DNA of 64,000 bases, from positions 7,559-71,558 of the forward strand of contig JBBAEA010000001.1 of the NCBI GenBank assembly GCA_041656175.1, in the 5' to 3' direction. Shown in pieces: positions 1 through 64,000 of the stretch. Numbering within the stretch: the first letter of the stretch is position 1; each line of letters starts with the position of its first letter. A program made the translations under genes and the position numbers. The stretch is from Bradymonadales bacterium. Lineage in GTDB: Bacteria > Myxococcota_A > Bradymonadia > UBA4248. The notes under the pieces were generated by a model. The model worked only from the letters and a program-made list of their open reading frames with translations, made no database searches and was not told the origin of the DNA.

Positions 1-145
1 TTTCGATGCTCCGTATGCAGAGGTCCCTTAAATTATGCGACATTTTAGGCTACAGCGCGCTTAAGCAGAATATTGTTAGGCGTCTCCAGAAAAGCCAAAT
101 CTTCTCTCAGCCCGATCTGTAAGCAGAATCCTATTGCTTTTTTTT

Positions 146-288
146 GTGGGGGAGTGCCCCCTACGCGCGGGCTTCCTCGTAAATATCACAATTCGCGCCT
201 TATTTTGTGCGCTGGATGGCATGCATTCCATCCAGCGCACAAAATGCGCTCATTGTGATATTTCCTCGGCGATCCCGCGCTACCCCCC
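146..288. repeat. MITE-like element, family 1 (GGGGG-N-CCCCCTACGCGCGGGCTTCC ... long internal palindrome ... GGCGATCCCGCGCTACCCCC)
   Basis: Terminal GGGGGagtgCCCCCTACGCGCGGGCTTCCTC. Internal hairpin with an ~18-bp stem TTTTGTGCGCTGGATGGCATGCATTCCATCCAGCGCACAAAA. Terminal CCTCGGCGATCCCGCGCTACCCCCC. Confidence 0.85.
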
Positions 289-590
289 AAAAAACCAAAC
301 TGAGTTCGAACAAGCCAAGATAGCCTTCCACTCTTTACTCTAGCTGCTATTTCACTGCTTTTGCATTTAGCAAAGTTTCCCTAAGTTGATAGCATTTTGG
401 GGTTTTGCTTCCTACAAAAGTTCTCATTTTGCAAAAACTTGTGTCGTTTTGTGAAGTTAACTTCACTATTTCTAGCCGTGCAAAGGTCTCATTTATGGAC
501 TTTATTTTTGACCTTCGCTCGACTTTACTGAGCTTACGCTAAGGTTTTTGATTGTTTTTTTCATGGTTCAGAGCGTGTCTAGGAAAATTT

Positions 591-2276
591 TTAGCGTTGT
601 TGGTAGCCGCTACGCCGTCGTAAGACTAAGAGCATGCTAAGCATAAGTGCTAAGAAAAACGCAAATTTTGCAGGCAATCGCGTGCGATGATGGATTTGGC
701 AACCACAACTATGCGCAATAAGCATTACATCGGCGAGCTCGCCTTCTTCAATGATGACATCGACTTCTTCGCCGCTTTCGCTGTCTATGCAAACACCGTC
801 TTCGTTACAATCTGAACCTTGCGGACAGGTGCCACAAACACCACCGCAACCATTGTCGGCGCAAGAATTCTCAGCGCATTGGGGTACACATACGCATTGA
901 CCTTCAGCGTTACAGCCTAAACCGTCTTCGCACTCTCCACAGCTACCGCCGCAAGCATCGTCACCGCATGTTTTGTTTTTGCAATAAGGTTTACATGGGC
1001 GACAAAAACCGTCTACACAGGATTCTCCCGTTTCGCAGCTACCACAACTTCCTTCACAACCATCGGATCCACAATACTTCCCATTACAATCTGGTATGCA
1101 ACTGCAGCTTCCCTTTATACAACTAGAACCTTCAGAACACGTACCGCACAATCCACCACAACCGTCGCCTCCGCAATTCTTACCCTCACAGTTGGGCTGG
1201 CATTTGCATTGTGCATCGACACATTCAAAACCTGTATAACAACTACCGCAAGTTCCACCACAGTTGTCGGGACCACATTCCTTTCCATCGCAGTTGGGCT
1301 TACACACGCATTGACCAGCACTGCAAGTATGCGTTGCCGGGCAAGTGCCGCACGTGCCACCGCAAGCGTCATCACCACATGCTTTTCCCGAACACTGTAC
1401 TTGGCACACGCACTGACCGGCGCTGCATAAGTGGTTTGCGGGGCAAGTTCCACAGCTCCCCCCGCAACCGTTTGGGCCACAGTTTTTGCCCGAGCACTGC
1501 GGTTGACAAATACATTGTCCAGAGCTGTTACAGTTGTGGTTTGCGGGGCAATTTCCACAGCTACCTCCGCAACCGTTTGGGCCACAGCTTTTGCCCGAAC
1601 AATTTGGAGTACACTCGCATGTTGGAGCTGGTAGGCCAAGATAAGCACCTTGGCTGACCCAGTAAGTGAGCGAACCACCGCAACCTGGAGTTGCTTTATA
1701 AGGGTCATCGTTACCATAGTTAGGTACATTGACACCAAAATGCAGGTGTGGTCCCGTAGAGCAGCCAGAGCTTCCGACGCGTCCCAATTCTTGGCCACAA
1801 CTTACTCTCTGGCCTTTGCTAACCTTTACAGTGCCCTTTTTCATGTGGCAGTAGATGGTTTTCTTCTTGTCGTCATGCTGAATTTGCACGTAGTTGCCAC
1901 AAGATGTGGCAGCACCGCAGTGTTGATTTCCTTGAACTGAAGTTTGGCGATCATAATATCCATCGGCAGTTGCTATGACTACCCCTGGGGCGGCTGCAAC
2001 GATGGGACGGCTGCCATTGCTATCCATCCCCGCAAAGCCACCTATTCCGTAATCAGTTCCTGTGTGCTGGTCGTAGGTTTTATATTTACAGTTCCAATCT
2101 CGTGTTACGCCCCCACTTCGGTTGAGATCATAGTAGGCTGTAATGTAGCATCCACCGTAATTATTACACTCGCTTAGCGGCAAACGATACTGTTGCGCAA
2201 AGGTGGAGGAAGCCCATAAACTAAGGGCAAAAATAAAACATGTCGTAGCAAGGAGAAAGCGTAAATTATTCATCAT
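591..2276 (-). CDS. Secreted M23 (LytM-type) metallopeptidase with ~10 tandem Cys-rich modules and a MYXO-CTERM-like C-terminal tail
   Basis: N-terminal signal peptide (MMNNLRFLLATTCFIFALSLWASSTFA). M23 motifs HxxxD-like (QHTGTDYG) and the SGCSTGPHLHF Zn-binding histidines. About 10 repeats of a ~36-aa module C-x-P-x-C-x-G-K-x-C-G-x-x-G-C-G-G-x-C-G-x-C. The C-terminus SCGCQ + hydrophobic stretch + RRR resembles a MYXO-CTERM sorting signal. Confidence 0.7.
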   Translation of the reverse strand: MMNNLRFLLATTCFIFALSLWASSTFAQQYRLPLSECNNYGGCYITAYYDLNRSGGVTRDWNCKYKTYDQHTGTDYGIGGFAGMDSNGSRPIVAAAPGVVIATADGYYDRQTSVQGNQHCGAATSCGNYVQIQHDDKKKTIYCHMKKGTVKVSKGQRVSCGQELGRVGSSGCSTGPHLHFGVNVPNYGNDDPYKATPGCGGSLTYWVSQGAYLGLPAPTCECTPNCSGKSCGPNGCGGSCGNCPANHNCNSSGQCICQPQCSGKNCGPNGCGGSCGTCPANHLCSAGQCVCQVQCSGKACGDDACGGTCGTCPATHTCSAGQCVCKPNCDGKECGPDNCGGTCGSCYTGFECVDAQCKCQPNCEGKNCGGDGCGGLCGTCSEGSSCIKGSCSCIPDCNGKYCGSDGCEGSCGSCETGESCVDGFCRPCKPYCKNKTCGDDACGGSCGECEDGLGCNAEGQCVCVPQCAENSCADNGCGGVCGTCPQGSDCNEDGVCIDSESGEEVDVIIEEGELADVMLIAHSCGCQIHHRTRLPAKFAFFLALMLSMLLVLRRRSGYQQR

Positions 2277-3076
2277 TATTTCTCCTTTAAAGCTTCAGCC
2301 TTAGCGGTTTTAAAGTTAATCTTCCACCATTCTCCAGCCCCCGCGTCGTAGACCAAAGTATCATTATCTAAAAACCTCATACCCTCGGTATTGGCGACTA
2401 CGGGTACGAAGCGCGCCCCAGCAATATCACTCGGGGCTAGCCCTTGGTTCGTAATTTGTCGTAAACCCTCGCCGTTCGCATTGACGCCGTACCAAGACGC
2501 GATGCCGCTGCGAGTCGATATGAAATAGATCGCATCACCGTGTGGCGAAAAGATGGGAGTACTGTGCTGCCCATCGCCTTCAATAATAGTCGCAATTTTT
2601 TGCCCACTACGACTTTTGATGTACAAAGCGGAAGATTCCATATTGGGATCTAGCTGCGAAACTACAAAGCGCGAACCCAAGTTGTCGATAGCAAAATCGG
2701 CATAAACCTCTTCTGCAATAGTGGCGCCTTTGCTAAGATCCATAAGTTTTCCATCTTTAACAGCGAAGGGCTCATCTTTATCGTTAAAACGGACTCTCTC
2801 CGCGCGTTCAATAACGAGCTGTTTTTTACCATTCTTGCCGATAATATAATAATCAGACTTTACTCGTTCGGGGCCATATTCTAGCCTCTGTTGATCGCTT
2901 ACTTTGAGTAGGTGGCTACCATCGCGCAAAGTGGCCTGAATTTTTAACACTTTGCCCGGTACTAGTTGTGGGATCACGAGGTTCTCGGCATATGCCGACG
3001 AAGCTGCATCACTAAAGCCAAGCGCCAAACCCGCAATAAGCGCTGCGGTGAGAACAAAAGATAGTCTTAGACTCAT
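2276..3076 (-). CDS. Secreted PD40/TolB-like beta-propeller repeat protein
   Basis: Signal peptide. Repeats of the PD40 type (TPIFSPHGDAIYFISTRSG). Overlaps the start of the downstream M23 gene by 1 nt (TAATG), which suggests an operon. Confidence 0.45.
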   Translation of the reverse strand: MSLRLSFVLTAALIAGLALGFSDAASSAYAENLVIPQLVPGKVLKIQATLRDGSHLLKVSDQQRLEYGPERVKSDYYIIGKNGKKQLVIERAERVRFNDKDEPFAVKDGKLMDLSKGATIAEEVYADFAIDNLGSRFVVSQLDPNMESSALYIKSRSGQKIATIIEGDGQHSTPIFSPHGDAIYFISTRSGIASWYGVNANGEGLRQITNQGLAPSDIAGARFVPVVANTEGMRFLDNDTLVYDAGAGEWWKINFKTAKAEALKEK

Positions 3077-3106
3077 AAGATGCCTCCTCCTGTGCTAGGG
3101 AAACTC

Positions 3107-3270
3107 AGATTTATTTTGGGGCTCCGCCCCAAACCCCGCTAAGGGCGATAGCCCTTAGAACCCTTTTTTTGCGTACTGCTTGATTTGATTGACTTTATTT
3201 TAAACGCTCGCCTAGTTTTCCTTACTTTGCTCTAGTGACTTTTTGACCATTTTTGTATTGATCAGAGCGT
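3107..3270. repeat. MITE-like element, family 2 (TIR about CTCTGATTTAT/ATAAATCAGAG; internal hairpins GGGGCnnnnGCCCC and CTAAGGGnnnnnnCCCTTAG; AT-rich AAAATAAAGTCAATAAAATCAATA box)
   Basis: AGGGAAACTCAGATTTATT ... GGGGCTCCGCCCCAAACCCCGCTAAGGGCGATAGCCCTTAGAACCC ... TATTGATCAGAGC. Confidence 0.7.
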
Positions 3271-3473
3271 CACTAAGGAACTCATAGGTAAGTATGCTCA
3301 ACAACATAGTTCCCATTCTAGCAAACGCACTTTTCCAAACATCAGTGTAGCGAAGTTATAACTCAATTGCTAGCGATTTTTTGAACAGTTGTACAAAGGG
3401 CAGCAGCCAAAAAGCAAAACAAAATGACGGCAACACAATGATTACGAAAAGCACGCCATGGTTCATACAGCAA

Positions 3474-3494
3474 GGGCAGCTATGAACGCTGCCC
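3474..3494 (-). terminator. Candidate stem-loop immediately 3' of RNase J
   Basis: GGGCAGC-tatgaac-GCTGCCC is a 7-bp GC stem. On the minus strand it is followed by a short T-containing tract, so it is weak. Confidence 0.25.
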
Positions 3495-3499
3495 CTTGA

Positions 3500-5206
3500 T
3501 TATACGAATTCGAAGTGAACGATAACATGTGGGAACTTGCCCAATTTTTGTTTTATTATTTTTGCGGCTTTATGGCGTATAATCTCTTGCATATCGCCGT
3601 GCTTAGCCGAACTAATGATAGTTCGCTTAAGCTCATCCTGCATATCTTTGAGGAAGGATTTGTCGCTGCTAATGCCAAACTCCTCAATTCGCAGCTCTCC
3701 GCGCAATTGCTCATCTTTATTAAGCGCCCCCCCGACAAAGAGCATACCGTTGTGGCCTAAAACTTTTTTTTCGCGGGCGCAGTCGCGATCCATGCCATCT
3801 AAAGATTTACCCACGACGTATCGTCGCGAGGGGATGAAGCTTTGCTCCAACTCGTGTCTGTCTGAGAAAAGTTTTAAAGTATAGCCTTCCTCTATGGTTA
3901 TTGAGCGATCTGGTGAAGGTTGCATATCATCGGCTAGCGCTTCATGCATGCTCAAGCGGCGGTAGTCGCCGTGTATGGGTACAAATATTTCGGGTTCTAG
4001 GAGTTCGATCAATAATTCGAGTTCCTTGCGACCGCCGTGTCCCGAGCTATGGAATACAGCGTCTCTTGGGTTAAAAAGGGAAGCGCCTTGACGGTAGAAG
4101 CCATCGACAATCGCGCCTACGCGCTTTTCGTTACCTGGGATCTGGCGAGCCGAGTAAATCAGTGTATCGCTAGGACGCAAGCGAATATTATTGTGTTTAG
4201 CCTGCGATAACTTGTAGAGGCTTGAGGCGCGCTCACCTTGGGAGCCCGAGATAACAACAACGATGTTTTCGCCAGCTTCTTCAATCTTGTGTTCGGCAAC
4301 GATTTCCATGTCGTTTGGCATGCTAAAATAGTTCAGCTCGCGCGCGATACCGAGGTTGGAGTTTAGCGAGCGCCCGCAAACGGCAATTTTGCGATTCGCC
4401 GCTGCCGCCGCTGTAAAAATAGATTGCAAGCGTCCGATGTTTGAAGCAAAAAGCGTGACAAAGATTCGTCCCTTTAACTTTGTAAAAACTTCTAACAAAT
4501 CGTTGTAAATATCGAGCTCACTGGCCATGGCGTCGTCGACTTCGACGTTTGTGCTATCGGCTAAAAGTACGCGCACTCCCTCATCACCAAGCGCTTCGAG
4601 TCTTGCTAAATTCGTCTTGGCGCCTGCCATCGGTGTGTTATCTATGCGCCAATCTCCCGAGTGTACGATGGTTCCCGCGGGTGTGTAAAAAGCGTACGCT
4701 ACGCTACCCGGAATAGAGTGGCAAACGTCGATGCACTCCACACGGCAATCACCCAAATTAAACTCTTCTTTGGTGTTGATCACATTAAACAATACGCTCG
4801 ATAACAACTCATGCTCCGTTAGCCTACGCTTTACGAAAGCTAGCGTAATGTCGGTGCCGTAAATAGGCATCTTCCCGCGAAAGCCTCTTTTTTGCATTGT
4901 TTTGAGTAAGAAGGCGATCGCCCCAATATGATCTTCGTGCGCATGCGTTAACACAATGCCGTCCAAAGGCTGTGTTTCCAGAACACTAAAATCTGGCGTG
5001 ATAAGATCCACCCCCCAGTCATCGTCGGCGGGGAACATGATGCCGCAGTCAACCAATATACGACTTTTCGCACTTTCTAGCAGCATGCAGTTCATGCCAA
5101 ACATGCCGCTTCCCCCGATCGATGTGATCTTGAGCAGCGCGTTGTCCTCTGTTTTCTCTCTTCCTTCCCTTTTCTCTTCTTCCATTATCTCTCTTGAATT
5201 TTGCAA
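3500..5206 (-). CDS. rnj: Ribonuclease J (beta-CASP MBL-fold RNA-metabolising hydrolase)
   Basis: HAHEDHIG metallo-beta-lactamase motif, beta-CASP region, and a length typical of RNase J. The N-terminal poly-E stretch may mean the true start is internal. Confidence 0.85.
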   Translation of the reverse strand: MQNSREIMEEEKREGREKTEDNALLKITSIGGSGMFGMNCMLLESAKSRILVDCGIMFPADDDWGVDLITPDFSVLETQPLDGIVLTHAHEDHIGAIAFLLKTMQKRGFRGKMPIYGTDITLAFVKRRLTEHELLSSVLFNVINTKEEFNLGDCRVECIDVCHSIPGSVAYAFYTPAGTIVHSGDWRIDNTPMAGAKTNLARLEALGDEGVRVLLADSTNVEVDDAMASELDIYNDLLEVFTKLKGRIFVTLFASNIGRLQSIFTAAAAANRKIAVCGRSLNSNLGIARELNYFSMPNDMEIVAEHKIEEAGENIVVVISGSQGERASSLYKLSQAKHNNIRLRPSDTLIYSARQIPGNEKRVGAIVDGFYRQGASLFNPRDAVFHSSGHGGRKELELLIELLEPEIFVPIHGDYRRLSMHEALADDMQPSPDRSITIEEGYTLKLFSDRHELEQSFIPSRRYVVGKSLDGMDRDCAREKKVLGHNGMLFVGGALNKDEQLRGELRIEEFGISSDKSFLKDMQDELKRTIISSAKHGDMQEIIRHKAAKIIKQKLGKFPHVIVHFEFV

Positions 5207-5341
5207 GTTATTCTCTTTTTTCCTCGCTCGTGTTGAGCGTTCTATGGGTTAATAATATTTTCTTACTAAGTTTTAGCATGTGCTAAAGCAGCCAAAGCTC
5301 TCGTAGCAGCACAACGCAACGGGGCGGCATTCATTAAATTA

Positions 5342-5491
5342 GGGGGGTAGCGCAAGATCACCCGCAGAATCGGCATCTGAGCGCATTTTTTGCGCTGGAT
5401 GCGCGGATTGAGCGCATACAGCGCAAAAAATAGTGCGCGAAGCCGCCGATTATGCGGGAAGCTTGCGCGTAGGGGGGCAATGTTGCCCCCC
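5342..5491. repeat. MITE-like element, family 1 (subtype with the GCGCATTTTTTGCGCTGGATGCGCG...CGCATACAGCGCAAAAAAT core)
   Basis: Shares both termini (GGGGGGTAGCGCAAGATCACCC ... GAAGCTTGCGCGTAGGGGGGcaatgttGCCCCCC). Nearly identical to the copy at 48842-48990. Confidence 0.85.
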
Positions 5492-5530
5492 ACCAAAAGA
5501 CAAAAAAAACGTGTAAAATCAATGCCTCAC

Positions 5531-6847
5531 TTATTCATCATCGTCGCTTAGAGTTGCCTCGGCTTTGTGCTTCACAAAGACTTGTGCGATGCGGAATCGC
5601 TCCATGGCGGTGACGGTGTAGCTAAACTCGCCTTCTTGTACTTCGTCGTGGATTTTGGCGACGCGGCCGAGTTTTTCCATGATAAAGCCGGAGACGGTGT
5701 CGGAGTCGGCTTCGATGTTGGCGGTGCCAAGGTATGAGAATAGGTCGCTTAGGAGCGTGGCACCGTCGACGATGTAGCCGTCTTCGGTTTGTCTGATGTC
5801 TTCTTGGCTTTCGGGGTCAAATTCGTCGTCGATTTCGCCGACAAGTTCCTCGAGCACATCCTCGACAGTGACTAAGCCCGATGTGCCACCATATTCGTCG
5901 ACTACGATGGCCAAGTGCGAGCGTTGGCGTTGCAAGACTTCAAGGGCGGTGGAGATGTTGGCCGTTTCGGGGATGTAAACAGGGTCGCGGGTGAGTGAGG
6001 CGAGTGTGGCGGTGTCGGATGAGCGTTGTGCGGCGACCATGTCTTTGAGGTGAACGAATCCGAGGATGTCGTCGAGGCCATCGCGGTAGAGAGGGTAGCG
6101 GGAGTGGCCAGCTTCGAGGGCGAAGTTGAGCGCTTCGTCAAGGGGCATGTCGACTTGCAGGGCGCAGATTTTTCCGCGTTGTACCATGATTTCGCGCGCG
6201 CTAAGGGCGGAGAAGTTAAAGACCTTATCGAGCAGCGTTCCTTGTTCCTGAGTGATGGTGCCGTCCTTACTGGAGTGCTGGGCAATGTTTCGCAGCTCTT
6301 CTGCCGATATACCCACGGCGTGGCCAGCTTCGACGGGTTGGACGTTAAATAGGCGCAAAACCCCGTTTGATGCTTTGGTCAAGACCCACATCACGGGCCT
6401 AAAGACCCAGTGAAAGATTTGCATGGGTAGTGCTACAAAGATGCTGACTTCGATGGGTTTTGCGATGGCAAGGCTTTTGGGCGCGATTTCGCCAAGGACG
6501 ATGTGGAGGAAGGACACGATCGAGAAGGCGATGACGAAACTGATGTAGTGCGACAGATCTTCTGAGATCGGTAGTTGCAACCACATAATAAAGGATAGCA
6601 GATGGCGATTGATGGCGGGCTCCGCCAGCCAACCCAAGCCAAGGCTAGCGAAGGTAATGCCTAGTTGCACCGCCGATAGGTAGCTATCAACGGTGTGTAG
6701 CACATCAAGGACGCGACCTGCTCCGCGGTTGCCGCCCTGCTTGAGAACCTCCAGTTGCGATGCTCGAACGCGTACAAGGGCAAATTCGGCTGCCACAAAA
6801 AAACCGTTTGCCAAGAGCAATAAAACCACTAAAACTATTTCAAACAT
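5531..6847 (-). CDS. CNNM/CorC-HlyC family membrane protein (DUF21 + CBS pair + CorC_HlyC)
   Basis: N-terminal TM DUF21 region, a CBS pair, and the C-terminal transporter-associated domain. This is the hemolysin-family architecture. Confidence 0.8.
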
Positions 6848-6898
6848 ATGTGTATTTTAAGAAAACCCCCCGCCCTTTTGGGATAAACCCCAAAGCAA

Positions 6899-8248
6899 TT
6901 ATAATATATAGCGTCCTAAGTCTTCATCTTCAATAAGATTCTCGATGTGCTTGCGAACGTAGTCGGCATCGATAACGACTTTTTGCGCTTGCATTGAGCA
7001 GGCGTCAAAGCTGAGTTCATCGAAAACGCGTTCAATCACCGTGTGTAGTCTACGCGCGCCGATGTTTTGCATGCGCTCGTTCGCCTTTGCCGCCGCATCG
7101 GCCATCGCCTCTATCGCGTCATCGCTTACCTCGACGTCGAGGCCTTCGGTTTTTAGTAGGGCGATATACTGCTTAACCAAGCTGTTGTGCGGTTCGCGCA
7201 GAATGCGCACGAAGTCGTCTCGCGTTAAGTTATCGAGCGTGACCCGAATCGGGAAGCGCCCTTGTAGCTCGGGGATGAGATCGCTGGGCTTTGAGACGTG
7301 GAATGCGCCTGAAGCGATAAACAGGATGTGATCTGTTTTGATAAAGCCGTACTTTGTCTTTACGGTTGAACCCTCGACGATGGGGAGCAGATCGCGCTGC
7401 ACACCTTCTCGTGAAACATCGGGGCTTCGGCCACCATCACTATGGTTTGACGCAATTTTGTCAATCTCGTCAATGAAGATAATTCCCATTTGTTCAGCGC
7501 GTACAAGCGCTTGTGACTCCACCGCCTCGTTGTCTATGGCGCTGCTAGCCTCTTCGGTTTTGAGCAGATTGAGCGCTTCAGCGATTTTCATTCGGCGTTT
7601 TCGCGTTTTCTTGGGCATAATGTTAGAAAAGAAGTTTTTCATCGAATCTTCCATCTCATTCATGCCATCGTTGCCCTGTGGATTGAAGAGGCGGAAACTA
7701 GCGCCAGCTTTATCGGCAACCGATATTTCGACGTATCGCTCGTTGAGAGCCCCGCTCTGTAGCAGTTCCCTAAGTTCTTCATCGCTAGCGCCTTGGGCGC
7801 CAGAGCCGCGCTCTTCTTGGATCGCGGCAATGATCGCATCCTCTGCCGCTCGCATCGCTTGCTGCTCAACGCGCGCCATCGCTTCTTCTTGCACGAGCTT
7901 GTAGGCCATCTCGACGAGATCCCTAACCATGCTTTCGACGTCACGTCCGACGTAGCCCACCTCCGTAAACTTGGAGGCCTCCACCTTTATAAAGGGCGCA
8001 TGGGCCAAGTTGGCTAAGCGCCGTGCAATTTCGGTCTTGCCCACGCCGGTGGGGCCGATGAGCAAAATGTTTTTGGGCGAAATTTCGTCTCGCAAATCCT
8101 CTGCAACCTGCTGGCGTCGCCAACGATTGCGTAGCGCAATCGCGACAGAGCGTTTAGCGGCATTTTGGCCGATAATATAGCGGTCAAGCGCCTCAACGAT
8201 TTGGACAGGACGCAGGTTCATCTGCTTTTGGTGCTGTGCATTCGACAT
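6899..8248 (-). CDS. hslU: ATP-dependent protease ATPase subunit HslU
   Basis: Walker A GPTGVGKT. Full-length similarity to ClpY/HslU. Sits directly downstream of hslV. Confidence 0.95.
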   Translation of the reverse strand: MSNAQHQKQMNLRPVQIVEALDRYIIGQNAAKRSVAIALRNRWRRQQVAEDLRDEISPKNILLIGPTGVGKTEIARRLANLAHAPFIKVEASKFTEVGYVGRDVESMVRDLVEMAYKLVQEEAMARVEQQAMRAAEDAIIAAIQEERGSGAQGASDEELRELLQSGALNERYVEISVADKAGASFRLFNPQGNDGMNEMEDSMKNFFSNIMPKKTRKRRMKIAEALNLLKTEEASSAIDNEAVESQALVRAEQMGIIFIDEIDKIASNHSDGGRSPDVSREGVQRDLLPIVEGSTVKTKYGFIKTDHILFIASGAFHVSKPSDLIPELQGRFPIRVTLDNLTRDDFVRILREPHNSLVKQYIALLKTEGLDVEVSDDAIEAMADAAAKANERMQNIGARRLHTVIERVFDELSFDACSMQAQKVVIDADYVRKHIENLIEDEDLGRYIL

Positions 8249-8261
8249 AATAATACTCTAC

Positions 8262-8813
8262 CTAAAGTTCTTCGGCTACGGAGGCGATGGTTTGGCAAAC
8301 GATGTTTTCGTTGGTGTAGATGCAGAGGTCTGCGGCGATTTGCAACGATTTTTTAGCAATCTCCTCGGCGCTCAATTGCGTATTATCCATCAGCGCGTTG
8401 GCGGCGGCGAGTGCGTATCCCGAGCCTGATCCGATGGACATAACGTTTTTGTCGGGGCTAAGTACATCGCCAGATCCCGATATTGTGAGGGTGATATTTT
8501 TATCGGCGCAGAGCAGCATCGCTTCGAGGCGGCGCAAGATCTTGTCTGTTCTCCAGTCCTTGGCCAACTCAACGGCTGCACGCATCAAGTCGTTTTGGTA
8601 CGCCGATAACTTCGCTTCTAACTTCTCAAAGAGGTTTAGCGCGTCCGCCGTCGAACCAGCGAAACCTACCAAAACTCGTCCTCCCGCAAGACTACGTACC
8701 TTGCGCGTTGTGTGCTTAATCGCGATATCTCCTAGTGTCACCTGCCCATCCCCCGCCATGGCGACAAAATCGCCGCGCCGAACGGCAAGTATGGTTGTGC
8801 TACGTATCTTCAT
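8262..8813 (-). CDS. hslV: ATP-dependent protease subunit HslV
   Basis: Begins with the TTI Thr active site after Met, has GDGQV, is 183 aa, and sits in an hslVU operon. Confidence 0.95.
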
Positions 8814-9153
8814 GAGTGGCTCCTTTTTGTGAAAAATAGCGCTCTGCTTTGCGGCAAAACGCCAAAGCGAATTTTAATCACCAGAGCAACAAAGTGAAGC
8901 AAGAAAAACTGGGATTCTATGTTTAAAAGCGCAATAACAAAAACGAACCGTTTTTAAACCTACTAGCCCTAAGCCACGATGCTTTGAAGCCACTTCACCC
9001 GTTACAAAGAACTATCCGCACGTCATTCATGCTAAGACCAAGTTTACGGACGTCGCTTCTTCCCTATAAGCCAAAAGCCCCCTGCTCTTACAGGAGGCTT
9101 ATTGAACGTTTACACAACGATACGGATTTTTTCAAAATTCCGCGAAGCCACAA

Positions 9154-9789
9154 CTAGCCAAAAACCTTCAGTCGCTTCTCAATATCCGCATCCCCTCGCT
9201 CGCCTGCTGCTTGGACGATTTTGCCAAACGGCATCTGCGCTAGCAATGTCCAAGTTTCCGAAACGCCCCAGCGCTTTTTCACTTCGTCATCAATGAGCGG
9301 GTTATAGTGTTGTAGCGACGCACCAATGCCGTTCTCCGCAAACGCTACCCAAACTGCGTACTGCAACATACCGTTTTCCTGCAAAGCCCATGGTGGGAAG
9401 TTTGCCGCATACAACGGATATGCATCCTGTAACCCCTTGGTTTTGGCTTCGTCTGTAAAGAACAAAACAGTGCCTCGACCCGCCTTAAACGACGCAATCT
9501 TTGCCTCCGTTTGGCTAAACTGCTCCGCTGGTACCAAGGGTTTTAAGGTGTTTAGCACAATATCCCATAGGGCTTCGTGCTCTTGGTCTAAAAGCAGAAC
9601 CACTCCCTGCGTTTTCGAATAAAAAGCCGATGGCACTTCAGCCAATATATCACTCACTAATTTTGTAAGCTGCTCTTTAGTATAGTCAATTTCGTCGTTT
9701 ATCGCGTACTGCGTGCGTCGCAAGCCAAACAATTTTACGCTTTCATTCTTCATCGTTATCTCCCGTAAAATCCAATTCATATCGTGCAC
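9154..9789 (-). CDS. Nitroreductase-family-like protein (probable start at internal Met, about 9753)
   Basis: RRTQYAI motif near the N-terminus, similar to the RRS-R-F nitroreductase signature, and the C-terminal HYNPL...W pattern. The similarity is weak. Confidence 0.4.
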   Translation of the reverse strand: MHDMNWILREITMKNESVKLFGLRRTQYAINDEIDYTKEQLTKLVSDILAEVPSAFYSKTQGVVLLLDQEHEALWDIVLNTLKPLVPAEQFSQTEAKIASFKAGRGTVLFFTDEAKTKGLQDAYPLYAANFPPWALQENGMLQYAVWVAFAENGIGASLQHYNPLIDDEVKKRWGVSETWTLLAQMPFGKIVQAAGERGDADIEKRLKVFG

Positions 9790-9952
9790 AGCAAGTGCTG
9801 CCCTAGCAATGTAATACTATGCGATTTTTTGGCAAGCTAAAATTACTTTTGCGTACTCAATGCGTAAAACCGTGAACTACTCTCATAATGCAGACAGCTA
9901 CTAGGAATACGCTGATTCATTCGATATGCTTGCTTTTTTCTTTTGTGGGGGA

Positions 9953-10050
9953 AGTATCCCCCTACGTCGCAACCCCGCGCTGTGCGCGGGTTTGCGCCTA
10001 CCCCCTCCGCGGGGACACCCCGCGACGCCCCGTCCAGTTTTTGGCCGTAA
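9953..10050. repeat. MITE-like element, family 1 short subtype
   Basis: GGGGGaagtaTCCCCCTACG ... CCCGCGCTGTGCGCGGG ... GCGCCTACCCCC. Related to the copy at 38596-38730. Confidence 0.7.
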
Positions 10051-10164
10051 TAGAGCTTTGCGCTTGCCCTACCCGCGCTCCCCTTCCCAACAGAGAGCAT
10101 AGCCCCCCGTAATGCCCTCACAGACGCGTCTTCAAAATAAAGCCCATAAAATCAATGCGCCAAC

Positions 10165-19637: not shown

Positions 19638-20219
19638 TTAGTTAAGACTAAAAGCAGCCACCATATCTGTGTCGATCGACCAGTTGTCGTCGAGTTTTTG
19701 GTTCAAAATGATGACAACGCGCTTGCTATCGGGAGTCCAAAATGCGTTTTTGATGCTAACGGCGGCGTATTTTGTTTTGGCGGTGTTGGAAAAAACCGTA
19801 GCATAACCCAAAGTCATAGATTGATCCCCCGCGCTTAAGGTTAGTTGCAAGTTCTCACCAATGACCTGGCCACCGAGTGTGTAGCCAGCAGGTGCCACAA
19901 AACCCGCAACGCCTGTTTGCGATATGGCGTAGGGTGCAACAGCGGGGCTTTGGAGTGCTTTTTGTAGGTTAATGCCCTGCAGCGGTACAACCAGTGTTGG
20001 GCCAGTTCCGCCTATTTTGTAAATGACGAGACTGTGGCCTGAGAGCTTGCTTCCCTGCACAACGGCGTAAAAATCGGGGTTAACGCCAAAGCCAACGAAT
20101 TCCATGGTGATTTTATCGGCATCTTGCGCGGATGCTTCGTGGTATGGGAAAAGGTTGACCAAAAAGACCAAGCAAAACGCTCCGATTAGGAGCATAAAGG
20201 TTTTGAAACGTCCACTCAT
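19638..20219 (-). CDS. Hypothetical exported protein
   Basis: Start at the internal Met preceded by a GGAGG RBS. Signal peptide MSGRFKTFMLLIGAFCLVFLVNLF...ASAQ. No recognised domain. Confidence 0.4.
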   Translation of the reverse strand: MSGRFKTFMLLIGAFCLVFLVNLFPYHEASAQDADKITMEFVGFGVNPDFYAVVQGSKLSGHSLVIYKIGGTGPTLVVPLQGINLQKALQSPAVAPYAISQTGVAGFVAPAGYTLGGQVIGENLQLTLSAGDQSMTLGYATVFSNTAKTKYAAVSIKNAFWTPDSKRVVIILNQKLDDNWSIDTDMVAAFSLN

Positions 20220-20299
20220 CGCTGCCTCCAAAGGTTTATAGCAAAGAACTAACCCCACTACAGATACGCCCAAATAATGATTTTATTTATTTTCGCCGT

Positions 20300-20560
20300 A
20301 GTTGCAAGCGCTTTGTTCGGCTTGAAGCTGTTTTAGATGGATATTGACGGGGCATTCACCGATCTTTGCTCATATTTTAATTTTTTCGATCATAAGCTTA
20401 CTCTAATTCAGTAGGGCAGCGCCCTCATAGAACAGAGCGGTACTGGTGTAGAGGCAGCTTTCAAACCTGCTCTTGATGAATGCAAAAATCGTATAAAGCG
20501 CAATCGTAGGGCAAGGGAAGAGAGACTATCGCATAAAATAAAGTCAAGACATCAAGTCTT
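20300..20560. repeat. Partial or degenerate family 2 element (boundaries approximate)
   Basis: CAGTAGGGCAGCGCCC...GAGGCAGCTTTCAAACCTGCTC and AAAATAAAGTCAAGACATCAAGTC match the family-2 core blocks (CAGTAGGGGGCATCTTTCAAACCTGCCCC, AAAATAAAGTCAATAAAATCAATA). Confidence 0.45.
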
Positions 20561-20577
20561 CCCGTAGCCGTTACATG

Positions 20578-22521
20578 CTACTCCAAAACAAAGCCCTGCC
20601 TCAGTTCTATGTTCTCGCCTTCAAAGGCTTGGAACACCCAGCGATCTTTCTTAGCATCTAAACAATTGAGAAAGTTCTGCGACACTTGCTTTGAATCTAC
20701 TTTATAGCTTTTAACCGTTCCGTTTGGCTGAACTACGATGTTAATATAGATCTTTGAAACAGAAGCTTGCCCCATTTTGAGTTCTCTTTTGTGGCACTCT
20801 TGTATGGTTCTTGATACCGATTTAAGGCCGCTGTTAAAGGCTAGTCTATCACTTTGCCCTGGCCGTTTTAGACCTGCGTATTTAGAGGCTTGTACAAAAT
20901 TTGTAGCATCGCTTTGTTGAATGGTTTTGGGAATAACTTGTATAGAATCCCGGCGCCCTAAGCTAGGTAAGGCTGCGGAATTGGCGAGTTTAGAGGGTTC
21001 TGCGTCTGCATTTGGGAGTTTTGAGCCGTTCGCGCTGTTTGCATGAGCGTTTGCTGTATTTTGCCTTGCATTGCCATTACTGCGCTCTGGTTTTGTGTTG
21101 TAGTGGATATTTTGTGTAATGATTTCAAAATCGTCTTCAGGCGTGTAGCGGCTGAGCTCATCTTCATCGACGTAGGAACCTTCAACCGAAGCAAGGCTTC
21201 GATCGATGTATTGTACCTGTGTAGGCTCTTCGTCGTTTTTAAGAAAGATGAAGGCAAAGACTCCTATACCCACGACGCCTAAGAGTAAGAAGGCTAAAAT
21301 AAATAAACGTCGAATTTGCTTTCTTTGTACATTTTGCAGATGTTCGATTTGCAGCAGCATGGAGTGCTCTGCGCTTGGAAGTGGCTCTAGATCTTCCTCC
21401 GCTTCTCGCAGGAGGTCGATTTTTGCGAAAATATCATCGCTCTGGCGTACACTTTTCTCTACGGTGGAAACTCGCGCGACTTCATTGCTATCGCCAAAAA
21501 CTATGCGTTTAATCTCTTCGCTGTCCAGCGCTTTGTTCGGCGAACTTTTAAACTCTTCGCTTGGATTTGTAATGGCGTCGATCTCTTGTTGGGAATACAC
21601 TTGGGTGCTTTCGTCTAGATCAATGGCATCTAGCAACCTATCGCTTGGTTCTATCGAAATTGCCTCATCACCTTCCCTTGAGGTCTCTACAGCATCGCTT
21701 TGAGCAATGGTAATGACATCGCTCTCTTGGCTGGCGAGATCTATGCTGATTTCATCGATATCTAAAAACTTGTCCTCGAGTTCCGTATTGATCTTAAGTT
21801 CTTCCTCTATCGATACGTCGAGGCTAATTTCGGGCAGGCTGATGTCTTTTAGTCCTTGAATACTGGGGCTAGAGTTTTGGCTTGAGTTAGCTTCACCCAA
21901 GCGCGCCAATTCTTCTAAACCGATGCCAGAATCTGTGCGACGCACAGCATCAAAGTTTGTGCTCGGTGTTTGTTCTAGGCGATTTTTTAGCCCCGCGATA
22001 TTAGGTTTTGAGCGCCGCAGTACATCTTTGCCACTTGAGCTAGGGCTAGGCGAATTGAGAAGTGGCGGCAGTGAGTAGCTCGAACTTTTGGACAGAAATG
22101 GAGCAGGTGGTGGTGGCGGTGGCGGCGGTTCGTTTTTGGCGAGTATTGCACTGCTAAAAGCTTCTACTTCTAACGCGGGCTTCCACTCAACTAAACTTTT
22201 GTGCCACACAAAACTTGATTCCGGCGCTTCGCCAGTTTCAAAGCGTTGAATCAGTTCATCTTTGCGAAAAGGGCCTCGACTCTCGCCGTTAACGGAAAAA
22301 TACCAGTCTGCCAGCGAACGCGTTGGCGAAATGGCGGGACGTGCGGATGAACTCCTCCACTTTTCAAGTTTTTTGCTCGTCTCTTCTTTGACGTTTGCGA
22401 GATCTACTCGCATCAATATTTGGTTGTCGCAATGACGACATTGCAAGCGCACTACCGACTTAACGATTTTTTCATCGGGGACAAGATACGAGGCTTGGCA
22501 CTGATCGCAAACTATCCGCAT
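20578..22521 (-). CDS. Zinc-ribbon (MJ0042-type) / GYF-like (DUF4339) / TM / AgmX-PglI-like C-terminal domain protein
   Basis: N-terminus CDQC...CRHC. GYF-like DWYFSVNGESRGPF...WHKSLVEWK. Proline tract and a long acidic disordered region. One TM with N-in topology. The C-terminal ~80 aa resemble an AgmX/PglI or TonB-C-like domain. Confidence 0.6.
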   Translation of the reverse strand: MRIVCDQCQASYLVPDEKIVKSVVRLQCRHCDNQILMRVDLANVKEETSKKLEKWRSSSARPAISPTRSLADWYFSVNGESRGPFRKDELIQRFETGEAPESSFVWHKSLVEWKPALEVEAFSSAILAKNEPPPPPPPPAPFLSKSSSYSLPPLLNSPSPSSSGKDVLRRSKPNIAGLKNRLEQTPSTNFDAVRRTDSGIGLEELARLGEANSSQNSSPSIQGLKDISLPEISLDVSIEEELKINTELEDKFLDIDEISIDLASQESDVITIAQSDAVETSREGDEAISIEPSDRLLDAIDLDESTQVYSQQEIDAITNPSEEFKSSPNKALDSEEIKRIVFGDSNEVARVSTVEKSVRQSDDIFAKIDLLREAEEDLEPLPSAEHSMLLQIEHLQNVQRKQIRRLFILAFLLLGVVGIGVFAFIFLKNDEEPTQVQYIDRSLASVEGSYVDEDELSRYTPEDDFEIITQNIHYNTKPERSNGNARQNTANAHANSANGSKLPNADAEPSKLANSAALPSLGRRDSIQVIPKTIQQSDATNFVQASKYAGLKRPGQSDRLAFNSGLKSVSRTIQECHKRELKMGQASVSKIYINIVVQPNGTVKSYKVDSKQVSQNFLNCLDAKKDRWVFQAFEGENIELRQGFVLE

Positions 22522-22650
22522 GTTACATCACAATCTAATGATAACTACACAACTTTCTCCCACTCTCACCCCACGCTGCAATCTGACACAAAGCGAGTGG
22601 AATGCCAAGTAAATGAGGTGAGGGGGCTGGCGCGAAAAAGATTCAGCTTT

Positions 22651-22826
22651 TTCTATGGAAACTTTGATTAAACAAACCCCGTCTATGTGCTTACGCCCTT
22701 AGGACCCGTTTTTGTGTGTAGAGTTTTGATTTTATTGATTTTAAACGCTCGCCTGAATTTCATTTTGTAATTAAGGGCAGGTTTGAAACCAGCCCCTGCT
22801 GTTTTTGCTTTAATCAGATTTTTGCA
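22651..22826. repeat. MITE-like element, family 2
   Basis: GGAAACTTTGATTAAAC ... CCCTTAGGACCC ... TTTGATTTTATTGATTTT ... AAGGGCAGGTTTGAAACCAGCCCCTGC ... TTTAATCAGATTT. Confidence 0.65.
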
Positions 22827-22899
22827 AAAAGAAAAAAGCTCCCCGCAAAGCTCAAAAGAAATACCTAATGCGGAGCTGGGGCAGAGCGCCATCAATAGA

Positions 22900-23970
22900 T
22901 CAGACAAATGGGCTGCTGGGGACAGCGTTGATTTTACTCGCCTCTATCAAAGTGTAGGGTATGAGCGCCTGTGATTTAAGGGGGTGGGCTTTGAGTATGC
23001 GATCGAGCTCTGCGATGAAATCGCCATATTGCGGTACAGGAATGTTTTGGCAACCTTGGGATGATGCGTGTGATTCTGGGCAGCTATGGATATTGATGCC
23101 GATAGCTCTAGCCGACGTGTAGCGTGGGTCGCGTTCTGCAATCGCGCGTCGTGAGCGTTCGTAATCAATAAGGCTCAAAGCTAGTTCACCCGCTTCACTT
23201 CGTATTACCTCAATTTCGCTGACAGCGTTGAGCGCTCTGTACTGGACGCTCTCGGCGTTTTGTTCGAAAATAAGGGGAGCTTGAGAAGAGAGCGCATCAT
23301 ATTCGATGATGGCTTGCATATGCCGAATTTCACGCGTTCGGTGCAATCCTAATTGGTAAAAGTACTGCCCATCGCGTAGGTGCGCTGTGCCTTGGGGCCA
23401 AGCGATATTGGGGGAGAGAGCAGCGTTGTAGGCTTTGGCATGGGGGCGCGAGTTCTTGTCTAAGTAACACAAAATGACGCAGTCGCAAAATCCTTTACCG
23501 TAGCTCGAAAAATAGTCACTCGCCGTTCCTGCGTCCAATGCGCGCTGTGCCATAAGCGCTTCTTGTCCTTGAACGATGTAGCCATTTTGAACTTTAGCAC
23601 CACGTATACCCAAAAGCTGAGCTTGCATAGGGAGATCCCAAAAAAGAGCCGAACTCGCCAGTATGGTGGCGCGCGCATCATTATATAATGATGCGCTATC
23701 GAGTTTTGCGATTACGCGAGCACTCAGGTTTGGGCCAAGCAAAGTTTCGGCCAAAACGGGAAAGCGCTCTTCGAGTAAAAGTCGCGTTTTCGGACAGAGT
23801 AAACCGTTAGCGTTGAGTTGTTTGGGGTGCTCGCGCTGAAAGTCGATAATGGCTTGAATGCTTTTGATGCTCCATGCATCGGTATTATGGCATAGCACTG
23901 CTTGCAGCTTACGTTTCCAATCCATACGTAGGCCAAGCGCCGAGTTGTACACAAGCGCAGCGTTTAACAT
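22900..23970 (-). CDS. Hypothetical protein with an N-terminal peptidoglycan-binding-like (PG_binding_1-like) segment
   Basis: DAWSIKSIQAIIDFQ...NANGLLCPKTRLLL matches the PG_binding_1 pattern. The C-terminal region ...NIHSCPESHASSQGCQN is unassigned. It is the last gene of a 3-gene minus-strand operon. Confidence 0.35.
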   Translation of the reverse strand: MLNAALVYNSALGLRMDWKRKLQAVLCHNTDAWSIKSIQAIIDFQREHPKQLNANGLLCPKTRLLLEERFPVLAETLLGPNLSARVIAKLDSASLYNDARATILASSALFWDLPMQAQLLGIRGAKVQNGYIVQGQEALMAQRALDAGTASDYFSSYGKGFCDCVILCYLDKNSRPHAKAYNAALSPNIAWPQGTAHLRDGQYFYQLGLHRTREIRHMQAIIEYDALSSQAPLIFEQNAESVQYRALNAVSEIEVIRSEAGELALSLIDYERSRRAIAERDPRYTSARAIGINIHSCPESHASSQGCQNIPVPQYGDFIAELDRILKAHPLKSQALIPYTLIEASKINAVPSSPFV

Positions 23971-23971
23971 G

Positions 23972-24862
23972 CTAGAACACTATATGTAGATTCGCGCCCC
24001 CAGCGCCAATAGACCAGCTCAAGGTTTTGTCGGTGTTTGCTTTTAACTTATAGCGCTGGTAGCCTCCAAAGACTGCCATGACGGTTCCCGTAATGAGTAA
24101 GCCCGTGCCAACGCCGATTAATGCATAACCTGCACGGTTTTGTTGAAGATTTTCAAAGATGACGCGATTTGTCTTCGCTTTTTCTTGGAAGCGGCAAATT
24201 CCATCATTATCGCAATCAAGAAAATCACTCATTCTGAACGTTATGGGCATTTTCGCAACGCCGATGCCAACACCAGTAAACACGATGCCTGCTATGCCTA
24301 AGCCCACGCCCGTCCACATTATGGTGCTGTGGTATGAAATTTCATCTTTTACCAAGAGCTCATATTCGGCGCTTTGGCTAGCCAGCGTCTGTAACTGCTG
24401 GTCTAGCTCTGTCTGTATTACTTGATCTTCTTCGTCGATGGCGGACTCTTCAGGCGTTGGTATTGCTTCGAGTTCTGCCTCTAAGCGCGATTTCCAGTAT
24501 AATTGTGCAAGAGTGGGCTCGGCAGAAAACTCGGATAAATAATCCGTTGCCTTTCTAAAATGAACAAGTGCATTCTCTTGGTCTTCGATTTTTTGGTACG
24601 TTTTTGCCAAAATGTAGTTGAGTAGCGGCGCGCGCTCGCAGATCATTTGCATCTGGAAAGCTTGCGTCAAAGCTTCGACATAGTCTTCTTGCTCGAAAGA
24701 CTCAGTAAACTTTACATAAAGTGCAATCCACTCGCTGTTGCTCTCTAAACCGTAGCAAGCGTCTTGCGCCGACGCGCGATTTGGCGCCAAAATCACCATG
24801 AACACTGTAGCCAAAAGCAAAACTGTGACACAAAGCTGTTTTACCTGCATGTTTTTCTCCAT
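23972..24862 (-). CDS. Hypothetical membrane protein (signal peptide, soluble helical domain, 2 TM)
   Basis: Signal peptide, Gly-rich TM helices (GVGLGIAGIVFTGVGIGV and ALIGVGTGLLITGTVMAVFGG) and a DCDNDGIC loop. No known domain. Confidence 0.4.
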   Translation of the reverse strand: MEKNMQVKQLCVTVLLLATVFMVILAPNRASAQDACYGLESNSEWIALYVKFTESFEQEDYVEALTQAFQMQMICERAPLLNYILAKTYQKIEDQENALVHFRKATDYLSEFSAEPTLAQLYWKSRLEAELEAIPTPEESAIDEEDQVIQTELDQQLQTLASQSAEYELLVKDEISYHSTIMWTGVGLGIAGIVFTGVGIGVAKMPITFRMSDFLDCDNDGICRFQEKAKTNRVIFENLQQNRAGYALIGVGTGLLITGTVMAVFGGYQRYKLKANTDKTLSWSIGAGGANLHIVF

Positions 24863-24887
24863 CTACAGAGCTTCCCCGCACGAAATA

Positions 24888-25751
24888 CTATATTAAATTA
24901 TCCTCTGGATCGTAAACAAATGAGAGACAATAAAGGTCAAGGTCGCAAGCCCAAACATGTCGTAACGCCCTCACAAACTCCTCATAATTCTCGTTCTCGG
25001 CAGCCGACCAAGACGCGAGCCCTTTTTTGGGTGAACGCAACAATTCGTCAAACCCTGCTTCATCTAAAACTTTAATGGTATCGCCTTTGCTATTGAGCTT
25101 CAAAGCCTTGCTCTGCTTTGTCCCCGTCGTTCCCTTGGAGCCAATAATCAAGTAGTCAATTTTGCTCGACACCGATCCCTGCGTCTCGATCCCGACTTCC
25201 AAAAGCGCGTTTTCCGCATCCTCGCGCTTCATGTGCGATAATCTACCAGCAATCGCTGCGGTCTTTCGCTGCATAAAAGACTCATCACCAAAAACGCCCA
25301 ACAAAAGCGCCTTACACTGCTCGACATCCAAGAATCCCCATTGTATTTCCTCGATTGGAGAAAGATAATCCGCAATCGCCGAGCGCGTAAAGTCCTTACA
25401 AAACTCTGCATGCCCCAAGTGCTCAAAAAATGGCAACAAAATCTCATCTTGGCGCTCTTGAGTAACGATGCGAAATCGCCTGTGACCCGCGTCACTCAAC
25501 AACATCAGCATCGCCACACATTCCGATGAAGCCTGCAAACTTGCCGGCGGATCCATAATGATGGCCTTCATCGCCGATTCCCAATCATACATCAAGCCCG
25601 CGTCCAAACCGAGCGTCCTCTGCGCAAAGTCGCCCAAACGCAAGTAGCGCTCCACCATGGTTTTATCGCGACTGCCCACGATGTTGAGCGTATCTTCGAT
25701 ATATCCAGAATAAATGTCGTAAACATACAAAGTCATTGCAATCTCTTCCAA
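24888..25751 (-). CDS. BRCT-domain protein with an N-terminal domain of unknown function
   Basis: The C-terminal ~80 aa (IAGRLSHMKREDAENALLEVGIETQGSVSSKIDYLIIGSKGTTGTKQSKALKLNSKGDTIKVLDEAGFDELL) match the LigA-type BRCT fold pattern. The N-terminal ~190 aa are unassigned. Confidence 0.5.
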   Translation of the reverse strand: MEEIAMTLYVYDIYSGYIEDTLNIVGSRDKTMVERYLRLGDFAQRTLGLDAGLMYDWESAMKAIIMDPPASLQASSECVAMLMLLSDAGHRRFRIVTQERQDEILLPFFEHLGHAEFCKDFTRSAIADYLSPIEEIQWGFLDVEQCKALLLGVFGDESFMQRKTAAIAGRLSHMKREDAENALLEVGIETQGSVSSKIDYLIIGSKGTTGTKQSKALKLNSKGDTIKVLDEAGFDELLRSPKKGLASWSAAENENYEEFVRALRHVWACDLDLYCLSFVYDPEDNLI

Positions 25752-25774
25752 TAAAATTCAATTTCTTTTTGGGT

Positions 25775-25921
25775 GGGGGGGCAAGCCCCCCTACGCCCGA
25801 GCCTCACGCCTGCATTCGCTAAAAGCTGCAAAATAATTTGCACCGTCTTGGCTGTGCGCCAAGCCAGTGCAAATTATGCATCTTTTGTGAATGAAGGCGC
25901 GGGGTCTCGTGCTACCCCCCG
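25775..25921. repeat. MITE-like element, family 1 (divergent core)
   Basis: GGGGGGcaaGCCCCCCTACGCCCGAGCC ... internal palindrome GCAAATTATGCA/TGCAAAATAATTTGCA ... GTGCTACCCCCC. Confidence 0.75.
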
Positions 25922-26108
25922 TTTAATGGGCGAGAACAGTAGGTTTCGCCTCAGAATCAACAGCATTTGTAACGCTAAGAGCGCGTCTTTGGCAATATGA
26001 ATGATCTAAAGTAAGCAAACTAGCGAAGGCTGGCACCAAGATGGGCTGCTATGACATATTGTGACAATTATTTATTCTTTTGCTAGAGCCTGTAGTATAA
26101 AATTAATT

Positions 26109-26975
26109 TTAATACTCATAGTTCGGCTTTTGCTCAACGCGGCGCAAAAGTTCTTCACAGGCTCTACGGACCTGCTGCGAACTATCGGGATCGCGCAATG
26201 CAAACTCAATACTTGCCGTTAGCAGCCCTAAGGGCTGGCCTACGTCGTGACGCGTTCCCTCGTACACAATGCCGTAAAGCTCGTGCTCCGCACTAAACCG
26301 TCGCAAAGCGTCTGTAAGCTGAATTTCATCGTTCTTGCCGGGACTTTGCGTCTTTAGGTAGTCAAAAATCACTGGGCTCAAACAATAGCGACCCGTAACC
26401 GCAAGACTAGAAGGCGCAAGCGAAGGCTCGGGCTTTTCGACCAAATCCACCAATCGCAACACAGCATCGCTGTATGGCTCCGCCTTGACCATGCCGTACT
26501 GGCGGCGTTGTTCGTAGTCAACCTCCATCAGCAAAATCGAGGGAACTCGTTTACAGAGTAAAGCCGTACCGTTTTGCATCAAAACCTCGTCGGGGAGGAG
26601 AACTGCGAAGTTACGATTGCCAACTAAGGCTTGAGCACACAAAACGGCGTCGCCTAAGCCGCGAGGTTTGTCTTGGACGCATGCCATAAGCTTCACTTCA
26701 TCGTGAAGTTTTCCGTAAGAATGGTCTTGGAATTCGGCGCTTAAATCCGAGGAGTCGAAACGCAAAAAGTGCCCGAAAACATCCGACTTTTCGGGACCAA
26801 TGACAAAGATTATTTCCTTGCAGCCGGCTTTAATGGCTTCTTCTAGAGCGTAGCTAGCGCTTGTGCGGCGCCAAACGGGCAGCAGCTCTTTAGCGACGGT
26901 TCTTGTTATTGGTAACCAACGGGTTCCGCGACCAGCAACAGGTATAACAGCTACTTCTACTGGACTATTTGTCAT
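26109..26975 (-). CDS. galU: UTP--glucose-1-phosphate uridylyltransferase
   Basis: N-terminal AVIPVAGRGTRWLPITRTVAKELLPV nucleotidyltransferase motif. 288 aa. Confidence 0.85.
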   Translation of the reverse strand: MTNSPVEVAVIPVAGRGTRWLPITRTVAKELLPVWRRTSASYALEEAIKAGCKEIIFVIGPEKSDVFGHFLRFDSSDLSAEFQDHSYGKLHDEVKLMACVQDKPRGLGDAVLCAQALVGNRNFAVLLPDEVLMQNGTALLCKRVPSILLMEVDYEQRRQYGMVKAEPYSDAVLRLVDLVEKPEPSLAPSSLAVTGRYCLSPVIFDYLKTQSPGKNDEIQLTDALRRFSAEHELYGIVYEGTRHDVGQPLGLLTASIEFALRDPDSSQQVRRACEELLRRVEQKPNYEY

Positions 26976-27165
26976 ACGGTTTCCAAGAAGGAGAAAGCAA
27001 GGCTTCGAGTTTTATACGCACATGTTCGCCTTTTGCGCAATAATGTTCAATGCTTTTTGCGATGCGCCTTGTTTTGTTAGGACAAGTCCTTGTCACTGCA
27101 TAGAGTCGAGGACTTAAAGTCCGTGCGCTACACGAATATATCACTTGCTCAGTCTGTTGGGTAGG

Positions 27166-27312
27166 AGGGGGTAGCCCAAGATCGCCCGATAAATTCGCCC
27201 GTATATGCATTTTATGCCTTGGTTTGGCATAGCCAAAACAAGGCATAAAATAAAGCAGATACAGGCGAATTTTGAGGGAAGCTTGGGCGTAGGGGGAAAC
27301 TTCCCCCTACGC
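27166..27312. repeat. MITE-like element, family 1 (divergent core)
   Basis: GGGGGTAGCCCAAGATCGCCCGAT ... palindrome TTTATGCCTTGGTTTGGCATAGCCAAAACAAGGCATAAA ... GAGGGAAGCTTGGGCGTAGGGGGaaacttCCCCC. Confidence 0.8.
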
Positions 27313-27360
27313 CCAAAAAGTCGAGAACTGTGTAGCTTTCAGACTTGAGTAGCGCAGCGA

Positions 27361-28914
27361 TTAAAAACTATATTTGCCTTGCAAGTAAACAAAATTCGAC
27401 CCAACGACGCGGTTGCCAAATTTTGAGTCGTTTGACCCGAAGTGTAACAACGCGCCGGCGGCGATTTCAGTCCCAGGCCAAAAGCGGAAGGACAGGGCGG
27501 GATAGAGTATAGCACTGGGCTCGGTGAGTTGTAAAATGCTGAAGATACGCAAAAGCATTTGTTCGTTAAAGAATTTAATATCGGCGCCGGCAACGAGGTA
27601 GTTGCCAAGGTTTGAGGCGCCAAACTCGTCGACAAAGCCATGAAGGTACTGAATGTTAAAGTATAGCCATTTAGTTACGGAGTTATCGATACCGACGGCG
27701 GCTTTCCAGAAGTGTCCCTTTTTGACTTGTTTTTCGTTAATCGTAGTGCCGTTGATGTCCACATCAAGTTTGACGTCGTCATGAATGGTGACGGCAACTT
27801 CGGCCCATAGTCCTGTGCCCCACAAAAAGTCGAGGCTAGTCGCCATGTCCATGCCAACAACCCAGACTCGTGGGTAGACCAAGTTTACGTCGGTGTAGCC
27901 AGTAAGGCTGCGGACCTTTCCCTCGTTTCCGAAGTTTGTGAGAATGCCTTTGAGTTGTTCGAGTTCAGAGTCGGTTCCCGCGACGTAGGGTAGGTAATAT
28001 TTGAGAGCGTCGTTGACGTCGGAGAGCGTGGAAACGGCGTTAACATTGACGGTACTGGGTTGTACGTTGTGGTCAAAGCCGTAGTAGCCCATAAAGCTCA
28101 GGTCAACGCCGAGCAGACTAAAGGATAGCCTCGCGCCTACTTGGGAGTTTGCCATGGAGTCGCTGGGTTCGTTGACGCGGACGTTGTAGAGAACTTCGCC
28201 GCCGTAGTCTAGGAAGAGCTCTTGAATGTCGACGAGTTTGTGCAAGGTTTTGGAGTGCGCGAAGCGGCGGAATTGATTGGGTTCAGAGAAGGCATATTCG
28301 GAGGAATATGGCACCATTGCTGAACGAAAGAGCGGCACCCAAACGAGTTGCAATTGTAGTTCGTCAAATATCGGGGTATTCTCCCCGTCGACGCTCCAGC
28401 CAGGGCTATAGGTTAGGCTGATCATTTCGTTTGCCACTTTTCGCCCAAAATCCATAGGATCTTCAAGGTCTAGGGGGCTGATGACGGAGGTGGGGTTAAA
28501 GGCGTCGGCAGACCCCCAGTCGATGGTTTGGCGCCCAGCGCGGATGTCGAGGCCATCAAGGATAAAGTCGTTGATGCGCAAGTATAGTGCATCGCTTTCG
28601 ATGTAGAAGGGGTCGACGTGATCGCGGTACTGCAGCGTTCGCATTTCGTTAACTTTGGAGCGTCCGCTGTAAGTTAACTGTGCGTCGGCTACCGCGTCGA
28701 CGTTGCCCCACGTGAACATGCCCGTAAACTTCACCGAGTTGTCACTGCGATCAAAACGGAAACCAGCTACGTCCTTGGGTCTGTCGTTGCCCGGGATGGT
28801 AAAGCGCAGATCGGTAGAAATGCTTCCCTTATATGAAAATTCTTGTGCGCTGAGCAGCGAAGGAATAAAAAGCGTGCTTAGCGCCACAAACAGTAAATAA
28901 TTTCTCAATCTCAT
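27361..28914 (-). CDS. Hypothetical outer-membrane beta-barrel protein
   Basis: Signal peptide. Alternating amphipathic strands. Ends in ...LQGKYSF with a C-terminal Phe. No specific family assigned. Confidence 0.45.
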   Translation of the reverse strand: MRLRNYLLFVALSTLFIPSLLSAQEFSYKGSISTDLRFTIPGNDRPKDVAGFRFDRSDNSVKFTGMFTWGNVDAVADAQLTYSGRSKVNEMRTLQYRDHVDPFYIESDALYLRINDFILDGLDIRAGRQTIDWGSADAFNPTSVISPLDLEDPMDFGRKVANEMISLTYSPGWSVDGENTPIFDELQLQLVWVPLFRSAMVPYSSEYAFSEPNQFRRFAHSKTLHKLVDIQELFLDYGGEVLYNVRVNEPSDSMANSQVGARLSFSLLGVDLSFMGYYGFDHNVQPSTVNVNAVSTLSDVNDALKYYLPYVAGTDSELEQLKGILTNFGNEGKVRSLTGYTDVNLVYPRVWVVGMDMATSLDFLWGTGLWAEVAVTIHDDVKLDVDINGTTINEKQVKKGHFWKAAVGIDNSVTKWLYFNIQYLHGFVDEFGASNLGNYLVAGADIKFFNEQMLLRIFSILQLTEPSAILYPALSFRFWPGTEIAAGALLHFGSNDSKFGNRVVGSNFVYLQGKYSF

Positions 28915-29077
28915 ACGTTAACCTGAAAGTTAATAAAGTCCGCTCCAAGTTTTGGCGTCTTAATGCATTGTGAAAGCACAAAGAAACCACATCGACGCCT
29001 CACAACGCTGGGATTGAGAAAATATTCAAATTGCGAAAAATTTGGTATGACTCGTTTTTGTGTGCGCTCTTTGTAAA

Positions 29078-30517
29078 CTATTTAGTATCAAGAGCTTGCT
29101 CTTTCTTCTTATCAACGTGTTCCGTAACGAGTTTGAAGATAATAAGTGCAAATGCTGCTAAAAGAGCAATACCAACGAAGTAATACCAAAGATAATTAGC
29201 GTGTTCGTAGTATTTGGCGAATTCTTCGGGGCTTAGACCTTGAGGTAAAGTGGCGGGGTCTGGGCAATACTTCTCTAGCAAGAAGCCCGAAATAAAGAAG
29301 CCTAGGATTGCGCTAAAAAAGGAGTGAAGGTGCGAAAAACCGAGGTATAAGCCCTCTTCACCCTTTGGCGCTTGTATGGAGAAGAACTCTAAAAAGCGCG
29401 GTGAAATAAAGCACTCAGCTAGCCCTTGTAGGCCGATACCGACGACGAGCATAAGGGTGAAGGGGTGGAAGATGATGCCCGCTAGCGGTATGGCGTTGCC
29501 GGCGAGGTTTTCTAGCCATGGCCCGAGCGACATAGCGAAAGCGGACAATGGCATGATGAACATACCGACAAGCATAGAGTTGATGGCCTTACGCTTTCGC
29601 ATGGCTTGGGTAATAAAAACCACACAAAGCACGACGACGAAGGGATTGACGTTAGCGATCCATTCGGGTTTGGCGGCTTGACCAACGGTGCGGATAACGA
29701 ACTTTGGCATACTCGCGTAGAGTTGCTGCTGAACCGTCCAAAATCCAGCAATAATAAGGGTTAGCGCCAAAAGTCGAGCATTGGTTAGGATGCCGATAAG
29801 GCTACGGGCGAGTTCTTTCGCAGACTTTTGCTCGCTCTCACCTTGGTCGGGGAAGTAGAAAAAGATGGTTATAAGTAGCGCAATGGCGGCGACTGCGGAG
29901 GAGAAAAAGTTAACGTACTCCAGCCCCATACCTTGTCGGATGTAGGGTACAATAACCTTACCGCTAAATGCGCCGATGTTGACAGTCCAATAAAAGAGCG
30001 AAAAGGCGCGGGCGCGGTTGGTTGCGTTGGTCGTTTTAGCGACAGTCCCAGTTATCAGTGGTTTGATAAACGCAGCGCCGAAAACCAATATGATCAAAAA
30101 GCAAATAACCAGTATTTTTGACTCGTTATAGCCCAGAAGAGCGTAGCCGATGGTTAACAAGCTAAAGGCGATAATCATCGATTTTCTAAAACCAATGCGG
30201 TCTGCCAAAACGCCTAAAAACGGGGGAAGTAAATACAAGGTTCCAGAGAAAAGCCCTGCAATAATGCCAGCTTCTATGTCGCTAAAGCCAACAATACTCG
30301 ATAAGTACAGCGTTATGCCGATGAAAAAGCCGTAATAGGCGGCTCTCTCACAGAGTTCCATGGCGTTGGCAAACCAAAATGTTTTGGAAAAACGCCATGA
30401 ACTTTTTTCGCTTTGGCCTTCGGGTTCGGTTGGCATCGCGCCGCCTTCACTAACGATGGCAAAGTCATCTGATTTTTCTACTGAAATATTACTGTCGGTG
30501 TTTTCGTGTGTAGTCAT
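29078..30517 (-). CDS. POT/PTR2 family di-/tripeptide:proton symporter (MFS)
   Basis: ExxERxxYYG signature (ELCERAAYYGF), about 12 TM helices, and the FYxxINxG motif. Confidence 0.75.
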   Translation of the reverse strand: MTTHENTDSNISVEKSDDFAIVSEGGAMPTEPEGQSEKSSWRFSKTFWFANAMELCERAAYYGFFIGITLYLSSIVGFSDIEAGIIAGLFSGTLYLLPPFLGVLADRIGFRKSMIIAFSLLTIGYALLGYNESKILVICFLIILVFGAAFIKPLITGTVAKTTNATNRARAFSLFYWTVNIGAFSGKVIVPYIRQGMGLEYVNFFSSAVAAIALLITIFFYFPDQGESEQKSAKELARSLIGILTNARLLALTLIIAGFWTVQQQLYASMPKFVIRTVGQAAKPEWIANVNPFVVVLCVVFITQAMRKRKAINSMLVGMFIMPLSAFAMSLGPWLENLAGNAIPLAGIIFHPFTLMLVVGIGLQGLAECFISPRFLEFFSIQAPKGEEGLYLGFSHLHSFFSAILGFFISGFLLEKYCPDPATLPQGLSPEEFAKYYEHANYLWYYFVGIALLAAFALIIFKLVTEHVDKKKEQALDTK

Positions 30518-31002
30518 AGCCTTCGGGGTTAAAGAAAAAAAACGTCACTAAAAACGCAGACACAATGTAGGCAAATGTGCGCGAGATCGCAATAGTCGCA
30601 GTTTTCGTCGCGCAGTACGACGCTGCGCTTTTCCAGATAGAGACCTATGCATGGATAGAAGTAGTGAATTTAACTTTACAAATTCGATACAGTTTTAAAC
30701 AAAATGAGACATTTTGTAGAGAAGCATAAGTTAATAATGCTAATCATATAAGACAGGTAGAAGATAGAATGACATTTTATTCGAAAAGCGCTTAAAAGAC
30801 TGTTTTCTTTGGGAAAGGGGGGAAACATCTTTTCTTTGGCACAAAGAAAAGAGTTTCCCCCCGTGCAAAGCTCTCAGATATTGAAAATTAATGTTTCGCC
30901 AGCTTCAAAAAAACAGCTTGCACATTTTAGAAATTTCTACAATGATACAGTCGCGCAAAATTGCGCATAAAATGCTAATGGCACAGGTGTTTCAGGGTTT
31001 AC

Positions 31003-32493
31003 GTGGGTTATTTATTTATCAAACTAAAAGAAGTAGCGACCTCGGTTATTCCGATAACTTTGTTGGCGGTGTTGCTGCACTTTAGCCTAGTTCCTCTACC
31101 GGGCGATCTACTTTGGCGCTTTTTGATATGCGCCATCATTATTATATTAGGTTTAGCGATCTTTTTGACGGGTGCGGATCTTGGCGTACAACTCATGGGT
31201 AAGCTCATGGGTGAGATGGTGGGTAAGAGTAAGCGCGCGAGTAGTGTGGGTTTCATTGGGTTTTTGCTAGGTTTTCTTATAACGATAGCGGAGCCAGATC
31301 TTATTATATTGGGGCAGCAAATAGAGAATGCGAGTGCGGGTGCAGTGAACGCAACATTATTCGTGCTATTTGTGAGTGCAGGTGTGGGTTTAACGGTTGC
31401 ATTAGGTTTATACCGAATTTTGCTCAATGCCTCTTACCGCGTCATGATGGCAGCTTGCTACATGCTCGTGTTATTTTTAGCCATCGCTATAAGCCCAGAG
31501 TTTTTGGCCTTTAGCTTCGATGCATCGGGTGCAACGACGGGTGCGATGACCACGCCGTTTATTTTGGCAGTTGGTGTGGGTATTTCGCAGTTGCGCCAAG
31601 GTCGTAGTGCGGACGAGGATAGCTTTGGCATGGTCGGCATGATGAGCGTGGGGCCGATTTTGGCCGTTATGCTGATGGCTATTTTTTTGGGTTTTGGGAG
31701 TTTGGACGCTCCATCTCAAGAAGCGGAGCTCAGCAGCGGCGTCGTGGGACCTATACTCGCCTTGTTCCCTCATACAACGCTTGAGTGTTTGATGGCGATC
31801 GCGCCCATTAGTGCACTTTTTTTTGTGGCAAACCTATTACGTATAAAAGCGAATCGCTACGATTTACTCCAAATTATTCGCGGTTTGCTTTACGCGTTTG
31901 TGGGTTTAATTCTGTTTTTAGTTGCTGTGAGTGCTGGTTTTTTGGAAACAGGGCAATACGTCGGTAAGGCTTTAGCTCTTATTGATTATAGTTTTTTACT
32001 ACCCGCTGTAGGCCTTGTACTTGGATTGGTTGTCGTTTTGGCGGAGCCCGCTGTCTATGTACTTTGTACTCAGGTACAGGATGTCACGGCGGGTCACATT
32101 TCACGGAAAATCTTACTTATTGCTTTATCCTTAGGAGTCGGGCTTGCTGTTTGCTTATCGATGCTTCGCATTATTATTGAGCCCTTGCACTTGTGGCATA
32201 TTCTTTTGCCAGGCTTCATGATCGCGGTAGCTTTATCGTTTTATGTGCCGCCCTTGTTTGTGGGTATTGCCTATGATGCAGGCGGTGTTGCCAGTGGCCC
32301 GATGACGGCAACCTTTATTTTAGCACTTACTCAAGGGGCAGCATTTAACACGGAAACGGCCAATATTTTGGCAGATGGCTTTGGGGTTATAGCAACTGTT
32401 GCGATGACGCCCATTATTGCTATATTAACGCTGGGTGCCATTTATAAGCTCAAGACTCAAAAGATGGCCAGAAACAAAGGTGTAGAAGCATGA
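31003..32493 (+). CDS. DUF1538-family polytopic membrane protein
   Basis: Two internally repeated halves of about 230 aa, each with multiple TM helices. Forms an overlapping 4-nt junction with the downstream P-II-like gene. Confidence 0.5.
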   Translation: MGYLFIKLKEVATSVIPITLLAVLLHFSLVPLPGDLLWRFLICAIIIILGLAIFLTGADLGVQLMGKLMGEMVGKSKRASSVGFIGFLLGFLITIAEPDLIILGQQIENASAGAVNATLFVLFVSAGVGLTVALGLYRILLNASYRVMMAACYMLVLFLAIAISPEFLAFSFDASGATTGAMTTPFILAVGVGISQLRQGRSADEDSFGMVGMMSVGPILAVMLMAIFLGFGSLDAPSQEAELSSGVVGPILALFPHTTLECLMAIAPISALFFVANLLRIKANRYDLLQIIRGLLYAFVGLILFLVAVSAGFLETGQYVGKALALIDYSFLLPAVGLVLGLVVVLAEPAVYVLCTQVQDVTAGHISRKILLIALSLGVGLAVCLSMLRIIIEPLHLWHILLPGFMIAVALSFYVPPLFVGIAYDAGGVASGPMTATFILALTQGAAFNTETANILADGFGVIATVAMTPIIAILTLGAIYKLKTQKMARNKGVEA

Positions 32494-33152
32494 TCGCTCT
32501 TCAAGCATTGTTCGTCATTGTCAATGAAGGTAAAGCCTCAAAAATTAGCGATTATGCTCGCAGTATTGGCGCGCCTGGTGCAACGATCGTGCGCGGCCAA
32601 GGTTCGCTCCCCAACCGAATTCTTTGCTTCTTTGGGCTTGAGCGCATGCAGAAGGAAATTCTATTACTCGTCTTAAGCGACGATCAACATAAGTATGTTT
32701 TTGATAAAATCTGCACAAAATTTTGTTTTGAGAAGAATCGTAGGGGAATTGCATTCACCGTACCCGTAGACTACCACTTGGCTGTTAAACGTTTGCCAAC
32801 CCAAGAGAAGCCCATGCAAAGTAAAGACCTTAACCAAGGACCGCATCTCATCGTTACCATCGTAGATCGCGGCAATGCTCAAAACGTTATTGAGAGTGCC
32901 AATGCCGCGGGCGCCAAAGGCGCTACTATATTACACGCCAGAGGCTCCGGGATTGAAGAGAGCGAAGCTTTTTTTGACATCAAAATCCAGCCAGAAAAAG
33001 ACGTTATCCTCATTGTTGCCCCATCGTCTTTGGTCATGAACATTTGTAACAATATAAGCGAAAAAGCGAATTTGCACGAAAACGGTAGAGGAATACTCTT
33101 TACGCTCCCTATCAAAGATGCCGCGGGCGTTGTGGCGCTGCAAAATCAGTAG
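32490..33152 (+). CDS. P-II-like protein with two tandem P-II/DUF190-like domains
   Basis: Two about 100-aa repeats with similar patterns (LFVIVNEGKASKISDYARSIGAPGATIVRGQGS and LIVTIVDRGNAQNVIESANAAGAKGATILHARGSG). Coupled to the DUF1538 gene. Confidence 0.5.
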   Translation: MIALQALFVIVNEGKASKISDYARSIGAPGATIVRGQGSLPNRILCFFGLERMQKEILLLVLSDDQHKYVFDKICTKFCFEKNRRGIAFTVPVDYHLAVKRLPTQEKPMQSKDLNQGPHLIVTIVDRGNAQNVIESANAAGAKGATILHARGSGIEESEAFFDIKIQPEKDVILIVAPSSLVMNICNNISEKANLHENGRGILFTLPIKDAAGVVALQNQ

Positions 33153-33229
33153 TTCGTAAGCCTAAACTCTGCTTGTGGCTGCAGTTTTGCTAGCGGCGTT
33201 TTATGGTGAAACATTTCATAGGAGCAAGA

Positions 33230-33691
33230 ATGAAAAATTACCTCATAATTGCAGTTTTTGCCGTTTTGTGCGTGACTGCATGCTCTACGTCGAAAAAAAC
33301 ACAAAAAACGGATAGCTTACAAGCTAAAATTCAGTCTGAAGAACTCGCTCCCGTTGACGAGTCCCTCGAGGAACTTGATGAGGAGAATCTTGCCGCTAAG
33401 AAGGACTACGAGGATCTGAAGTCGCTCGTTCTTAACCGGATCGATCTCACGGCGAGTCATGGTGAAGGAAGCGGGAGGATAGAGATTGTTATTAATAACA
33501 ATAACGTTATTATGCTCAATGGAACGGCAATGTCCAAAAACACTGCTAGCAATTATCTTGAGCGAGAATTGCCCGCGCTCTGCACGCCTAACCCCAGTAT
33601 CAAAGTTGAAGAGCAGGCAGACTACGAAATTGCAAGCTGGATACTCGAAAAGATCTACTCTTTGGGCTGTACGAATGTTGATTTGCTGTAA
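33230..33691 (+). CDS. Hypothetical lipoprotein
   Basis: Signal peptide with a lipobox (LCVTAC-S). No domain assigned. Confidence 0.4.
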   Translation: MKNYLIIAVFAVLCVTACSTSKKTQKTDSLQAKIQSEELAPVDESLEELDEENLAAKKDYEDLKSLVLNRIDLTASHGEGSGRIEIVINNNNVIMLNGTAMSKNTASNYLERELPALCTPNPSIKVEEQADYEIASWILEKIYSLGCTNVDLL

Positions 33692-33716
33692 GCGAGATTC
33701 TTATCAGTTCTTCACT

Positions 33717-33860
33717 GAGGAGGTAGCGCGGGATCGCCGAGAAATACGACCAATGAGCGAATCTTATGCTTTGGTTTGGCGAATAGCCGAAACAAAGCAT
33801 AAGATAATCGCGAATTGGTTGTATTTTGAGGAAGCCCGCGCGTAGGGGGAAACTTCCCCC
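33717..33860. repeat. MITE-like element, family 1
   Basis: GAGGAGGTAGCGCGGGATCGCCGAG ... palindrome TTATGCTTTGGTTTGGCGAATAGCCGAAACAAAGCATAA ... GAGGAAGCCCGCGCGTAGGGGGaaacttCCCCC. Confidence 0.85.
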
Positions 33861-33888
33861 AAAAAAATGCAGAACAAGCAGCTTTGGC

Positions 33889-35388
33889 TTAAAACACGTT
33901 TGCCATGATGTCGCGTCCGAGTGCGGCTTTTAGGGCGATGAGTGAGAGTTGGGCTTGGATGGTTTTTGCGACGTAGCCGATATTTGCCTGCGTAAAGTTG
34001 CGTTGTGCGTCGCTGAGGTCGATGAAGGTGGCGGCGCCGTTTTTGTAGGCGGCTTCGGTTAGGGCCATGGCTTCGGCAGCGAGTTCGACTTGGCGCTTGG
34101 CGTTATCGACGGCGAGTACGGTGGAGAAATATTCGCGTTTGGCCTTGCGTACGGCGAGTTTGGTGTTCAGTTCGATGCGTTGGAGGGAGAGTTCGCTCTC
34201 TTTGAGGGCGGCTTTTTGCTCGTCGAGGGCACCGAATTTTGAGTAGTCAAAAAGCGGGATGGAGAGGTTTAGGGCGAGTGTCCATGAGAGGCGGTCGGTG
34301 CTGCCCATGCCCGCGGGTTTTGTCAGGGAGTAGTTGGCTACCCAAGCGCCTGTTAAAGAGGGGTAGAAGTCGGCGATGGTGGCGCGGCGTTGCAACTCTT
34401 GGAGGCGCATGGTGGCGCGAGTCACTTGCATTTCGCGATTTTGTTGCAGGGCTTCAGTGATGATGAGTTCGTCGTCGAAGTTTTCGACAGCGGCGAGGGG
34501 GACTGGTACGGGGACTGGGAGGCCTTCACTGTTAGTGATGCCAGCCAAGGCGTCTCGCGCGCCTTCATAGTTCCAGATAGCGTCGATGAGGGCTTGGCGA
34601 TTGTTTTCGACATTGAACTGCGCTTGGATCAGATCGAGGCGTACGCCTACGCCAGCTTCTAGGCGCTTTTGGGTTAAGTCGAGACGTTCTAGCGCCGAAC
34701 TTAATTGTTCGTGTTGAATTTTAACGACTTCGCCAGTCATTAGTGCCGCTAAGTAAGTTTGCGCGACGCCCGCTAAAAGTGCCTGTCGTCCTTGTTCTAT
34801 ACCGAGTGCCGTCACTTTGGACGCTTCGCTCGCCATGTGTAGTCGAATCCAGCTTGCGACGTTGATGAGGTTCATACCGAAGGTGAGGCTCGCGGTTACG
34901 GAATCGGCGGAGGCGAGTGGGATTTTCATGCCCATGATTTCTGCTTCGGGAGTTTTACCCAAGTGTGCCCACTGGACCGTGCCGCTGATGTTTGGCAGCG
35001 CAATAGCCCAAGCTTGTTTTAGCTTTGCCTCAGCGATTTCGAGTTTGGTGTGCGCGGCCTGCAAGTCGAGGTTTTGAGCGTCAGCCGCTAAGAGTGCTTG
35101 ACTTAGTGTCATGCGGGGGCCAGGCTTAATTTCGCAGGTTTCTGGTATCATCTCCAGCAGAGCGCTAAAGTTTTCCTCGCCTGGTAGTGTTTGCATCACG
35201 ACGGGCGCGATAGCGATGTTGAGCGAATCTGCATGCTCTGTACTCGCTTGTTCCTCAGCGTTGTGGTGCTTTAGTGTTTGTTCCGTGGCTGCGTCGGGAA
35301 CTTCATTGTTATTGGTGTTTTGTGCAAATGCGTAAGTGTATTGGCTTATGATTAACGCGATTGCGCTTAGAATTGCTAATTTTTTCAT
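33889..35388 (-). CDS. TolC-like outer membrane efflux protein (OMF) of the RND system
   Basis: Signal peptide, two tandem OEP repeats, and the 4-nt overlap with the upstream RND pump gene. Confidence 0.8.
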   Translation of the reverse strand: MKKLAILSAIALIISQYTYAFAQNTNNNEVPDAATEQTLKHHNAEEQASTEHADSLNIAIAPVVMQTLPGEENFSALLEMIPETCEIKPGPRMTLSQALLAADAQNLDLQAAHTKLEIAEAKLKQAWAIALPNISGTVQWAHLGKTPEAEIMGMKIPLASADSVTASLTFGMNLINVASWIRLHMASEASKVTALGIEQGRQALLAGVAQTYLAALMTGEVVKIQHEQLSSALERLDLTQKRLEAGVGVRLDLIQAQFNVENNRQALIDAIWNYEGARDALAGITNSEGLPVPVPVPLAAVENFDDELIITEALQQNREMQVTRATMRLQELQRRATIADFYPSLTGAWVANYSLTKPAGMGSTDRLSWTLALNLSIPLFDYSKFGALDEQKAALKESELSLQRIELNTKLAVRKAKREYFSTVLAVDNAKRQVELAAEAMALTEAAYKNGAATFIDLSDAQRNFTQANIGYVAKTIQAQLSLIALKAALGRDIMANVF

Positions 35389-38300
35389 GCTTTTGCCTGT
35401 GCTTCGATTTGTACTTTTGCTTGCTCAGCTTCTTCATCATCCTCGCTATAAATGGTTATCGTTTTAGCCGCGAAGAACGTGTACATGATGGGAACGATAA
35501 ATAGGGTTAGGAAGGTAGCCGATGTCAGGCCGCCGATAACGGTGACGGCCATGCCGCTCCACATTTCGGAGCCTTCGCTAATACTTAGGCTAAGTGGCAC
35601 CATAGAGAAGATGGTTCCCAGAGCGGTCATGAGAATCGGGCGAAGTCGGGTACGTGCGGCTACAACGATGGCATCAAACTTATTGAGATGCTCGTCGCGG
35701 CGGTACTGGTTTGCCGCGTCAACCATAATGATTCCATTATTTACGACTATACCGACAAGTATGATGCAACCGATAAGCGAGGCAATGTTGATCTGCTTAC
35801 CCGAAATGAGGAAAGCCACGATAACCCCCATAAAGGCCAAAGGCACGGTAAATAAGATAATAAACGGTTCTCGGAAGGATTCGAACTGGCTGGCCATGAC
35901 CATGTATACGAGGCAAATCGACACAATAATCGCTAAGCCAAGGTACATAAAGGAAGTGGCGAAGTCATCGGCGGTTCCGCCTATTTCGTAGCGCCACGTC
36001 GATTCGGCGTTCTCTCGCTTGAGTGAATCCATGTACTCCTTAACTTTGTTGATAGAGTACTCCATGTTTTTGATTTGTACAGTTCCATCGTCGTTTTGGT
36101 AAGAGTTTTTGAGCGTAATCGCAACGGTTTGGTAGCGCGCTTGGTTTTTTCGCAAGATTTCTGCAGGCCCCAATCCTTGTTGCACAGAGGCGATGCTAGA
36201 GAGCATAACGACGTCACCCGATTGTGTTTCTATAGGCATACGCCCTATATCGCTGAGATCGCTGCGGTATGGCTTATCATAACGCAGTTTAATATCGAAC
36301 TCATCCCCGCCCTCTGAATAGTAGGACGCCGTAACGCCTCGAAAGTAGATGGTAATCGCCGTGCTAACCAATGCCGTTGATAATCCTAGTTCGCTCATCT
36401 TTTTGCGGTCAAAGATAACCTGAACCTCAGGTTTCTGCTCCTCCATCGAAAGCGAAATATCGGCTATGTCATTCTCTTTTAACAAATTGAGCTTAACGTC
36501 TTTAGCCAGTTTACGTGTAACGTCAATGTCGTCGTCGTAAATCTCGATAAGCACGTCGCCTTGCGCGCCCCCCATGTTGTTCATGCCCTGTACTTGGTAG
36601 CTGATGCCAGGTACGTCGCGCAAAGAGTCACGCAGTTCGTCCATAAACTCGAAGGTAGACTTCTCGCGCGTCTTCGGCTTGTTGAGGGGGATACGTATGG
36701 TGGCGCCGTGTACGCCGACAGAGCCAATCGCCGCAAAACCAGTGTCTGCCGCTCCCACGTCGATTGAAATCATTCTTCTATCTTTTTCGGGGATGATTTC
36801 ACGCACCTTATCAAGGACTTCCTCGGTAATGCGGTAGGTAGAACTCACGTCGTTGCCCATTTCGGTGGTCAACTTAATCATGACCATCGAGTCGTCGGTA
36901 GCCGCCATAAAGTCTTTGGGGATGTACTTTACAAAAACGTAGATGGCCAGCGCAAAGAAAACAAGTGTAGGCATGATGATAAGCAAGCGGTGGTTAACGC
37001 AAAAGCGCACAGATTTTTCATAAAATGCGCGCATCTTTTGGGTGGTGGCTCCCGTTTTCATCCTCGTTTCATCGCGCTTAAAGCGTTTTGAGCTGAGCAA
37101 AAAGAACGAAGTCATCGGAACGAACGTGATGGCAACAAACAGTGAAACGAGCAGTGATGCACAAACCGTAAGTGCTAAATCTTTAAAAATAACCCCCGCA
37201 ATACCGGGTACGAAAAGTATGGGCACAAAGACAGCGAGCGTTGTAAGGGTTGAAGCGACGATGGCTAGAAGCACTTGATCGCTACCGCGTGTGGCGGCGT
37301 AAAAGGAATTCCTCCCCTCTTCATGGTGTCGAAACACGTTCTCTAAAACAACAATCGCGTTATCAACGAGCATACCCACCGCAAGCGCTAAACCCGCCAT
37401 TGACATGACGTTAAGCGTCATACCCAGTGAGCTCATCACGCCAAAGGTGGCAAAAACGCTTGTCGGTATCGCTGTTGCGACGATTAGCGAGGGGAAGATG
37501 CGCCTAAAGAAGAAGAGAAGGACGAAGAAGACTATGATAACGGCAAATACCGCTGTTTCGCCCAAGTTAGAAAGCGCGATATTGATGTGCTCGGATTGAT
37601 CAAAAATAATGCGATAATCTAGCCCCTGCTGCGTTGCCAAAACATCGGGTAAAACCTTAATAAGCGCCTCGGCAGCTTCAACGGTATTGGCGCCCGACTG
37701 CTTGCGCGCCAACATTAAAACACTAGACTTCCCATCGGTTTCTAAAATCCGACGAATCTCCTCCACCCCATCTTCGATATCCGCAATATCTCGCAAGCGA
37801 ATCGGAATAAGCGCCCCGCTATCGCTATAGCCCATCCCCAGCAAAACCTCCCCAATCTCGTCGATACTCCTATACTTGCCCCAAGTCTGGATGTTCCAAT
37901 CCATCCCCGCACTCTCGATGTAACCACCCACAGACTGCTTATTCTCTGCCGCCAAAACCTGCATAATCGTTAGCGGCGACACCTTATACGCCTCTAGCTT
38001 AGACGGATTTAGCTTAACCTTAATCTCCCGCTTCTCGCCTCCCGCAACGTCCACCGCCGAAATGCCCACCACGCGCTCCAAGCGCGGTTTAAGCTCATCT
38101 TCCGCGATCTTTCGAAGCTCCGCCATCGAATAGTCGCCCACCAGGTTAAACATCACAATCGGCTGCATCGACGGGTCGATCGCAAAAATCAAGGGTTTCT
38201 CAACCTCATCAGGCAAATTCACCAATTCAAGGCGTCGCCGTGTATCCGTCTCGGCCTTGTCCATGTCGTAGCCCCAATTAAACTCCAGCATCAACAAGGA

Positions 38301-38573
38301 AATGCTGTTTTTTGAGGTCGAATTCAAATTCTTGAGCCCCTGCACCGATACCGCAGCTTCTTCAAGCGGCCGCGTAATCAATGTCTCGATGTCCGCTGGG
38401 CTAGCACCTATGTATGAGGTCATAACTAAAACGTACGGCACCTCCATGTCTGGGTATAAGTCCACGCGCAAACGATATAGCGAGAAGACGCCAAAGAACA
38501 TGACCAAAATATACACCATAACGAGGGTCACGCGTCGGCGCACCGAAAACTCTGGTACCGTCATTTCAATCAC
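35385..38573 (-). CDS. RND efflux pump permease (AcrB/CzcA superfamily)
   Basis: 1062 aa, 12-TM RND architecture with two large periplasmic loops. Flanked by MFP and OMF genes. Confidence 0.9.
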   Translation of the reverse strand: MIEMTVPEFSVRRRVTLVMVYILVMFFGVFSLYRLRVDLYPDMEVPYVLVMTSYIGASPADIETLITRPLEEAAVSVQGLKNLNSTSKNSISLLMLEFNWGYDMDKAETDTRRRLELVNLPDEVEKPLIFAIDPSMQPIVMFNLVGDYSMAELRKIAEDELKPRLERVVGISAVDVAGGEKREIKVKLNPSKLEAYKVSPLTIMQVLAAENKQSVGGYIESAGMDWNIQTWGKYRSIDEIGEVLLGMGYSDSGALIPIRLRDIADIEDGVEEIRRILETDGKSSVLMLARKQSGANTVEAAEALIKVLPDVLATQQGLDYRIIFDQSEHINIALSNLGETAVFAVIIVFFVLLFFFRRIFPSLIVATAIPTSVFATFGVMSSLGMTLNVMSMAGLALAVGMLVDNAIVVLENVFRHHEEGRNSFYAATRGSDQVLLAIVASTLTTLAVFVPILFVPGIAGVIFKDLALTVCASLLVSLFVAITFVPMTSFFLLSSKRFKRDETRMKTGATTQKMRAFYEKSVRFCVNHRLLIIMPTLVFFALAIYVFVKYIPKDFMAATDDSMVMIKLTTEMGNDVSSTYRITEEVLDKVREIIPEKDRRMISIDVGAADTGFAAIGSVGVHGATIRIPLNKPKTREKSTFEFMDELRDSLRDVPGISYQVQGMNNMGGAQGDVLIEIYDDDIDVTRKLAKDVKLNLLKENDIADISLSMEEQKPEVQVIFDRKKMSELGLSTALVSTAITIYFRGVTASYYSEGGDEFDIKLRYDKPYRSDLSDIGRMPIETQSGDVVMLSSIASVQQGLGPAEILRKNQARYQTVAITLKNSYQNDDGTVQIKNMEYSINKVKEYMDSLKRENAESTWRYEIGGTADDFATSFMYLGLAIIVSICLVYMVMASQFESFREPFIILFTVPLAFMGVIVAFLISGKQINIASLIGCIILVGIVVNNGIIMVDAANQYRRDEHLNKFDAIVVAARTRLRPILMTALGTIFSMVPLSLSISEGSEMWSGMAVTVIGGLTSATFLTLFIVPIMYTFFAAKTITIYSEDDEEAEQAKVQIEAQAKA

Positions 38574-38595
38574 CTTTTTTAGTGTTAAAAAGCAG

Positions 38596-38730
38596 TTTAT
38601 TCTGCTGGGGGGACAACCCCCCTACGCTCAAACCCGCACTGTGTGCGGTTTTGCGCTACCCCCCGAGCGGGGCTTGAACGCCTGCGGCGTTCCGCAGCGC
38701 CCCGCAACGCCCCCCGCGCTTCGCGCGATA
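38596..38730. repeat. MITE-like element, family 1 short/GC-rich subtype, inserted between the MFP and RND genes of the efflux operon
   Basis: GGGGGGacaaCCCCCCTACGCTCAAACCCGCACTGTGTGCGG...GCGCTACCCCCC plus a GCCTGCGGCGTTCCGCAGCGC hairpin. Confidence 0.75.
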
Positions 38731-38838
38731 GCTCGCAACGTTGCTAAGCAGCAACAAAACGAATCCCCCCTAAATATTTTGCTCCTGATTTCGGTATCCC
38801 AAAACCAAGGGCATGAAGTGAAACTAAAGTTCTTTGTT

Positions 38839-40056
38839 CTAGAGCGTAGTGCTAGCTGCATCGCTTGTAGCGGCTGCATACTTCTCTGTCATATCGCGCA
38901 CTTTCTCGCCTTCTTTTAGGCTGTGCTGCCCACGAATAACAAGGCGCTCACCTAGCTCTAACCCTCTGATTACCTCAACATCCCGCGCACTGCGCTCACC
39001 AAGCTCGACAACCCTGGCCTCGACCGTGTCGTCGTCTTTGAGCACAAAAACTTTGCGCAAAGCCTGACCAAGTCGTTGCTGCTCCAACAAGTCAGAATCC
39101 ATCAGCATCGCTCGTTGTTGTACAACAATCGCTCCCTCTGTTTGGCCAAGTAAAATGTTGGCGCGTGCAAACATACCCGGCTTATAGCGATAAAGCCCTG
39201 AATCTCCTTCCGTGGGGTTAGTAAATACAGCTTCTACTGTATTGGTGCGCGTCATCGGGTTGATATAGGGCATAATACGATTGATCTTCGCTTTTACGCT
39301 ATCTTTAGGATAAGCGTCAAAGCGAAGTTCTACTTCTTGTCCTAGTTTCAAGTAGCTTGCATCCGCCTCGGCAATGTTAAGCGTAACCTTCATCTCTGAG
39401 AGATCCAAAAGCACACACAAGGGCATCGCGCTGCTCGCAATATCGCCAACTTGCAAGAGTTTTTTACTGACTACGCCACTAATGGGAGCCAGAACTGTGC
39501 TGTACTCTAGCCCCAGTTTTGCCTGCCGTTGTGCAGCGGCGAGCTGTTCTCGCTGTGCTTGTAAGGCTAAAACTCCGTCTTTTGTTTGATCGAGAGTTTG
39601 CTTGGACACGATATTAGAATTAAATAAGTCACTGATTCGCTGGCTCTCACGCTGCGCAGCCTTAAGCTGTACGTCTAAAGCACGCATTTGCGCACTGAGC
39701 TGCGCAGCTCCCTGCTTGGATACGACGTTGCGAATCTCAGCAATGACTTCGCCTTCCTTGACATAATCCCCATTCTCCCATGGGAACCGCAAGATCTGCT
39801 CACTAGCTAAGGGAATAACCGAAACTTGGCGCACTACCGCCACGTCACCTACATATTCACGTCGCTTCTCTAGTGTCTTTTTTTGGACTTCAGCAGTCTC
39901 AACCGCCGTAAGTTTGCGTTCCTGCGCTAAAGCTTGTCCTTCCTCCGTCTTCATACCCTTTTGTTGACATGAAAGAAGCAACACGCTTAGCATGACGAAT
40001 ATTAGCGCTCGACTTGTTTTCATAAGATTCTCCAACTCTGCGTTGCCCCAGAACAC
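38839..40056 (-). CDS. RND efflux periplasmic adaptor subunit (MFP/HlyD family)
   Basis: Signal/lipobox-like N-terminus (LLLSCQQ), coiled-coil hairpin and beta-barrel domain pattern. Upstream of the RND pump. Confidence 0.8.
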   Translation of the reverse strand: MFWGNAELENLMKTSRALIFVMLSVLLLSCQQKGMKTEEGQALAQERKLTAVETAEVQKKTLEKRREYVGDVAVVRQVSVIPLASEQILRFPWENGDYVKEGEVIAEIRNVVSKQGAAQLSAQMRALDVQLKAAQRESQRISDLFNSNIVSKQTLDQTKDGVLALQAQREQLAAAQRQAKLGLEYSTVLAPISGVVSKKLLQVGDIASSAMPLCVLLDLSEMKVTLNIAEADASYLKLGQEVELRFDAYPKDSVKAKINRIMPYINPMTRTNTVEAVFTNPTEGDSGLYRYKPGMFARANILLGQTEGAIVVQQRAMLMDSDLLEQQRLGQALRKVFVLKDDDTVEARVVELGERSARDVEVIRGLELGERLVIRGQHSLKEGEKVRDMTEKYAAATSDAASTTL

Positions 40057-40138
40057 AGTTCATCACCTTTATATACACGTTACATACACAAGTCTATAAA
40101 TAGCGTAGAAAATGTGGGCTGCGTGTAGGTGGGTGTGG

Positions 40139-40166
40139 CACTAAGATGCGCTTGCGCATCTTAGTG
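40139..40166. promoter_or_regulatory. Near-perfect 13-bp inverted repeat (CACTAAGATGCGC-tt-GCGCATCTTAGTG) in an AT-rich leader
   Basis: Direct reading of the sequence. Located about 330 bp upstream of the 40500 gene. Candidate operator or terminator. Confidence 0.4.
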
Positions 40167-40410
40167 TAGACATGTAACTATAAAACTTATGTTTTATTCC
40201 CGAAGACTTTTTCCAGCTTCACTTTTTTACATGGAGTGCTTGCTATGCCATGCTACGTAAGGCTATACAGTGTTCTAGCTTGCTGTAGATAAGGACGAGA
40301 AGCAAAAAGATGAAAGCAGTTTGTTGGCATTTTCGAGATTCACTACGTTATGCTCTAGCGCGGTTTGACCCGCAGAGGCATATGAACGCCTCTTTTCTAA
40401 AATATTCATA

Positions 40411-40472
40411 TTTATTTCTTAAGTTTACTGTTTAGTTCCATTTTATTTCTTAAGTTTACTGTTTAGTTCCAT
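40411..40472. repeat. 31-bp tandem duplication (tttatttcttaagtttactgtttagttccat x2) immediately upstream of the 40500 gene RBS
   Basis: Two identical adjacent copies. Confidence 0.85.
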
Positions 40473-40499
40473 TTTACAAAAGCAGACAAAGGAAGGCAA

Positions 40500-42383
40500 A
40501 TGACCCAAGAAAACACTACTGTCGTAGAAAATGCGCCGCTTTATGAAGGCAGTCTGTATCTGTCCGAGAACGTAGATTATTTTCAGAATGGCGATGATTT
40601 CTTCGTCTATCACAATTTATATGGTTATATCCTAAAAATGAGCGAAGATTTGGTGGATTTCCTCGAGTTTTTTGCGACGGAGCGAAAAGCCGAAGAGATG
40701 CATGAGAACTACGACGAAATTTTTGGTCGTGACACGCTGCATGAGTTTTTGAGCATATTCCGAACTTTGGCCTGTTTGCTGCCAAGCGATGACTACGAGC
40801 GTGAAAAGACACTGTCGATGTACCCGACCCAAGCGCGTTGGATCACGGTGCACAGTCCAAAAGATGGCAATACCAAGATCTACGCCTTCGACACCCAAAC
40901 ACGTCGCGACATGCGCACTGTCCAGCTCAACGAATGGGAAACGGCGCTGTGGAAGCTATGCGCTGAGGGGAATAAAACGGTGCAGAGCATAGTCGATGAA
41001 ATTGCAGCTCACCCGCATAGCCCAAGCTCTGGGGTAGAAGAACTCGTACTCGCCACCCTCGCGCAGTGGACGCACTGCGAGTTGCAAGTACTCAAGTTGA
41101 GCGCTGAGCCTTGCAGTATGTACAAAGGCCGTCGCTTTGGTGTACCTCCCTACCTCATTTCTACGATGCCCTACGAAAGGGTGACTGCCTTAGTGCGTAC
41201 CGAAGTCGACGAAAGCGGCAAAATTATTAAACCCTACGAAGAAACTATTCGCGTTAAGTCGCAAGGGCTTAAAATCGAGAGCATAGAACCAGAAGTTCTC
41301 CAGAAAGATCGCTTATCTGCTCGTCTATCGACGATTTTAGCCGAACCGCATGAAGTGCTCGCCAACGAATCTTACGCAGAGCGTGTCTTTGAGCTAGCGG
41401 ATGGTGTTTGCGAAGTTCGCGGCGAGGAATTTGCGGTTCTAGACATTGGGGGCGGACTTGGTGAGACGGCTAAAGGCTTTGTTAAAGCCTTTAAAGCCAA
41501 GTACCCCGATGTGAATTTGCGTTACACGATTTATGCGCCAAGCGAAGAATTTGCGCAAATCCAAGCCCAAACCCTTGAGGAAACGCCTGAGGTAGGCATC
41601 GCGATTGGAGATCCCAACCATCTCGCCGATAACCTCAATGATCGAAAGTTCGACTTTATTCTTTGCGATGAATTTTTAGCCAATTTGGAGTCCGTGTCGG
41701 TGCGCAAAATGGTTCTCGGTGGTAGTAACGAGGAGGAAGAGGAAGAGGAAGATGTGGGCGAGGAGCTGCTAGAAGGCGAAGAGTTAAGTGCACCTGCGAC
41801 AGAGCGCCCGGGAGATGAGGCGAAATTAACGTTTATAGGCGAGGGAGACGCGATACAGCAGATTTTTAAACATAAACTCAAGCTAAACGATGCGCCTGAA
41901 GACTTCTATCTTAATAATGGTTCTCTGCGTCTACTCACGCAGATTGATCGCTTGTGCAAGTTTGGCACCCAAGTTTTTCTCATCGAATTCGGCGAGGAGC
42001 TAAAGTATCCTGTTCGCACGTTTGAAGAATTGAGCGAAGCTTACTCGCAGCATTTTGGCATACTGCGCCAAGCCGCCGAGAATATGGGCTACCGCACGAG
42101 GCTAAGTTACTGGATGGAAGATCTCGGTCTTGATCGCGAATGTTCGATGTTTTCGACCACTCGTAGCCAGTTTAAAGCCATGCGCTGTCTATTTGCGGAT
42201 CACGGCATAGAACTTGAGCGCCGACCCTATACTGAGGGTGAAATGCGCGAGATTCTCAAACGCGCCAATATTGGCGAAGATGAGATTGTCGAACTCAACT
42301 TTGAACCGGCAGAAGACCGCATTTCTGGACTAGTGCCGCATTCCTACAAGTTTTTGCGCATCTTTAAAGAGCTCGAGTTTTAG
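40500..42383 (+). CDS. Hypothetical 627-aa protein: PqqD-like N-terminal segment (inference) + class I SAM-dependent methyltransferase-like core with a poly-Glu insert
   Basis: MTase motif I VLDIGGGLGETAKGF. CDEFLANLESV and FLIEFGEE are reminiscent of MidA/DUF185-type MTases. The N-terminus FFVYHNLYGYILKMSEDLVDFLEFF...LHEFLSIFRTLACLL has a PqqD/RRE-like pattern. Acidic linker SNEEEEEEEDVGEELLEGEE. Confidence 0.45.
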   Translation: MTQENTTVVENAPLYEGSLYLSENVDYFQNGDDFFVYHNLYGYILKMSEDLVDFLEFFATERKAEEMHENYDEIFGRDTLHEFLSIFRTLACLLPSDDYEREKTLSMYPTQARWITVHSPKDGNTKIYAFDTQTRRDMRTVQLNEWETALWKLCAEGNKTVQSIVDEIAAHPHSPSSGVEELVLATLAQWTHCELQVLKLSAEPCSMYKGRRFGVPPYLISTMPYERVTALVRTEVDESGKIIKPYEETIRVKSQGLKIESIEPEVLQKDRLSARLSTILAEPHEVLANESYAERVFELADGVCEVRGEEFAVLDIGGGLGETAKGFVKAFKAKYPDVNLRYTIYAPSEEFAQIQAQTLEETPEVGIAIGDPNHLADNLNDRKFDFILCDEFLANLESVSVRKMVLGGSNEEEEEEEDVGEELLEGEELSAPATERPGDEAKLTFIGEGDAIQQIFKHKLKLNDAPEDFYLNNGSLRLLTQIDRLCKFGTQVFLIEFGEELKYPVRTFEELSEAYSQHFGILRQAAENMGYRTRLSYWMEDLGLDRECSMFSTTRSQFKAMRCLFADHGIELERRPYTEGEMREILKRANIGEDEIVELNFEPAEDRISGLVPHSYKFLRIFKELEF

Positions 42384-42492
42384 CGCAGGGAGTTTGAGTC
42401 AACGTAAACGATTTAGCTTTTCTTAGGCTTTGCACTTTAGCTATGGTTGCAAAGCCAAGTCACTACCATTTAGCGCTTTTAGGTTTTTTTAC

Positions 42493-43242
42493 ATGGATTT
42501 ACCCGAACTTTGGTACGATCTGCCGCTGGCAGTCTTTGACGTAGAAACGACAGGCTTCTCCCCCGATGAAAACCAGATTATTGAGATCGGCGTGGTACAC
42601 TTTCACCGCGGTGAACTGCAGGAATCCTTTAATTGGCTTATCGATCCAGAATGTGAAATACCGCCAGAAATTGTTAAGTTAACGGGAATCACGCAGGAAG
42701 ATGTGACTGGAAAACCGACGTTTCGCGAGATAGCCGCAGATTTTGTGGAGGTGATGAAGGGGCGAGGGCTAGTGGCGTACAACTTGGCTTTTGACCGCAG
42801 TTTCCTAAGTGTAAACCTCGAACGTTGCGGCTACCAATGGTTTGACGATCAACCCAGCTTTGATCCCCTTATCTTCGCAAGGCACATATCGCCGCAAGCG
42901 CGCGATAACAAGCTAGTGACTGTGGCGAAACGCTACAACATATCGCTTGAAGGTGCACACCGCGCTTGTAACGATGCGGAAGCTACGGGCAAAGTTTTAT
43001 ATGCCATGCGCGACGCGTTGCCGCCTGTTCTGCAGGATCTCATCGTGGTTCAAGTACAATGGGAGATTCAGCAGCGCAATGCTTTTAGGGGCAAGGATAA
43101 ACGGCGAAACAGCGAGTTTAGCAGCATCTTGTCGCAAGAAAGCGCTGGTGAGGCAAGACTCGGCCCAGCCTTTATACACGGAAGCGAAGCGGATCCGCTT
43201 CGCGCCTACTACGATTCGTTGATGAGTATGAAAGAGCCCTGA
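42493..43242 (+). CDS. DnaQ-like 3'-5' exonuclease (DEDDh, Pol III epsilon-like)
   Basis: Exo I VFDVETTGF, Exo II AYNLAFDRSFL, Exo III HRACNDAEAT. The start is set at an internal Met. Confidence 0.75.
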   Translation: MDLPELWYDLPLAVFDVETTGFSPDENQIIEIGVVHFHRGELQESFNWLIDPECEIPPEIVKLTGITQEDVTGKPTFREIAADFVEVMKGRGLVAYNLAFDRSFLSVNLERCGYQWFDDQPSFDPLIFARHISPQARDNKLVTVAKRYNISLEGAHRACNDAEATGKVLYAMRDALPPVLQDLIVVQVQWEIQQRNAFRGKDKRRNSEFSSILSQESAGEARLGPAFIHGSEADPLRAYYDSLMSMKEP

Positions 43243-43278
43243 GCTGGTACTCATCGCTGTAAAACTTAGGCAATATTT

Positions 43279-43818
43279 ATGAAGATACTTCTAATTTTAG
43301 CAAACGGCTTTGAAGAAATCGAAGCTGTCACCCTGATTGACATTGCTCGGCGTGCAAAGATGGAACTAAGCATTTGCTCGTTACACAATAGCGATACAGT
43401 GCAAGGTTCGCATAAAATTGAGCTAAAGGCTGAAATTCATTTTGATGAGGCCAAAACAAAACAGTGGGATGCGGTCGTGCTCCCTGGCGGAATGGGCGGC
43501 GTAGAAGCAATGCTCAAGAGCGACGCATTTTTAGCCTTCCTTAAAGAGCACGCCAAAAATCACCGACGTATCGCTGCTATCTGTGCAGCCCCCATGATAT
43601 TAGATCACTGCGGCTTACTCGAGGGGCTTGCTTTTACCTGCCACCCCAGCGTTGTGCAGAAAATTAAAACAGGCAAATACGTCGATGCACCAAGTTTACA
43701 AACACCGAAAATTCTCACAGGGCGTTCCGCTGGTACGGCGCTTTCCTTCGCGCTTGCCTTTGTTTCGTGGATGCTCGGTGAAGTACCCGCAGGGCTTCGA
43801 GACGCTTTAGCCATTTAG
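43279..43818 (+). CDS. DJ-1/PfpI family protein
   Basis: 179 aa. Nucleophile elbow AICAAP. VLPGGMGG motif. Confidence 0.8.
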   Translation: MKILLILANGFEEIEAVTLIDIARRAKMELSICSLHNSDTVQGSHKIELKAEIHFDEAKTKQWDAVVLPGGMGGVEAMLKSDAFLAFLKEHAKNHRRIAAICAAPMILDHCGLLEGLAFTCHPSVVQKIKTGKYVDAPSLQTPKILTGRSAGTALSFALAFVSWMLGEVPAGLRDALAI

Positions 43819-44162
43819 TCGTGAAGCGCCTGTTACTATAGCTTCAACCTTAGGCTATAGAGCTCACAAAGATCGCATCTTCTGTCTTTATACGAAAAAA
43901 AAGACAGTTCGTTCGCTAAAATTCAAAAAAACTGCGTTCTATTGAGAAAGGAAAGCTATGTTGGCAATTTTGAGCTAAATCCAAAACGAATGAGCCATTG
44001 TTGGCAAGTTTGCTGCAAAGAAGAACAAGGTTTTCGGCAGTGCAAAGTCTTTTGCTTGTAAGCAAAAGAGAAATAATATGCTATGTAGGCAACGGTGTGC
44101 GTTGCTGCGCCGATTGACCTTAATTTTGCGCGAAAGAGCGCAAGTGCGGATTATTAGGCTAT

Positions 44163-46220
44163 TTGATGGATATGGAAGGAAAAATGCCACGTCTTGGGCG
44201 TTTGTATATTGCTTTGTGCACGGCAAGCATCGTGATGCAATTAGTGAGCTTGCAGTTACGCCACTCGATTTTTGGGGGAACGGCTTGGCTGGTGACAGTG
44301 AAGTACGAAGGGGTATGGGAGCGCTTGGGGATTTTTATGTTAGTGGCTACGTTTTGCGCTGCTTTGTGTGGCTTGTGGCTGCTTTTGGGGGATTGGCTAG
44401 GGCGAGTGTTGAAATTTCGAGAAGAGCGGACACACCGCTGGCTTGCGACTTTGTGGTTAGTATTCCTTGTTTTGGAGATGCTACTTCGACTTAAGCTAGC
44501 GGAATTTTTGGGAAGCAAGTTTAGGCTAACAGAATTTGCTTCGGGAGTCGGCGGCTTTTGGCGCATGTTAGTGCAGGCATTTAATTGGTATTGGGATATT
44601 ATTCTGCTTTCTTTGTTTGGTGTTTTTCTGCTAGCTTTGGCTATCTATTTTTTTAATCGCTGGTTCTTGGGACAACGGTTTGCCATATTCCGCGCGATTG
44701 ATCGTGTGCCCCGAAAAATATTAATACTCATTGCTTCCGTAAGTTTTTGTGTTTCGTTAACGTTTATGGCCTTTCCTATGCAGTTTCCGCTCACGCGCGA
44801 GCTCATTGCAAGTGAAACAGCGGTTGGGGCTCCCTTTAGCTACATTCTTAAATTGGTTTCTGATTTCGATGGCGATGGTTACGGTCGATTTGATCTGCCA
44901 CCCGACACCGCCCCGCTCGATCCAGATTGTTATCCTTATGCGCTAGATATTCCAAACGACGGTATAGATCAAGATCTACTTTTGGGCGACTTGCAGCCCG
45001 ATACTTTAGATCCTGCACTGCGAGCGTGGATAGAAACTCAAGGTCAAGAAGCACTAGCGAGCCCCGCGACGCGTAAAAACGTCTTTTTAGTTTTTATGGA
45101 AAGTGTTCGCAACGACATGCTGGACGCGAGTATCGAAGGCAAGCGAGTGATGCCAGAACTCAAGGCGTTTCGCGATAAGGGGGCGCTACGAATTGCACGT
45201 ATGTTTGCGACGCGCGGCTTTACCCAAAACTCTATAACTCAATCGTTTTGGGGCTCTTTCTTTGATCCAGGCACGAGCCTTGTGGATGATTTTACGCAGA
45301 TGGGCTACAAAAGCGTGGCGCTTAGCGGAGAGAGTTTACTCGACGAGGGCTTTGACGTGAGCTTGGGTTGGTTGCGTAACGAGGCGATGATTGTTGATCC
45401 GCGCCATATGCCCGAGAACGAACGAGGCTCTGCCACGGTGCCTGCGCGCGTTGTTGCCAAGCATTTTGAGCGAATCTTAGAGGAAGACGATGGCGATAAA
45501 CCGTTGTTTATGTATGTTTTTTTGCAGGATCCGCATTTTCCCTATCAACAAGACAATCCCCCGGTTTTAGTTGATCGCACGATTATGCGTAGCGAAATCA
45601 ACGCCAAGAACCGAGCTAGGCTTTGGAGAAGCTACGCTAACCAAGTGCATCATTTAGATGCAGCTTTGGGGCGTATGATCGCAGCGCTCGAAGCGCGGAA
45701 TCTACTTGAGGATAGCTTAATCATTATTGTGAGTGACCACGGCGAATCTCTTTACGACGATGGGAGCCTTCTGGGGCATGGGATTGCACTGCAAAATGTG
45801 ATGACGCATTGTGCCATGCTTGTGTGGGGTGCAAGCGGTTCGTTGGAACAGAACATGAGTCAGATCGACTTGCGGCGATTTATCCTTACACAAAGCACGC
45901 GTCAAGCTAGTGAAGCCCCCTTCACTGGCGTTGCCGAGCGCGATGCGCCTTTACTCCAATTTATTGGCGCTACCACTGTGCCGAGTTCGATCTCGTTTTT
46001 GTACCCAAACGACGAACGCATAGTTTATAATTATGCCACCAATAGAGCTTACCGCGAAAGCTCTAGCGCTAGTTATCCCCATCAAATTAAAACGGCGCAT
46101 CTACAAAACACGGAACGATTGCAGTCGCCAATACCAGATGCATTGCGCGATGAAGATATTCAGCAACTCGTGAATACTTGGGCCTACATGCAGTGGTTCC
46201 ACCGCGGAACGAAGAATTAA
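44163..46220 (+). CDS. LtaS/sulfatase-like alkaline-phosphatase-superfamily membrane protein
   Basis: N-terminal multi-TM region, then a C-terminal sulfatase-like domain (VFLVFMESVRND, IIVSDHGESLYDD). Confidence 0.65.
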   Translation: MMDMEGKMPRLGRLYIALCTASIVMQLVSLQLRHSIFGGTAWLVTVKYEGVWERLGIFMLVATFCAALCGLWLLLGDWLGRVLKFREERTHRWLATLWLVFLVLEMLLRLKLAEFLGSKFRLTEFASGVGGFWRMLVQAFNWYWDIILLSLFGVFLLALAIYFFNRWFLGQRFAIFRAIDRVPRKILILIASVSFCVSLTFMAFPMQFPLTRELIASETAVGAPFSYILKLVSDFDGDGYGRFDLPPDTAPLDPDCYPYALDIPNDGIDQDLLLGDLQPDTLDPALRAWIETQGQEALASPATRKNVFLVFMESVRNDMLDASIEGKRVMPELKAFRDKGALRIARMFATRGFTQNSITQSFWGSFFDPGTSLVDDFTQMGYKSVALSGESLLDEGFDVSLGWLRNEAMIVDPRHMPENERGSATVPARVVAKHFERILEEDDGDKPLFMYVFLQDPHFPYQQDNPPVLVDRTIMRSEINAKNRARLWRSYANQVHHLDAALGRMIAALEARNLLEDSLIIIVSDHGESLYDDGSLLGHGIALQNVMTHCAMLVWGASGSLEQNMSQIDLRRFILTQSTRQASEAPFTGVAERDAPLLQFIGATTVPSSISFLYPNDERIVYNYATNRAYRESSSASYPHQIKTAHLQNTERLQSPIPDALRDEDIQQLVNTWAYMQWFHRGTKN

Positions 46221-46223
46221 ACG

Positions 46224-47090
46224 ATGCCACTTTGGAGAGGGTTTTTATATTCGCTTCTATGCCATATTTTGGCTTTTTACGTCAGTTCGCTTTTGCCAAA
46301 GAGCGAAGGAAATATGGCGTGGTTGCTACGCGATAGCCATACTGTGCAGCACGAAATCGTGCCTTTAAGCGTAGTTTTAGCCCATCCAACTTATGATGCC
46401 GGCTACGACGATGATGCTCAAGGCGAAGATGCTCAAGGCGATGAAGCGCCTTTTAACGAAAAGCGCGAAATGCCAAAGTTAGTTTTGAACTTTGCTGCGC
46501 CGAAAGCTGAAGTTCGACCTGATGATGAACTTGAGGGAAGCAAAAAGCCGGAGAGCATAGAAAGCCCTAGCGAAGCTCTTGAGAGCGGAGCAGAGCAAGT
46601 TTTTGTAATGCATGGCGAAGACGCGCATGCGGGAACTCGCGAACTTACGAGAAATACTGGCGGATTTGGCGATGATGGGGGTATTGGCGACGCTAATAGC
46701 ACGTCAAAAACAAGCGGTGAAGGGCAGACAACGGGTGGTGGGAATGCGCGTTTTGCTAGCGCACGCGGGGGAGGCAGTGGCATTGACGAAGCTGGCGTTT
46801 GGCTAGCATACCTGAGAGAAATTGCGTCGGTCTTGTTAAAATCAAAATTTTATCCGCCTTTGGCAAGACAATCGCGTCAGCAAGGCGTCGTCATCCTCGA
46901 ATTCGTCATTCACCGTGATGGAAGCGTAGAAAACCCACAGATCTACAAAAGCTCGGGCTTTGCTTCATTGGATCAAGCGGCATTGCAAGCTTTAGCGATG
47001 GCGGGAAGACTACCAGCCTTTCCTGACGCGTTAAGCGCCGAGCGTAAAAAACTGCGCGTACCTTATCATTATAGCTTGGGGAATAGATGA
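46224..47090 (+). CDS. TonB-family energy transducer (C-terminal TonB_C domain)
   Basis: N-terminal TM, Pro/Glu-rich spacer, C-terminal QQGVVILEFVIHRDGSVENPQIYKSSGFASLDQAALQA. Starts 4 nt after the upstream gene. Confidence 0.65.
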   Translation: MPLWRGFLYSLLCHILAFYVSSLLPKSEGNMAWLLRDSHTVQHEIVPLSVVLAHPTYDAGYDDDAQGEDAQGDEAPFNEKREMPKLVLNFAAPKAEVRPDDELEGSKKPESIESPSEALESGAEQVFVMHGEDAHAGTRELTRNTGGFGDDGGIGDANSTSKTSGEGQTTGGGNARFASARGGGSGIDEAGVWLAYLREIASVLLKSKFYPPLARQSRQQGVVILEFVIHRDGSVENPQIYKSSGFASLDQAALQALAMAGRLPAFPDALSAERKKLRVPYHYSLGNR

Positions 47091-47284
47091 TGAGAGAGCT
47101 TTTTTTTCGTATTTTCAGCCTAAAAACTGTAGAATCTTGAGGGAGCTACTGTTTTATTTTATTTTTGCCTAATTTTGTGCGAATGTTGGCCATGCACTTG
47201 TGTAAGCGTTTTTTCGCTTCAAGGAATGATTTTGTTGTTTTGAAATCACACAGGTCTTTCTGATTTGTGCCACCTTGCAAGTCG

Positions 47285-47518
47285 TTGGTTTAGACGGGTT
47301 TTGGACGCTAGCCCAATAAATCAGAGCTTCCTTAGGGAGTCTCTGATTTATGCAAAAACAGTAGGGGGCATCTTTCAAACCTGCCCCTGATTAAAATGAC
47401 AAAAGCCTGGCGAATTTTCAAAATAAAGTCAATAAAATCAATACCCTACACACAAAACGGGTTCTAAGGCCGATAGCCCTTAGACGGGCTTTGGGGCGCT
47501 AGCCCCAACAAATCAGAG
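47285..47518. repeat. Family 2 elements: a 3' fragment plus a full copy in tandem, immediately downstream of lexA
   Basis: ...AGACGGGTTTTGGACGCTAGCCCAATAAATCAGAGC then TTAGGGAGTCTCTGATTTATGC...GGGGGCATCTTTCAAACCTGCCCC...AAAATAAAGTCAATAAAATCAATA...CTAAGGCCGATAGCCCTTAGACGGGCTTTGGGGCGCTAGCCCCAACAAATCAGAGC. Confidence 0.75.
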
Positions 47519-47523
47519 CTTTT

Positions 47524-48288
47524 TTAGGCGTATTGGCGCAGAACCCCGCGCACGGAGCCCAAAACACGGAATTGCTCGCATTCTTCCTCGCTTAAATCGA
47601 TGGGCTCCATATCAGGGTTTGAGGGGAGTAGTCTTATGCGTTTACCTCGTCGTTCGTAGCGTTTCACCGTGGCTTCACCGCCCACGAGTGCGGCGATCAA
47701 TTCGCCGTTCTCTGCTGTTGATTGCTCGCGGATAAAGACGATGTCGCCGGGCATGATTCCGTCGCCGATCATACTCGTGCCGCGTACGCGAAGTGCGAAC
47801 ACGTCGTCCATTCCACGGCAAAAGAGCGATGCATCCATGATGAGGCTTTCTTCGCGCTCTTCGTAGGCTTGCGTAAGTGGCCCTGCAGCGATGCGTCCCA
47901 AAACGGGTATACTGCGGTAAAACCCATCGTCGCTAAGCTGCGATAATGTGTTTTTGTTCAGGTTTATGACCTCGTCTTGCGAAATTTGGAAAGCTTTAGC
48001 TTTCGGCGAATCGACTGCGGGTTTGGCTTTTTTAACTTTACTGTTACTGCGTTGTATAACGACATCAGCGGCATCAACGATAGGTCGCAAGGTGCGACTT
48101 TTGGAATCTTCCTTGCTGAGATAGCCCTTGCGAACCAAGGCAGCTAGGTGCTGTGCCACACCGTTTGTGGAACGTAGACCAAAGTGATTAGTGATCTCGC
48201 GTACTGAGGGTGGGTACATGTTTTCATCGATGTACGCTAATATATGTAGATATATCTCAGCTTGCCTTTGCGTTAAACTCATTTCCAT
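47524..48288 (-). CDS. lexA: LexA repressor (S24 peptidase), with an extended inter-domain linker
   Basis: N-terminal LexA wHTH (LTQRQAEIYLHILAYIDENMYPPSVREITNHFGLRSTNGVAQHLAALVRKGYL). C-terminal S24 domain with the Ser (GTSM) and Lys (VKRY) dyad. The start is set at an internal ATG preceded by GAAGGA. Confidence 0.8.
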   Translation of the reverse strand: MEMSLTQRQAEIYLHILAYIDENMYPPSVREITNHFGLRSTNGVAQHLAALVRKGYLSKEDSKSRTLRPIVDAADVVIQRSNSKVKKAKPAVDSPKAKAFQISQDEVINLNKNTLSQLSDDGFYRSIPVLGRIAAGPLTQAYEEREESLIMDASLFCRGMDDVFALRVRGTSMIGDGIMPGDIVFIREQSTAENGELIAALVGGEATVKRYERRGKRIRLLPSNPDMEPIDLSEEECEQFRVLGSVRGVLRQYA

Positions 48289-48505
48289 TACACAGTTCCT
48301 TCGCTTTGGCGGAACAATCCGCATAAACAATCTAGTGTACATTTGTGCAGCGGTCAAGTTTTTTTCGCGCAATCGCTGTACATGCGTTCTTAACGTTCGC
48401 GACGCCAAAAAAATTTAGCGCGTAGCCAAAAAGGCGAAGTAGAGCGCTAACTTGTTGTAGACGTCAGTGCTTAGCTTTTTCGCTGCGAGGAATTGAAAGC
48501 AAGAA

Positions 48506-48815
48506 GCAGCTTTTAGGGAAACTCTGATCAATGTAAAAATTGCCAAAAAGCAGCTAGAGCAAAATAACAAAAGTCAGGCAAGTTTTAAAATAAAGTCAAT
48601 AAAATCAATGCTCTAAGTGCAACAGCGAGTTCTAAGAGCGATAGTCCTTAGATGGGGTTTGGGGCGTATTCCGGAGATTCGATGTGGGCAAAAATCATAA
48701 AAAGCGGCTAGAGTAAAGTGTGGGAAGCTATTTTGGCTTCTTTGAACGCAGTCTAAAATTTGCATGATGCTTTTCTTAGCAAGTTGAAGCGCTAGTCCAA
48801 AATCGATCAGAGTTT
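48506..48815. repeat. MITE-like element, family 2, abutting family-1 copy 48842-48990 (upstream of lexA)
   Basis: TAGGGAAACTCTGATCAATG ... AAAATAAAGTCAATAAAATCAATG ... CTAAGAGCGATAGTCCTTAGATGGGGTTTGGGGCG ... AAATCGATCAGAGTTTG. Confidence 0.65.
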
Positions 48816-48841
48816 GTTTTTTGTGGCTGTTAAATGATGCA

Positions 48842-48990
48842 GGGGGGGTAGCGCAAGATCACCCAAAGAATCGGCGATTTAGCGCATTTTTTGCGATGGA
48901 TGCGCGGAACGAGCGCATACAGCGCAAAAAATAAAGCGCTAAACAGCCGATTATGCGGGAAGCTTGCGCGTAGGGGGGCGTGTGCCCCCC
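48842..48990. repeat. MITE-like element, family 1 (near-identical to 5342-5491)
   Basis: GGGGGGGTAGCGCAAGATCACCC ... GCGCATTTTTTGCGATGGATGCGCGGAACGAGCGCATACAGCGCAAAAAATAA ... GGGAAGCTTGCGCGTAGGGGGGcgtgtgCCCCCC. Confidence 0.9.
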
Positions 48991-49239
48991 ACAAAAAATA
49001 GATACATGCGCGTAAAAGCGAAATTCGATTAATCCGCGCAAAGCCCTCGCCTTGCGAAAACGTTGAAGCTAGCTTATGAGTTTGAGCGCTAAAGCTTCGA
49101 TGCTTCTTCACCGCAAGCGCTTGCATCTGTGAAACTTTGGAACTTGTGCAGTTTAATTTTTACAGAATAGTAACAATTATTGACCTTGCACAGCGCTGCT
49201 GATATATGTATGCGTTGGGGAGGGTTTTGGAGCATAGCT

Positions 49240-49491
49240 ATGTGGTTAAGGGTAGGCGCGCTAGTGGTGGCGCTGGCAGTATTTGCTGGCGATGCCTTTG
49301 GACAGGAAGAACTTATACTTGAGAAGCTGTATAACTTCGACGATATGTTGATCGACGGCGAATTCCGAACACCTCAAGGTATGTTTGAGCAGGCGCGCGC
49401 TGAATCGGAGTTTGATGGGGTACTCAATTTGACGCGAACATACTTGGAGCGCGTCCAGGCCGATGTGCAAGAGCAGGTGATGCGCCCTTAG
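49240..49491 (+). CDS. Small secreted hypothetical protein
   Basis: GGAG RBS 7 nt upstream. Signal peptide MWLRVGALVVALAVFAGDAFG. Lies 30 bp upstream of the zinc-ribbon/PglI-like gene. Confidence 0.3.
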   Translation: MWLRVGALVVALAVFAGDAFGQEELILEKLYNFDDMLIDGEFRTPQGMFEQARAESEFDGVLNLTRTYLERVQADVQEQVMRP

Positions 49492-49520
49492 TAAGGTTGA
49501 GATTTTGAGGGAGAGTGTAG

Positions 49521-51131
49521 ATGAGGTTAGTTTGTAGCAGTTGTAGCGCGGATCACTGGTTGCCAGACGCGTATGTCTCAACAGGTGAGACTTGTTTGGT
49601 AAGTTGCCCCCGTTGCAGTTCATCGATTATGGCCAGTGCGGCGATGATGGACGCATCAGCGGGCGAAGCTTTGTGGTACGCGGTGCTTAACGGTGCTGAG
49701 GGCGAGTCAAGTGAAAGCCTGCAAGTTGGGCCTGTCTCGCAACAAGATATCGAAGCCTATTATCTGGCTAGTAAGCTGAGCATGGACTCCTACTTATGGC
49801 GCGATGGCTACGCTGACTGGGTACAGTTAAGCGGTGCGCCAGAGTTTGGCTATCTCAACTCCTTAGTCGAACCGGTTGGTGGGGGTGGCGAAGAAACACG
49901 CGTTGTTCTCACACAGAGCTTTGGCGGCGAGGATGCGACCCAAGCCATTGACGTGTCGGATTTAGGAGGCAGCTTCGCTCAAGCCGACCCCTACCAAGGA
50001 GGTGGTGGTTTCGCAGCTTTTGGAGCCGGCGCTATCTCCAACATGACGGGCGCGCCAGTACAGGAAGCTGTAGAAGAATTTAGCTTCGATATGAGCCCGC
50101 CCGCGAGCTCCGCCCATGATGACGGTGGCTTTGGAAGCGCGAACGATTTAGTTGGTGCGCGTAGTGAGAACTCTGTTTTGTTCAGCCTTAGCAATTTGCA
50201 GGCTGTTAGCGCGCGTGTTACCAAAGGCGCCAGTGAAACTCCCGTCACCGAAGGCTCCGGCCTCATCGACGTCAAAGCGCTCGCCGCCTCCGGCCCCTCT
50301 CCTCGCCGGCGCTCCTTTGAGCAGGAAAGCTACCAAGCCGCCCCCGCCCTTAGTGCCGCGGCTATGCTCCCGCTCGGCAACCGAAAAGACAACACCCCCA
50401 TTATTATTGCCATTGTCGCTGCCGTTGTAGTGTTCGTTGCCTTTACCATCGTGCTTATTGTTCTCTTGAGCAAAGACGACGATGCGCTCCCAGTGCAGCA
50501 AGCTCAAGTCGATATGAACGTCGATACTAGCAATTTGGGCGTAGTCGCCAAAAACACCGCTCCACCCGCTGCTGTCGCCGATGTGGACAGCGCCAAACCA
50601 AGTGAAGAGAATAAAAAGGAAGAAGCCGCGCCTGAGGCTGACAAGGACGAGAAGGCTGAGCAAGAAGCTGAGCCCGTTGAAGAGAAACAAGAGCCTGAAA
50701 AGGCAGCGGAAAAACCCGAAGCTAAACCTGCACCTAAACCTGCACCTAAACCTGCACCTAAACCTGCACCTAAACCCGCGCCCAAACCAGCGCCCAAACC
50801 CGCGCCCAAACCAGCGCCTAAACCAGCGCCCAAACCCGAACCTGCTCCCAAGCCTGCTGGGGCTACACTCAGTAAGGACGAAGTCCAATCGGTTATCCGT
50901 TCCAACTTTGGGCAAATCCGAACTTGCAGCCGCACCTCGACGCAAAAGGGTACGATGCGCGTCTCCTTCGTGATTAAGGGCAACGGCCGTGTGAGTAACG
51001 CTCGCAACCTTAGCAAGGAATTTGCCAATACTCCTACCGAATCTTGCGTTCTCAAAGTCGTTAATGGCATGAAATTTAAGGAAACTGGCGGCGCCGACAT
51101 CCCCATTACCTACCCGTTCTCTATTCAATAG
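49521..51131 (+). CDS. Zinc-ribbon (MJ0042-type) / GYF-like / TM / (PAPK)n spacer / AgmX-PglI-like C-terminal domain protein
   Basis: CSSCSADH...CPRCSS. GYF-like YLWRDGYADWVQL. One N-in TM. A 12-bp tandem repeat encoding about 10 PAPK units. The C-terminal domain is similar to that of the 20578..22521 protein (a TonB-like layout). Confidence 0.6.
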   Translation: MRLVCSSCSADHWLPDAYVSTGETCLVSCPRCSSSIMASAAMMDASAGEALWYAVLNGAEGESSESLQVGPVSQQDIEAYYLASKLSMDSYLWRDGYADWVQLSGAPEFGYLNSLVEPVGGGGEETRVVLTQSFGGEDATQAIDVSDLGGSFAQADPYQGGGGFAAFGAGAISNMTGAPVQEAVEEFSFDMSPPASSAHDDGGFGSANDLVGARSENSVLFSLSNLQAVSARVTKGASETPVTEGSGLIDVKALAASGPSPRRRSFEQESYQAAPALSAAAMLPLGNRKDNTPIIIAIVAAVVVFVAFTIVLIVLLSKDDDALPVQQAQVDMNVDTSNLGVVAKNTAPPAAVADVDSAKPSEENKKEEAAPEADKDEKAEQEAEPVEEKQEPEKAAEKPEAKPAPKPAPKPAPKPAPKPAPKPAPKPAPKPAPKPAPKPEPAPKPAGATLSKDEVQSVIRSNFGQIRTCSRTSTQKGTMRVSFVIKGNGRVSNARNLSKEFANTPTESCVLKVVNGMKFKETGGADIPITYPFSIQ

Positions 51132-51151
51132 TACGTTTTGAATTTTTTTGA

Positions 51152-51376
51152 AGGGGGCTTTTTGCCCCCTACGCGCGGGCTTCCTCGCAAAATGTGACAA
51201 CGAACGCTTTATATTGTGCGCTGTATTTGCTAGTCGCGCATCCAGCGCACAATATGCGGTTCGTAGCACATTTTGTGGAATGTGTGCCAATCCATGGCAC
51301 ACAGCCCTGCGGGCCGCCTGCGGCGTTCCCTTTCGACTTCCATGTCGAAACGAGGCGATCCCGCGCTACCCCCCCC
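51152..51376. repeat. MITE-like element, family 1 long variant (about 225 bp) with an extra internal hairpin
   Basis: GGGGGctttttgCCCCCTACGCGCGGGCTTCCTC ... TTGTGCGCTG.../...CAGCGCACAA ... TTCGACTTCCATGTCGAA hairpin ... GGCGATCCCGCGCTACCCCCCCC. Confidence 0.85.
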
Positions 51377-51513
51377 CGGTATCAGCGGCTAGCATCATCG
51401 CTTTTGCCGAGGTTACGGGGGCTTTTTTTTATGCTAAAGACACTGAACTTCCCTAAAGAGGCAAAGGGGATTGGGGAGCTAACTGTAAGATCTATAGTTC
51501 AGGACATTTCATT

Positions 51514-52443
51514 GTGAAGATCCGTCAATTTCATGTACTATTCACCGTATTCATACTATTTTTGCTCTCAAGCGCATTCCTTATCTGGATTTTCCCTCCC
51601 AGCGGCGAAGCGCGACACAAGCGGCAAAGCCCTCCCCTAGAACTCGATTTCGGTGTTGACGGAATTAGCCTTATTTCGCAAGGTACGGGAGAGCTCTATG
51701 AGCATCAATACGCGCCTTTTAACGAAAAAAGAAGCTACGCGATCAAGCTGCAACAAATCACAAAATATGTCGAAAACGGTGACACGCACTCCGTTCGTAC
51801 GACTATAAAGGCGAATGCTCGAATACAAGTTGAGCCAAAGCGAAGTGATCGCGTATTTTTGTCTTTCGATAGCTTTGAGATACACGTGTATAAGGACGAT
51901 GTGGAGGTGGATCTCGTGTCTGTGGAGTCGCTCATGGCGGGCATCGTTCTTGAACAAAGCTTTGGGGAGCAGATGGGGATGGGTCGCGCTGAACCTCTCG
52001 TTCGCATCAACCCGCAGGTAGGGCGTGTGTTGTTTTTACTCAGCGATATGATGCGAATAATCTGGTCTCCTTTGGCTAGCGAAGCAGTGGGTGCAAAAGC
52101 AGCGTGGGAGTTTTACGACAAGAGCCACGAAGAGAAGCTGTGCATCAACGCTAGCGCACGCAGTGACGTGCTTGATGTGGATGCCGACAAGCTCGAGTTA
52201 GAGCATCATTATATAGTGCAGCGCGATAAGTGTACGCAGCGCGCTAAACGTAGGAAAATGCGAGCGTTCGACGTCGCAGGCGAGGGGCAGGCAAGAGCCA
52301 CGGTTAGGATCCATAAAGGTGTAGTTCAAAGCGCTGCTGGCGAGACTCGGTATTCGAATTTTATTTATTTAGGTGATCAAAAAGAATCGAGAGCAAAACA
52401 AGAACTCAATGCAGTCTATAGCCTAGAGCTTATTGTGCAATAA
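51514..52443 (+). CDS. Hypothetical secreted protein
   Basis: N-terminal signal/TM (FHVLFTVFILFLLSSAFLIWIF). No domain assigned. Confidence 0.4.
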   Translation: MKIRQFHVLFTVFILFLLSSAFLIWIFPPSGEARHKRQSPPLELDFGVDGISLISQGTGELYEHQYAPFNEKRSYAIKLQQITKYVENGDTHSVRTTIKANARIQVEPKRSDRVFLSFDSFEIHVYKDDVEVDLVSVESLMAGIVLEQSFGEQMGMGRAEPLVRINPQVGRVLFLLSDMMRIIWSPLASEAVGAKAAWEFYDKSHEEKLCINASARSDVLDVDADKLELEHHYIVQRDKCTQRAKRRKMRAFDVAGEGQARATVRIHKGVVQSAAGETRYSNFIYLGDQKESRAKQELNAVYSLELIVQ

Positions 52444-52473
52444 TCAAATCGTAGTTTTCGCTAAACTTTTAAG

Positions 52474-53364
52474 CTACTCACGAATCTCCGCCATTACTTT
52501 TTTGAGATCACTCCAAACCATCGCTTTAACTTCGGGATTTCGTAGCACATAAGCAGGGTGGAAAGTCGGCATTACACGCACGCTGTGAAAATCAAACCAC
52601 CTACCGCGCAGCTGTACGATATTATCGGTGTTGTGACGAATAATCGCCCTAAATGCGGCTTGCCCCCAAGCAATAATGACTTTGGGCGAGACTAGGGTGA
52701 TTTCGTTCAACAAATAATACAAACAGTTGTAGTAGTAAGTTTGCGTAGGCGCTTGGTTCGTGGGACAGGTGCATTTGAGTGCGTTTGTAATATAGACCTC
52801 CTCACGACTTAAGCCCATGGCTTTAAGCATCTTGTCCATCAGCTCACCGACCTGGCCGGCGAAAATTCTGCCTTCCTCGTTCTCTTTGGGATCGAGCCCC
52901 ATGCCAAGGCACATCACTTTGGCGTCGACAGGGCCTGAGCCAAAAATAATTTTACTGCGTTTTTCGTGCAAGGCGCAGCGCGTACATGACTCGCACTCAA
53001 GCGCTAATTTTTTGAGCGCTGCTTGGCGCTCCTCGGCAGGGCGTTGATCGAGCGAAACTTCGCTTTGTGCTTTGAGCTTCTTAAAACTGCTTAAAAGTTC
53101 GCGTCTTGGTTTTGTCTCCTGCGCGCGCTCCAGGCTCGGACTTCGTTGTGCCGTGCGCGGCCGCTCACCTTGTGCTGTTACTGCGCTTCGCGCAGTGGCA
53201 GCTTGGACTGTGCTGCTTGCTAATGGACGAATTGGCACAATCGCTTCGTAGTCATATTCCTTAGCACCGAGTTCTTCTTGGTGTCTAAGCCAAGCGGCTA
53301 AGTCTTTACAAGTTTCCGCCAAGAGCAGCGTCATGGCTGCTTTATTGTCAATGATGCTCTGCAA
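52474..53364 (-). CDS. Family 4 uracil-DNA glycosylase with an about 130-aa N-terminal extension
   Basis: CxxC...FGSGP motif (ECESCTRCALHEKRSKIIFGSGP). Conserved C-terminal region of the family-4 (4Fe-4S) UDG core. Confidence 0.7.
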   Translation of the reverse strand: MQSIIDNKAAMTLLLAETCKDLAAWLRHQEELGAKEYDYEAIVPIRPLASSTVQAATARSAVTAQGERPRTAQRSPSLERAQETKPRRELLSSFKKLKAQSEVSLDQRPAEERQAALKKLALECESCTRCALHEKRSKIIFGSGPVDAKVMCLGMGLDPKENEEGRIFAGQVGELMDKMLKAMGLSREEVYITNALKCTCPTNQAPTQTYYYNCLYYLLNEITLVSPKVIIAWGQAAFRAIIRHNTDNIVQLRGRWFDFHSVRVMPTFHPAYVLRNPEVKAMVWSDLKKVMAEIRE

Positions 53365-53756
53365 AATTTACCTCTACACACGAAAGCTCGTGAGCTCTTT
53401 GGGATACTAGCAAAAATCGACTTCCCTTGCTAGACAGGCGTCGATTGACAATGCTAAGTTCGTATTTTGGCGAACCCTATGGTAGCCATATTTTATTCGT
53501 TGTGCCGTAGCACTTTATATAGGTTTTGGACGCAACTTAGTATTCTAAAACATCCTAGAGTTGAGTTTAAATTAGCGAGTTTTGTCGAGTGGTGGAATAA
53601 AATATCTTTATTTGCCGGAATGCTAGCATATTATACGCAACGGCATTCAATGCTATAAGGTGCGTATAAATGAGTTGTTCACCTTGTTTTTGCAGGGAAA
53701 TCGCTTTTCCTTGTGGAAGGCAAGAGCAGCTTAGCTTATGCCAAGGTCTGTGCGTT

Positions 53757-53784
53757 TTGGCATTGCGCGCAAAACTTATATGAT
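53757..53784 (+). promoter_or_regulatory. Putative sigma70-type promoter of glmM (-35 TTGGCA, 16 bp spacer, -10 TATGAT)
   Basis: Hexamers read directly. The predicted TSS is only about 5-10 nt from the ATG, which implies a near-leaderless mRNA. Confidence 0.35.
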
Positions 53785-53799
53785 AAAATGTGAAGGATG

Positions 53800-55161
53800 A
53801 TGACAAAAAAATATTTTGGAACAGATGGGATACGTGGTTTAGCGAATCAGGGGTCACTCACTGTGGATCTTGCGCTGCAGTTGGGTAAAGCGCTAGCGCA
53901 CTGTCTTCCCAAGCAGGGGCCTGCTTTTAAGGCGCTGATCGGTAAAGATCCCAGGCTTAGTGGCTATATGTTTGAAGCGGCTATTGCCGCAGGGGTTAAC
54001 GCTATGGGTGGCGATGTCATGTTTACGGGTCCGCTTCCCACGCCCGCGATAGCGCACCTAACCTCGAACATGCGCTGTGACGCGGGCGTGGTGATAAGTG
54101 CCTCGCACAATCCTTACCACGATAACGGGCTCAAGATCTTTGGTGCTGACGGATTTAAACTCCCCGATGAACTTGAGCATTCGCTGGAACGCTATCTAGA
54201 GGAACCGTCATTGCTTGACGCCCAATTGTCGCCGCGAAAGATCGGACGATCGCGGCGAATTGACGATGCAGCGGGGCGCTATATTTCGTTTCTCAAAATG
54301 ATTTTCCCGCGCGATTTGAGCTTACACGGCCTTAAGATTGTACTGGATTGCGCCAACGGCGCTGCGTACAAAATTGCCCCTACGGTGTTATGGGAGTTGG
54401 GGGCCGATATTATTGCGACTGGTGTTGAGCCTAATGGGTTTAATATTAATGACGGCGTTGGCGCCCTTCACCCCGAGCATTGCGCAGATTTGGTGCTAAA
54501 AACTGGCGCCGATCTTGGCATTAGCCTTGATGGAGATGCCGATAGACTTATCATGATCGATGAACGCGGCAACACGGTGGACGGCGACTTTGTCATGGCG
54601 ATCCTGGCGAAGGAATTAAAAGACGCTGGACGCCTAAACAGTAACTGTCTTGTTACCACGTTGATGAGTAATTTGGGATTGCACCATGCGATGCGTGATC
54701 ATGGCATTGAAACGATTCAAACAAAGGTGGGGGATCGTTACGTAGTCGAGGCGATGCGCGAGAAAAACCTCATCATTGGCGGCGAACAGAGTGGGCATAT
54801 CGTCTTATTCGAGCACTCCACCACTGGCGACGGACTTGTCGCAGCTCTTAAAGTACTCGCCGTCATGCAGCGAAGCGGCCAGAAACTATCCCAACTTGCC
54901 AAAATTATGCGCCGCTTCCCTCAGTGCTTGATTAACTTTAGGGTGGACTCAAAACCAGATTTCAGTTTGCTCGTAGAAAGCTCAAGTTTAATAGCAAGAT
55001 TAGAGAAAAAATACGGAGAAGATGGGAGGATACTCGTTAGATATTCGGGAACAGAGCCAAAGTGTCGCGTTATGATTGAAGGCAAGGATCAAGACGAAAT
55101 ACAGACTGACGCACAATGGGTGGCAGATACCATTGCTAAAGAAATACTTGCTCTGTCATGA
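53800..55161 (+). CDS. glmM: Phosphoglucosamine mutase
   Basis: GTDGIRG. Active-site Ser loop SASHNPYHDNGLK. DGDADR metal-binding loop. Confidence 0.9.
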   Translation: MTKKYFGTDGIRGLANQGSLTVDLALQLGKALAHCLPKQGPAFKALIGKDPRLSGYMFEAAIAAGVNAMGGDVMFTGPLPTPAIAHLTSNMRCDAGVVISASHNPYHDNGLKIFGADGFKLPDELEHSLERYLEEPSLLDAQLSPRKIGRSRRIDDAAGRYISFLKMIFPRDLSLHGLKIVLDCANGAAYKIAPTVLWELGADIIATGVEPNGFNINDGVGALHPEHCADLVLKTGADLGISLDGDADRLIMIDERGNTVDGDFVMAILAKELKDAGRLNSNCLVTTLMSNLGLHHAMRDHGIETIQTKVGDRYVVEAMREKNLIIGGEQSGHIVLFEHSTTGDGLVAALKVLAVMQRSGQKLSQLAKIMRRFPQCLINFRVDSKPDFSLLVESSSLIARLEKKYGEDGRILVRYSGTEPKCRVMIEGKDQDEIQTDAQWVADTIAKEILALS

Positions 55162-55245
55162 AGTGTACAAGCAGATAAACGACGTCGAATCATGGCTAAT
55201 TTTTAAGGTTTTCGTGTATTTACGCCGAAAAAAGCTGTTTCTAGC

Positions 55246-55275
55246 TTGACCAAATAGCGCTGAATGGCGTACAAT
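55246..55275 (+). promoter_or_regulatory. Putative sigma70-type promoter upstream of rex (-35 TTGACC, 18 bp, -10 TACAAT)
   Basis: Hexamers read directly. A TTTCGTG motif lies about 30 bp upstream. Confidence 0.35.
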
Positions 55276-55311
55276 TTGGCTAGGATTAGCAGCGAGGGGG
55301 TATAAAAAACA

Positions 55312-55944
55312 ATGAAAACGGAAATTCCAGAGCCAGCACTACTAAGAGTCCCATTATACATTCAAGCGCTAAAGCAGATCAAAGCGAGTGCGCCAAATAT
55401 GAAGACGGTGTCTGCTACGGTGCTTACCGAGAAGCTACAGCTCAACGCTTCCCAAGTACGAAAAGATCTGTCATACGCGGGATTGCTGGGTAAGCCGCGC
55501 GTAGGTTATGCGATAGACGAACTTATCGACGCACTTGAGCGCTTGGTTGGCTGGGATATGATACGTTATGCGTTTTTGGCTGGCGCTGGGCATTTGGCGG
55601 CGGCACTTTTAGCGCACGAAAAGATTGTCTCTCACGGTGTAAGAATCGTCGCTGCATTCGACAACGATCCGAATAAAATTGGGAAAAAGTTTGCCAGTGT
55701 CGATACTTATGCGATAGACATGCTTCCCTCTATGGCGCAGTCGATGAAAATTGATATTGGCATTATCGCCGTTCCCCACCAAGCAGCGCAAGATGTTGCA
55801 GATCTCATGGTAAGTGGTGGCATACGCGGGATCTGGAACTTTGCGCCTATTCGCCTTAATGTTCGCGACGATATTTTAGTGCAAAACGAAGACATTTTTT
55901 CTTCGGTTGTTTTGCTTTCCCAGCGTATACTTCCGCGTTCGTAG
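55312..55944 (+). CDS. rex: Redox-sensing transcriptional repressor Rex
   Basis: N-terminal wHTH plus a Rossmann NADH-binding domain (GAGHLAAAL). 210 aa. Confidence 0.8.
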   Translation: MKTEIPEPALLRVPLYIQALKQIKASAPNMKTVSATVLTEKLQLNASQVRKDLSYAGLLGKPRVGYAIDELIDALERLVGWDMIRYAFLAGAGHLAAALLAHEKIVSHGVRIVAAFDNDPNKIGKKFASVDTYAIDMLPSMAQSMKIDIGIIAVPHQAAQDVADLMVSGGIRGIWNFAPIRLNVRDDILVQNEDIFSSVVLLSQRILPRS

Positions 55945-56089
55945 TGCATTTGCTTGCTCGAAATTTTTCGCCGCAGCCTTTGGGGTGAGCTATCTACTTG
56001 CGGGTTTTAAGCGTTTTGGGTTGACTGCAGTTCTGGCAAAATGAAACTGGCTCTGAACGTCGCGGTTTTTATTTTTATGCGCAGCTTAG

Positions 56090-56761
56090 TTATTGCTCTT
56101 TAAACGCGAATAGCTCAAAGCGATTTTTTTCAAAACGTAGTAGCCCCTCGTTTTGTAGTTTGGCCAAAACGTTTGAGAGCGCGCTGCGGTCGACGCCAAG
56201 GTAGTCGGCTAGGGCTTGGCGATTAAAGGGGAGCTCGAAGCTGGAGCTTTGTGCCGTTCTTGCGTAGAAGCTGAGGTAGGTAAGTAGTTTTTCGCGCGTG
56301 CTACGCTGGCTTAAGATCGAGGTCTTTTCTATGCATTGGCGGTTTTTAAGCGCCATGACCGAAACGAGTTGACGCAGCATGCATGCGTTGTAGCTGCAGC
56401 AATCAATGCGGCCATCGAGTAGGCGAAGGACGTCCAAAATCATGATGAGGCTATCGCTTTGGGCTCGAACGCTAATGCTTGAGGGCAAGGCGCTGCAAGC
56501 TAAGGATTCCGCAAAAACCGCCCCAACGTGTAGTTCCGATATAATATGGCGGTTCCCCCAATAATCGATTTGTTCGATAAAGGCAAATCCCTCCAAAATA
56601 ATACCTACCCAACTGATTTTATCGCCAGTGGAAATAATATTTTGTCCCTTGGCGAAGCTTTTGGTGCTAGCGCAAAGGCAGCGTAGGGCTACCAGCACGT
56701 CTTTGATTTGCATGCCGCGGAATAGGGGTGTGTCGATTATGGTTTTGAGGTGCTTATCCAT
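56090..56761 (-). CDS. Crp/Fnr family transcriptional regulator
   Basis: cNMP-binding-like N-terminus. C-terminal HTH_Crp (TREKLLTYL...QALADYLGVDRSALSNVLAKLQNEGLL). Confidence 0.75.
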   Translation of the reverse strand: MDKHLKTIIDTPLFRGMQIKDVLVALRCLCASTKSFAKGQNIISTGDKISWVGIILEGFAFIEQIDYWGNRHIISELHVGAVFAESLACSALPSSISVRAQSDSLIMILDVLRLLDGRIDCCSYNACMLRQLVSVMALKNRQCIEKTSILSQRSTREKLLTYLSFYARTAQSSSFELPFNRQALADYLGVDRSALSNVLAKLQNEGLLRFEKNRFELFAFKEQ

Positions 56762-56953
56762 CTAATGTGTGAGCTCAGGTTGAAGAGTTGCGATTTTGAT
56801 ATGTAAGCGTGTAACTGCGCGATCTAGCGCGAAAGTGTGACTCATGAAGTTTTTTGCCTAGCGCTTTTGTAAAGTCGTTGTAGAAAGCAGTCCCTACTCA
56901 TTATGGCGCCAAGGACTGTGGTTTTCGGGCGCGCGAAGCGTGGCGAGCGCGCT

Positions 56954-57102
56954 GGGGGGTAGCGCGGGATCGCCTCCGTAAAATGCGTAATGAACGCATA
57001 TTGTGCGGTGGATGCGCGACTAGCAAATACACCGCACAATATTTTGCGTTCATTATCGCATTTTAGGAGGAAGCCCGCGCGTAGGGGGGCGTTTAGCCCC
57101 CC
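56954..57102. repeat. MITE-like element, family 1
   Basis: GGGGGGTAGCGCGGGATCGCC ... palindrome AATGCGTAATGAACGCATATTGTGCGGTGGATGCGCG...CACCGCACAATATTTTGCGTTCATTATCGCATT ... GGAGGAAGCCCGCGCGTAGGGGGGcgtttagCCCCCC. Confidence 0.9.
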
Positions 57103-57251
57103 AGCAAAGGAGTGTTAAAATAAAGTTTATTTTGCGAACATGGTGTTGGATAGTGCGAAAAAGTCATCTTGCGTGACAATTTGCGTCCATATCTTTATAT
57201 TGCGATTGCGGTATTGGGGCAAGTCCCACCGTGAACTGTGGAGACCGAGTT

Positions 57252-58778
57252 ATGTCGAATATTTTGCTGATGAATCGTTGCTCGCATGAGATGCGCGTGG
57301 CGCTGGTTGAGGGTGGGAGCATTGCGGAGTTTTTTGTGGAGCGCAATGTGGAGCGGGGGAGTGCGGGTAACATTTACAAGGGCAAGGTGATTCGGGTGCT
57401 GCCGGGGATGCAGGCGGCGTTTGTGGATATTGGGCAGGAGAAGGCGGCTTTTCTGTACGTGACGGATGTGTATAATAAGCATGAGGCGTACATGCAGGAG
57501 GTGGATGCGGATGCGATTGATGATCCGGAGATTCCGCAGTCGAGGGGGATGCATCGGCCTATTGGGGCGATTGAGGAGCATTTGCATGCGGGGCAATCGA
57601 TTCTCGTGCAGGTGTCGAAGGAGGCCATAGGCAGTAAGGGCGCGCGGGTGACGAGTCATATTTCGCTGCCGGGGCGTTTTTTGGTGCATATGCCGACCTT
57701 TGATCATTGTGGGGTTAGTCGGCGGATTCAGGGGGAGGGCGAGCGGGCGCGTTTGCGGGATCTGGTTAACGAGAGGCGTAAGGCGGGGACGGGAATTATT
57801 GTGCGTACGGCGAGTGAGGGGGCGAGTGAGCAGCAGATTGATGATGATTTTGAGTATTTAACGAATTTGTGGCGCAATATTATGGAGGGTTTTGAGACGA
57901 AACCGGCGCCGTCTCAGCTGTATGAGGAGCTGGATTTGCCGCTGCGCGCGATTCGGGACCTGTTGACGGACGGGGTCGAGGCGTTGGTGGTGGATTCGAA
58001 AGAAGATTTTGAGCGAATTAGCGAGTTTATTGAGAATTTTATGCCGAGTTATGCTTCGGCGCTGCGCTTGTATAATGACGCAGAGCCGATTTTTGATGCA
58101 TACGGGATAGAACTCGAGGTTTCGCGGGCGTTGGCGCGAAAGGTTTGGCTGCGAAGCGGTGGTTACCTTGTGTTTGACACGGCAGAGGCGCTAACGGCGA
58201 TTGATGTGAACACGGGGAAGTTTGTTGGCAAGCATACGCTTGAAGAGACCATTTTGCAGATTAACCTCGAGGCAGTCAAAGAGATTGCTTACCAACTTAG
58301 GTTACGCAACATCGGCGGAATTGTGATTATTGACTTTATCGATATGGAACGCAGCGTCAATAGAGATAAGGTTTTTGCGGCGCTGGAGGAAGCGCTTGCC
58401 ACGGATAAGGCAAAGACTCATGTGCTTAAAATCAGCGAGTTTGGCCTAGTCGAAATGACGCGAAAGCGAGTGCGCGAGAGTTTGATCCAGACTGTTTGCG
58501 AGCCTTGTTTTTATTGCGAAGCTAAGGGATATATTAAGAGTAGGCAGAGTGTGGGCTTTGAAATTTTGCGCGAAATCCAAAGAGAGGTCATGATGGGTGC
58601 GATGGGGTGGATTAATGTTTATGCGCACCCAGAGGTTGCGCATTATCTTTATGATGATGAAAGAGAAGCTATAGAGGCTATGGAGAAGCGCTATGGCCTC
58701 AGCATTGAGATACGCGCAAACACGGGTTTGCACCACGAACAATTTGAACTTGTCACGGGGAATGCGATGAGGCGATAA
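57252..58778 (+). CDS. rng: Ribonuclease G (RNase E/G family)
   Basis: S1 domain (GNIYKGKVIRVLPGMQAAFVDIG). RNase E/G catalytic core with DxxxxxD metal ligands. The Zn-link-like CEPCFYCEAKG. Confidence 0.85.
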   Translation: MSNILLMNRCSHEMRVALVEGGSIAEFFVERNVERGSAGNIYKGKVIRVLPGMQAAFVDIGQEKAAFLYVTDVYNKHEAYMQEVDADAIDDPEIPQSRGMHRPIGAIEEHLHAGQSILVQVSKEAIGSKGARVTSHISLPGRFLVHMPTFDHCGVSRRIQGEGERARLRDLVNERRKAGTGIIVRTASEGASEQQIDDDFEYLTNLWRNIMEGFETKPAPSQLYEELDLPLRAIRDLLTDGVEALVVDSKEDFERISEFIENFMPSYASALRLYNDAEPIFDAYGIELEVSRALARKVWLRSGGYLVFDTAEALTAIDVNTGKFVGKHTLEETILQINLEAVKEIAYQLRLRNIGGIVIIDFIDMERSVNRDKVFAALEEALATDKAKTHVLKISEFGLVEMTRKRVRESLIQTVCEPCFYCEAKGYIKSRQSVGFEILREIQREVMMGAMGWINVYAHPEVAHYLYDDEREAIEAMEKRYGLSIEIRANTGLHHEQFELVTGNAMRR

Positions 58779-58791
58779 CGAGGGTTGAGCT

Positions 58792-61698
58792 TTGAGATGT
58801 AAACACTGTAATGGCGAATTACCAAGCGAGCGGAAGCTGGACTTGTGCCCGCATTGCGAGAGACGTGTGGAGTTGGCTTCCTACACCGCCGACCCCAAGC
58901 AGGGGCTTGAGCGCTTGGAGCGGGAGAAGCTAAATTTTCTTAAAAAATCGTCGACTATCTCAAAGTATGAAGCGGAGAACATCAAGCGTTTTGCTGTCCC
59001 AGAGCGTAGAGACGAAGTTGAATTTACGGATTCATTCGATTTTGGCGGTCCCACTGAATTTAGCGTGGCGCCTAGTTTTGGTGCTACTGACGTATTTAGC
59101 GAATTCAACGACTTTGCGCCAAGCTCTGATTTTGGCGCCAGCAGCGAGTTTGAGCATTCTACGCAATTTGGCCTTCCGCTTGCGGACTACCAAGATGGCG
59201 ATGAAGTCGAGGATGGGGAGTCGTACGATTTTGGGGGCGCTACGATCTTGGAGCCGGGCTTAGGTCTTGGGCTTTTTGCAGAAGATCAAATTCAAGAAGA
59301 AAACGCGCAGTCCCATGAAGACGGCGAGAGCGATCCAACGCAAACGGACTGGTATAGATTTAGTAAGCCCGCGGAGCTACTAAGCGAGGACGTCATCAAG
59401 GCGAGTTTGGGGCGAGGGAGTGTTGAGGCTACGCCGAGCTCTAGCCAAGAGCAGCTGTCTCGGGATATGACGACGCAGGAGAAGCTACCGTGGGCTTTGG
59501 ATCGCGCGAGTAAGGCACCCCAAAAAGCAGAGTCACAACGTTTTTCGGGAGCAAAAATTTTGCGTCCCGTCAAAATTGTTCCTCGAAGCCAGCGTGCAGC
59601 CAAAGACCTTGTACAAAAAGACCTTGTACAAAAAGACCTTGTACAAAAAGACCTTGTACAAAAAGACCTTGTACAAAAAGACCTTGTACAAAAAGAGACT
59701 AAAACCGACGAGGCGATGCGGAACTCTTTGTCGGCACTTATCCCAGAGGCGAGCGTAGAAGAATACGATGCGAATTTCACGGCACTGCAGTTCAAAGTCG
59801 CTAAAACTGCTGAGCGCGAGCCTGTGCGGCAAGAACTAGACGATACTGCCAAGCTGCGAAATAGCTCTCTTTCCGACATCGTAAGCGTAACAGAGCCGGA
59901 TTTACTGAAGGAGGGAGCCGATGGATTTAGGGCGAGCGTTCTAGAAATTGATGAAGCAGATTTGCAGGAAGTAGACGCTAGCGACGAATTTACGCACAGC
60001 AGCGAAGCCGAAATTGAACAGCTCTCCGAACTCAAAACACTCCTACCTGATTCTCCGGATTTCTCTGCCTCACTCTCTGATCTCAAAACCTTGCTCCCCG
60101 ATTCCGCCCAACCGCAACTCGCGCTGGAGCTGCCATACTCACCGCGCAAGGAATTAGTGCGTGTATCCGCGGCAGAGAGCGAGTTTTCTTTACAAAATGA
60201 CGACGCCGAAGCTGAAGAAAGTTCAGGTATTGAAATTCTCCCACAAGTTGAAGAAAAGCTACGTGCTAACCTAACTCCCTTCCTTTGGCTTGGGATCTTT
60301 GCCCTGTTATTTTTAGCATCCTTACTACTTCTTTACTTCCTCGGCTATTTTGACGCCCGTCGCGGACATGCTCCCAAAAGCAAAGAAGGGCAGCGCGTCG
60401 AGGTTGAGCAGGAGGAGCCAGAATCAAGATTGCCGCGCGAGGATATTTATAATCTCGAACGCGCTACGCGCCGAGCGTCTGAATCCGCACACAGAGCCTT
60501 TGATTTTCAAGCGCATCTCTTGCCCACCCTCATCAAAAAAGCGCAAGAGGCTCAAAACGCCGACGAGGCTATCTCGCACTGGGCCAATGCCCACGCGCTT
60601 TTCCCGCACTCTCTGCCCGCCATTCACGGTTTAGGCAATGCCCTCATTCAAGCCAAACGCTACCGCGAAGCGCGCGAGGCGCTACGGGCTTCGCAAGACG
60701 CCATCGCTTTTGACGAAGAGACCCAAGCCCTTGTCCTACGCGCTTTTCGCGAAGACCCCTATTTCATTTCGCCGCCAGAATACATCGACGACCTACGCTG
60801 GGATGTCATCGATCCCCTCGGCGGCGGTTCCACTCTAACCTTCAAAATCCAAAATAAGGGCAAAATCATCGCAGCCCTCAAACCCCTCCAAACTCGCCGA
60901 CAATCCAACTACCGCGCAGAAATTGCGGCGTGGCGCATCTGCGAATTGCTGCAATGCGACTTTAAAGTTCCGTATAACAAAGAAGTTCGCGTTGAAAAAT
61001 CCGTCTTTTTGACCATGTATTCACGCTCCACCTCCAGCCGAAAAGATAGCTATACCCCGCAATTGGTCGATTTAATCTGGACGCGCCACGATGGCAAGGA
61101 ATACTTACACGCCACCTTAAAAGAGTGGATCGAGGACTTTACACGCTTCCCCATCGAATATACTTCGCTTTGGAAGCCATGGCTTGCACAAAATTCAGCG
61201 CCCGCTCCAAGCGAACTTAAAAATTCACTCGCCCCTATTCAAGAGCGCAGCCGAATTAATCGCCTTTACGACAAAATCCTCGCCGCCGCCCCCGATCTCG
61301 ATACCCAAGGCTTAGCAGCCCAAATCGCACAAGTACTCATCTTTGACTACCTCACGGGCAACTGGGATCGCTTTAGCGGAGTGGAGGATTGGTGGGGCGT
61401 CAACTGCCAATTTGCCAAAAACAAAATTGTTTCAATCGACAATGGCGCCGCTTTCCAGCCATATTCAAACAAAAAGGTTCTGGAGCGTTTTCTACTCGCT
61501 CAAAAGTACGGCCGGCGCTTTATTCGCGACCTTCACGCTTTGGACAAAGACGAGACCTTGGCTTTGCTTTTCCCCGATGCAGATTCACGTGAACTGCGCA
61601 GTTATGAACAATTTTGGCGTCAGCGCAGCGCGCTTTTGGCGCATGTTGACTCGCTGGTCGAGCAATACGGCGCCGAAAACGTTTACGCCTTCCCCTAA
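58792..61698 (+). CDS. Zinc-ribbon / acidic disordered region with KDLVQ x6 repeat / single TM / C-terminal type II PI4-kinase-like (PI3_PI4-kinase superfamily) domain protein
   Basis: N-terminus CKHCNG...CPHCERR. A 15-bp tandem repeat x6 at 59602-59691. TM LTPFLWLGIFALLFLASLLLLYFLGYF followed by a basic stretch. The C-terminal domain motifs GGGSTLTFKIQNKGKIIAALKP, LIFDYLTGNWDRFSG and IVSIDNGAAF match the PI4KII signatures GSSGSYFVKD.GRIIAVFKP, LDYIIRNTDRGNDN and AIDNGLAFP. Confidence 0.6.
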   Translation: MRCKHCNGELPSERKLDLCPHCERRVELASYTADPKQGLERLEREKLNFLKKSSTISKYEAENIKRFAVPERRDEVEFTDSFDFGGPTEFSVAPSFGATDVFSEFNDFAPSSDFGASSEFEHSTQFGLPLADYQDGDEVEDGESYDFGGATILEPGLGLGLFAEDQIQEENAQSHEDGESDPTQTDWYRFSKPAELLSEDVIKASLGRGSVEATPSSSQEQLSRDMTTQEKLPWALDRASKAPQKAESQRFSGAKILRPVKIVPRSQRAAKDLVQKDLVQKDLVQKDLVQKDLVQKDLVQKETKTDEAMRNSLSALIPEASVEEYDANFTALQFKVAKTAEREPVRQELDDTAKLRNSSLSDIVSVTEPDLLKEGADGFRASVLEIDEADLQEVDASDEFTHSSEAEIEQLSELKTLLPDSPDFSASLSDLKTLLPDSAQPQLALELPYSPRKELVRVSAAESEFSLQNDDAEAEESSGIEILPQVEEKLRANLTPFLWLGIFALLFLASLLLLYFLGYFDARRGHAPKSKEGQRVEVEQEEPESRLPREDIYNLERATRRASESAHRAFDFQAHLLPTLIKKAQEAQNADEAISHWANAHALFPHSLPAIHGLGNALIQAKRYREAREALRASQDAIAFDEETQALVLRAFREDPYFISPPEYIDDLRWDVIDPLGGGSTLTFKIQNKGKIIAALKPLQTRRQSNYRAEIAAWRICELLQCDFKVPYNKEVRVEKSVFLTMYSRSTSSRKDSYTPQLVDLIWTRHDGKEYLHATLKEWIEDFTRFPIEYTSLWKPWLAQNSAPAPSELKNSLAPIQERSRINRLYDKILAAAPDLDTQGLAAQIAQVLIFDYLTGNWDRFSGVEDWWGVNCQFAKNKIVSIDNGAAFQPYSNKKVLERFLLAQKYGRRFIRDLHALDKDETLALLFPDADSRELRSYEQFWRQRSALLAHVDSLVEQYGAENVYAFP

Positions 61699-61750
61699 AG
61701 CCCAGAAAACATGATGAATTCAAGCCATAAAGATTTCTTTTTTGGGGTAG

Positions 61751-61891
61751 GGGGAAGTTTCCCCCTCGCGCGGGCTTCCCACAAAATCCGCTTAGCGCCG
61801 CGTTATTTTATGCGTCGTTCTCGCTTTACGCTCGACCACCGCATAAAATGCGGCGCTATGCGTCTTTTGCGCGTGATCCCGCGCTACCCCC
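61751..61891. repeat. MITE-like element, family 1, overlapping the annotated 5' end of the downstream lipoprotein ORF
   Basis: GGGGGaagtttCCCCCTCGCGCGGGCTTCCC ... palindrome TTATTTTATGCGTCG.../...CGCATAAAATGCGGCG ... GCGTGATCCCGCGCTACCCCC. Confidence 0.85.
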
Positions 61892-63159
61892 TCAGATTTT
61901 TTGCACAAAACTTTGTGTATGCTATTTTAGTCTTGTTTGCATGTTTTTCTCTATTAATGATTGCAGGGTGCAGTGTTATTACAAGCGCCGATGGCTGTTT
62001 TGAGGAGAGCAAGGACTCGGGTCGGATTTCACGCAATGAAAACAATCTGCCATTTATGCATTTTTTCAAGTTAAATTTGAAGCAATACAACGAAAATATT
62101 GCGGGCAGTATTGAGCTTTTTACTCTACCCAACTACACCTTATTTATGCAACAACCCACGCACATGACTCAAAGCGCGGAGCATTATTTTTGCACGCGGC
62201 TTGAGGATGGCTATCGACGTGGGGATTCTGTTTTTTTGATCTTTGCCGATGCGTTGAACCGACGCTGGCTTTTGAACGCAAAGCTCAACGATGTAAAATT
62301 TATCGGTAATCTGTCGCGTTTAAACGCCAACAACATACCGATTTTGACGAAAGTCGATGGCTGTGAACCGCTGCTTGCTGAGGATGCGAATTTTCGCAAT
62401 ACGCATGGTCTAAGTGAAAACCAAATAGTTTTCGACTTAGTACGAAGTGATGTTCCAGAGGAGAAGTTGGACTGTGTAGAATACTACGTAAAATCGACAT
62501 ACAATGTCCAAATTCCCTTTCAGTTACCGAGCTGTAATCATCTACGCATGGCTTTGGTGCTAACGCGCATACAGGCGAGTAATATAGTGGATCAGCCTAC
62601 AGATGCGCTAACGTTTCATGAGTATGCAACGGCGTCGATGGATATTTTTGACATCAATCCTAGCTACAATACTTTAGCCTTTTATTTTCGCTCATTGCCA
62701 AAGCTTCTACTCAAAACGGAGCCGAAATTCGCTATTGGGAACTTGATTATATACGAAGATTTACCGCCTTATAACAATCGTTGGGACAACATAGCGACAG
62801 GTAATATGGATGAGCCGCTTCTTGCGTACTTACCGTATCAAACGCTGATTTTTCACGATGTCAAAGACCCCAAAATCCGACTATATCCACGCCGTTCAGA
62901 CTATAGCTCTCAGGAGGAGCCGCTAAATACAGAGCAGTGGGAGCGAAAACCAGGTTGGTACGTTTATAGTTACGTTGCCGAAAATGTTAAAATGGAGAAC
63001 TTTAAGATACAACTTATACAGAAGCTGCAAAGAGAGGATATCGTCGAGTTGCAACTTAAAAGCATAGCCGAAGAGTGCCAACACTGCTATATGAGTAGCA
63101 GAAGCGCTGAACCCCATTGTGCTGACTGTCCCACTGTATTTAAGGCTTTATCATTATAA
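61855..63159 (+). CDS. Hypothetical lipoprotein (start uncertain; the 5' end of the ORF overlaps a MITE)
   Basis: Lipobox LLMIAGC-S. No recognised domain. The ORF-track start at 61711 and the first in-frame ATG both lie inside MITE copy 61751-61891. Confidence 0.4.
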   Translation, partial: AMRLLRVIPRYPLRFFAQNFVYAILVLFACFSLLMIAGCSVITSADGCFEESKDSGRISRNENNLPFMHFFKLNLKQYNENIAGSIELFTLPNYTLFMQQPTHMTQSAEHYFCTRLEDGYRRGDSVFLIFADALNRRWLLNAKLNDVKFIGNLSRLNANNIPILTKVDGCEPLLAEDANFRNTHGLSENQIVFDLVRSDVPEEKLDCVEYYVKSTYNVQIPFQLPSCNHLRMALVLTRIQASNIVDQPTDALTFHEYATASMDIFDINPSYNTLAFYFRSLPKLLLKTEPKFAIGNLIIYEDLPPYNNRWDNIATGNMDEPLLAYLPYQTLIFHDVKDPKIRLYPRRSDYSSQEEPLNTEQWERKPGWYVYSYVAENVKMENFKIQLIQKLQREDIVELQLKSIAEECQHCYMSSRSAEPHCADCPTVFKALSL

Positions 63160-63191
63160 TACGCTTTTGAAGCGAGTACGTTAACGAAGCT

Positions 63192-64000
63192 ATGTCACCA
63201 TTTTATGCACAAACTCAAGCGAACTGGCAATTTGTACAAAGGATTTTGTACTTAAGAGTCTTTGTTCTGCTGATTGCTGTTTGTGCGTTACTAAGCCCTT
63301 GGAAGCTTGTATTTGCACAAGAACTTACGAGTCAATACTTCGCCAAAGCTGCGCCAGAGCAGGAGCTAACGGTAGCGATAGTCCCCAATACCGTCTCCTT
63401 GTATTTGTATCCAGATACGACCTTACACTTTGACATTGACACGGCCGAGCTGCGTCAAGCGATGCAGAATTTTGTTGTGAATTATCCGTATACAAAATTG
63501 TTGACCCACAAAGAACTTGTGAAAAAGCTGCAAGTAGAGAGCCCAGCTCGAGCTTCAGCCTATGGTCAATCTTTGATAGATATAGGATATGCGCGCACGC
63601 ACTTGTCGAACTTTAGCATTGAACCTGCTATATCCTTGCTATCTCGTATTATCGACAATCACCAAGTCGCACTCACGTACGCATACGCGCCACTCGCCTT
63701 GGCCGAAGCTTATCAGTATCTTGGCTATGCGCTTTTAGATAAGGTCGCCAATGAACCCGAACTTGAGGCAACTTTACGCGAAGAGATCCGCAGTAGCTTC
63801 CTCGAAATGGTACGCTTAGCGCCGCACGTCGTATTGCGAAGCGGAAGACAGCCCGAGGAGCGTGTCGTTGTATATAATGAAGCGCGTCATCTCTTTCTCC
63901 AAAACAGCGCGATACGAAAAACAGGTGAAGATTTAGCTCAACGCATTGCGGATGCGCTCAAGGTAGATGTTTTGCTTTTTCCTAGAGTTGTACAAAATGC
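63192..64000 (+). CDS. Hypothetical exported protein, 3'-truncated by the window end
   Basis: Open frame with no stop from the ATG at 63192 to the window edge. N-terminal signal-like LRVFVLLIAVCALLSPWKLVFA. Not in the ORF track because it lacks a stop. Confidence 0.35.
   Translation, partial: MSPFYAQTQANWQFVQRILYLRVFVLLIAVCALLSPWKLVFAQELTSQYFAKAAPEQELTVAIVPNTVSLYLYPDTTLHFDIDTAELRQAMQNFVVNYPYTKLLTHKELVKKLQVESPARASAYGQSLIDIGYARTHLSNFSIEPAISLLSRIIDNHQVALTYAYAPLALAEAYQYLGYALLDKVANEPELEATLREEIRSSFLEMVRLAPHVVLRSGRQPEERVVVYNEARHLFLQNSAIRKTGEDLAQRIADALKVDVLLFPRVVQN

Follow-up and report, generated by a model that had tools for sequence, protein, structure and literature searches.

Modular hairpin repeats resembling REP, BIME and MITE elements in an uncultured Bradymonadales bacterium

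Introduction

A 64-kb stretch of DNA (the window) from an uncultured, predatory-type bacterium of the Bradymonadales is dotted with GC-rich nested palindromes, which raises the question of what these repeats are, how they are built, and what could have spread them. Palindromic repeats scattered through a genome influence its architecture, interrupt assemblies of short reads, and can change how neighbouring genes are expressed. The repeats of the window resemble the interspersed nested-palindrome repeats of the REP, BIME and MITE class, and are best described as a new family within a well-known type of element, unusual for its modular construction. The literature search yielded no report of palindromic repeats in Bradymonadales or of REPIN/RAYT in Myxococc*.

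The Repeat Family

The repeats of the window are a genuine family of ~145-bp hairpin-forming DNA repeats, with one copy about every 5 kb. Twelve copies are present, 10 long (about 141–225 bp) and two short-bodied, which is the same total as that given by the initial annotation. The two 20-nt termini that had been claimed for the family were both recovered far above chance expectation: CCCCCTACGCGCGGGCTTCC has 9 matches in the window at ≤3 mismatches (0.00 expected by chance) and GGCGATCCCGCGCTACCCCC has 9 (0.02 expected). Six copies lie on the + strand and six on the − strand, in agreement with the earlier claim of both orientations. The family is genome-wide rather than a single local duplication, as 103 copies were found in 0.59 Mb of the same species (~90 of them in 0.52 Mb besides the window) and two related species besides the host also carry it. 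This high copy number in extragenic DNA is what is expected of REPs. Most copies are single, and all 5 close pairs (<400 bp apart) are arranged tail-to-tail (+ then −) with spacers of unique sequence.

Searches of other collections brought few further matches. A pseudo-peptide profile of the element matched only three predicted proteins in a set of 5.8 billion, revealing the third species, and its matches traced the host species to three metagenomes. The degenerate terminus pattern gave at least 5 matches in genome contigs, and all those listed were in unrelated GC-rich genomes. Viral contigs gave no match to the family, and the whole window gave 0 matches in Rfam 15 at the gathering score. 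Contigs assembled from short reads end inside family copies.

Among the full-length copies, those at 148–288 (+), 5342–5491 (−), 14959–15100 (−), 27167–27307 (−), 33719–33860 (−), 48842–48990 (−), 51153–51377 (+), 56954–57102 (−), and 61750–61891 (+) carry both termini. The tenth, a diverged copy at 25775–25920 (+), was missed by the two terminus patterns and was added by a profile search (nhmmer score 51.7, E 2e–14); it has the basal stem GCCCGAG/CTCGTGC and the inner motif CCTC/GGGGT, a subtype that also occurs in another species (L081). Basal stems vary elsewhere as well, since copy 5342–5491 is of an AAG/CTT subtype and copy 27167–27307 has GCCCAAG/CTTGGGC. The bodies of copies 148–288 and 14959–15100 are 97.5% identical. 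The 225-bp length of copy 51153–51377 is explained by the insertion of a separate, unrelated three-hairpin element of about 75 nt at about 51278–51352.

The two short-bodied copies among the 12 are a sister family. Their small hairpin, TAC...CTA junctions, and C-run are those of the family, and their body is a short palindrome of 30 nt. The copy at 9947–10005 (+) consists of a T-tract, a GGGGG-AAGTAT-CCCCC hairpin, TAC, the palindrome CCCGCGC-TGT-GCGCGGG, CTA, and C5, and is directly followed by a GGGG-ACA-CCCC/GCGACGCCCC module at 10006–10032. The other, at 38607–38664 (+; z of the DNA fold −3.7), is followed immediately by a GC-rich hairpin module of another family at 38665–38716. It lies between the membrane-fusion (MFP) gene and the pump gene of an RND efflux operon, antisense to both, and is the copy that had been reported inside this operon.

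Architecture of a Copy

Read on the strand of its orientation, a copy consists of a degenerate T-rich tract, a small G5–6/loop/C5–6 hairpin, TAC, an imperfect hairpin of 115 nt, TA, and a run of C5–6. In copy 148–288, for instance, the T-rich tract (136–147) is followed by the small hairpin GGGGG-AGTG-CCCCC, TAC, the 115-nt hairpin, TA, and C6. On the opposite strand the order is G5–6, GTAG, the 115-nt imperfect hairpin, (C)GTAG, a small G4–5/loop/C5 hairpin, and an A-rich tail. This strand therefore carries two GTAG-tagged stem-loops in tandem, GGGGG-GTAG-CGCGGG... and GCGC-GTAG-GGGG-loop-CCCC, and the other strand has CTAC twice. The GTAG 5′ of both stem feet is nearly invariant, with T, A, and C columns that are 90–100% conserved, so that both hairpins have, on the opposite strand, the GTAG 5′ to the palindrome foot by which REPs are recognised. 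A REPIN, on the other hand, consists of inverted REPs with GTAG on opposite strands, and here both tags are on one strand.

The small hairpin measures 16–22 nt, and the main hairpin of ~115 nt contains a conserved T·C mismatch and asymmetric loops. The ends of the body form a perfect 7-bp terminal inverted repeat, GCGCGGG...CCCGCGC, of the kind found in MITEs, which co-varies with the AAG/CTT variants. On each side the body is bordered by the direct repeat C-TAC, and the right junction reads GC|TAC, not CC|TAC.

Conservation of the Hairpin as DNA

The initial annotation had proposed that the sequence of the central hairpin differs between subtypes with its structure conserved, and the alignment bears this out. 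Paired cells make up 96.5% of the total, as compared to 79.5% in shuffles and 31–44% when partners are slid, and 496 cells are compensatory double changes, as compared to 125 in shuffles; none of 500 shuffles reaches the observed values. Compensatory double changes occur in 30 of the 33 consensus pairs. Just 29 cells depart from the commonest pair on one side and are still paired, against the 496 that are altered on both. The mismatches include 43 G-T, 28 A-C, and 56 C-T cells. As G-T is no commoner than A-C or C-T, the constraint is on a DNA hairpin, not on RNA. The covariation thus upholds the claim of selection on structure but changes its kind: it is Watson-Crick only, and through it the hairpin is kept at the DNA level.

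According to the predicted single-strand folds, the copies reach −50 to −61 kcal/mol with z-scores of −10 to −12, equal on either strand (e.g., −50 kcal/mol and z −10.2 for copy 148–288; −56 kcal/mol and z −11.6 for copy 56954–57102). Two irregularities of the stem are conserved and strand-specific: (i) the T·C mismatch, present in 85 of 96 copies; and (ii) an asymmetric CTT/CGAT internal loop. The GTAG tags, the T·C mismatch, and the asymmetric loops are features expected of a single-strand hairpin that is recognised by a protein.

Modularity and Possible Mobility

The element is not one unit, as its 5′ small hairpin and its body vary independently (r about 0.05). The type of the small hairpin is linked to the length of the 3′ C-run and to the base after it, and the proximal and terminal C-runs are equal in length, either 5/5 or 6/6. 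Copies with 98–99% identical bodies occupy unrelated flanks, and a free body, separate from the rest of the element, was not seen in the loci searched. The idea that the tiers of the main hairpin are separate elements nested in each other's loops was dropped, as the apical, left, and right parts are confined to copies of the family.

The reading that we favour, with a probability of roughly 0.45, is that the family is a REP/BIME-like, GTAG-tagged, non-autonomous hairpin repeat that has spread through the chromosome of the host and its close relatives, perhaps through the action of a RAYT-type HUH enzyme on two C|TAC junctions. On this view, an HUH/Y1 enzyme of the RAYT/IS200 type, whose gene would lie in another part of the genome, would act on the copies as single-stranded hairpins, breaking and joining them at the C|TAC junctions on either side of the body. 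Such breakage and joining would explain why bodies are exchanged without regard to the small hairpin, which itself remains coupled to the 3′ C-run. An excised circle would carry a ...CCCGCGC|TACGCGCGGG... junction, and the donor site would be resealed as CCCCC|TACCCCC. Effects on neighbouring genes, such as protection of mRNA 3′-ends or the supply of a start codon, would be secondary. The putative C|TAC junctions are similar to one of the sites cut by E. coli TnpA(REP), CC|TAC within CTAC; this enzyme neither binds nor cleaves unless the GTAG and the stem mismatch are both present (PMC3333891). The scheme for E. coli, in which a REP and an iREP share a strand, does not transfer directly to the present family, since its GTAG tags both lie on one strand. 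Also weighing against the favoured reading are the GC|TAC of the right junction, the failure to find unoccupied G5-loop-C5-TAC-C4 sites or free bodies in the loci searched, and the lack of insertion polymorphism among three strains that are about 99.8% identical.

The orientation of the copies has a bias in the direction expected of elements that are active on the lagging-strand template. In 65 of 96 copies (p 7e–4), and in 55 of 88 (p 0.025) with the coding-strand skew removed, it is the GTAG strand that is locally richer in G; the bias is moderate and is measured by GC skew, which is only a proxy for the direction of replication.

A search for an associated transposase, of the IS200/IS605-like or another type, had been proposed by the initial annotation. 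No Y1/HUH transposase was found in ~0.66 Mb of non-redundant DNA from the host species and its relatives, as phmmer searches with E. coli RAYT (TnpA(REP)), IS608 TnpA, and Sulfolobus TnpA gave nothing below E 0.1; this negative is a weak one, since the DNA covers perhaps 10–15% of a genome. Pfam identified eight ORFs with an HUH...Y motif as ordinary enzymes, and the ORFs between inverted copies as housekeeping genes with no transposase among them. The multi-copy ORFs obtained by all-vs-all clustering were, according to Pfam, a tandem-repeat artefact, Ser/Thr kinases, and EGF/FGE-sulfatase paralogues, again with no transposase.

A more elaborate reading, which we consider quite doubtful, is a two-part system undescribed for REPs, in which a hypervariable "docking" hairpin (the T-tract, G5–6/loop/C5–6, and the matching 3′ C-run) would receive interchangeable long or short palindromic bodies, swapped by a single-strand HUH-type enzyme between the two C|TAC junctions. 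If true, it would amount to a cassette-like REP system and a vertically inherited replicator of the REPIN/RAYT type in a Myxococcota-related lineage, and the rule by which the three G/C runs pair might indicate a conformational switch in the reaction.

Alternative Origins

A classical cut-and-paste MITE is an unlikely source of the family. A DDE transposase would move the GCGCGGG...CCCGCGC body into a specific target and duplicate either (C)TAC or the C-run, and the small hairpin and T-tract would belong to the target. The perfect terminal inverted repeats of the body, the C-TAC on both sides, the size of the element, which is within the MITE range, and the uncoupling of the body from the small hairpin all accord with this, as do the matched lengths of the C-runs and the base past the terminal C-run, which tracks the type of the small hairpin as if one pre-existing site had been split. 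However, the "duplicated" sequence is identical at about 90% of copies. Variable target-site duplications, for which the initial annotation had proposed a search, were not found: the flanks outside the element are random, the two sides are unrelated, and the sole flanking repeat is the constant C-run/TAC. A duplication that tracks the run length (5 or 6) is also unlike the product of a fixed staggered cut, and palindromy is kept over the whole length with conserved mismatches, not at the ends alone. Among about 125 small hairpins of this kind no unoccupied target was found, and the lone match to the pattern of such a site, G5-loop-C5-TAC-C4, is part of copy 61750. Within the loci examined, which are an incomplete genome, there is no IS with these ends and no multi-copy transposase ORF. 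As neither a variable duplication nor a transposase was found, the name MITE in the strict sense is unproven.

It is also improbable that the family has no dedicated transposase and is an old one kept by the host for a role at the DNA level, such as the binding of a nucleoid protein or gyrase or the punctuation of replication or supercoiling, with copies evened out and reshuffled by gene conversion anchored in the conserved 20-nt termini, and with the arms corrected against one another by template switching within the hairpin. This would be consistent with the failure to find a transposase in ~0.66 Mb, and with an extensive reassortment of base-pair states, in which all four combinations occur at 33 of 55 site pairs, the two arms within a tier are tightly linked (r 0.67–0.90), and adjacent tiers are weakly linked (r 0.15–0.5). 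It would also be consistent with the stability of the copies among close strains. Across the whole window and a further 20 kb, three strains that are about 99.8% identical show no insertion polymorphism, and their indels in the window fall only in unrelated tandem repeats. A more distant relative, L066 (79% protein identity), has a copy at the place corresponding to 48842–48990 (lexA), though with a different small hairpin. Against a host-kept family, the occupied sites of this relative differ from those of the host: the orthologue of the intergenic region with copy 51153 is without a copy, and GC-hairpin modules follow glmM, where the window has none. Gene conversion does not make new sites, yet 98–99% identical bodies stand in unrelated flanks; arm-to-arm correction would erase the conserved mismatches unless they are selected; and all intergenic contexts are occupied, divergent promoter regions included.

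The position of the copies relative to genes bears on a role as RNA. The initial description of the copies as all intergenic is essentially right; 3 of 96 copies are inside long ORFs and one window copy overlaps the start of a lipoprotein ORF, and the family occupies intergenic DNA of every type. Between co-directional genes, 27 copies are sense and 18 antisense, and 20 copies are in divergent regions, such as copy 56954–57102 between a crp-like gene and the RNase G gene. At copies whose T-tract side faces the end of the upstream gene, the element begins only 7–60 nt past the stop codon, and many copies must therefore be co-transcribed. Copy 5342–5491, between co-directional genes, lies about 40 nt past the upstream stop codon, copy 14959–15100 about 19 nt past that of its upstream gene, and copy 33719–33860, between convergent genes, 29 nt past the stop of an outer-membrane efflux gene. 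Copy 48842–48990 is upstream of lexA, which had been described as bracketed on both sides by these repeats and by those of a second family; a copy of the present family lies on its 5′ side only, and its 3′ side has a different repeat. The suggestion that copies act as terminators found no support, as none matches the intrinsic-terminator pattern on either strand. The T-tract is 5′ of the hairpins, and hence on the wrong side, and the A-tract is 3′ of them on the opposite strand. A scan of 20 kb (window 1–20000) likewise placed no terminator-like site on the three full copies that it covered. A structured RNA family, of small RNAs or of cis-acting 3′-UTR stabilisers or terminators whose RNA folding is under selection, is very improbable, for although its hairpins would be very stable, many copies are co-transcribed, and REPs are established as stabilisers of upstream mRNA (discussed in PMC3733652), G-U pairs are not favoured above other mismatches, the copies have both orientations relative to genes, the terminator-like sites are absent and the T-tract misplaced, and there is no Rfam match.

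Comparison with Known Repeats

The GTAG-tagged REPs and BIMEs that are associated with RAYT/TnpA(REP) in E. coli, Pseudomonas, and Stenotrophomonas (Nunvar 2010; Ton-Hoang 2012; Di Nocera 2013) share with the present family a GC-rich imperfect palindrome with a GTAG directly 5′ of its foot, a conserved stem mismatch, hundreds of intergenic copies in a mosaic organisation, and, in the iREP-II cleavage site, a counterpart of the C|TAC junction. Composite structures of a REP plus an unrelated stem-loop, to which the present family bears a likeness, have been reported in Pseudomonas (PMC3733652). In contrast, REP hairpins have 20–40 nt, as compared to 115 nt in the main hairpin here, and tandem (head-to-tail) hairpins are reported to be rare or absent among REPs, whereas the present family has two GTAG-tagged hairpins in tandem. 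The present copies also differ from REPs in that they are not depleted from divergent intergenic regions, and in their host, which is of a Bradymonadales (Myxococcota-type) lineage with no RAYT found in ~0.66 Mb. REPINs (Bertels and Rainey, 2011) are similar in having a hairpin of ~100 nt or more kept by compensatory changes, and in being a replicating, vertically stable population of non-autonomous elements. However, a REPIN is made of two inverted REPs with GTAG at the outer ends, and the long hairpin here is not made of two copies of the small hairpin.

Among the MITEs, Correia/NEMIS, ERIC, RUP, and Nezha have the same size range (100–250 bp), terminal inverted repeats, intergenic and intra-operon insertions, and folding into long hairpins, but their flanking repeats are variable and that of the present family is constant. 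The present family further differs from MITEs in its separate and uncoupled small hairpin at one end, its whole-length palindromy, and the absence of a known parent IS. Miniature elements derived from IS200/IS605 (PATEs), which move by single-strand "peel and paste," carry both of their hairpins on one strand with a conserved tetranucleotide 5′ of each foot, and have no variable target duplication and an orientation bias relative to GC skew, all as seen here. In contrast to these, the present family has no conserved short target beside the 5′ end of the GTAG strand, its hairpins are very unequal in size, and neither TnpA nor TnpB was found.

Implications for Recognition and Annotation

With about 100 aligned copies, unusually clean Watson-Crick-only covariation, and conserved mismatches, the family is a good natural data set for distinguishing the constraints on DNA hairpins from those on RNA, and for working out the recognition code of the enzyme that mobilises repeats of this type. 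If a RAYT-like gene turned up, the pairing of REP with RAYT would be known from a further lineage, one that is predatory and little studied, and the uncoupling of body and small hairpin would offer a clue, open to testing, to the way in which REP arrays become diverse.

For annotation, the family matters in that gene callers place spurious ORFs of 70–100 aa on its copies, and at least one start codon is perhaps misplaced. Copy 61750–61891 overlaps the annotated 5′ end of a lipoprotein ORF (61711–63159), as had been noticed before. An in-frame ATG at 61858, within the 3′ arm of this copy, is predicted to yield a normal lipoprotein signal peptide.

Anatomy and copy number

Family 1 is a DNA-level hairpin repeat. 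It is tagged with GTAG, has conserved mismatches and bears a C|TAC junction at either side of its body. In the orientation of the initial annotation, a copy has five parts: (i) a degenerate T-rich tract of ~10-14 nt (0.3-1.2 bits per position; consensus TTTTT(T/G)(G)T); (ii) a small hairpin, G5-6/loop/C5-6, which is hypervariable in its inner stem and loop (90 copies have 52 different loops, most often AAGTYT); (iii) TAC; (iv) the body, an imperfect 115-nt hairpin built in three tiers; and (v) TA and a C5-6 run, past which the sequence is random. The opposite strand reads G5-GTAG-(long hairpin)-C-GTAG-(small hairpin)-ACAAAA, with GTAG before both hairpins. DNA folding of either strand yields -50 to -61 kcal/mol, with z-scores of -10 to -12.

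Each of the two termini has nine matches in the window at ≤3 mismatches, against 0.00 and 0.02 expected from dinucleotide-preserving shuffles, and the matches pair into nine elements. A diverged tenth full-length copy (25775-25920) was found with a profile from eight copies. Listing every G5-loop-C5 hairpin added two short-body copies (9947-10005 and 38607-38664), which share the T-tract, small hairpin, TAC...CTA junctions and C-run with the family and have a 30-nt palindrome as body. The shared termini and the 12 copies reported in the initial annotation are both borne out. One copy, 51153-51377, measures 225 bp because an unrelated element of ~75 nt sits within it.

Scanning metagenome contigs with a both-termini pattern returned 56 loci (524 kb), all in one JGI sample and none overlapping the window; since these were picked for containing a copy, the window alone gives an unbiased density, one copy per 5.3 kb. 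Identical syntenic proteins are common to the JGI sample of the loci, the JGI sample of the window and an ENA assembly, so all loci and the window DNA represent one species. Together they hold 103 non-overlapping profile matches, of which 96 are full length and have usable flanks. Short-read contigs of this species start or end within copies, as expected of a high-copy repeat. For instance, the Logan contigs L008, L009, L073, L074 and L076 have ends inside copies at 15071, 25805, 33852, 51279 and 57008/57050; family-1 repeats fragment assemblies of the Bradymonadales genome studied.

Outside the species, a relative with a 79% identical GlmM has a family copy at a contig end, and a 45%-GC MAG (L081) has both long and short copies; no copy was seen in about 20 kb from each of the more distant relatives (55-64% GC). 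Two copies in L081 (2893-3106 and 7001-7214), 4.1 kb apart, match exactly, as do their flanks over at least 45 nt on the 5' side and 30 nt on the 3' side; they are a segmental duplication or assembly artefact rather than two insertions.

Modularity and proposed mechanism

Pairs of copies with 98%-identical bodies have unrelated small hairpins. Over all copy pairs, small-hairpin similarity is uncorrelated with that of any body segment (r 0.04-0.08) and correlates with equal length of the 3' C-run at r 0.28. Run lengths travel together (5/5/5 or 6/6/6), and a T follows the terminal C5 in 27 of 30 AAGTYT-loop copies. Within the body, the arms of a tier are strongly linked (r 0.90, 0.67 and 0.81) and neighboring tiers loosely (r 0.15-0.5). 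All four combinations occur in 33 of 55 comparisons between variable base pairs, which implies that reassortment or recurrent pair flips are frequent. Nested insertion of independent modules is ruled out, as the tiers were never seen as stand-alone pieces elsewhere. The small-hairpin head also occurs on the short body, where its loops come from the same repertoire as on the long one; almost all G5-loop-C5 small hairpins in the data are body-attached, and no unoccupied small-hairpin site was seen among them. This uncoupling of body and small hairpin is the sole feature of the family that might be new in mechanism.

The E. coli REP-associated transposase, TnpA(REP), binds single-stranded REPs, for which GTAG and a stem mismatch are both needed, and cuts at C|T, including CC|TAC in the GTAG complement (PMC3333891). 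GTAG is the usual tag of REP families, and composites that join a REP to a stem-loop exist (PMC3733652). In family 1, a putative HUH/Y1 enzyme would act on the elements in single-stranded form; by cutting and rejoining them at the two C|TAC junctions it would move bodies between small-hairpin sites, with the small hairpin and the 3' C-run staying together as an outer unit. Gene conversion anchored in the conserved 20-nt termini, which involves no enzyme, would yield the uncoupling of body and small hairpin equally, and is a rival to this mechanism, as are an RNA element and a DDE-type MITE.

The orientation of copies is biased. For 65 of 96 copies (p 7e-4), the strand that bears GTAG is the one locally richer in G; with the small coding-strand skew removed, this holds for 55 of 88 (p 0.025). 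The bias is suggestive, and GC skew is no more than a proxy for replication direction. The bias matches the reported polarity of elements acting on the lagging-strand template (PMC3333891). All five close copy pairs are tail-to-tail, with unique spacers.

Mobility and relation to known repeats

Near-identical bodies stand in unrelated flanks; the family is therefore not the product of a single local duplication. At no copy does presence or absence differ between the window and three strains 99.8-100% identical to it, whose indels fall solely in unrelated tandem repeats. The relative at 79% identity lacks the element in the orthologous intergenic region of copy 51153, and in it GC-hairpin modules follow glmM, where the window has none. 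An empty orthologous site together with stable close strains indicates that turnover is slow but real.

No mobilising enzyme was found in ~0.66 Mb of non-redundant DNA, a minority of the genome, so a RAYT may be encoded in the rest. Searches with phmmer using E. coli TnpA(REP), IS608 TnpA and Sulfolobus TnpA (queries verified against PDB 4ER8, 2A6M and 2EC2) had no match in 0.9 Mb, of which this ~0.66 Mb is non-redundant. Ordinary enzymes account for the eight ORFs with an HUH...Y pattern, and housekeeping genes for the ORFs lying between inverted copies; the multi-copy ORFs reduce to a tandem-repeat artefact plus ordinary paralogues. The only transposase-like match seen is a PD-(D/E)XK nuclease family 'transposase' fragment (Pfam PDDEXK_2, E 9e-12) at a contig end of the same species (L082, 3-269, minus strand), which does not adjoin a family-1 copy.

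Family 1 shares the GTAG tag, mismatch and copy number of REPs, but its main hairpin is 115 nt long rather than 20-40 nt. Like REPINs, it has a long hairpin maintained by compensatory changes; the arrangement differs, as both family tags lie on one strand. With MITEs it shares terminal inverted repeats and size, whereas it has neither variable target duplication nor a known parent IS. Its build is unusual, and it is classed as a new REP/BIME/MITE-type family in a lineage from which none was described.

Conservation of the hairpin

RNAalifold predicts 33 pairs from the 96-copy alignment, with compensatory double changes in 30 of them. In this structure 96.5% of cells are paired, vs. 79.5% in shuffles and 31-44% with partners slid, and 496 cells are changed on both sides, vs. 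125 in shuffles; none of 500 shuffles matched any observed measure. Pair-keeping one-sided changes are nearly absent (29 cells), and in unpaired cells G-T (43) does not stand out over A-C (28) or C-T (56). An RNA under selection would be expected to tolerate G-U. The rarity of one-sided changes, with G-T not favored, thus speaks for a hairpin or cruciform of Watson-Crick-paired DNA, or for one arm being templated by the other. Pure arm-to-arm copying is opposed by conserved strand-specific irregularities, namely a T·C mismatch kept in 85 of 96 copies and an asymmetric loop near the hairpin base (CTT opposite CGAT). Conservation of structure, noted initially, is borne out by this covariation, whose pattern disfavors an RNA element. 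Rfam gave no match.

A terminator role, also raised in the initial annotation, is not supported: no terminator-like site lies over the three full copies in the scanned 20 kb (window 1-20000), and with the T-tract 5' of the hairpins neither strand resembles an intrinsic terminator. Three of 96 copies lie within long ORFs. Relative to the element, flanking genes are co-directional sense in 27 cases, co-directional antisense in 18, divergent in 20 and convergent in 11. Upstream genes directed at the T-tract side end close by, with just 7-60 nt between stop codon and G-run; in at least one such case (locus L013), the T-tract of the element is that of a canonical terminator hairpin.

Neighboring repeats and annotation effects

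The ~75-nt insert at 51278-51352 comprises three hairpins: TGTGTGCCA-ATCC-ATGGCACACA, GCCGCC-TGC-GGCG and TTTCGAC-TTCCAT-GTCGAAA. Locus L057 (~7700-7775) carries this insert at the matching internal position, and L063 (~3715-3772) a related one at another position, which suggests a second small mobile element landing in family-1 copies. GC-rich hairpin modules, TC(A/T)xCG-GGGGG-loop-CCCCC-G(C/T)AACGCCCCC, regularly adjoin short-body copies, coming after them (10006-10032; 38665-38716; many loci, e.g., L014 ~5500-5560 and L018 ~7270-7330); they are probably the 'family 2' of the initial annotation and form BIME-like mosaics with family 1. On the 3' side of lexA, 47255-47520 holds two copies of a repeat outside family 1, TTAGACGGG(T/C)TTTGG..GCTAGCCC..A(A/T)AAATCAGAGCTT; ~25 BLAST matches from the other loci map to this stretch.

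A reading frame with the motif PLRAGFL stays open in 68 of 96 copies, and public gene calls of 69-98-aa 'hypothetical proteins' are mostly translated family-1 copies (48830-49126 and 26965-27246, both minus strand; L081 2918-3127 and 7026-7235) and probably spurious. An in-frame ATG at 61858, in the 3' arm of copy 61750-61891, would open a textbook lipoprotein signal peptide, MRLLRVIPRYPLRFFAQNFVYAILVLFACFSLLMIAG|C (61858-61975); the protein as annotated, beginning at 61711, is longer by 49 residues, mostly element-encoded. This copy may supply the start codon and charged N-region of the lipoprotein.

Intergenic tandem arrays at 11933-12429 consist of a 55-nt unit x2.3 (100% match) and a 103-nt unit x2.4 (94%), and are rich in CACGAAA/TTTCGTG motifs in both orientations. 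This block family recurs in at least eight loci of the same species and in L081 (16309-16870), and the JGI strain has the window's array plus one extra 103-nt unit. Tandem repeats in predicted coding regions occur at 18420-18584 (27-nt unit x5.3) and, in the gene for a 968-aa TPR protein, at 59602-59696 (perfect 15-nt unit x6.3); the copy number of both varies among strains otherwise 99.8-100% identical.

Follow-up and report, generated by a model that had tools for sequence, protein, structure and literature searches.

In Myxococcus xanthus, the C-terminal MYXO-CTERM tag targets proteins to the surface of the cell and retains them there, and the sorting pathway has been modelled on an experimental basis in that organism (PMC11980579). 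TraA deprived of its tag is released to the medium by the T2SS (type II secretion system) (PMC11980579). MYXO-CTERM is abundant in Bradymonadales, where it occurs with the MrtP myxosortase, and the general MYXO-CTERM HMM loses sensitivity from one lineage to another, so that lineage-specific models are needed (Haft, 10.1101/2023.06.07.544157). From 3 to 73 tagged proteins per genome have been reported, and the signature of the tag is an invariant Cys, often found as GCGC.

Self-protection pairs are known from Bdellovibrio, where Bd3460 serves the DD-endopeptidase Bd3459, and from effector-immunity pairs. Secreted M23 enzymes are used in predation by Lysobacter (PMC12510463) and Pseudoalteromonas (PMC6962226), and the secretion of pseudoalterin depends on the T2SS (PMC6962226). 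Bradymonabacteria are described as predators (PMC7460792).

Here, we examined a window of 64 kb, i.e. the whole stretch of DNA analysed, in which a minus-strand gene at 591-2276 encodes a 561-aa ORF that we confirmed as real. An earlier note had proposed for its product an M23 head at one end, a stalk rich in Cys in the middle and a tripartite sorting tail with Cys at the other end, and this architecture was upheld. Judging from the sequence, the reading we favor, at about even odds, is that the locus is a two-gene cassette of a Bradymonadia-type member of the Myxococcota, combining a surface-tethered M23 endopeptidase with a periplasmic partner, whose function we infer. Most of the parts are of known kinds; neither the module of the stalk nor the pairing of the two genes seems to have been described so far. 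The contig is labelled Bradymonadales/Bradymonadia, the NCBI protein names on it giving Bradymonadales for RpoC and Bradymonadia for the partner, which is a depositor label and not a phylogeny. The nearest M23 loci, searched in a genome collection without the window's own genome, belong to Myxococcales or Myxococcota MAGs.

The two genes are arranged as follows:

2276..3076, minus strand: upstream partner gene, encoding a 266-aa TolB-like/PD40 protein (ORF list, profile search and gene neighbourhood)
2282..2287, minus strand: Shine-Dalgarno sequence AAGGAG of the M23 gene (read from the sequence)

The Shine-Dalgarno sequence falls inside the final codons of the partner, 5 nt upstream of the M23 start, and the partner TAA (2276-2278) and the first ATG of the M23 gene (2274-2276) have one A in common (TAATG). 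The 1-nt overlap with a PD40/TolB-like gene announced in the earlier note was hence borne out, the nature of the partner being given by an orthologue profile that matches TolB propellers (E 2e-15). A second ATG follows directly at 2271-2273, and the database record P0001 (560 aa) begins the M23 protein at this second Met. Three further ORFs over the repeat region, at 1115-1798 (minus strand), 1211-1657 (plus strand) and 1650-1940 (plus strand), were treated as frame artefacts of repeat-rich sequence. Rfam and tRNA scans detected no RNA gene in the window, and a promoter/terminator scan of positions 1-3600 gave counts no higher than chance.

The partner is a secreted protein of 266 aa without any Cys, starting with an N-terminal signal peptide (MSLRLSFVLTAALIAGLALGFSDAASSAYA|E). 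Taken as a single sequence, it gives weak matches to PD40, TolB and Tricorn_N, the Pfam PD40 score of 14.6 bits being below the cut-off of 20.9. A profile built from eight orthologues aligned over several blades with the TolB propeller 7mx5 (E 2.3e-15) and with Atu1656 (2ojh, E 2.8e-15) in the PDB, which identifies the partner as a PD40-type β-propeller. It is not a TolB in the strict sense: the TIGR02800 model, which has its cut-off at 343.15 bits, reaches 23.8 and covers residues 148-212 only, the matches are confined to propeller blades, the TolB N-terminal domain is lacking, and the chain has 266 aa versus 400-440 aa for TolB. The NCBI name is nevertheless 'TolB family protein [Bradymonadia bacterium]'.

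A TolB-like gene stands directly upstream of the M23 gene in all 11 loci examined, whatever the M23 C-terminus, and the two genes usually abut or overlap by 1-4 nt. The paired M23 protein may be anchorless (207 aa) or bear SH3 or Golvesin_C modules. Since the pair exists with an anchorless M23, it may have a housekeeping role in the periplasm, and the whole locus could then encode an inner-membrane-anchored autolysin acting in wall remodelling or daughter-cell separation, with the tail as a mere anchor, the stalk lifting the head to the cell's own peptidoglycan and the partner serving as a regulator or adaptor, as LytM factors do with Tol-Pal at cell division. The persistence of the pair with anchorless, SH3 or Golvesin_C M23s suggests that its core is periplasmic and speaks for the autolysin, whereas the missing TolB N-terminal domain and the low TolB score of the partner speak against it. 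A literature search on M23 enzymes with an immunity protein and a β-propeller returned nothing relevant. So tight a pairing suggests how producers might cope with a wall-cutting enzyme in their own periplasm, a matter of interest both for predation by bacteria and for the design of enzybiotics.

The N-terminal part of the M23 protein comprises two features:

2196..2276, minus strand: signal peptide, residues 1-27 (MMNNLRFLLATTCFIFALSLWASSTFA|QQ), of the Sec/SPase I type (by inspection)
1614..2195, minus strand: zinc metallopeptidase domain of the M23 family (LytM type), spanning residues 28-221 (PF01551, PDB M23 matches and alignments)

Residues 2-21 are predicted by AF2 to be helical, and the N-termini of the orthologues align with this one, all with hydrophobic cores. 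A lipoprotein reading of this N-terminus was rejected, as ATTC at residues 10-13 is no lipobox and sits before the hydrophobic core. The LytM/M23 domain recognized in the earlier note was readily recovered by PF01551 (Peptidase_M23) at residues 88-184, with 69.6 bits for a cut-off of 28.7 (E 2.6e-19), and PDB matches of the head include 9gy1, ShyA, lysostaphin and LytM, with E-values down to 5e-12. In this domain, 10 Cys are conserved, and an N-terminal motif, GCY[VI]TAYYD, is peculiar to the subfamily.

The catalytic and zinc-binding residues are complete, with HxxxD as H71-T-G-T-D75, then H144, and HxH as H177-L-H179. Substitution at the active site, which the earlier note had named as grounds for abandoning its proposal, is not the case, as H71, D75, H144, H177 and H179 are all intact, and the five residues are invariant in 17 homologues (alignment A1). 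The head is thus apparently active on peptidoglycan, as far as its residues can tell. Degenerate LytM factors such as EnvC and NlpD are devoid of zinc-binding and catalytic residues. A catalytically dead regulator of this kind, activating amidases, would fit the weak NCBIfam likeness of the head to NlpD (E 9e-5) and EnvC (E 0.076), but with all five residues present and invariant in the family we give this explanation hardly any credence. The nearest named relatives in NCBIfam are the housekeeping endopeptidases ShyA, MepM and DipM, all far under the cut-offs, and this neighbourhood is a further point in favor of the autolysin.

The head is followed by the stalk:

786..1613, minus strand: tandem array of eight modules with 8 Cys each, spanning residues 222-497 (module parse)

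The modules start at residues 222, 257, 291, 325, 359, 393, 428 and 463, are 34-35 aa long and contain eight Cys each, spaced as C-x3-C-x4-C-x4-C-x3-C-x2-C-x5-6-C-x4-6-C. From 1331 modules in 230 proteins, we derived the consensus CxPxCxGKxCGxDGCGGSCGxCxxGxxCxxGxCV. Of the earlier description of about ten near-identical modules of about 36 aa, the tandem Cys array after the M23 domain stands; the number is eight, the length 34-35 aa, and the near-identity gives way to pairwise protein identities of 40-77% (mean 52%), mainly due to the Cys/Gly scaffold. Likeness at the DNA level is confined to modules 1-3 (66-77%). The DNA periodicity of about 108 bp was not recovered either, the strongest signal being at 102 nt and the next at 105 nt, and TRF found just 2.2 copies with a period of 105.

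The claim that this repeat differs from the described Myxococcus Cys-rich repeat proved correct. TIGR04201, the TraA repeat, gave no match to the repeat region of the window up to E 10, and only one of 101 diverse two-module units touched it, at E 0.055, with Pfam empty. No Pfam or NCBIfam model was found for the 8-Cys module, and a literature search by module motif (e.g. CGGSCG) returned only nucleotide-primer noise. The module was counted in no fewer than 3924 representatives of protein clusters made at 50% identity, and the proteins that bear it reach 4,581 aa. It constitutes an abundant domain family still devoid of a model, and merits one.

A full-length AF2 model of the M23 protein, built from a 17-sequence alignment, had a mean pLDDT of 55 and was used for the terminal helices only; because it was poor, the stalk was considered via a model of modules 2-3, based on a 101-sequence module alignment, which reached a pLDDT of 92.4. 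No significant neighbour of this two-module model was found among solved structures (PDB) or in BFVD. The best, weak, structural matches are EGF pairs of the LDL receptor and LRP2, thrombomodulin EGF and hirustasin, and the module resembles EGF-like and antistasin-type modules in its length of about 34 aa, its eight Cys, its terminal β-hairpin and its tandem arrays. Other heads borne by many proteins with both stalk and tail look extracellular (e.g. PPC, TIG, Laminin_G_3 and peptidase M43), and surface proteins of uncultured Myxococcota seem to make frequent use of the 8-Cys module as a stalk or spacer. That the stalk-plus-tail design is common to many proteins with such heads speaks against a periplasmic autolysin.

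The C-terminal end of the protein comprises a linker and a tail:

714..785, minus strand: acidic linker, residues 498-521 (DSESGEEVDVIIEEGELADVMLIA) (sequence)
594..713, minus strand: tripartite sorting-type tail, residues 522-561 (sequence, TIGR03901.2, hhalign and AF2)

The tail reads H-S-C524-G-C526-Q, followed by a spacer QIHHRTRLPAK, a transmembrane (TM) helix F538-L552, R553-R555 and six more residues, with the stop at 591-593. AF2 places a helix at residues 536-555, and residues 510-534 have a pLDDT <50 in the full-length model. The SCGCQ, hydrophobic helix and RRR reported earlier are all in place (C524, C526, TM 538-552 and R553-555). The layout is that of MYXO-CTERM, with an extreme C-terminal position, a Cys signature, a helix (538-552) free of charged residues and Pro, and an Arg cluster, except for the spacer at 527-537, whose 11 basic and Pro-containing residues are atypical of MYXO-CTERM.

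The earlier note had proposed a search with the MYXO-CTERM model TIGR03901, which this tail fails: TIGR03901.2 gives 7.2 bits (E 6.6) on the isolated tail, for a curated cut-off of 20 bits, and no match to the whole M23 protein. The tails of the closest relatives, which have a Pro inside the tail helix, all fail as well (no match for two, 14.4 and 12.1 bits for the others). Orthologues of the same architecture pass the model, namely P0006 (25.5 bits), P0007 (20.5), P0012 (25.9) and P0108 (28.2), and one further orthologue passes TIGR03382 with 21.8 bits; the JGI name of one orthologue is MYXO-CTERM protein. Alignment of the tail to canonical tails by hhalign gave a probability of 84% with the CGC signature aligned, over 9 residues only. 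Of the tail-bearing homologues examined, all have kept a signature Cys and most the full Cys-x-Cys pair. Tails of the Cys-TM-RR(R) kind also occur, with other head domains, on 53 of the 230 repeat-bearing proteins, and since the same kind of tail is found on many proteins with other heads, it is portable.

As the tail itself scores below the TIGR03901.2 cut-off, its assignment to MYXO-CTERM rests on the orthologues that pass, the lineage label and the presence of the tail on unrelated proteins. We read it as a putative divergent, lineage-specific variant of MYXO-CTERM. The tag would have drifted beyond the curated HMM in a low-GC Bradymonadia-like clade, so that counts of the surface proteins encoded by such MAGs are probably too low.

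No second protein with such a tail was found in the 64-kb window. The search for a CPBP/myxosortase gene was negative over the window, 5 kb of one flank and 10 kb of the other (about 79 kb), no PF02517-type protein emerged from Pfam scans of ten window proteins, the majority of them predicted to have one TM segment or more, or of the flanks, and none of the 88 loci gave a match in two screens for myxosortase motifs. The score under the MYXO-CTERM cut-off and the lack of a myxosortase across these 79 kb both favor the autolysin; a plain membrane anchor would however not need a conserved signature Cys, and leaves this residue and the Arg cluster unexplained. In addition, some orthologues carry bona fide MYXO-CTERM tails, which in M. 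xanthus lead to the cell surface (PMC11980579). On balance, we regard the autolysin as possible, if on the doubtful side.

The tail could also act only in passing, as a signal for export or processing, the M23 head and its stalk being shed or packed in outer-membrane vesicles to act at a distance in the manner of lysostaphin, LasA or pseudoalterin. Predators do employ secreted M23 enzymes, TraA without its MYXO-CTERM reaches the medium through the T2SS (PMC11980579), and the acidic, low-confidence linker before the tail could be a cleavage site. Yet the role that experiments support for MYXO-CTERM is to keep proteins at the cell surface (PMC11980579), a long rigid stalk better suits a tethered than a diffusible protein, and nothing points to a second processing site, so that we consider a released enzyme improbable.

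Returning to a surface-tethered M23 endopeptidase with a periplasmic partner, we infer its lipidation, cleavage, export and substrate, as well as the role of the partner, along the following lines. The Sec machinery would export the M23 protein, whose head would be carried by eight small modules, presumably disulfide-bonded, that make up an extended stalk. By analogy with M. xanthus, the protein, once folded, would first be kept in the inner membrane by its TM helix, the signature Cys of the tail would then be lipidated, and a myxosortase, MrtP being the type expected in this lineage, would cut the helix off. A T2SS would carry the protein across the outer membrane, with the C-terminus remaining tethered and the head projecting away from the cell, where it could cleave peptide cross-links in exposed peptidoglycan of neighbours or prey. 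Against this reading, a head located on the cell surface cannot reach the peptidoglycan of intact Gram-negative prey. In the periplasm, the partner, whose gene is translationally coupled to the M23 gene, would most plausibly bind to the catalytic head and act either as an inhibitor for self-protection or as a chaperone.

The TolB-like/M23 pair might be an unrecognised enzyme/self-protection (or enzyme/chaperone) pair of Myxococcota, whose enzyme would in this lineage be mounted on rigid 8-Cys stalk modules of a new and very widespread family, with a diverged Cys sorting tag, and used as a contact-range surface weapon in predation. We find this unlikely to hold as a whole.

Compared with MYXO-CTERM/myxosortase systems (MrtX, MrtC and MrtP; TIGR03901 and NF040914), the M23 protein shares the tripartite tail at the extreme C-terminus, the Cys-x-Cys, the charge- and Pro-free helix, the Arg cluster, the Bradymonadales/Bradymonadia label and the orthologues passing the models, and departs from them by a score of 7.2 bits versus 20, the basic and Pro-containing 11-residue spacer and the Pro inside the helices of its relatives. 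TraA (M. xanthus MXAN_6895), the prototype MYXO-CTERM protein, likewise begins with a type I signal peptide and an N-terminal head, continues with Cys-rich tandem repeats, for which a rigid stalk has been proposed, and ends in a Cys/TM/Arg tag (PMC3325183), with a dedicated envelope partner encoded next door (PMC3325183, PMC11980579). However, its head is PA14 lectin-like instead of an M23 peptidase, its repeat is TIGR04201 instead of a 34-aa 8-Cys module, the tail found here fails the MYXO-CTERM HMM, and its partner is the OmpA-domain protein TraB, in contrast to a TolB-like propeller encoded upstream.

Pairs of the Bd3460/Bd3459 type also place the gene of a wall-degrading enzyme beside that of a small secreted protein, a possible periplasmic neutraliser. 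Their partners have ankyrin repeats or another known immunity fold, whereas the partner described here is a PD40 β-propeller, encoded upstream and translationally coupled, and only a candidate for such a role. Finally, lysostaphin, LssL (Lysobacter), pseudoalterin and LasA/β-lytic protease share with the present protein an M23 domain whose active site is complete, as well as export from a Gram-negative producer. These enzymes are soluble and usually targeted by SH3b or similar wall-binding domains; the M23 protein of this locus has no wall-binding domain; it is instead stalked by Cys-rich modules, anchored in a membrane or at the surface, and accompanied by a propeller partner that is conserved.

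The reading frame proposed at 591-2276 was recovered exactly, on the minus strand, and encodes a protein of 561 aa (the M23 protein) with a Sec-type N-terminus; two short Logan contigs carry the same protein. Its sole Pfam domain is Peptidase_M23 (residues 88-184, E 2.6e-19, 69.6 bits against a cut-off of 28.7), in agreement with the LytM/M23 catalytic domain proposed in the earlier note, and the solved M23 structures 9gy1, ShyA, lysostaphin, LytM and zoocin A align to this stretch and to no other part of the protein. The catalytic and zinc residues H71xxxD75, H144 and H177xH179 all lie in the M23 head and are invariant across 17 aligned homologues; none of the substitutions that would have counted against an M23 enzyme is present, and the active site is, as judged from these residues, complete. 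The head also holds ten cysteines, which are kept in closer orthologues.

Three long ORFs overlap the Cys-repeat coding region in other frames or on the opposite strand, at 1115-1798 (minus), 1211-1657 (plus) and 1650-1940 (plus), and are most likely artefacts of repetitive sequence rather than genes. Many Myxococcota RpoC records list a precomputed Pfam match to Peptidase_M23 (PF01551), which the RpoC record of the window does not; the match is an annotation-table oddity, stemming probably from a common fold motif rather than from a peptidase.

The M23 gene is preceded by that of a TolB-like protein, its partner:

2276-3076, minus strand: partner gene, 266 aa, signal peptide, no Cys

The TAA stop of this gene and the first ATG of the M23 gene have one base in common, as expected from the predicted 1-nt overlap, and a Shine-Dalgarno AAGGAG sits within its last codons. 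As a single sequence the partner gives weak matches to PD40, TolB and Tricorn_N; a profile of eight orthologues matches TolB propellers of the PDB (7mx5, E 2.3e-15) and Atu1656 (2ojh), which bears out the PD40/TolB-like nature assigned to it. TolB itself was ruled out, the partner being too short and devoid of the TolB N-terminal domain. The partner lies immediately upstream of the M23 gene in seven M23 loci of the genome collection. A search from the partner side returned about 23 family proteins (254-296 aa), and in each of the four loci inspected the next gene downstream is an M23 gene, with a 4-nt overlap; adjacency hence holds in 11 of the 11 loci examined. In these four, the M23 C-terminus is Golvesin_C (PF25275) twice, an SH3_3 domain once and absent once (207 aa).

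TolB-like/M23 cassettes with other C-termini
L086, 4876-5970
L087, 4849-5919
L088, 4855-5478
JGI 3300071358 contig (no DNA)

Since the M23 C-termini vary within this cassette, the stalk and tail are additions to a conserved core of two genes: pairing with the partner tracks the catalytic head and is independent of what follows it. From their arrangement, the two genes are read as a translationally coupled, conserved pair. Two partner orthologues from high-GC Myxococcota loci (L014, 8922-9920; L010, 2831-3826) display a lipobox (…GAGC, …FASC) and are probably lipoproteins; that of the window has a plain signal peptide.

Behind the head, a regular-expression parse delimits eight modules rather than the ten or so claimed, starting at residues 222, 257, 291, 325, 359, 393, 428 and 463, each of 34-35 aa with eight Cys. 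Their description as near-identical units of 36 aa and 108 bp is only approximate, because pairwise identity is 40-77% (mean 52%), the autocorrelation of the DNA peaks at 102 nt and then at 105 nt, and Tandem Repeats Finder picks up modules 1-3 only (period 105, 2.2 copies). The repeat region alone matches nothing in Pfam or NCBIfam with E values as high as 10 allowed, and 101 diverse two-module units from homologues yielded no meaningful Pfam family match. Only one of these units touches TIGR04201, the TraA Cys-rich repeat (E 0.055), so the module does differ from the described Myxococcus repeat, as suspected. When the repeat region was searched exhaustively by HMMER against 1.84 billion cluster representatives, 3,924 proteins had E ≤ 1e-3 and 2,066 had E ≤ 1e-10, with lengths of up to 4,581 aa. 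The consensus, built from 1,331 modules of 230 fetched proteins, is CxPxCxGKxCGxDGCGGSCGxCxxGxxCxxGxCV, and the heads joined to it elsewhere include TIG, PPC, Laminin_G_3, FGE-sulfatase and peptidase M43. The best structural neighbours of an AF2 model of modules 2-3 are weak (EGF pairs of LDL receptor and LRP2, thrombomodulin EGF, hirustasin), and a viral structure library gave no match.

The C-terminus is laid out as follows:

Residues 498-521: acidic linker, preceding the tail
H-S-C524-G-C526-Q: tail signature
QIHHRTRLPAK: basic spacer
F538-L552: helix
R553-R555: Arg cluster, then six more residues to the end

The resemblance to MYXO-CTERM noted earlier holds for this Cys/helix/Arg layout but not for the HMM: the tail scores 7.2 bits with TIGR03901.2, whose cut-off is 20, and we therefore do not file the protein as a MYXO-CTERM member by this model. 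The closest relatives, from low-GC MAGs, likewise fall below the cut-off. In higher-GC orthologues, where head and modules are the same, the equivalently placed tails pass it at 25.5, 20.5, 25.9 and 28.2 bits, with one more passing the older TIGR03382; the JGI name of one orthologue is already 'MYXO-CTERM domain-containing protein'. When profiles of the two tail groups were compared with each other, the CGC signature alone aligned (probability 84%). Because a Cys/helix/Arg tail ends 53 of the 230 repeat-bearing proteins, most of the 53 with non-M23 heads, the tail behaves as a portable signal. The MYXO-CTERM HMM is less sensitive across lineages, lineage-specific models are needed, and Bradymonadales are rich in MYXO-CTERM proteins, with their own myxosortase type, MrtP (Haft, 10.1101/2023.06.07.544157). 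NCBI labels on the contig are 'Bradymonadales bacterium' for RpoC, which shares 69% identity with its Lujinxingia litoralis counterpart, and 'Bradymonadia bacterium' for the partner. We conclude from these comparisons that the tail is orthologous to MYXO-CTERM tails and is a putative diverged, lineage-specific MYXO-CTERM-type signal.

Among the five M23 orthologues closest to this one, three (L006, L007, L008) come from MAGs of 47-56% GC whose titles give an animal gut as source (roe deer omasum, water buffalo rectum) or a sample code of gut style (isolate Cu122P3bin5), a hint that the clade may be a host-associated branch of Myxococcota.

No member of the CPBP family, which includes the myxosortases, turned up in a Pfam scan of ten proteins from the window, the majority of them predicted to have one or more TM segments, in the 5 kb before or 10 kb after the window, or in two motif screens run over every locus fetched; together with the window this comes to about 79 kb.

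By analogy with the M. xanthus sorting pathway (PMC11980579), the helix would hold the precursor in the inner membrane, a signature Cys would be lipidated, a myxosortase would remove the helix, and the T2SS would carry the protein to the surface, where it would stay tethered. Bradymonabacteria are predators (PMC7460792), and exported M23 enzymes serve other Gram-negative predators in attacking Gram-positive prey (PMC6962226, PMC12510463); the best reading, at about even confidence, is therefore that the protein may be a surface-displayed, contact-range peptidoglycan endopeptidase. Because the partner is so strictly associated with the head, it may bind it in the periplasm, as self-protection inhibitor or chaperone; this is the weakest step. 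The main rival, an autolysin anchored in the inner membrane that would act on the wall of its own cell under regulation by the propeller, would fit the anchorless versions of the pair, but we consider it less likely given the conserved Cys signature and the orthologues with MYXO-CTERM tails.

The window also contains an intergenic family of REP-like palindromes (hairpin TTTTGTGCGCTGGATGG / CCATCCAGCGCACAAAA), perfect at two sites and diverged elsewhere:

181-263
15003-15044
5386-5430
48887-48931
near 51238, 53010 and 56999: single arms

At up to 3 mismatches, 11 arm matches were found where chance would give 0.27; about 330 nt 3' of the M23 stop, one copy sits inside a longer inverted repeat. 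Three large window proteins start with a Cys-x2-Cys zinc-ribbon-like N-terminus: 20578-22521 (minus), with Zn_ribbon_4 and GYF_2 domains by Pfam scan, and 49521-51131 (plus) and 58792-61698 (plus), called from their first residues alone.

Within the libraries and papers searched, three things seem to be undescribed: the 8-Cys module family, abundant yet lacking a model in Pfam or NCBIfam, the diverged form that the tail takes in this clade, and the conserved TolB-like/M23 cassette. None of M23 peptidases, MYXO-CTERM tags or Cys-rich stalks is new in itself, and relatives of the M23 protein have been named by database pipelines. Its design parallels that of TraA, in which Cys-rich repeats were proposed to form a rigid stalk presenting the head (PMC3325183).

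Follow-up and report, generated by a model that had tools for sequence, protein, structure and literature searches.

The window analyzed here, a stretch of 64 kb taken as a whole, carries the lexA gene on the minus strand (47524-48288/48408) and, scattered along its length, about eight loci (11 profile hits) of a short repeat referred to below as family 2. A REP-like repeat, family 1, with ends GTAGGGGGG...CCCCCC, is present in the same window. The family 2 copies and the parts of the reference copy are as follows.

47336..47523, plus strand: copy B, the full-length reference of 188 nt (profile hit 47333-47526(+), E=1e-55)
47332-47335 and 47524-47527, plus strand: TTAG duplication of copy B, identical on both flanks
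47336..47352, plus strand: left TIR of copy B, GGAGTCTCTGATTTATG
47364..47387, plus strand: optional hairpin module of copy B, GGGGGCA-N11-TGCCCC, which holds the GGGCAGGTTTGAA block of the original prediction on the opposite strand
47420..47443, plus strand: AT box of copy B, AAAATAAAGTCAATAAAATCAATA
47464..47483, plus strand: hairpin 1 of copy B, CTAAGGCC GATA GCCCTTAG
47493..47506, plus strand: hairpin 2 of copy B, GGGGC GCTA GCCCC
47507..47523, plus strand: right TIR of copy B, AACAAATCAGAGCTTTT
47253..47331, plus strand: copy B0, internally deleted, left boundary uncertain (profile hit 47290-47334, E=7.5e-6)
3099..3272, minus strand: copy A, 174 nt, lacking the hairpin module (profile hit 3096-3275(-), E=4e-42)
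48517..48817, plus strand: copy C, with TTAG on the left at 48513-48516 (profile hit 48514-48668(+), E=1e-34)
14483..14770, minus strand: copy D, with CTAG at 14479-14482 (profile hits 14640-14765(-) and 14480-14529(-))
22657..22824, minus strand: copy E, 168 nt (profile hit 22656-22818(-), E=2e-33)
20448..20560, plus strand: degenerate fragment F, a hairpin module and an AT-box-like stretch (profile hit 20448-20486, E=1.7e-3)
10122..10159, plus strand: solo AT-box fragment just beyond the stop codon of a 4-alpha-glucanotransferase gene (E=2.9e-5)
321..579, minus strand: two left-half fragments, 321-383 and 492-579 (profile hits), adjoining a family 1 copy at 149-293

Copy B0 abuts copy B head-to-tail, and the TTAG at 47332-47335 is common to both. 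Copy A is flanked by CTAG (3095-3098) and by CTAA (3273-3276, TTAG in the orientation of the element) and its end lies 22 nt before the start codon (ATG) of the gene at 2276-3076. Copy C is interrupted in the loop of hairpin 2 by a foreign insert of 123 nt (48667-48789), after which its right terminus resumes (48790-48817), while copy D is split in the loop of hairpin 1 by a 120-nt element, N (14530-14649), and its far (left) terminus is decayed. The hairpin module is present in copy E, which is without hairpin 2 and has decayed flanks (CTAT / CAAA). Two Logan contigs were observed to stop within copies A and B.

With a profile made from 37 full copies, which gave E-values from 1e-55 to 7e-3 in the window, about 105 further hits were obtained on 42 contigs of metagenome Ga0265293, for a total of 116 in 470 kb of fetched loci; many of these copies are dispersed at unrelated loci of the window and the metagenome contigs. 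At least 44 full-length copies could be aligned end to end over the whole 188 nt with sharp boundaries, well beyond the short blocks from which the family had been proposed. The repeat family with shared motifs described by the original prediction is thus real, with all motifs at or near the places where it had put them, and its MITE-like character with TIRs is borne out by this alignment together with a direct 4-bp target-site duplication; its proposed association with family 1 was not upheld, and its RNA or terminator reading remains weak. The 188-nt consensus is non-coding, with stops in all six frames, and pairwise identity among copies has a median of 72% and a maximum of 91%. Intergenic positions account for 69 of 78 copies (~90%), while ~78% of the DNA consists of long ORFs. 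The closest named relatives of the host lineage are MAGs labelled 'Myxococcota/Proteobacteria bacterium'. Judged from its sequence, family 2 is very probably a non-autonomous MITE of IS5 type that persists as decayed non-coding copies of ~188 bp; it is old and probably inactive. Sites with and without an insertion were not seen side by side in the four assemblies overlapping the window, which are 99.7-100% identical and all carry the copies.

The TIRs are imperfect and 17-20 nt long (GGAAGCTCTGATTAATG / CAATAAATCAGAGTTTCC), and the pair GGAWGCTCTGATTAATG versus reverse complement GGAAACTCTGATTTATTG is conserved in 47 aligned copies. Inverted termini had been correctly noticed at first, but the 11 nt assigned to them (GGAWNCTCTGATTNATG) were too short, and a duplicated YTAR (C/T-T-A-A/G) lies outside them. 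The 4-mers next to 70 left and 68 right ends have Y at 86-90%, T at 82-87%, A at 84% and R at 93-96%, the central TA being the most constant part of the target. Identical 4-mers flank 12 of the 39 anchored full copies, and where both flanks read YTAR, 10 of 15 pairs agree, where 4.26 were expected (permutation p=0.0013). Asymmetric pairs were TTAG/TTAG in five cases and CTAA/CTAA in two, with TTAG/CTAA never found, from which it follows that the duplication is direct and of 4 bp, neither a TA nor a part of the TIR. The search for target-site duplications that had been suggested for this family therefore had a positive outcome.

These features agree with IS5, whose target is YTAR with a 4-bp duplication (PMC5009759). 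All four YTAR variants are used by family 2 at similar rates, as they are by IS5, and in a single comparison the outer 16 nt of family 2 (GGAAGCTCTGATTAAT) matched the inverted repeat of E. coli IS5 (ends GGAAGGTGCGAATAAG) at 11 of 16 positions, including the first five (GGAAG). The likeness is confined to these 16 terminal bases and the target, as the interior showed no similarity to E. coli IS5 above shuffles. We infer from the terminal sequences and the target that the parent insertion sequence and its transposase were of the IS5 kind. No autonomous element with family 2 termini was found in the 470 kb of loci or in plasmids, phages and viral contigs.

Since 4-bp duplications are also made by other DDE families, a MITE of non-IS5 descent, either IS630/Tc1-mariner (TA) or piggyBac-related/IS1380 or IS701 (4-bp), was weighed as well. 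It would fit the constancy of the central TA, the occurrence of TTAA among the four target variants and the outcome of the search for an IS5-type transposase near family 2, where tblastn with InsH gave no match better than E=1.2 in the 470 kb of loci. A duplication of TA only, however, predicts outer Y and R positions that are random or complementary, while those observed are 86-96% constrained and match directly, with the inverted arrangement absent from the asymmetric pairs; the similar use of all four YTAR variants and the GGAAG start of the termini likewise point to IS5, and we regard a non-IS5 origin as unlikely. Less probable by far is mobilisation by a RAYT (Y1) transposase, as a palindromic element of REP/REPIN type, a reading to which the GC-rich hairpins near one end and the coexistence with the REP-like family 1 might draw attention: the direct 4-bp duplication and true TIRs speak against it, as do palindromes without a conserved 5' GTAG and a length of 188 nt with a non-palindromic interior, unlike a REP doublet.

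Returning to an IS5-type origin, the source would have been a DDE-type insertion sequence of which the ~188-bp remnant is left, and a transposase acting in trans would have spread this remnant through intergenic DNA in a single lineage of uncultured bacteria. This enzyme would bind the imperfect TIRs (GGAAGCTCTGATTAATG and its partner) and make a 4-bp staggered cut at YTAR, with C-YTAR-G slightly preferred; the element would then be joined to the ends of the cut, and the direct duplication of YTAR would result from gap repair. After duplication, YTAR remains available as a target, and the ...TTCC/GGAA... next to it resembles the extended preference; new copies would therefore often land against old ones, either as tandem pairs with one common YTAR or in hairpin 1, within its TTAG arm. 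Both arrangements are found: for about 12 of the 70 left ends, the right end of another copy comes immediately before, with one common YTAR, and two copies lie inside a TTAG that belongs to hairpin 1 of a different copy. YTAR also contains TAA/TAG, so that exact insertion at a stop codon is tolerated, the stop being restored by the duplication. Among 138 ends, 10 have a TAR in the duplication that doubles as the stop codon of an ORF of at least 100 codons, against 0-4 at any other offset. lexA provides an example, its TAA stop being derived from the right TTAG of copy B (read as CTAA on the minus strand); the frame that ends inside this duplication is open for 296 codons.

Within the element, the AT box is the best-conserved block, with five window matches at up to 3 mismatches and none in 100 shuffles, and its 3' portion differs from the IHF consensus WATCAANNNNTTR at a single position. 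Part of the apparent conservation of the AT box and TTTGGGG is an ascertainment artefact, since both were required by the pattern used to search the metagenome; the AT box is still conserved in 28 copies that do not match that pattern. It may be an architectural (IHF-like or bending) site that would aid synapsis of the two ends of so short an element. The motifs of the original prediction are enriched in the window as well, with four matches to CTAAGGG-n6-CCCTTAG (0.11 expected), six to GGGCAGGTTTGAA (1.7 expected) and four to CTCTGATTTAT (0.95 expected). The first of these hairpins exists but has an 8-bp stem (CTAAGGGC/GCCCTTAG) and a 4-nt loop, and the GGGCAGGTTTGAA block, also present, turned out to be one arm of the optional hairpin module (GGGGCAGSTTTCAAASCTGCCCC). 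At the threshold used, this module was found 33 times within family 2 copies and six times outside, in four of these six cases directly adjoining a copy. A match to a 13-mer at 3474 lies outside copy A, at a distance of ~200 bp.

The hairpins and the AT box might instead form a regulatory cassette exploited by the host, a structured sRNA or intrinsic terminators, whose spread would reflect selection for function and not selfish transposition. On either strand folding is better than in shuffled sequences (z=-4.0 and -2.8), but good folding energy is largely due to TIR pairing, which is common to any MITE. Among the window copies scanned, only copy A satisfies the terminator consensus, through hairpin 1 and the AACCCTTTTT that follows it; copies B and E fail, and the T-run of the consensus begins 6 nt past the stem. 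Support for pairing comes from a change of UA to CG at one hairpin-1 pair in seven copies across subfamilies, a compensatory GC/CG change in the hairpin module and hairpin 2 mismatches that comprise 11 G-U versus one A-C. This asymmetry nevertheless differs between helices (50 versus 34 overall, p=0.10), and pairing is barely above column shuffles (83.9% versus 82.3% of cells), with few compensatory changes. A double change is seen at 10 of 21 pairs among copies that are related by descent. Moreover, the window contains no Rfam match at the gathering threshold and no relevant one at E<=10, and the orientation of copies relative to neighboring genes is unbiased (16 head-head, 16 and 14 tandem in the two orientations, 10 tail-tail). 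A regulatory cassette is improbable, and the suggested small structured RNA or tandem terminators are weakly supported at best. In our view the GC hairpins of family 2 are not an RNA gene; they are kept mostly through plain sequence conservation, as inherited parts of the master copy with perhaps a weak structural role.

Insertion hotspots or co-mobilisation with family 1 had also been suggested, yet among 243 intergenic gaps the two families did not co-occur above chance (13/86 versus 31/157, odds ratio 0.72, p=0.39), and the same was true of the window by itself (3/8 versus 6/23, p=0.66). Families 1 and 2, the former of which may be mobilised by a RAYT (Y1) transposase, are simply both confined to intergenic DNA.

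Among known systems, IS5 itself (IS5 group) shares with family 2 the direct 4-bp duplication of YTAR and a preference for, or survival in, non-coding DNA. Family 2 differs in having no transposase gene, with the cognate full-length insertion sequence not found in the loci and collections searched, and in its unrelated interior, which has three GC hairpins and, at its centre, a conserved AT box; its host, an uncultured lineage, is distant from the genomes in which IS5 MITEs have been described. MITEs derived from the IS5 family are known from Porphyromonas, where their termini are common to ISPg elements (PMC4596501). Correia elements (CREE) of Neisseria resemble family 2 in their size of ~100-190 bp with TIRs and in their hundreds of intergenic copies, family 2 being likewise intergenic, and the RNA of either, if transcribed, would form a long hairpin. 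Correia elements have an IHF-like central site (PMC10969869), to which the AT box with its one-mismatch resemblance may be likened, the IHF-type site of family 2 being a likeness of sequence. In contrast to YTAR in family 2, Correia elements duplicate TA; they have 26-bp repeats, documented promoters and RNase III processing. The pneumococcal BOX, RUP and SPRITE repeats, unrelated to one another, cluster intergenically and insert into each other (PMC10969869). Families and hosts differ from those studied here, where co-occurrence of families 1 and 2 is at chance level and nesting is, unlike that of the pneumococcal repeats, partly site-specific (hairpin loops, YTAR). In eukaryotes, Tourist MITEs and PIF-Harbinger derive, as non-autonomous elements, from IS5-related DDE transposases; they have a 3-bp duplication, and their short palindromic target TWA is TA-centred, as is YTAR.

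Taken alone, family 2 is a routine result, a new but old MITE family in an uncultured bacterium, mainly of use for repeat masking, for explaining assembly breaks and for annotation. It is an ordinary kind of element whose target habits are unusually clear, and the self-distribution of a YTAR-specific element, through tandems, self-nesting and stop-codon insertion, is seen in it unusually cleanly. Family 1, family 2, element N and a 250-bp family accumulate in shared intergenic regions and nest in one another, an apparent clustering that is explicable by their common confinement to intergenic DNA.

Element N is perhaps of more interest than family 2 and deserves a separate study. Tentatively, hairpin 1 (CTAAGGGC-GATA-GCCCTTAG) may serve as a specific landing pad for this much younger mobile element, a reading that we consider less likely than not; N would then be an undescribed small, structured element that targets hairpin loops. 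One possibility is a non-autonomous derivative using single-strand or RNA-guided transposition (IS200/IS605-like or IS110-like), for which the MITE would be a safe harbour. Copies of this structured element, 120-200 nt long and 93-99% identical, are independently inserted into the loop of the CTAAGGG/CCCTTAG hairpin. It has no obvious TIRs, folds into a conserved multi-stem structure and occupies the same loop position in at least five diverged family 2 copies, and it also occurs inside a frame of family 1 type.

The sequence blocks on which a second MITE-like family (family 2) had been proposed are all present in the window, each above chance. The AT box gave five matches versus none in shuffled sequence and the CTAAGGG-n6-CCCTTAG hairpin four versus 0.11 expected, while six matches to GGGCAGGTTTGAA and four to the 11-mer terminus compare with expectations of 1.7 and 0.95, respectively. 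When the region 47300-47530 was used as a query against the window, it returned four more long matches and several fragments. The copies referred to below and one site associated with them are as follows:

3099-3272, minus strand: copy A
14483-14770, minus strand: copy D, split by a further element
47253-47331, plus strand: copy B0, left boundary uncertain, left partner of a tandem pair (B0 ends at 47331, B begins at 47336, with a single shared YTAR)
47336-47523, plus strand: copy B, the reference copy of about 188 nt
47524-47527: CTAA duplication of copy B, with the TAA stop codon of lexA inside it
48517-48817, plus strand: copy C, split by an insert

Family 2 is a real repeat family, most probably an old IS5-type MITE, that duplicates the 4-bp target YTAR. 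A degenerate AT-box pattern run against the genome collection produced 62 chance matches in AT-rich genomes, and in no case did the similarity extend further. Metagenomes were searched with a stricter two-anchor pattern, which retrieved 47 loci, 42 of which derive from the single metagenome Ga0265293; five of the 47 (L080, L094, L099, L102 and L106) were discarded as chance occurrences without a profile match. The family-2 profile matched 116 times in 470 kb (11 in the window), and 44 of these matches are essentially full-length. Alignment of 37 full copies together with 50-nt flanks revealed that similarity begins and ends sharply at columns shared by every copy, and that the copies align end to end. 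These common edges, together with the inverted termini and the YTAR duplication, bear out the MITE-like reading of the original prediction.

The profile consensus reads, from left to right, TTAG (left duplication), GGATGCTCTGATTAATGCAAAAACAGTA, GGGGCAGCTTTCAAACCTGCCC (an optional hairpin module), TTGATTAAAACAACGAAAGTCAGGCGAGTTTTC, AAAATAAAGTCAATAAAATCAATG (AT box), CTCTACACACAAAAACGGGTT, CTAAGGGCGATAGCCCTTAG (hairpin 1), ACGGGGTTT, GGGGCGGTAGCCCC (hairpin 2), AATAAATCAGAGTTTCC and TTAG (right duplication), and contains stop codons in all six frames. The hairpin module is found in about half of the copies and absent from the other half. It is nearly confined to the family, with 33 occurrences inside copies and six outside, four of which directly adjoin a copy. 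A solo hairpin at 3474-3494 (GGGCAGC-TATGAAC-GCTGCCC followed by CTTGATTA), which directly follows the stop codon of RNase J (3500-3502, minus strand), resembles this module and the bases after it, and could represent either a remnant or the 3' hairpin of RNase J itself. One further partial family-2 copy was present in 16.9 kb of the same genome outside the window, and extrapolation from the density of copies suggests a copy number in the low hundreds per genome.

Analysis of the flanks, covering 70 left and 68 right ends, showed Y, T, A and R at 82-96% each, and the target additionally tends to be preceded by C and followed by G. Of 39 copies anchored at both ends, 12 are flanked by identical 4-mers. 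YTAR is retained on both sides in 15 copies, ten of which have identical flanks versus 4.26 expected (permutation p=0.0013). Asymmetric targets were paired as TTAG/TTAG five times, as CTAA/CTAA twice and as TTAG with CTAA never; because they match directly, they reflect a direct duplication rather than a longer inverted repeat. Its length is therefore 4 bp, instead of the 2 bp of a TA dinucleotide. The same target, 5'-YTAR-3' with a 4-bp duplication, is documented for IS5 (PMC5009759). The common family-2 terminus GGAAGCTCTGATTAAT is identical at 11 of 16 positions, including the first five bases, to the ends of IS5A of E. coli K-12 (GGAAGGTGCGAATAAG and GGAAGGTGCGAACAAG), whereas the interiors of family 2 and of E. 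coli IS5 are no more similar than shuffled sequences. Searching all loci with the E. coli InsH sequence (tblastn) returned nothing below E=1.2. Two terminus-like motifs in L078, separated by 819 bp, were rejected as a chance match inside ftsI/ftsL-type genes. Blastn searches of plasmids and phages with the consensus and the left end returned nothing or chance 20-mers in coding DNA, and the single match of the terminus in viral contigs was likewise due to chance.

The distribution of the copies follows the intergenic DNA, since 69 of 78 overlap long ORFs by at most 40 nt, though such ORFs cover about 78% of the sequence. Copies are also found next to and within each other: in about 12 of 70 cases a left end directly follows the right end of a neighboring copy, with one YTAR common to both, a motif map of the loci contains eight tandem junctions with ends exactly 4 bp apart, and in two instances a copy has inserted into the TTAG of hairpin 1 of another copy. 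Ten of 138 ends have, as the TAR of their duplication, the stop codon of an ORF with 100 or more codons, as in lexA; the peak at this position is sharp, with 0-4 stop codons at each of all other offsets from -90 to +39. Four more ORFs read into the element and terminate there, using the TGA within CTCTGA. Copy D carries, in its terminal repeat, an ATG (14496-14498) that is the first possible start of ORF 13221-14498 and that the ENA assembly also annotates as its start. The first five codons would then be supplied by the MITE, unless translation really begins at an in-frame ATG about 18 codons downstream.

Pairwise identity among family-2 copies has a median of 72%, with 91% for the best pair. 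The family is old, and appears to be inactive. The window is matched at 100% identity by contig k141_555794 (168 kb) of the ENA assembly ERZ27247346 and at 99.7-99.9% by JGI 3300060803 contig Ga0591958_0000145 and two Logan assemblies, and no presence/absence differences of family-2 copies were detected among these four near-identical overlapping assemblies. Orthologous empty sites were also sought in the Ga0265293 loci; none of these loci overlaps the window in synteny. As judged from the protein collection, the host is a member of a poorly sampled and uncultured lineage, because the GlmM encoded in the window is at most 79% identical to any other entry and its closest named matches, from MAGs labelled 'Myxococcota bacterium' or 'Proteobacteria bacterium', are 63-65% identical. 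The surrounding genes are those of an ordinary chromosome (RNase J, MalQ, LexA, TonB, RND efflux, GlmM and Rex). No tRNA genes were found in the window, nor any Rfam match at the gathering threshold.

The AT box is the most conserved family-2 block, in part through ascertainment because the search pattern required it; of the 28 copies outside that pattern, 16 nevertheless show no more than one mismatch over 17 nt, with an overall family identity of 72%. The 3' part of the box, AATCAATGCTCTA, is preceded by an A/T-rich tract and agrees with the IHF consensus WATCAANNNNTTR at all but one position. A central bending site at this position would help the two ends of the 188-bp element to meet, and a similar role of a central bending site has been proposed for Correia elements (PMC10969869).

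The conserved paired hairpins had also been considered as a small structured RNA or as tandem terminators. Both strands of the element fold well (z=-4.0 and -2.8), with much of the folding energy supplied by pairing of the terminal repeats. RNAalifold returned no structure for the gappy 47-copy alignment, and pairs were then counted on the three named hairpins in the same alignment. These are paired in 83.9% of cells versus 82.3% after column shuffling. Double changes occur somewhere in 10 of 21 pairs, the clearest being a hairpin-1 pair that has changed from U-A to C-G in seven copies of different subfamilies. The balance of G-U pairs versus A-C mismatches is inconsistent between helices, with 11 versus 1 in hairpin 2, 18 versus 28 in hairpin 1 and 50 versus 34 in total (p=0.10). 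The copies show no preferred orientation with respect to flanking genes (16 divergent, 16 and 14 in the two tandem orientations and 10 convergent), Rfam contained nothing relevant at E≤10, and promoter-like matches in copies B and C were weak and at the level expected from shuffles. On the antisense strand a T-run follows hairpin 1, starting 6 nt past the stem, and copy A was the only one of the window copies scanned to pass the terminator scan. We conclude that the hairpins are inherited features under at most mild structural constraint. A role as RNA or terminator is unsupported, although individual copies may have one and could act as weak terminators.

Proximity of family-2 copies to family 1, for example around lexA, had been taken to suggest insertion hotspots or co-mobilization. 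Family 1 is a largely palindromic unit of about 150 nt with REP-like ends (GTAGGGGGG-N4-CCCCCC) and 76 profile matches in all loci. Its ten loci in the window are:

149-293
5333-5487
14950-15100
25776-25923
27158-27307
33710-33860
48835-48989
51154-51278
56952-57103
61750-61897

Across 243 intergenic gaps, family 1 is present in 13 of the 86 that contain family 2 versus 31 of the 157 others (odds ratio 0.72, p=0.39), and for the window alone the corresponding numbers are 3 of 8 versus 6 of 23 (p=0.66). Co-mobilization with family 1 is rejected, and the apparent clustering around lexA is what chance would give for two families that are both confined to intergenic DNA. Another family-1 variant, with 81% identity, is present at 33.7 kb in the JGI and Logan assemblies (L118 and L119), along with about 440 bp that the window lacks; this is the only repeat-associated polymorphism seen between assemblies.

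Copy D is split within the hairpin-1 loop by a 120-nt element, designated N, that is present at the identical loop position in four further family-2 copies (L075, L081, L064 and L109). It also resides within a family-1-type frame (L088, L093 and L079), and more diverged copies are present in L089 and L107. Positions of element N include:

14530-14649 of the window: in copy D
L075, 9705-9900: in a hairpin-1 loop of family 2
L081, 45-240: in a hairpin-1 loop of family 2
L088, 3285-3480: in a family-1-type frame
L089, 1939-2137: diverged copy
L107, 12115-12297: diverged copy

The element occurs in a short form of 120 nt or a long form of about 200 nt and lacks obvious terminal inverted repeats. 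Copies of N are 93-99% identical to each other, with just 64-88% for the flanking family-2 DNA; the insertions are therefore independent and recent events in old, diverged copies. Element N folds strongly (z=-4.7 and -4.2), and the two diverged copies preserve six of the 56 pairs of its consensus structure through double changes. Neither Rfam nor the viral contigs contained a match to it. Four contigs terminate inside it, as expected of a high-copy, high-identity repeat. This younger structured element, which apparently targets a MITE hairpin loop, is a more unusual object than the MITE family itself. Copy C is split in the hairpin-2 loop by a weakly repeated 123-nt insert (48667-48789) with 77-84% similarity to positions 299-352 and 14827-14897 of the window and to L073 and L104; the insert is thus another small repeat that tends to adjoin family-2 remnants.

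Several other repeats were observed. A repeat of about 250 bp at 30629-30892, referred to as family 3, has 59 blastn matches in the window and loci (E≤1e-4), and in L089 it is nested in a family-2 copy (133-573). An intergenic tandem-repeat array at 11936-12442 with periods of 55, 37 and 102/103 bp shares 74-88% similarity with arrays in L067, L093, L110, L078 and L108 from the other metagenome. Short tandem repeats are located at 18377-18584, 40439-40445, 50688-50855 and 59572-59721, several within long ORFs and one with a 12-nt unit encoding an in-frame K-P-A-P, and length varies between assemblies near 18.46-18.51 kb, 40.44 kb and 59.64-59.66 kb.
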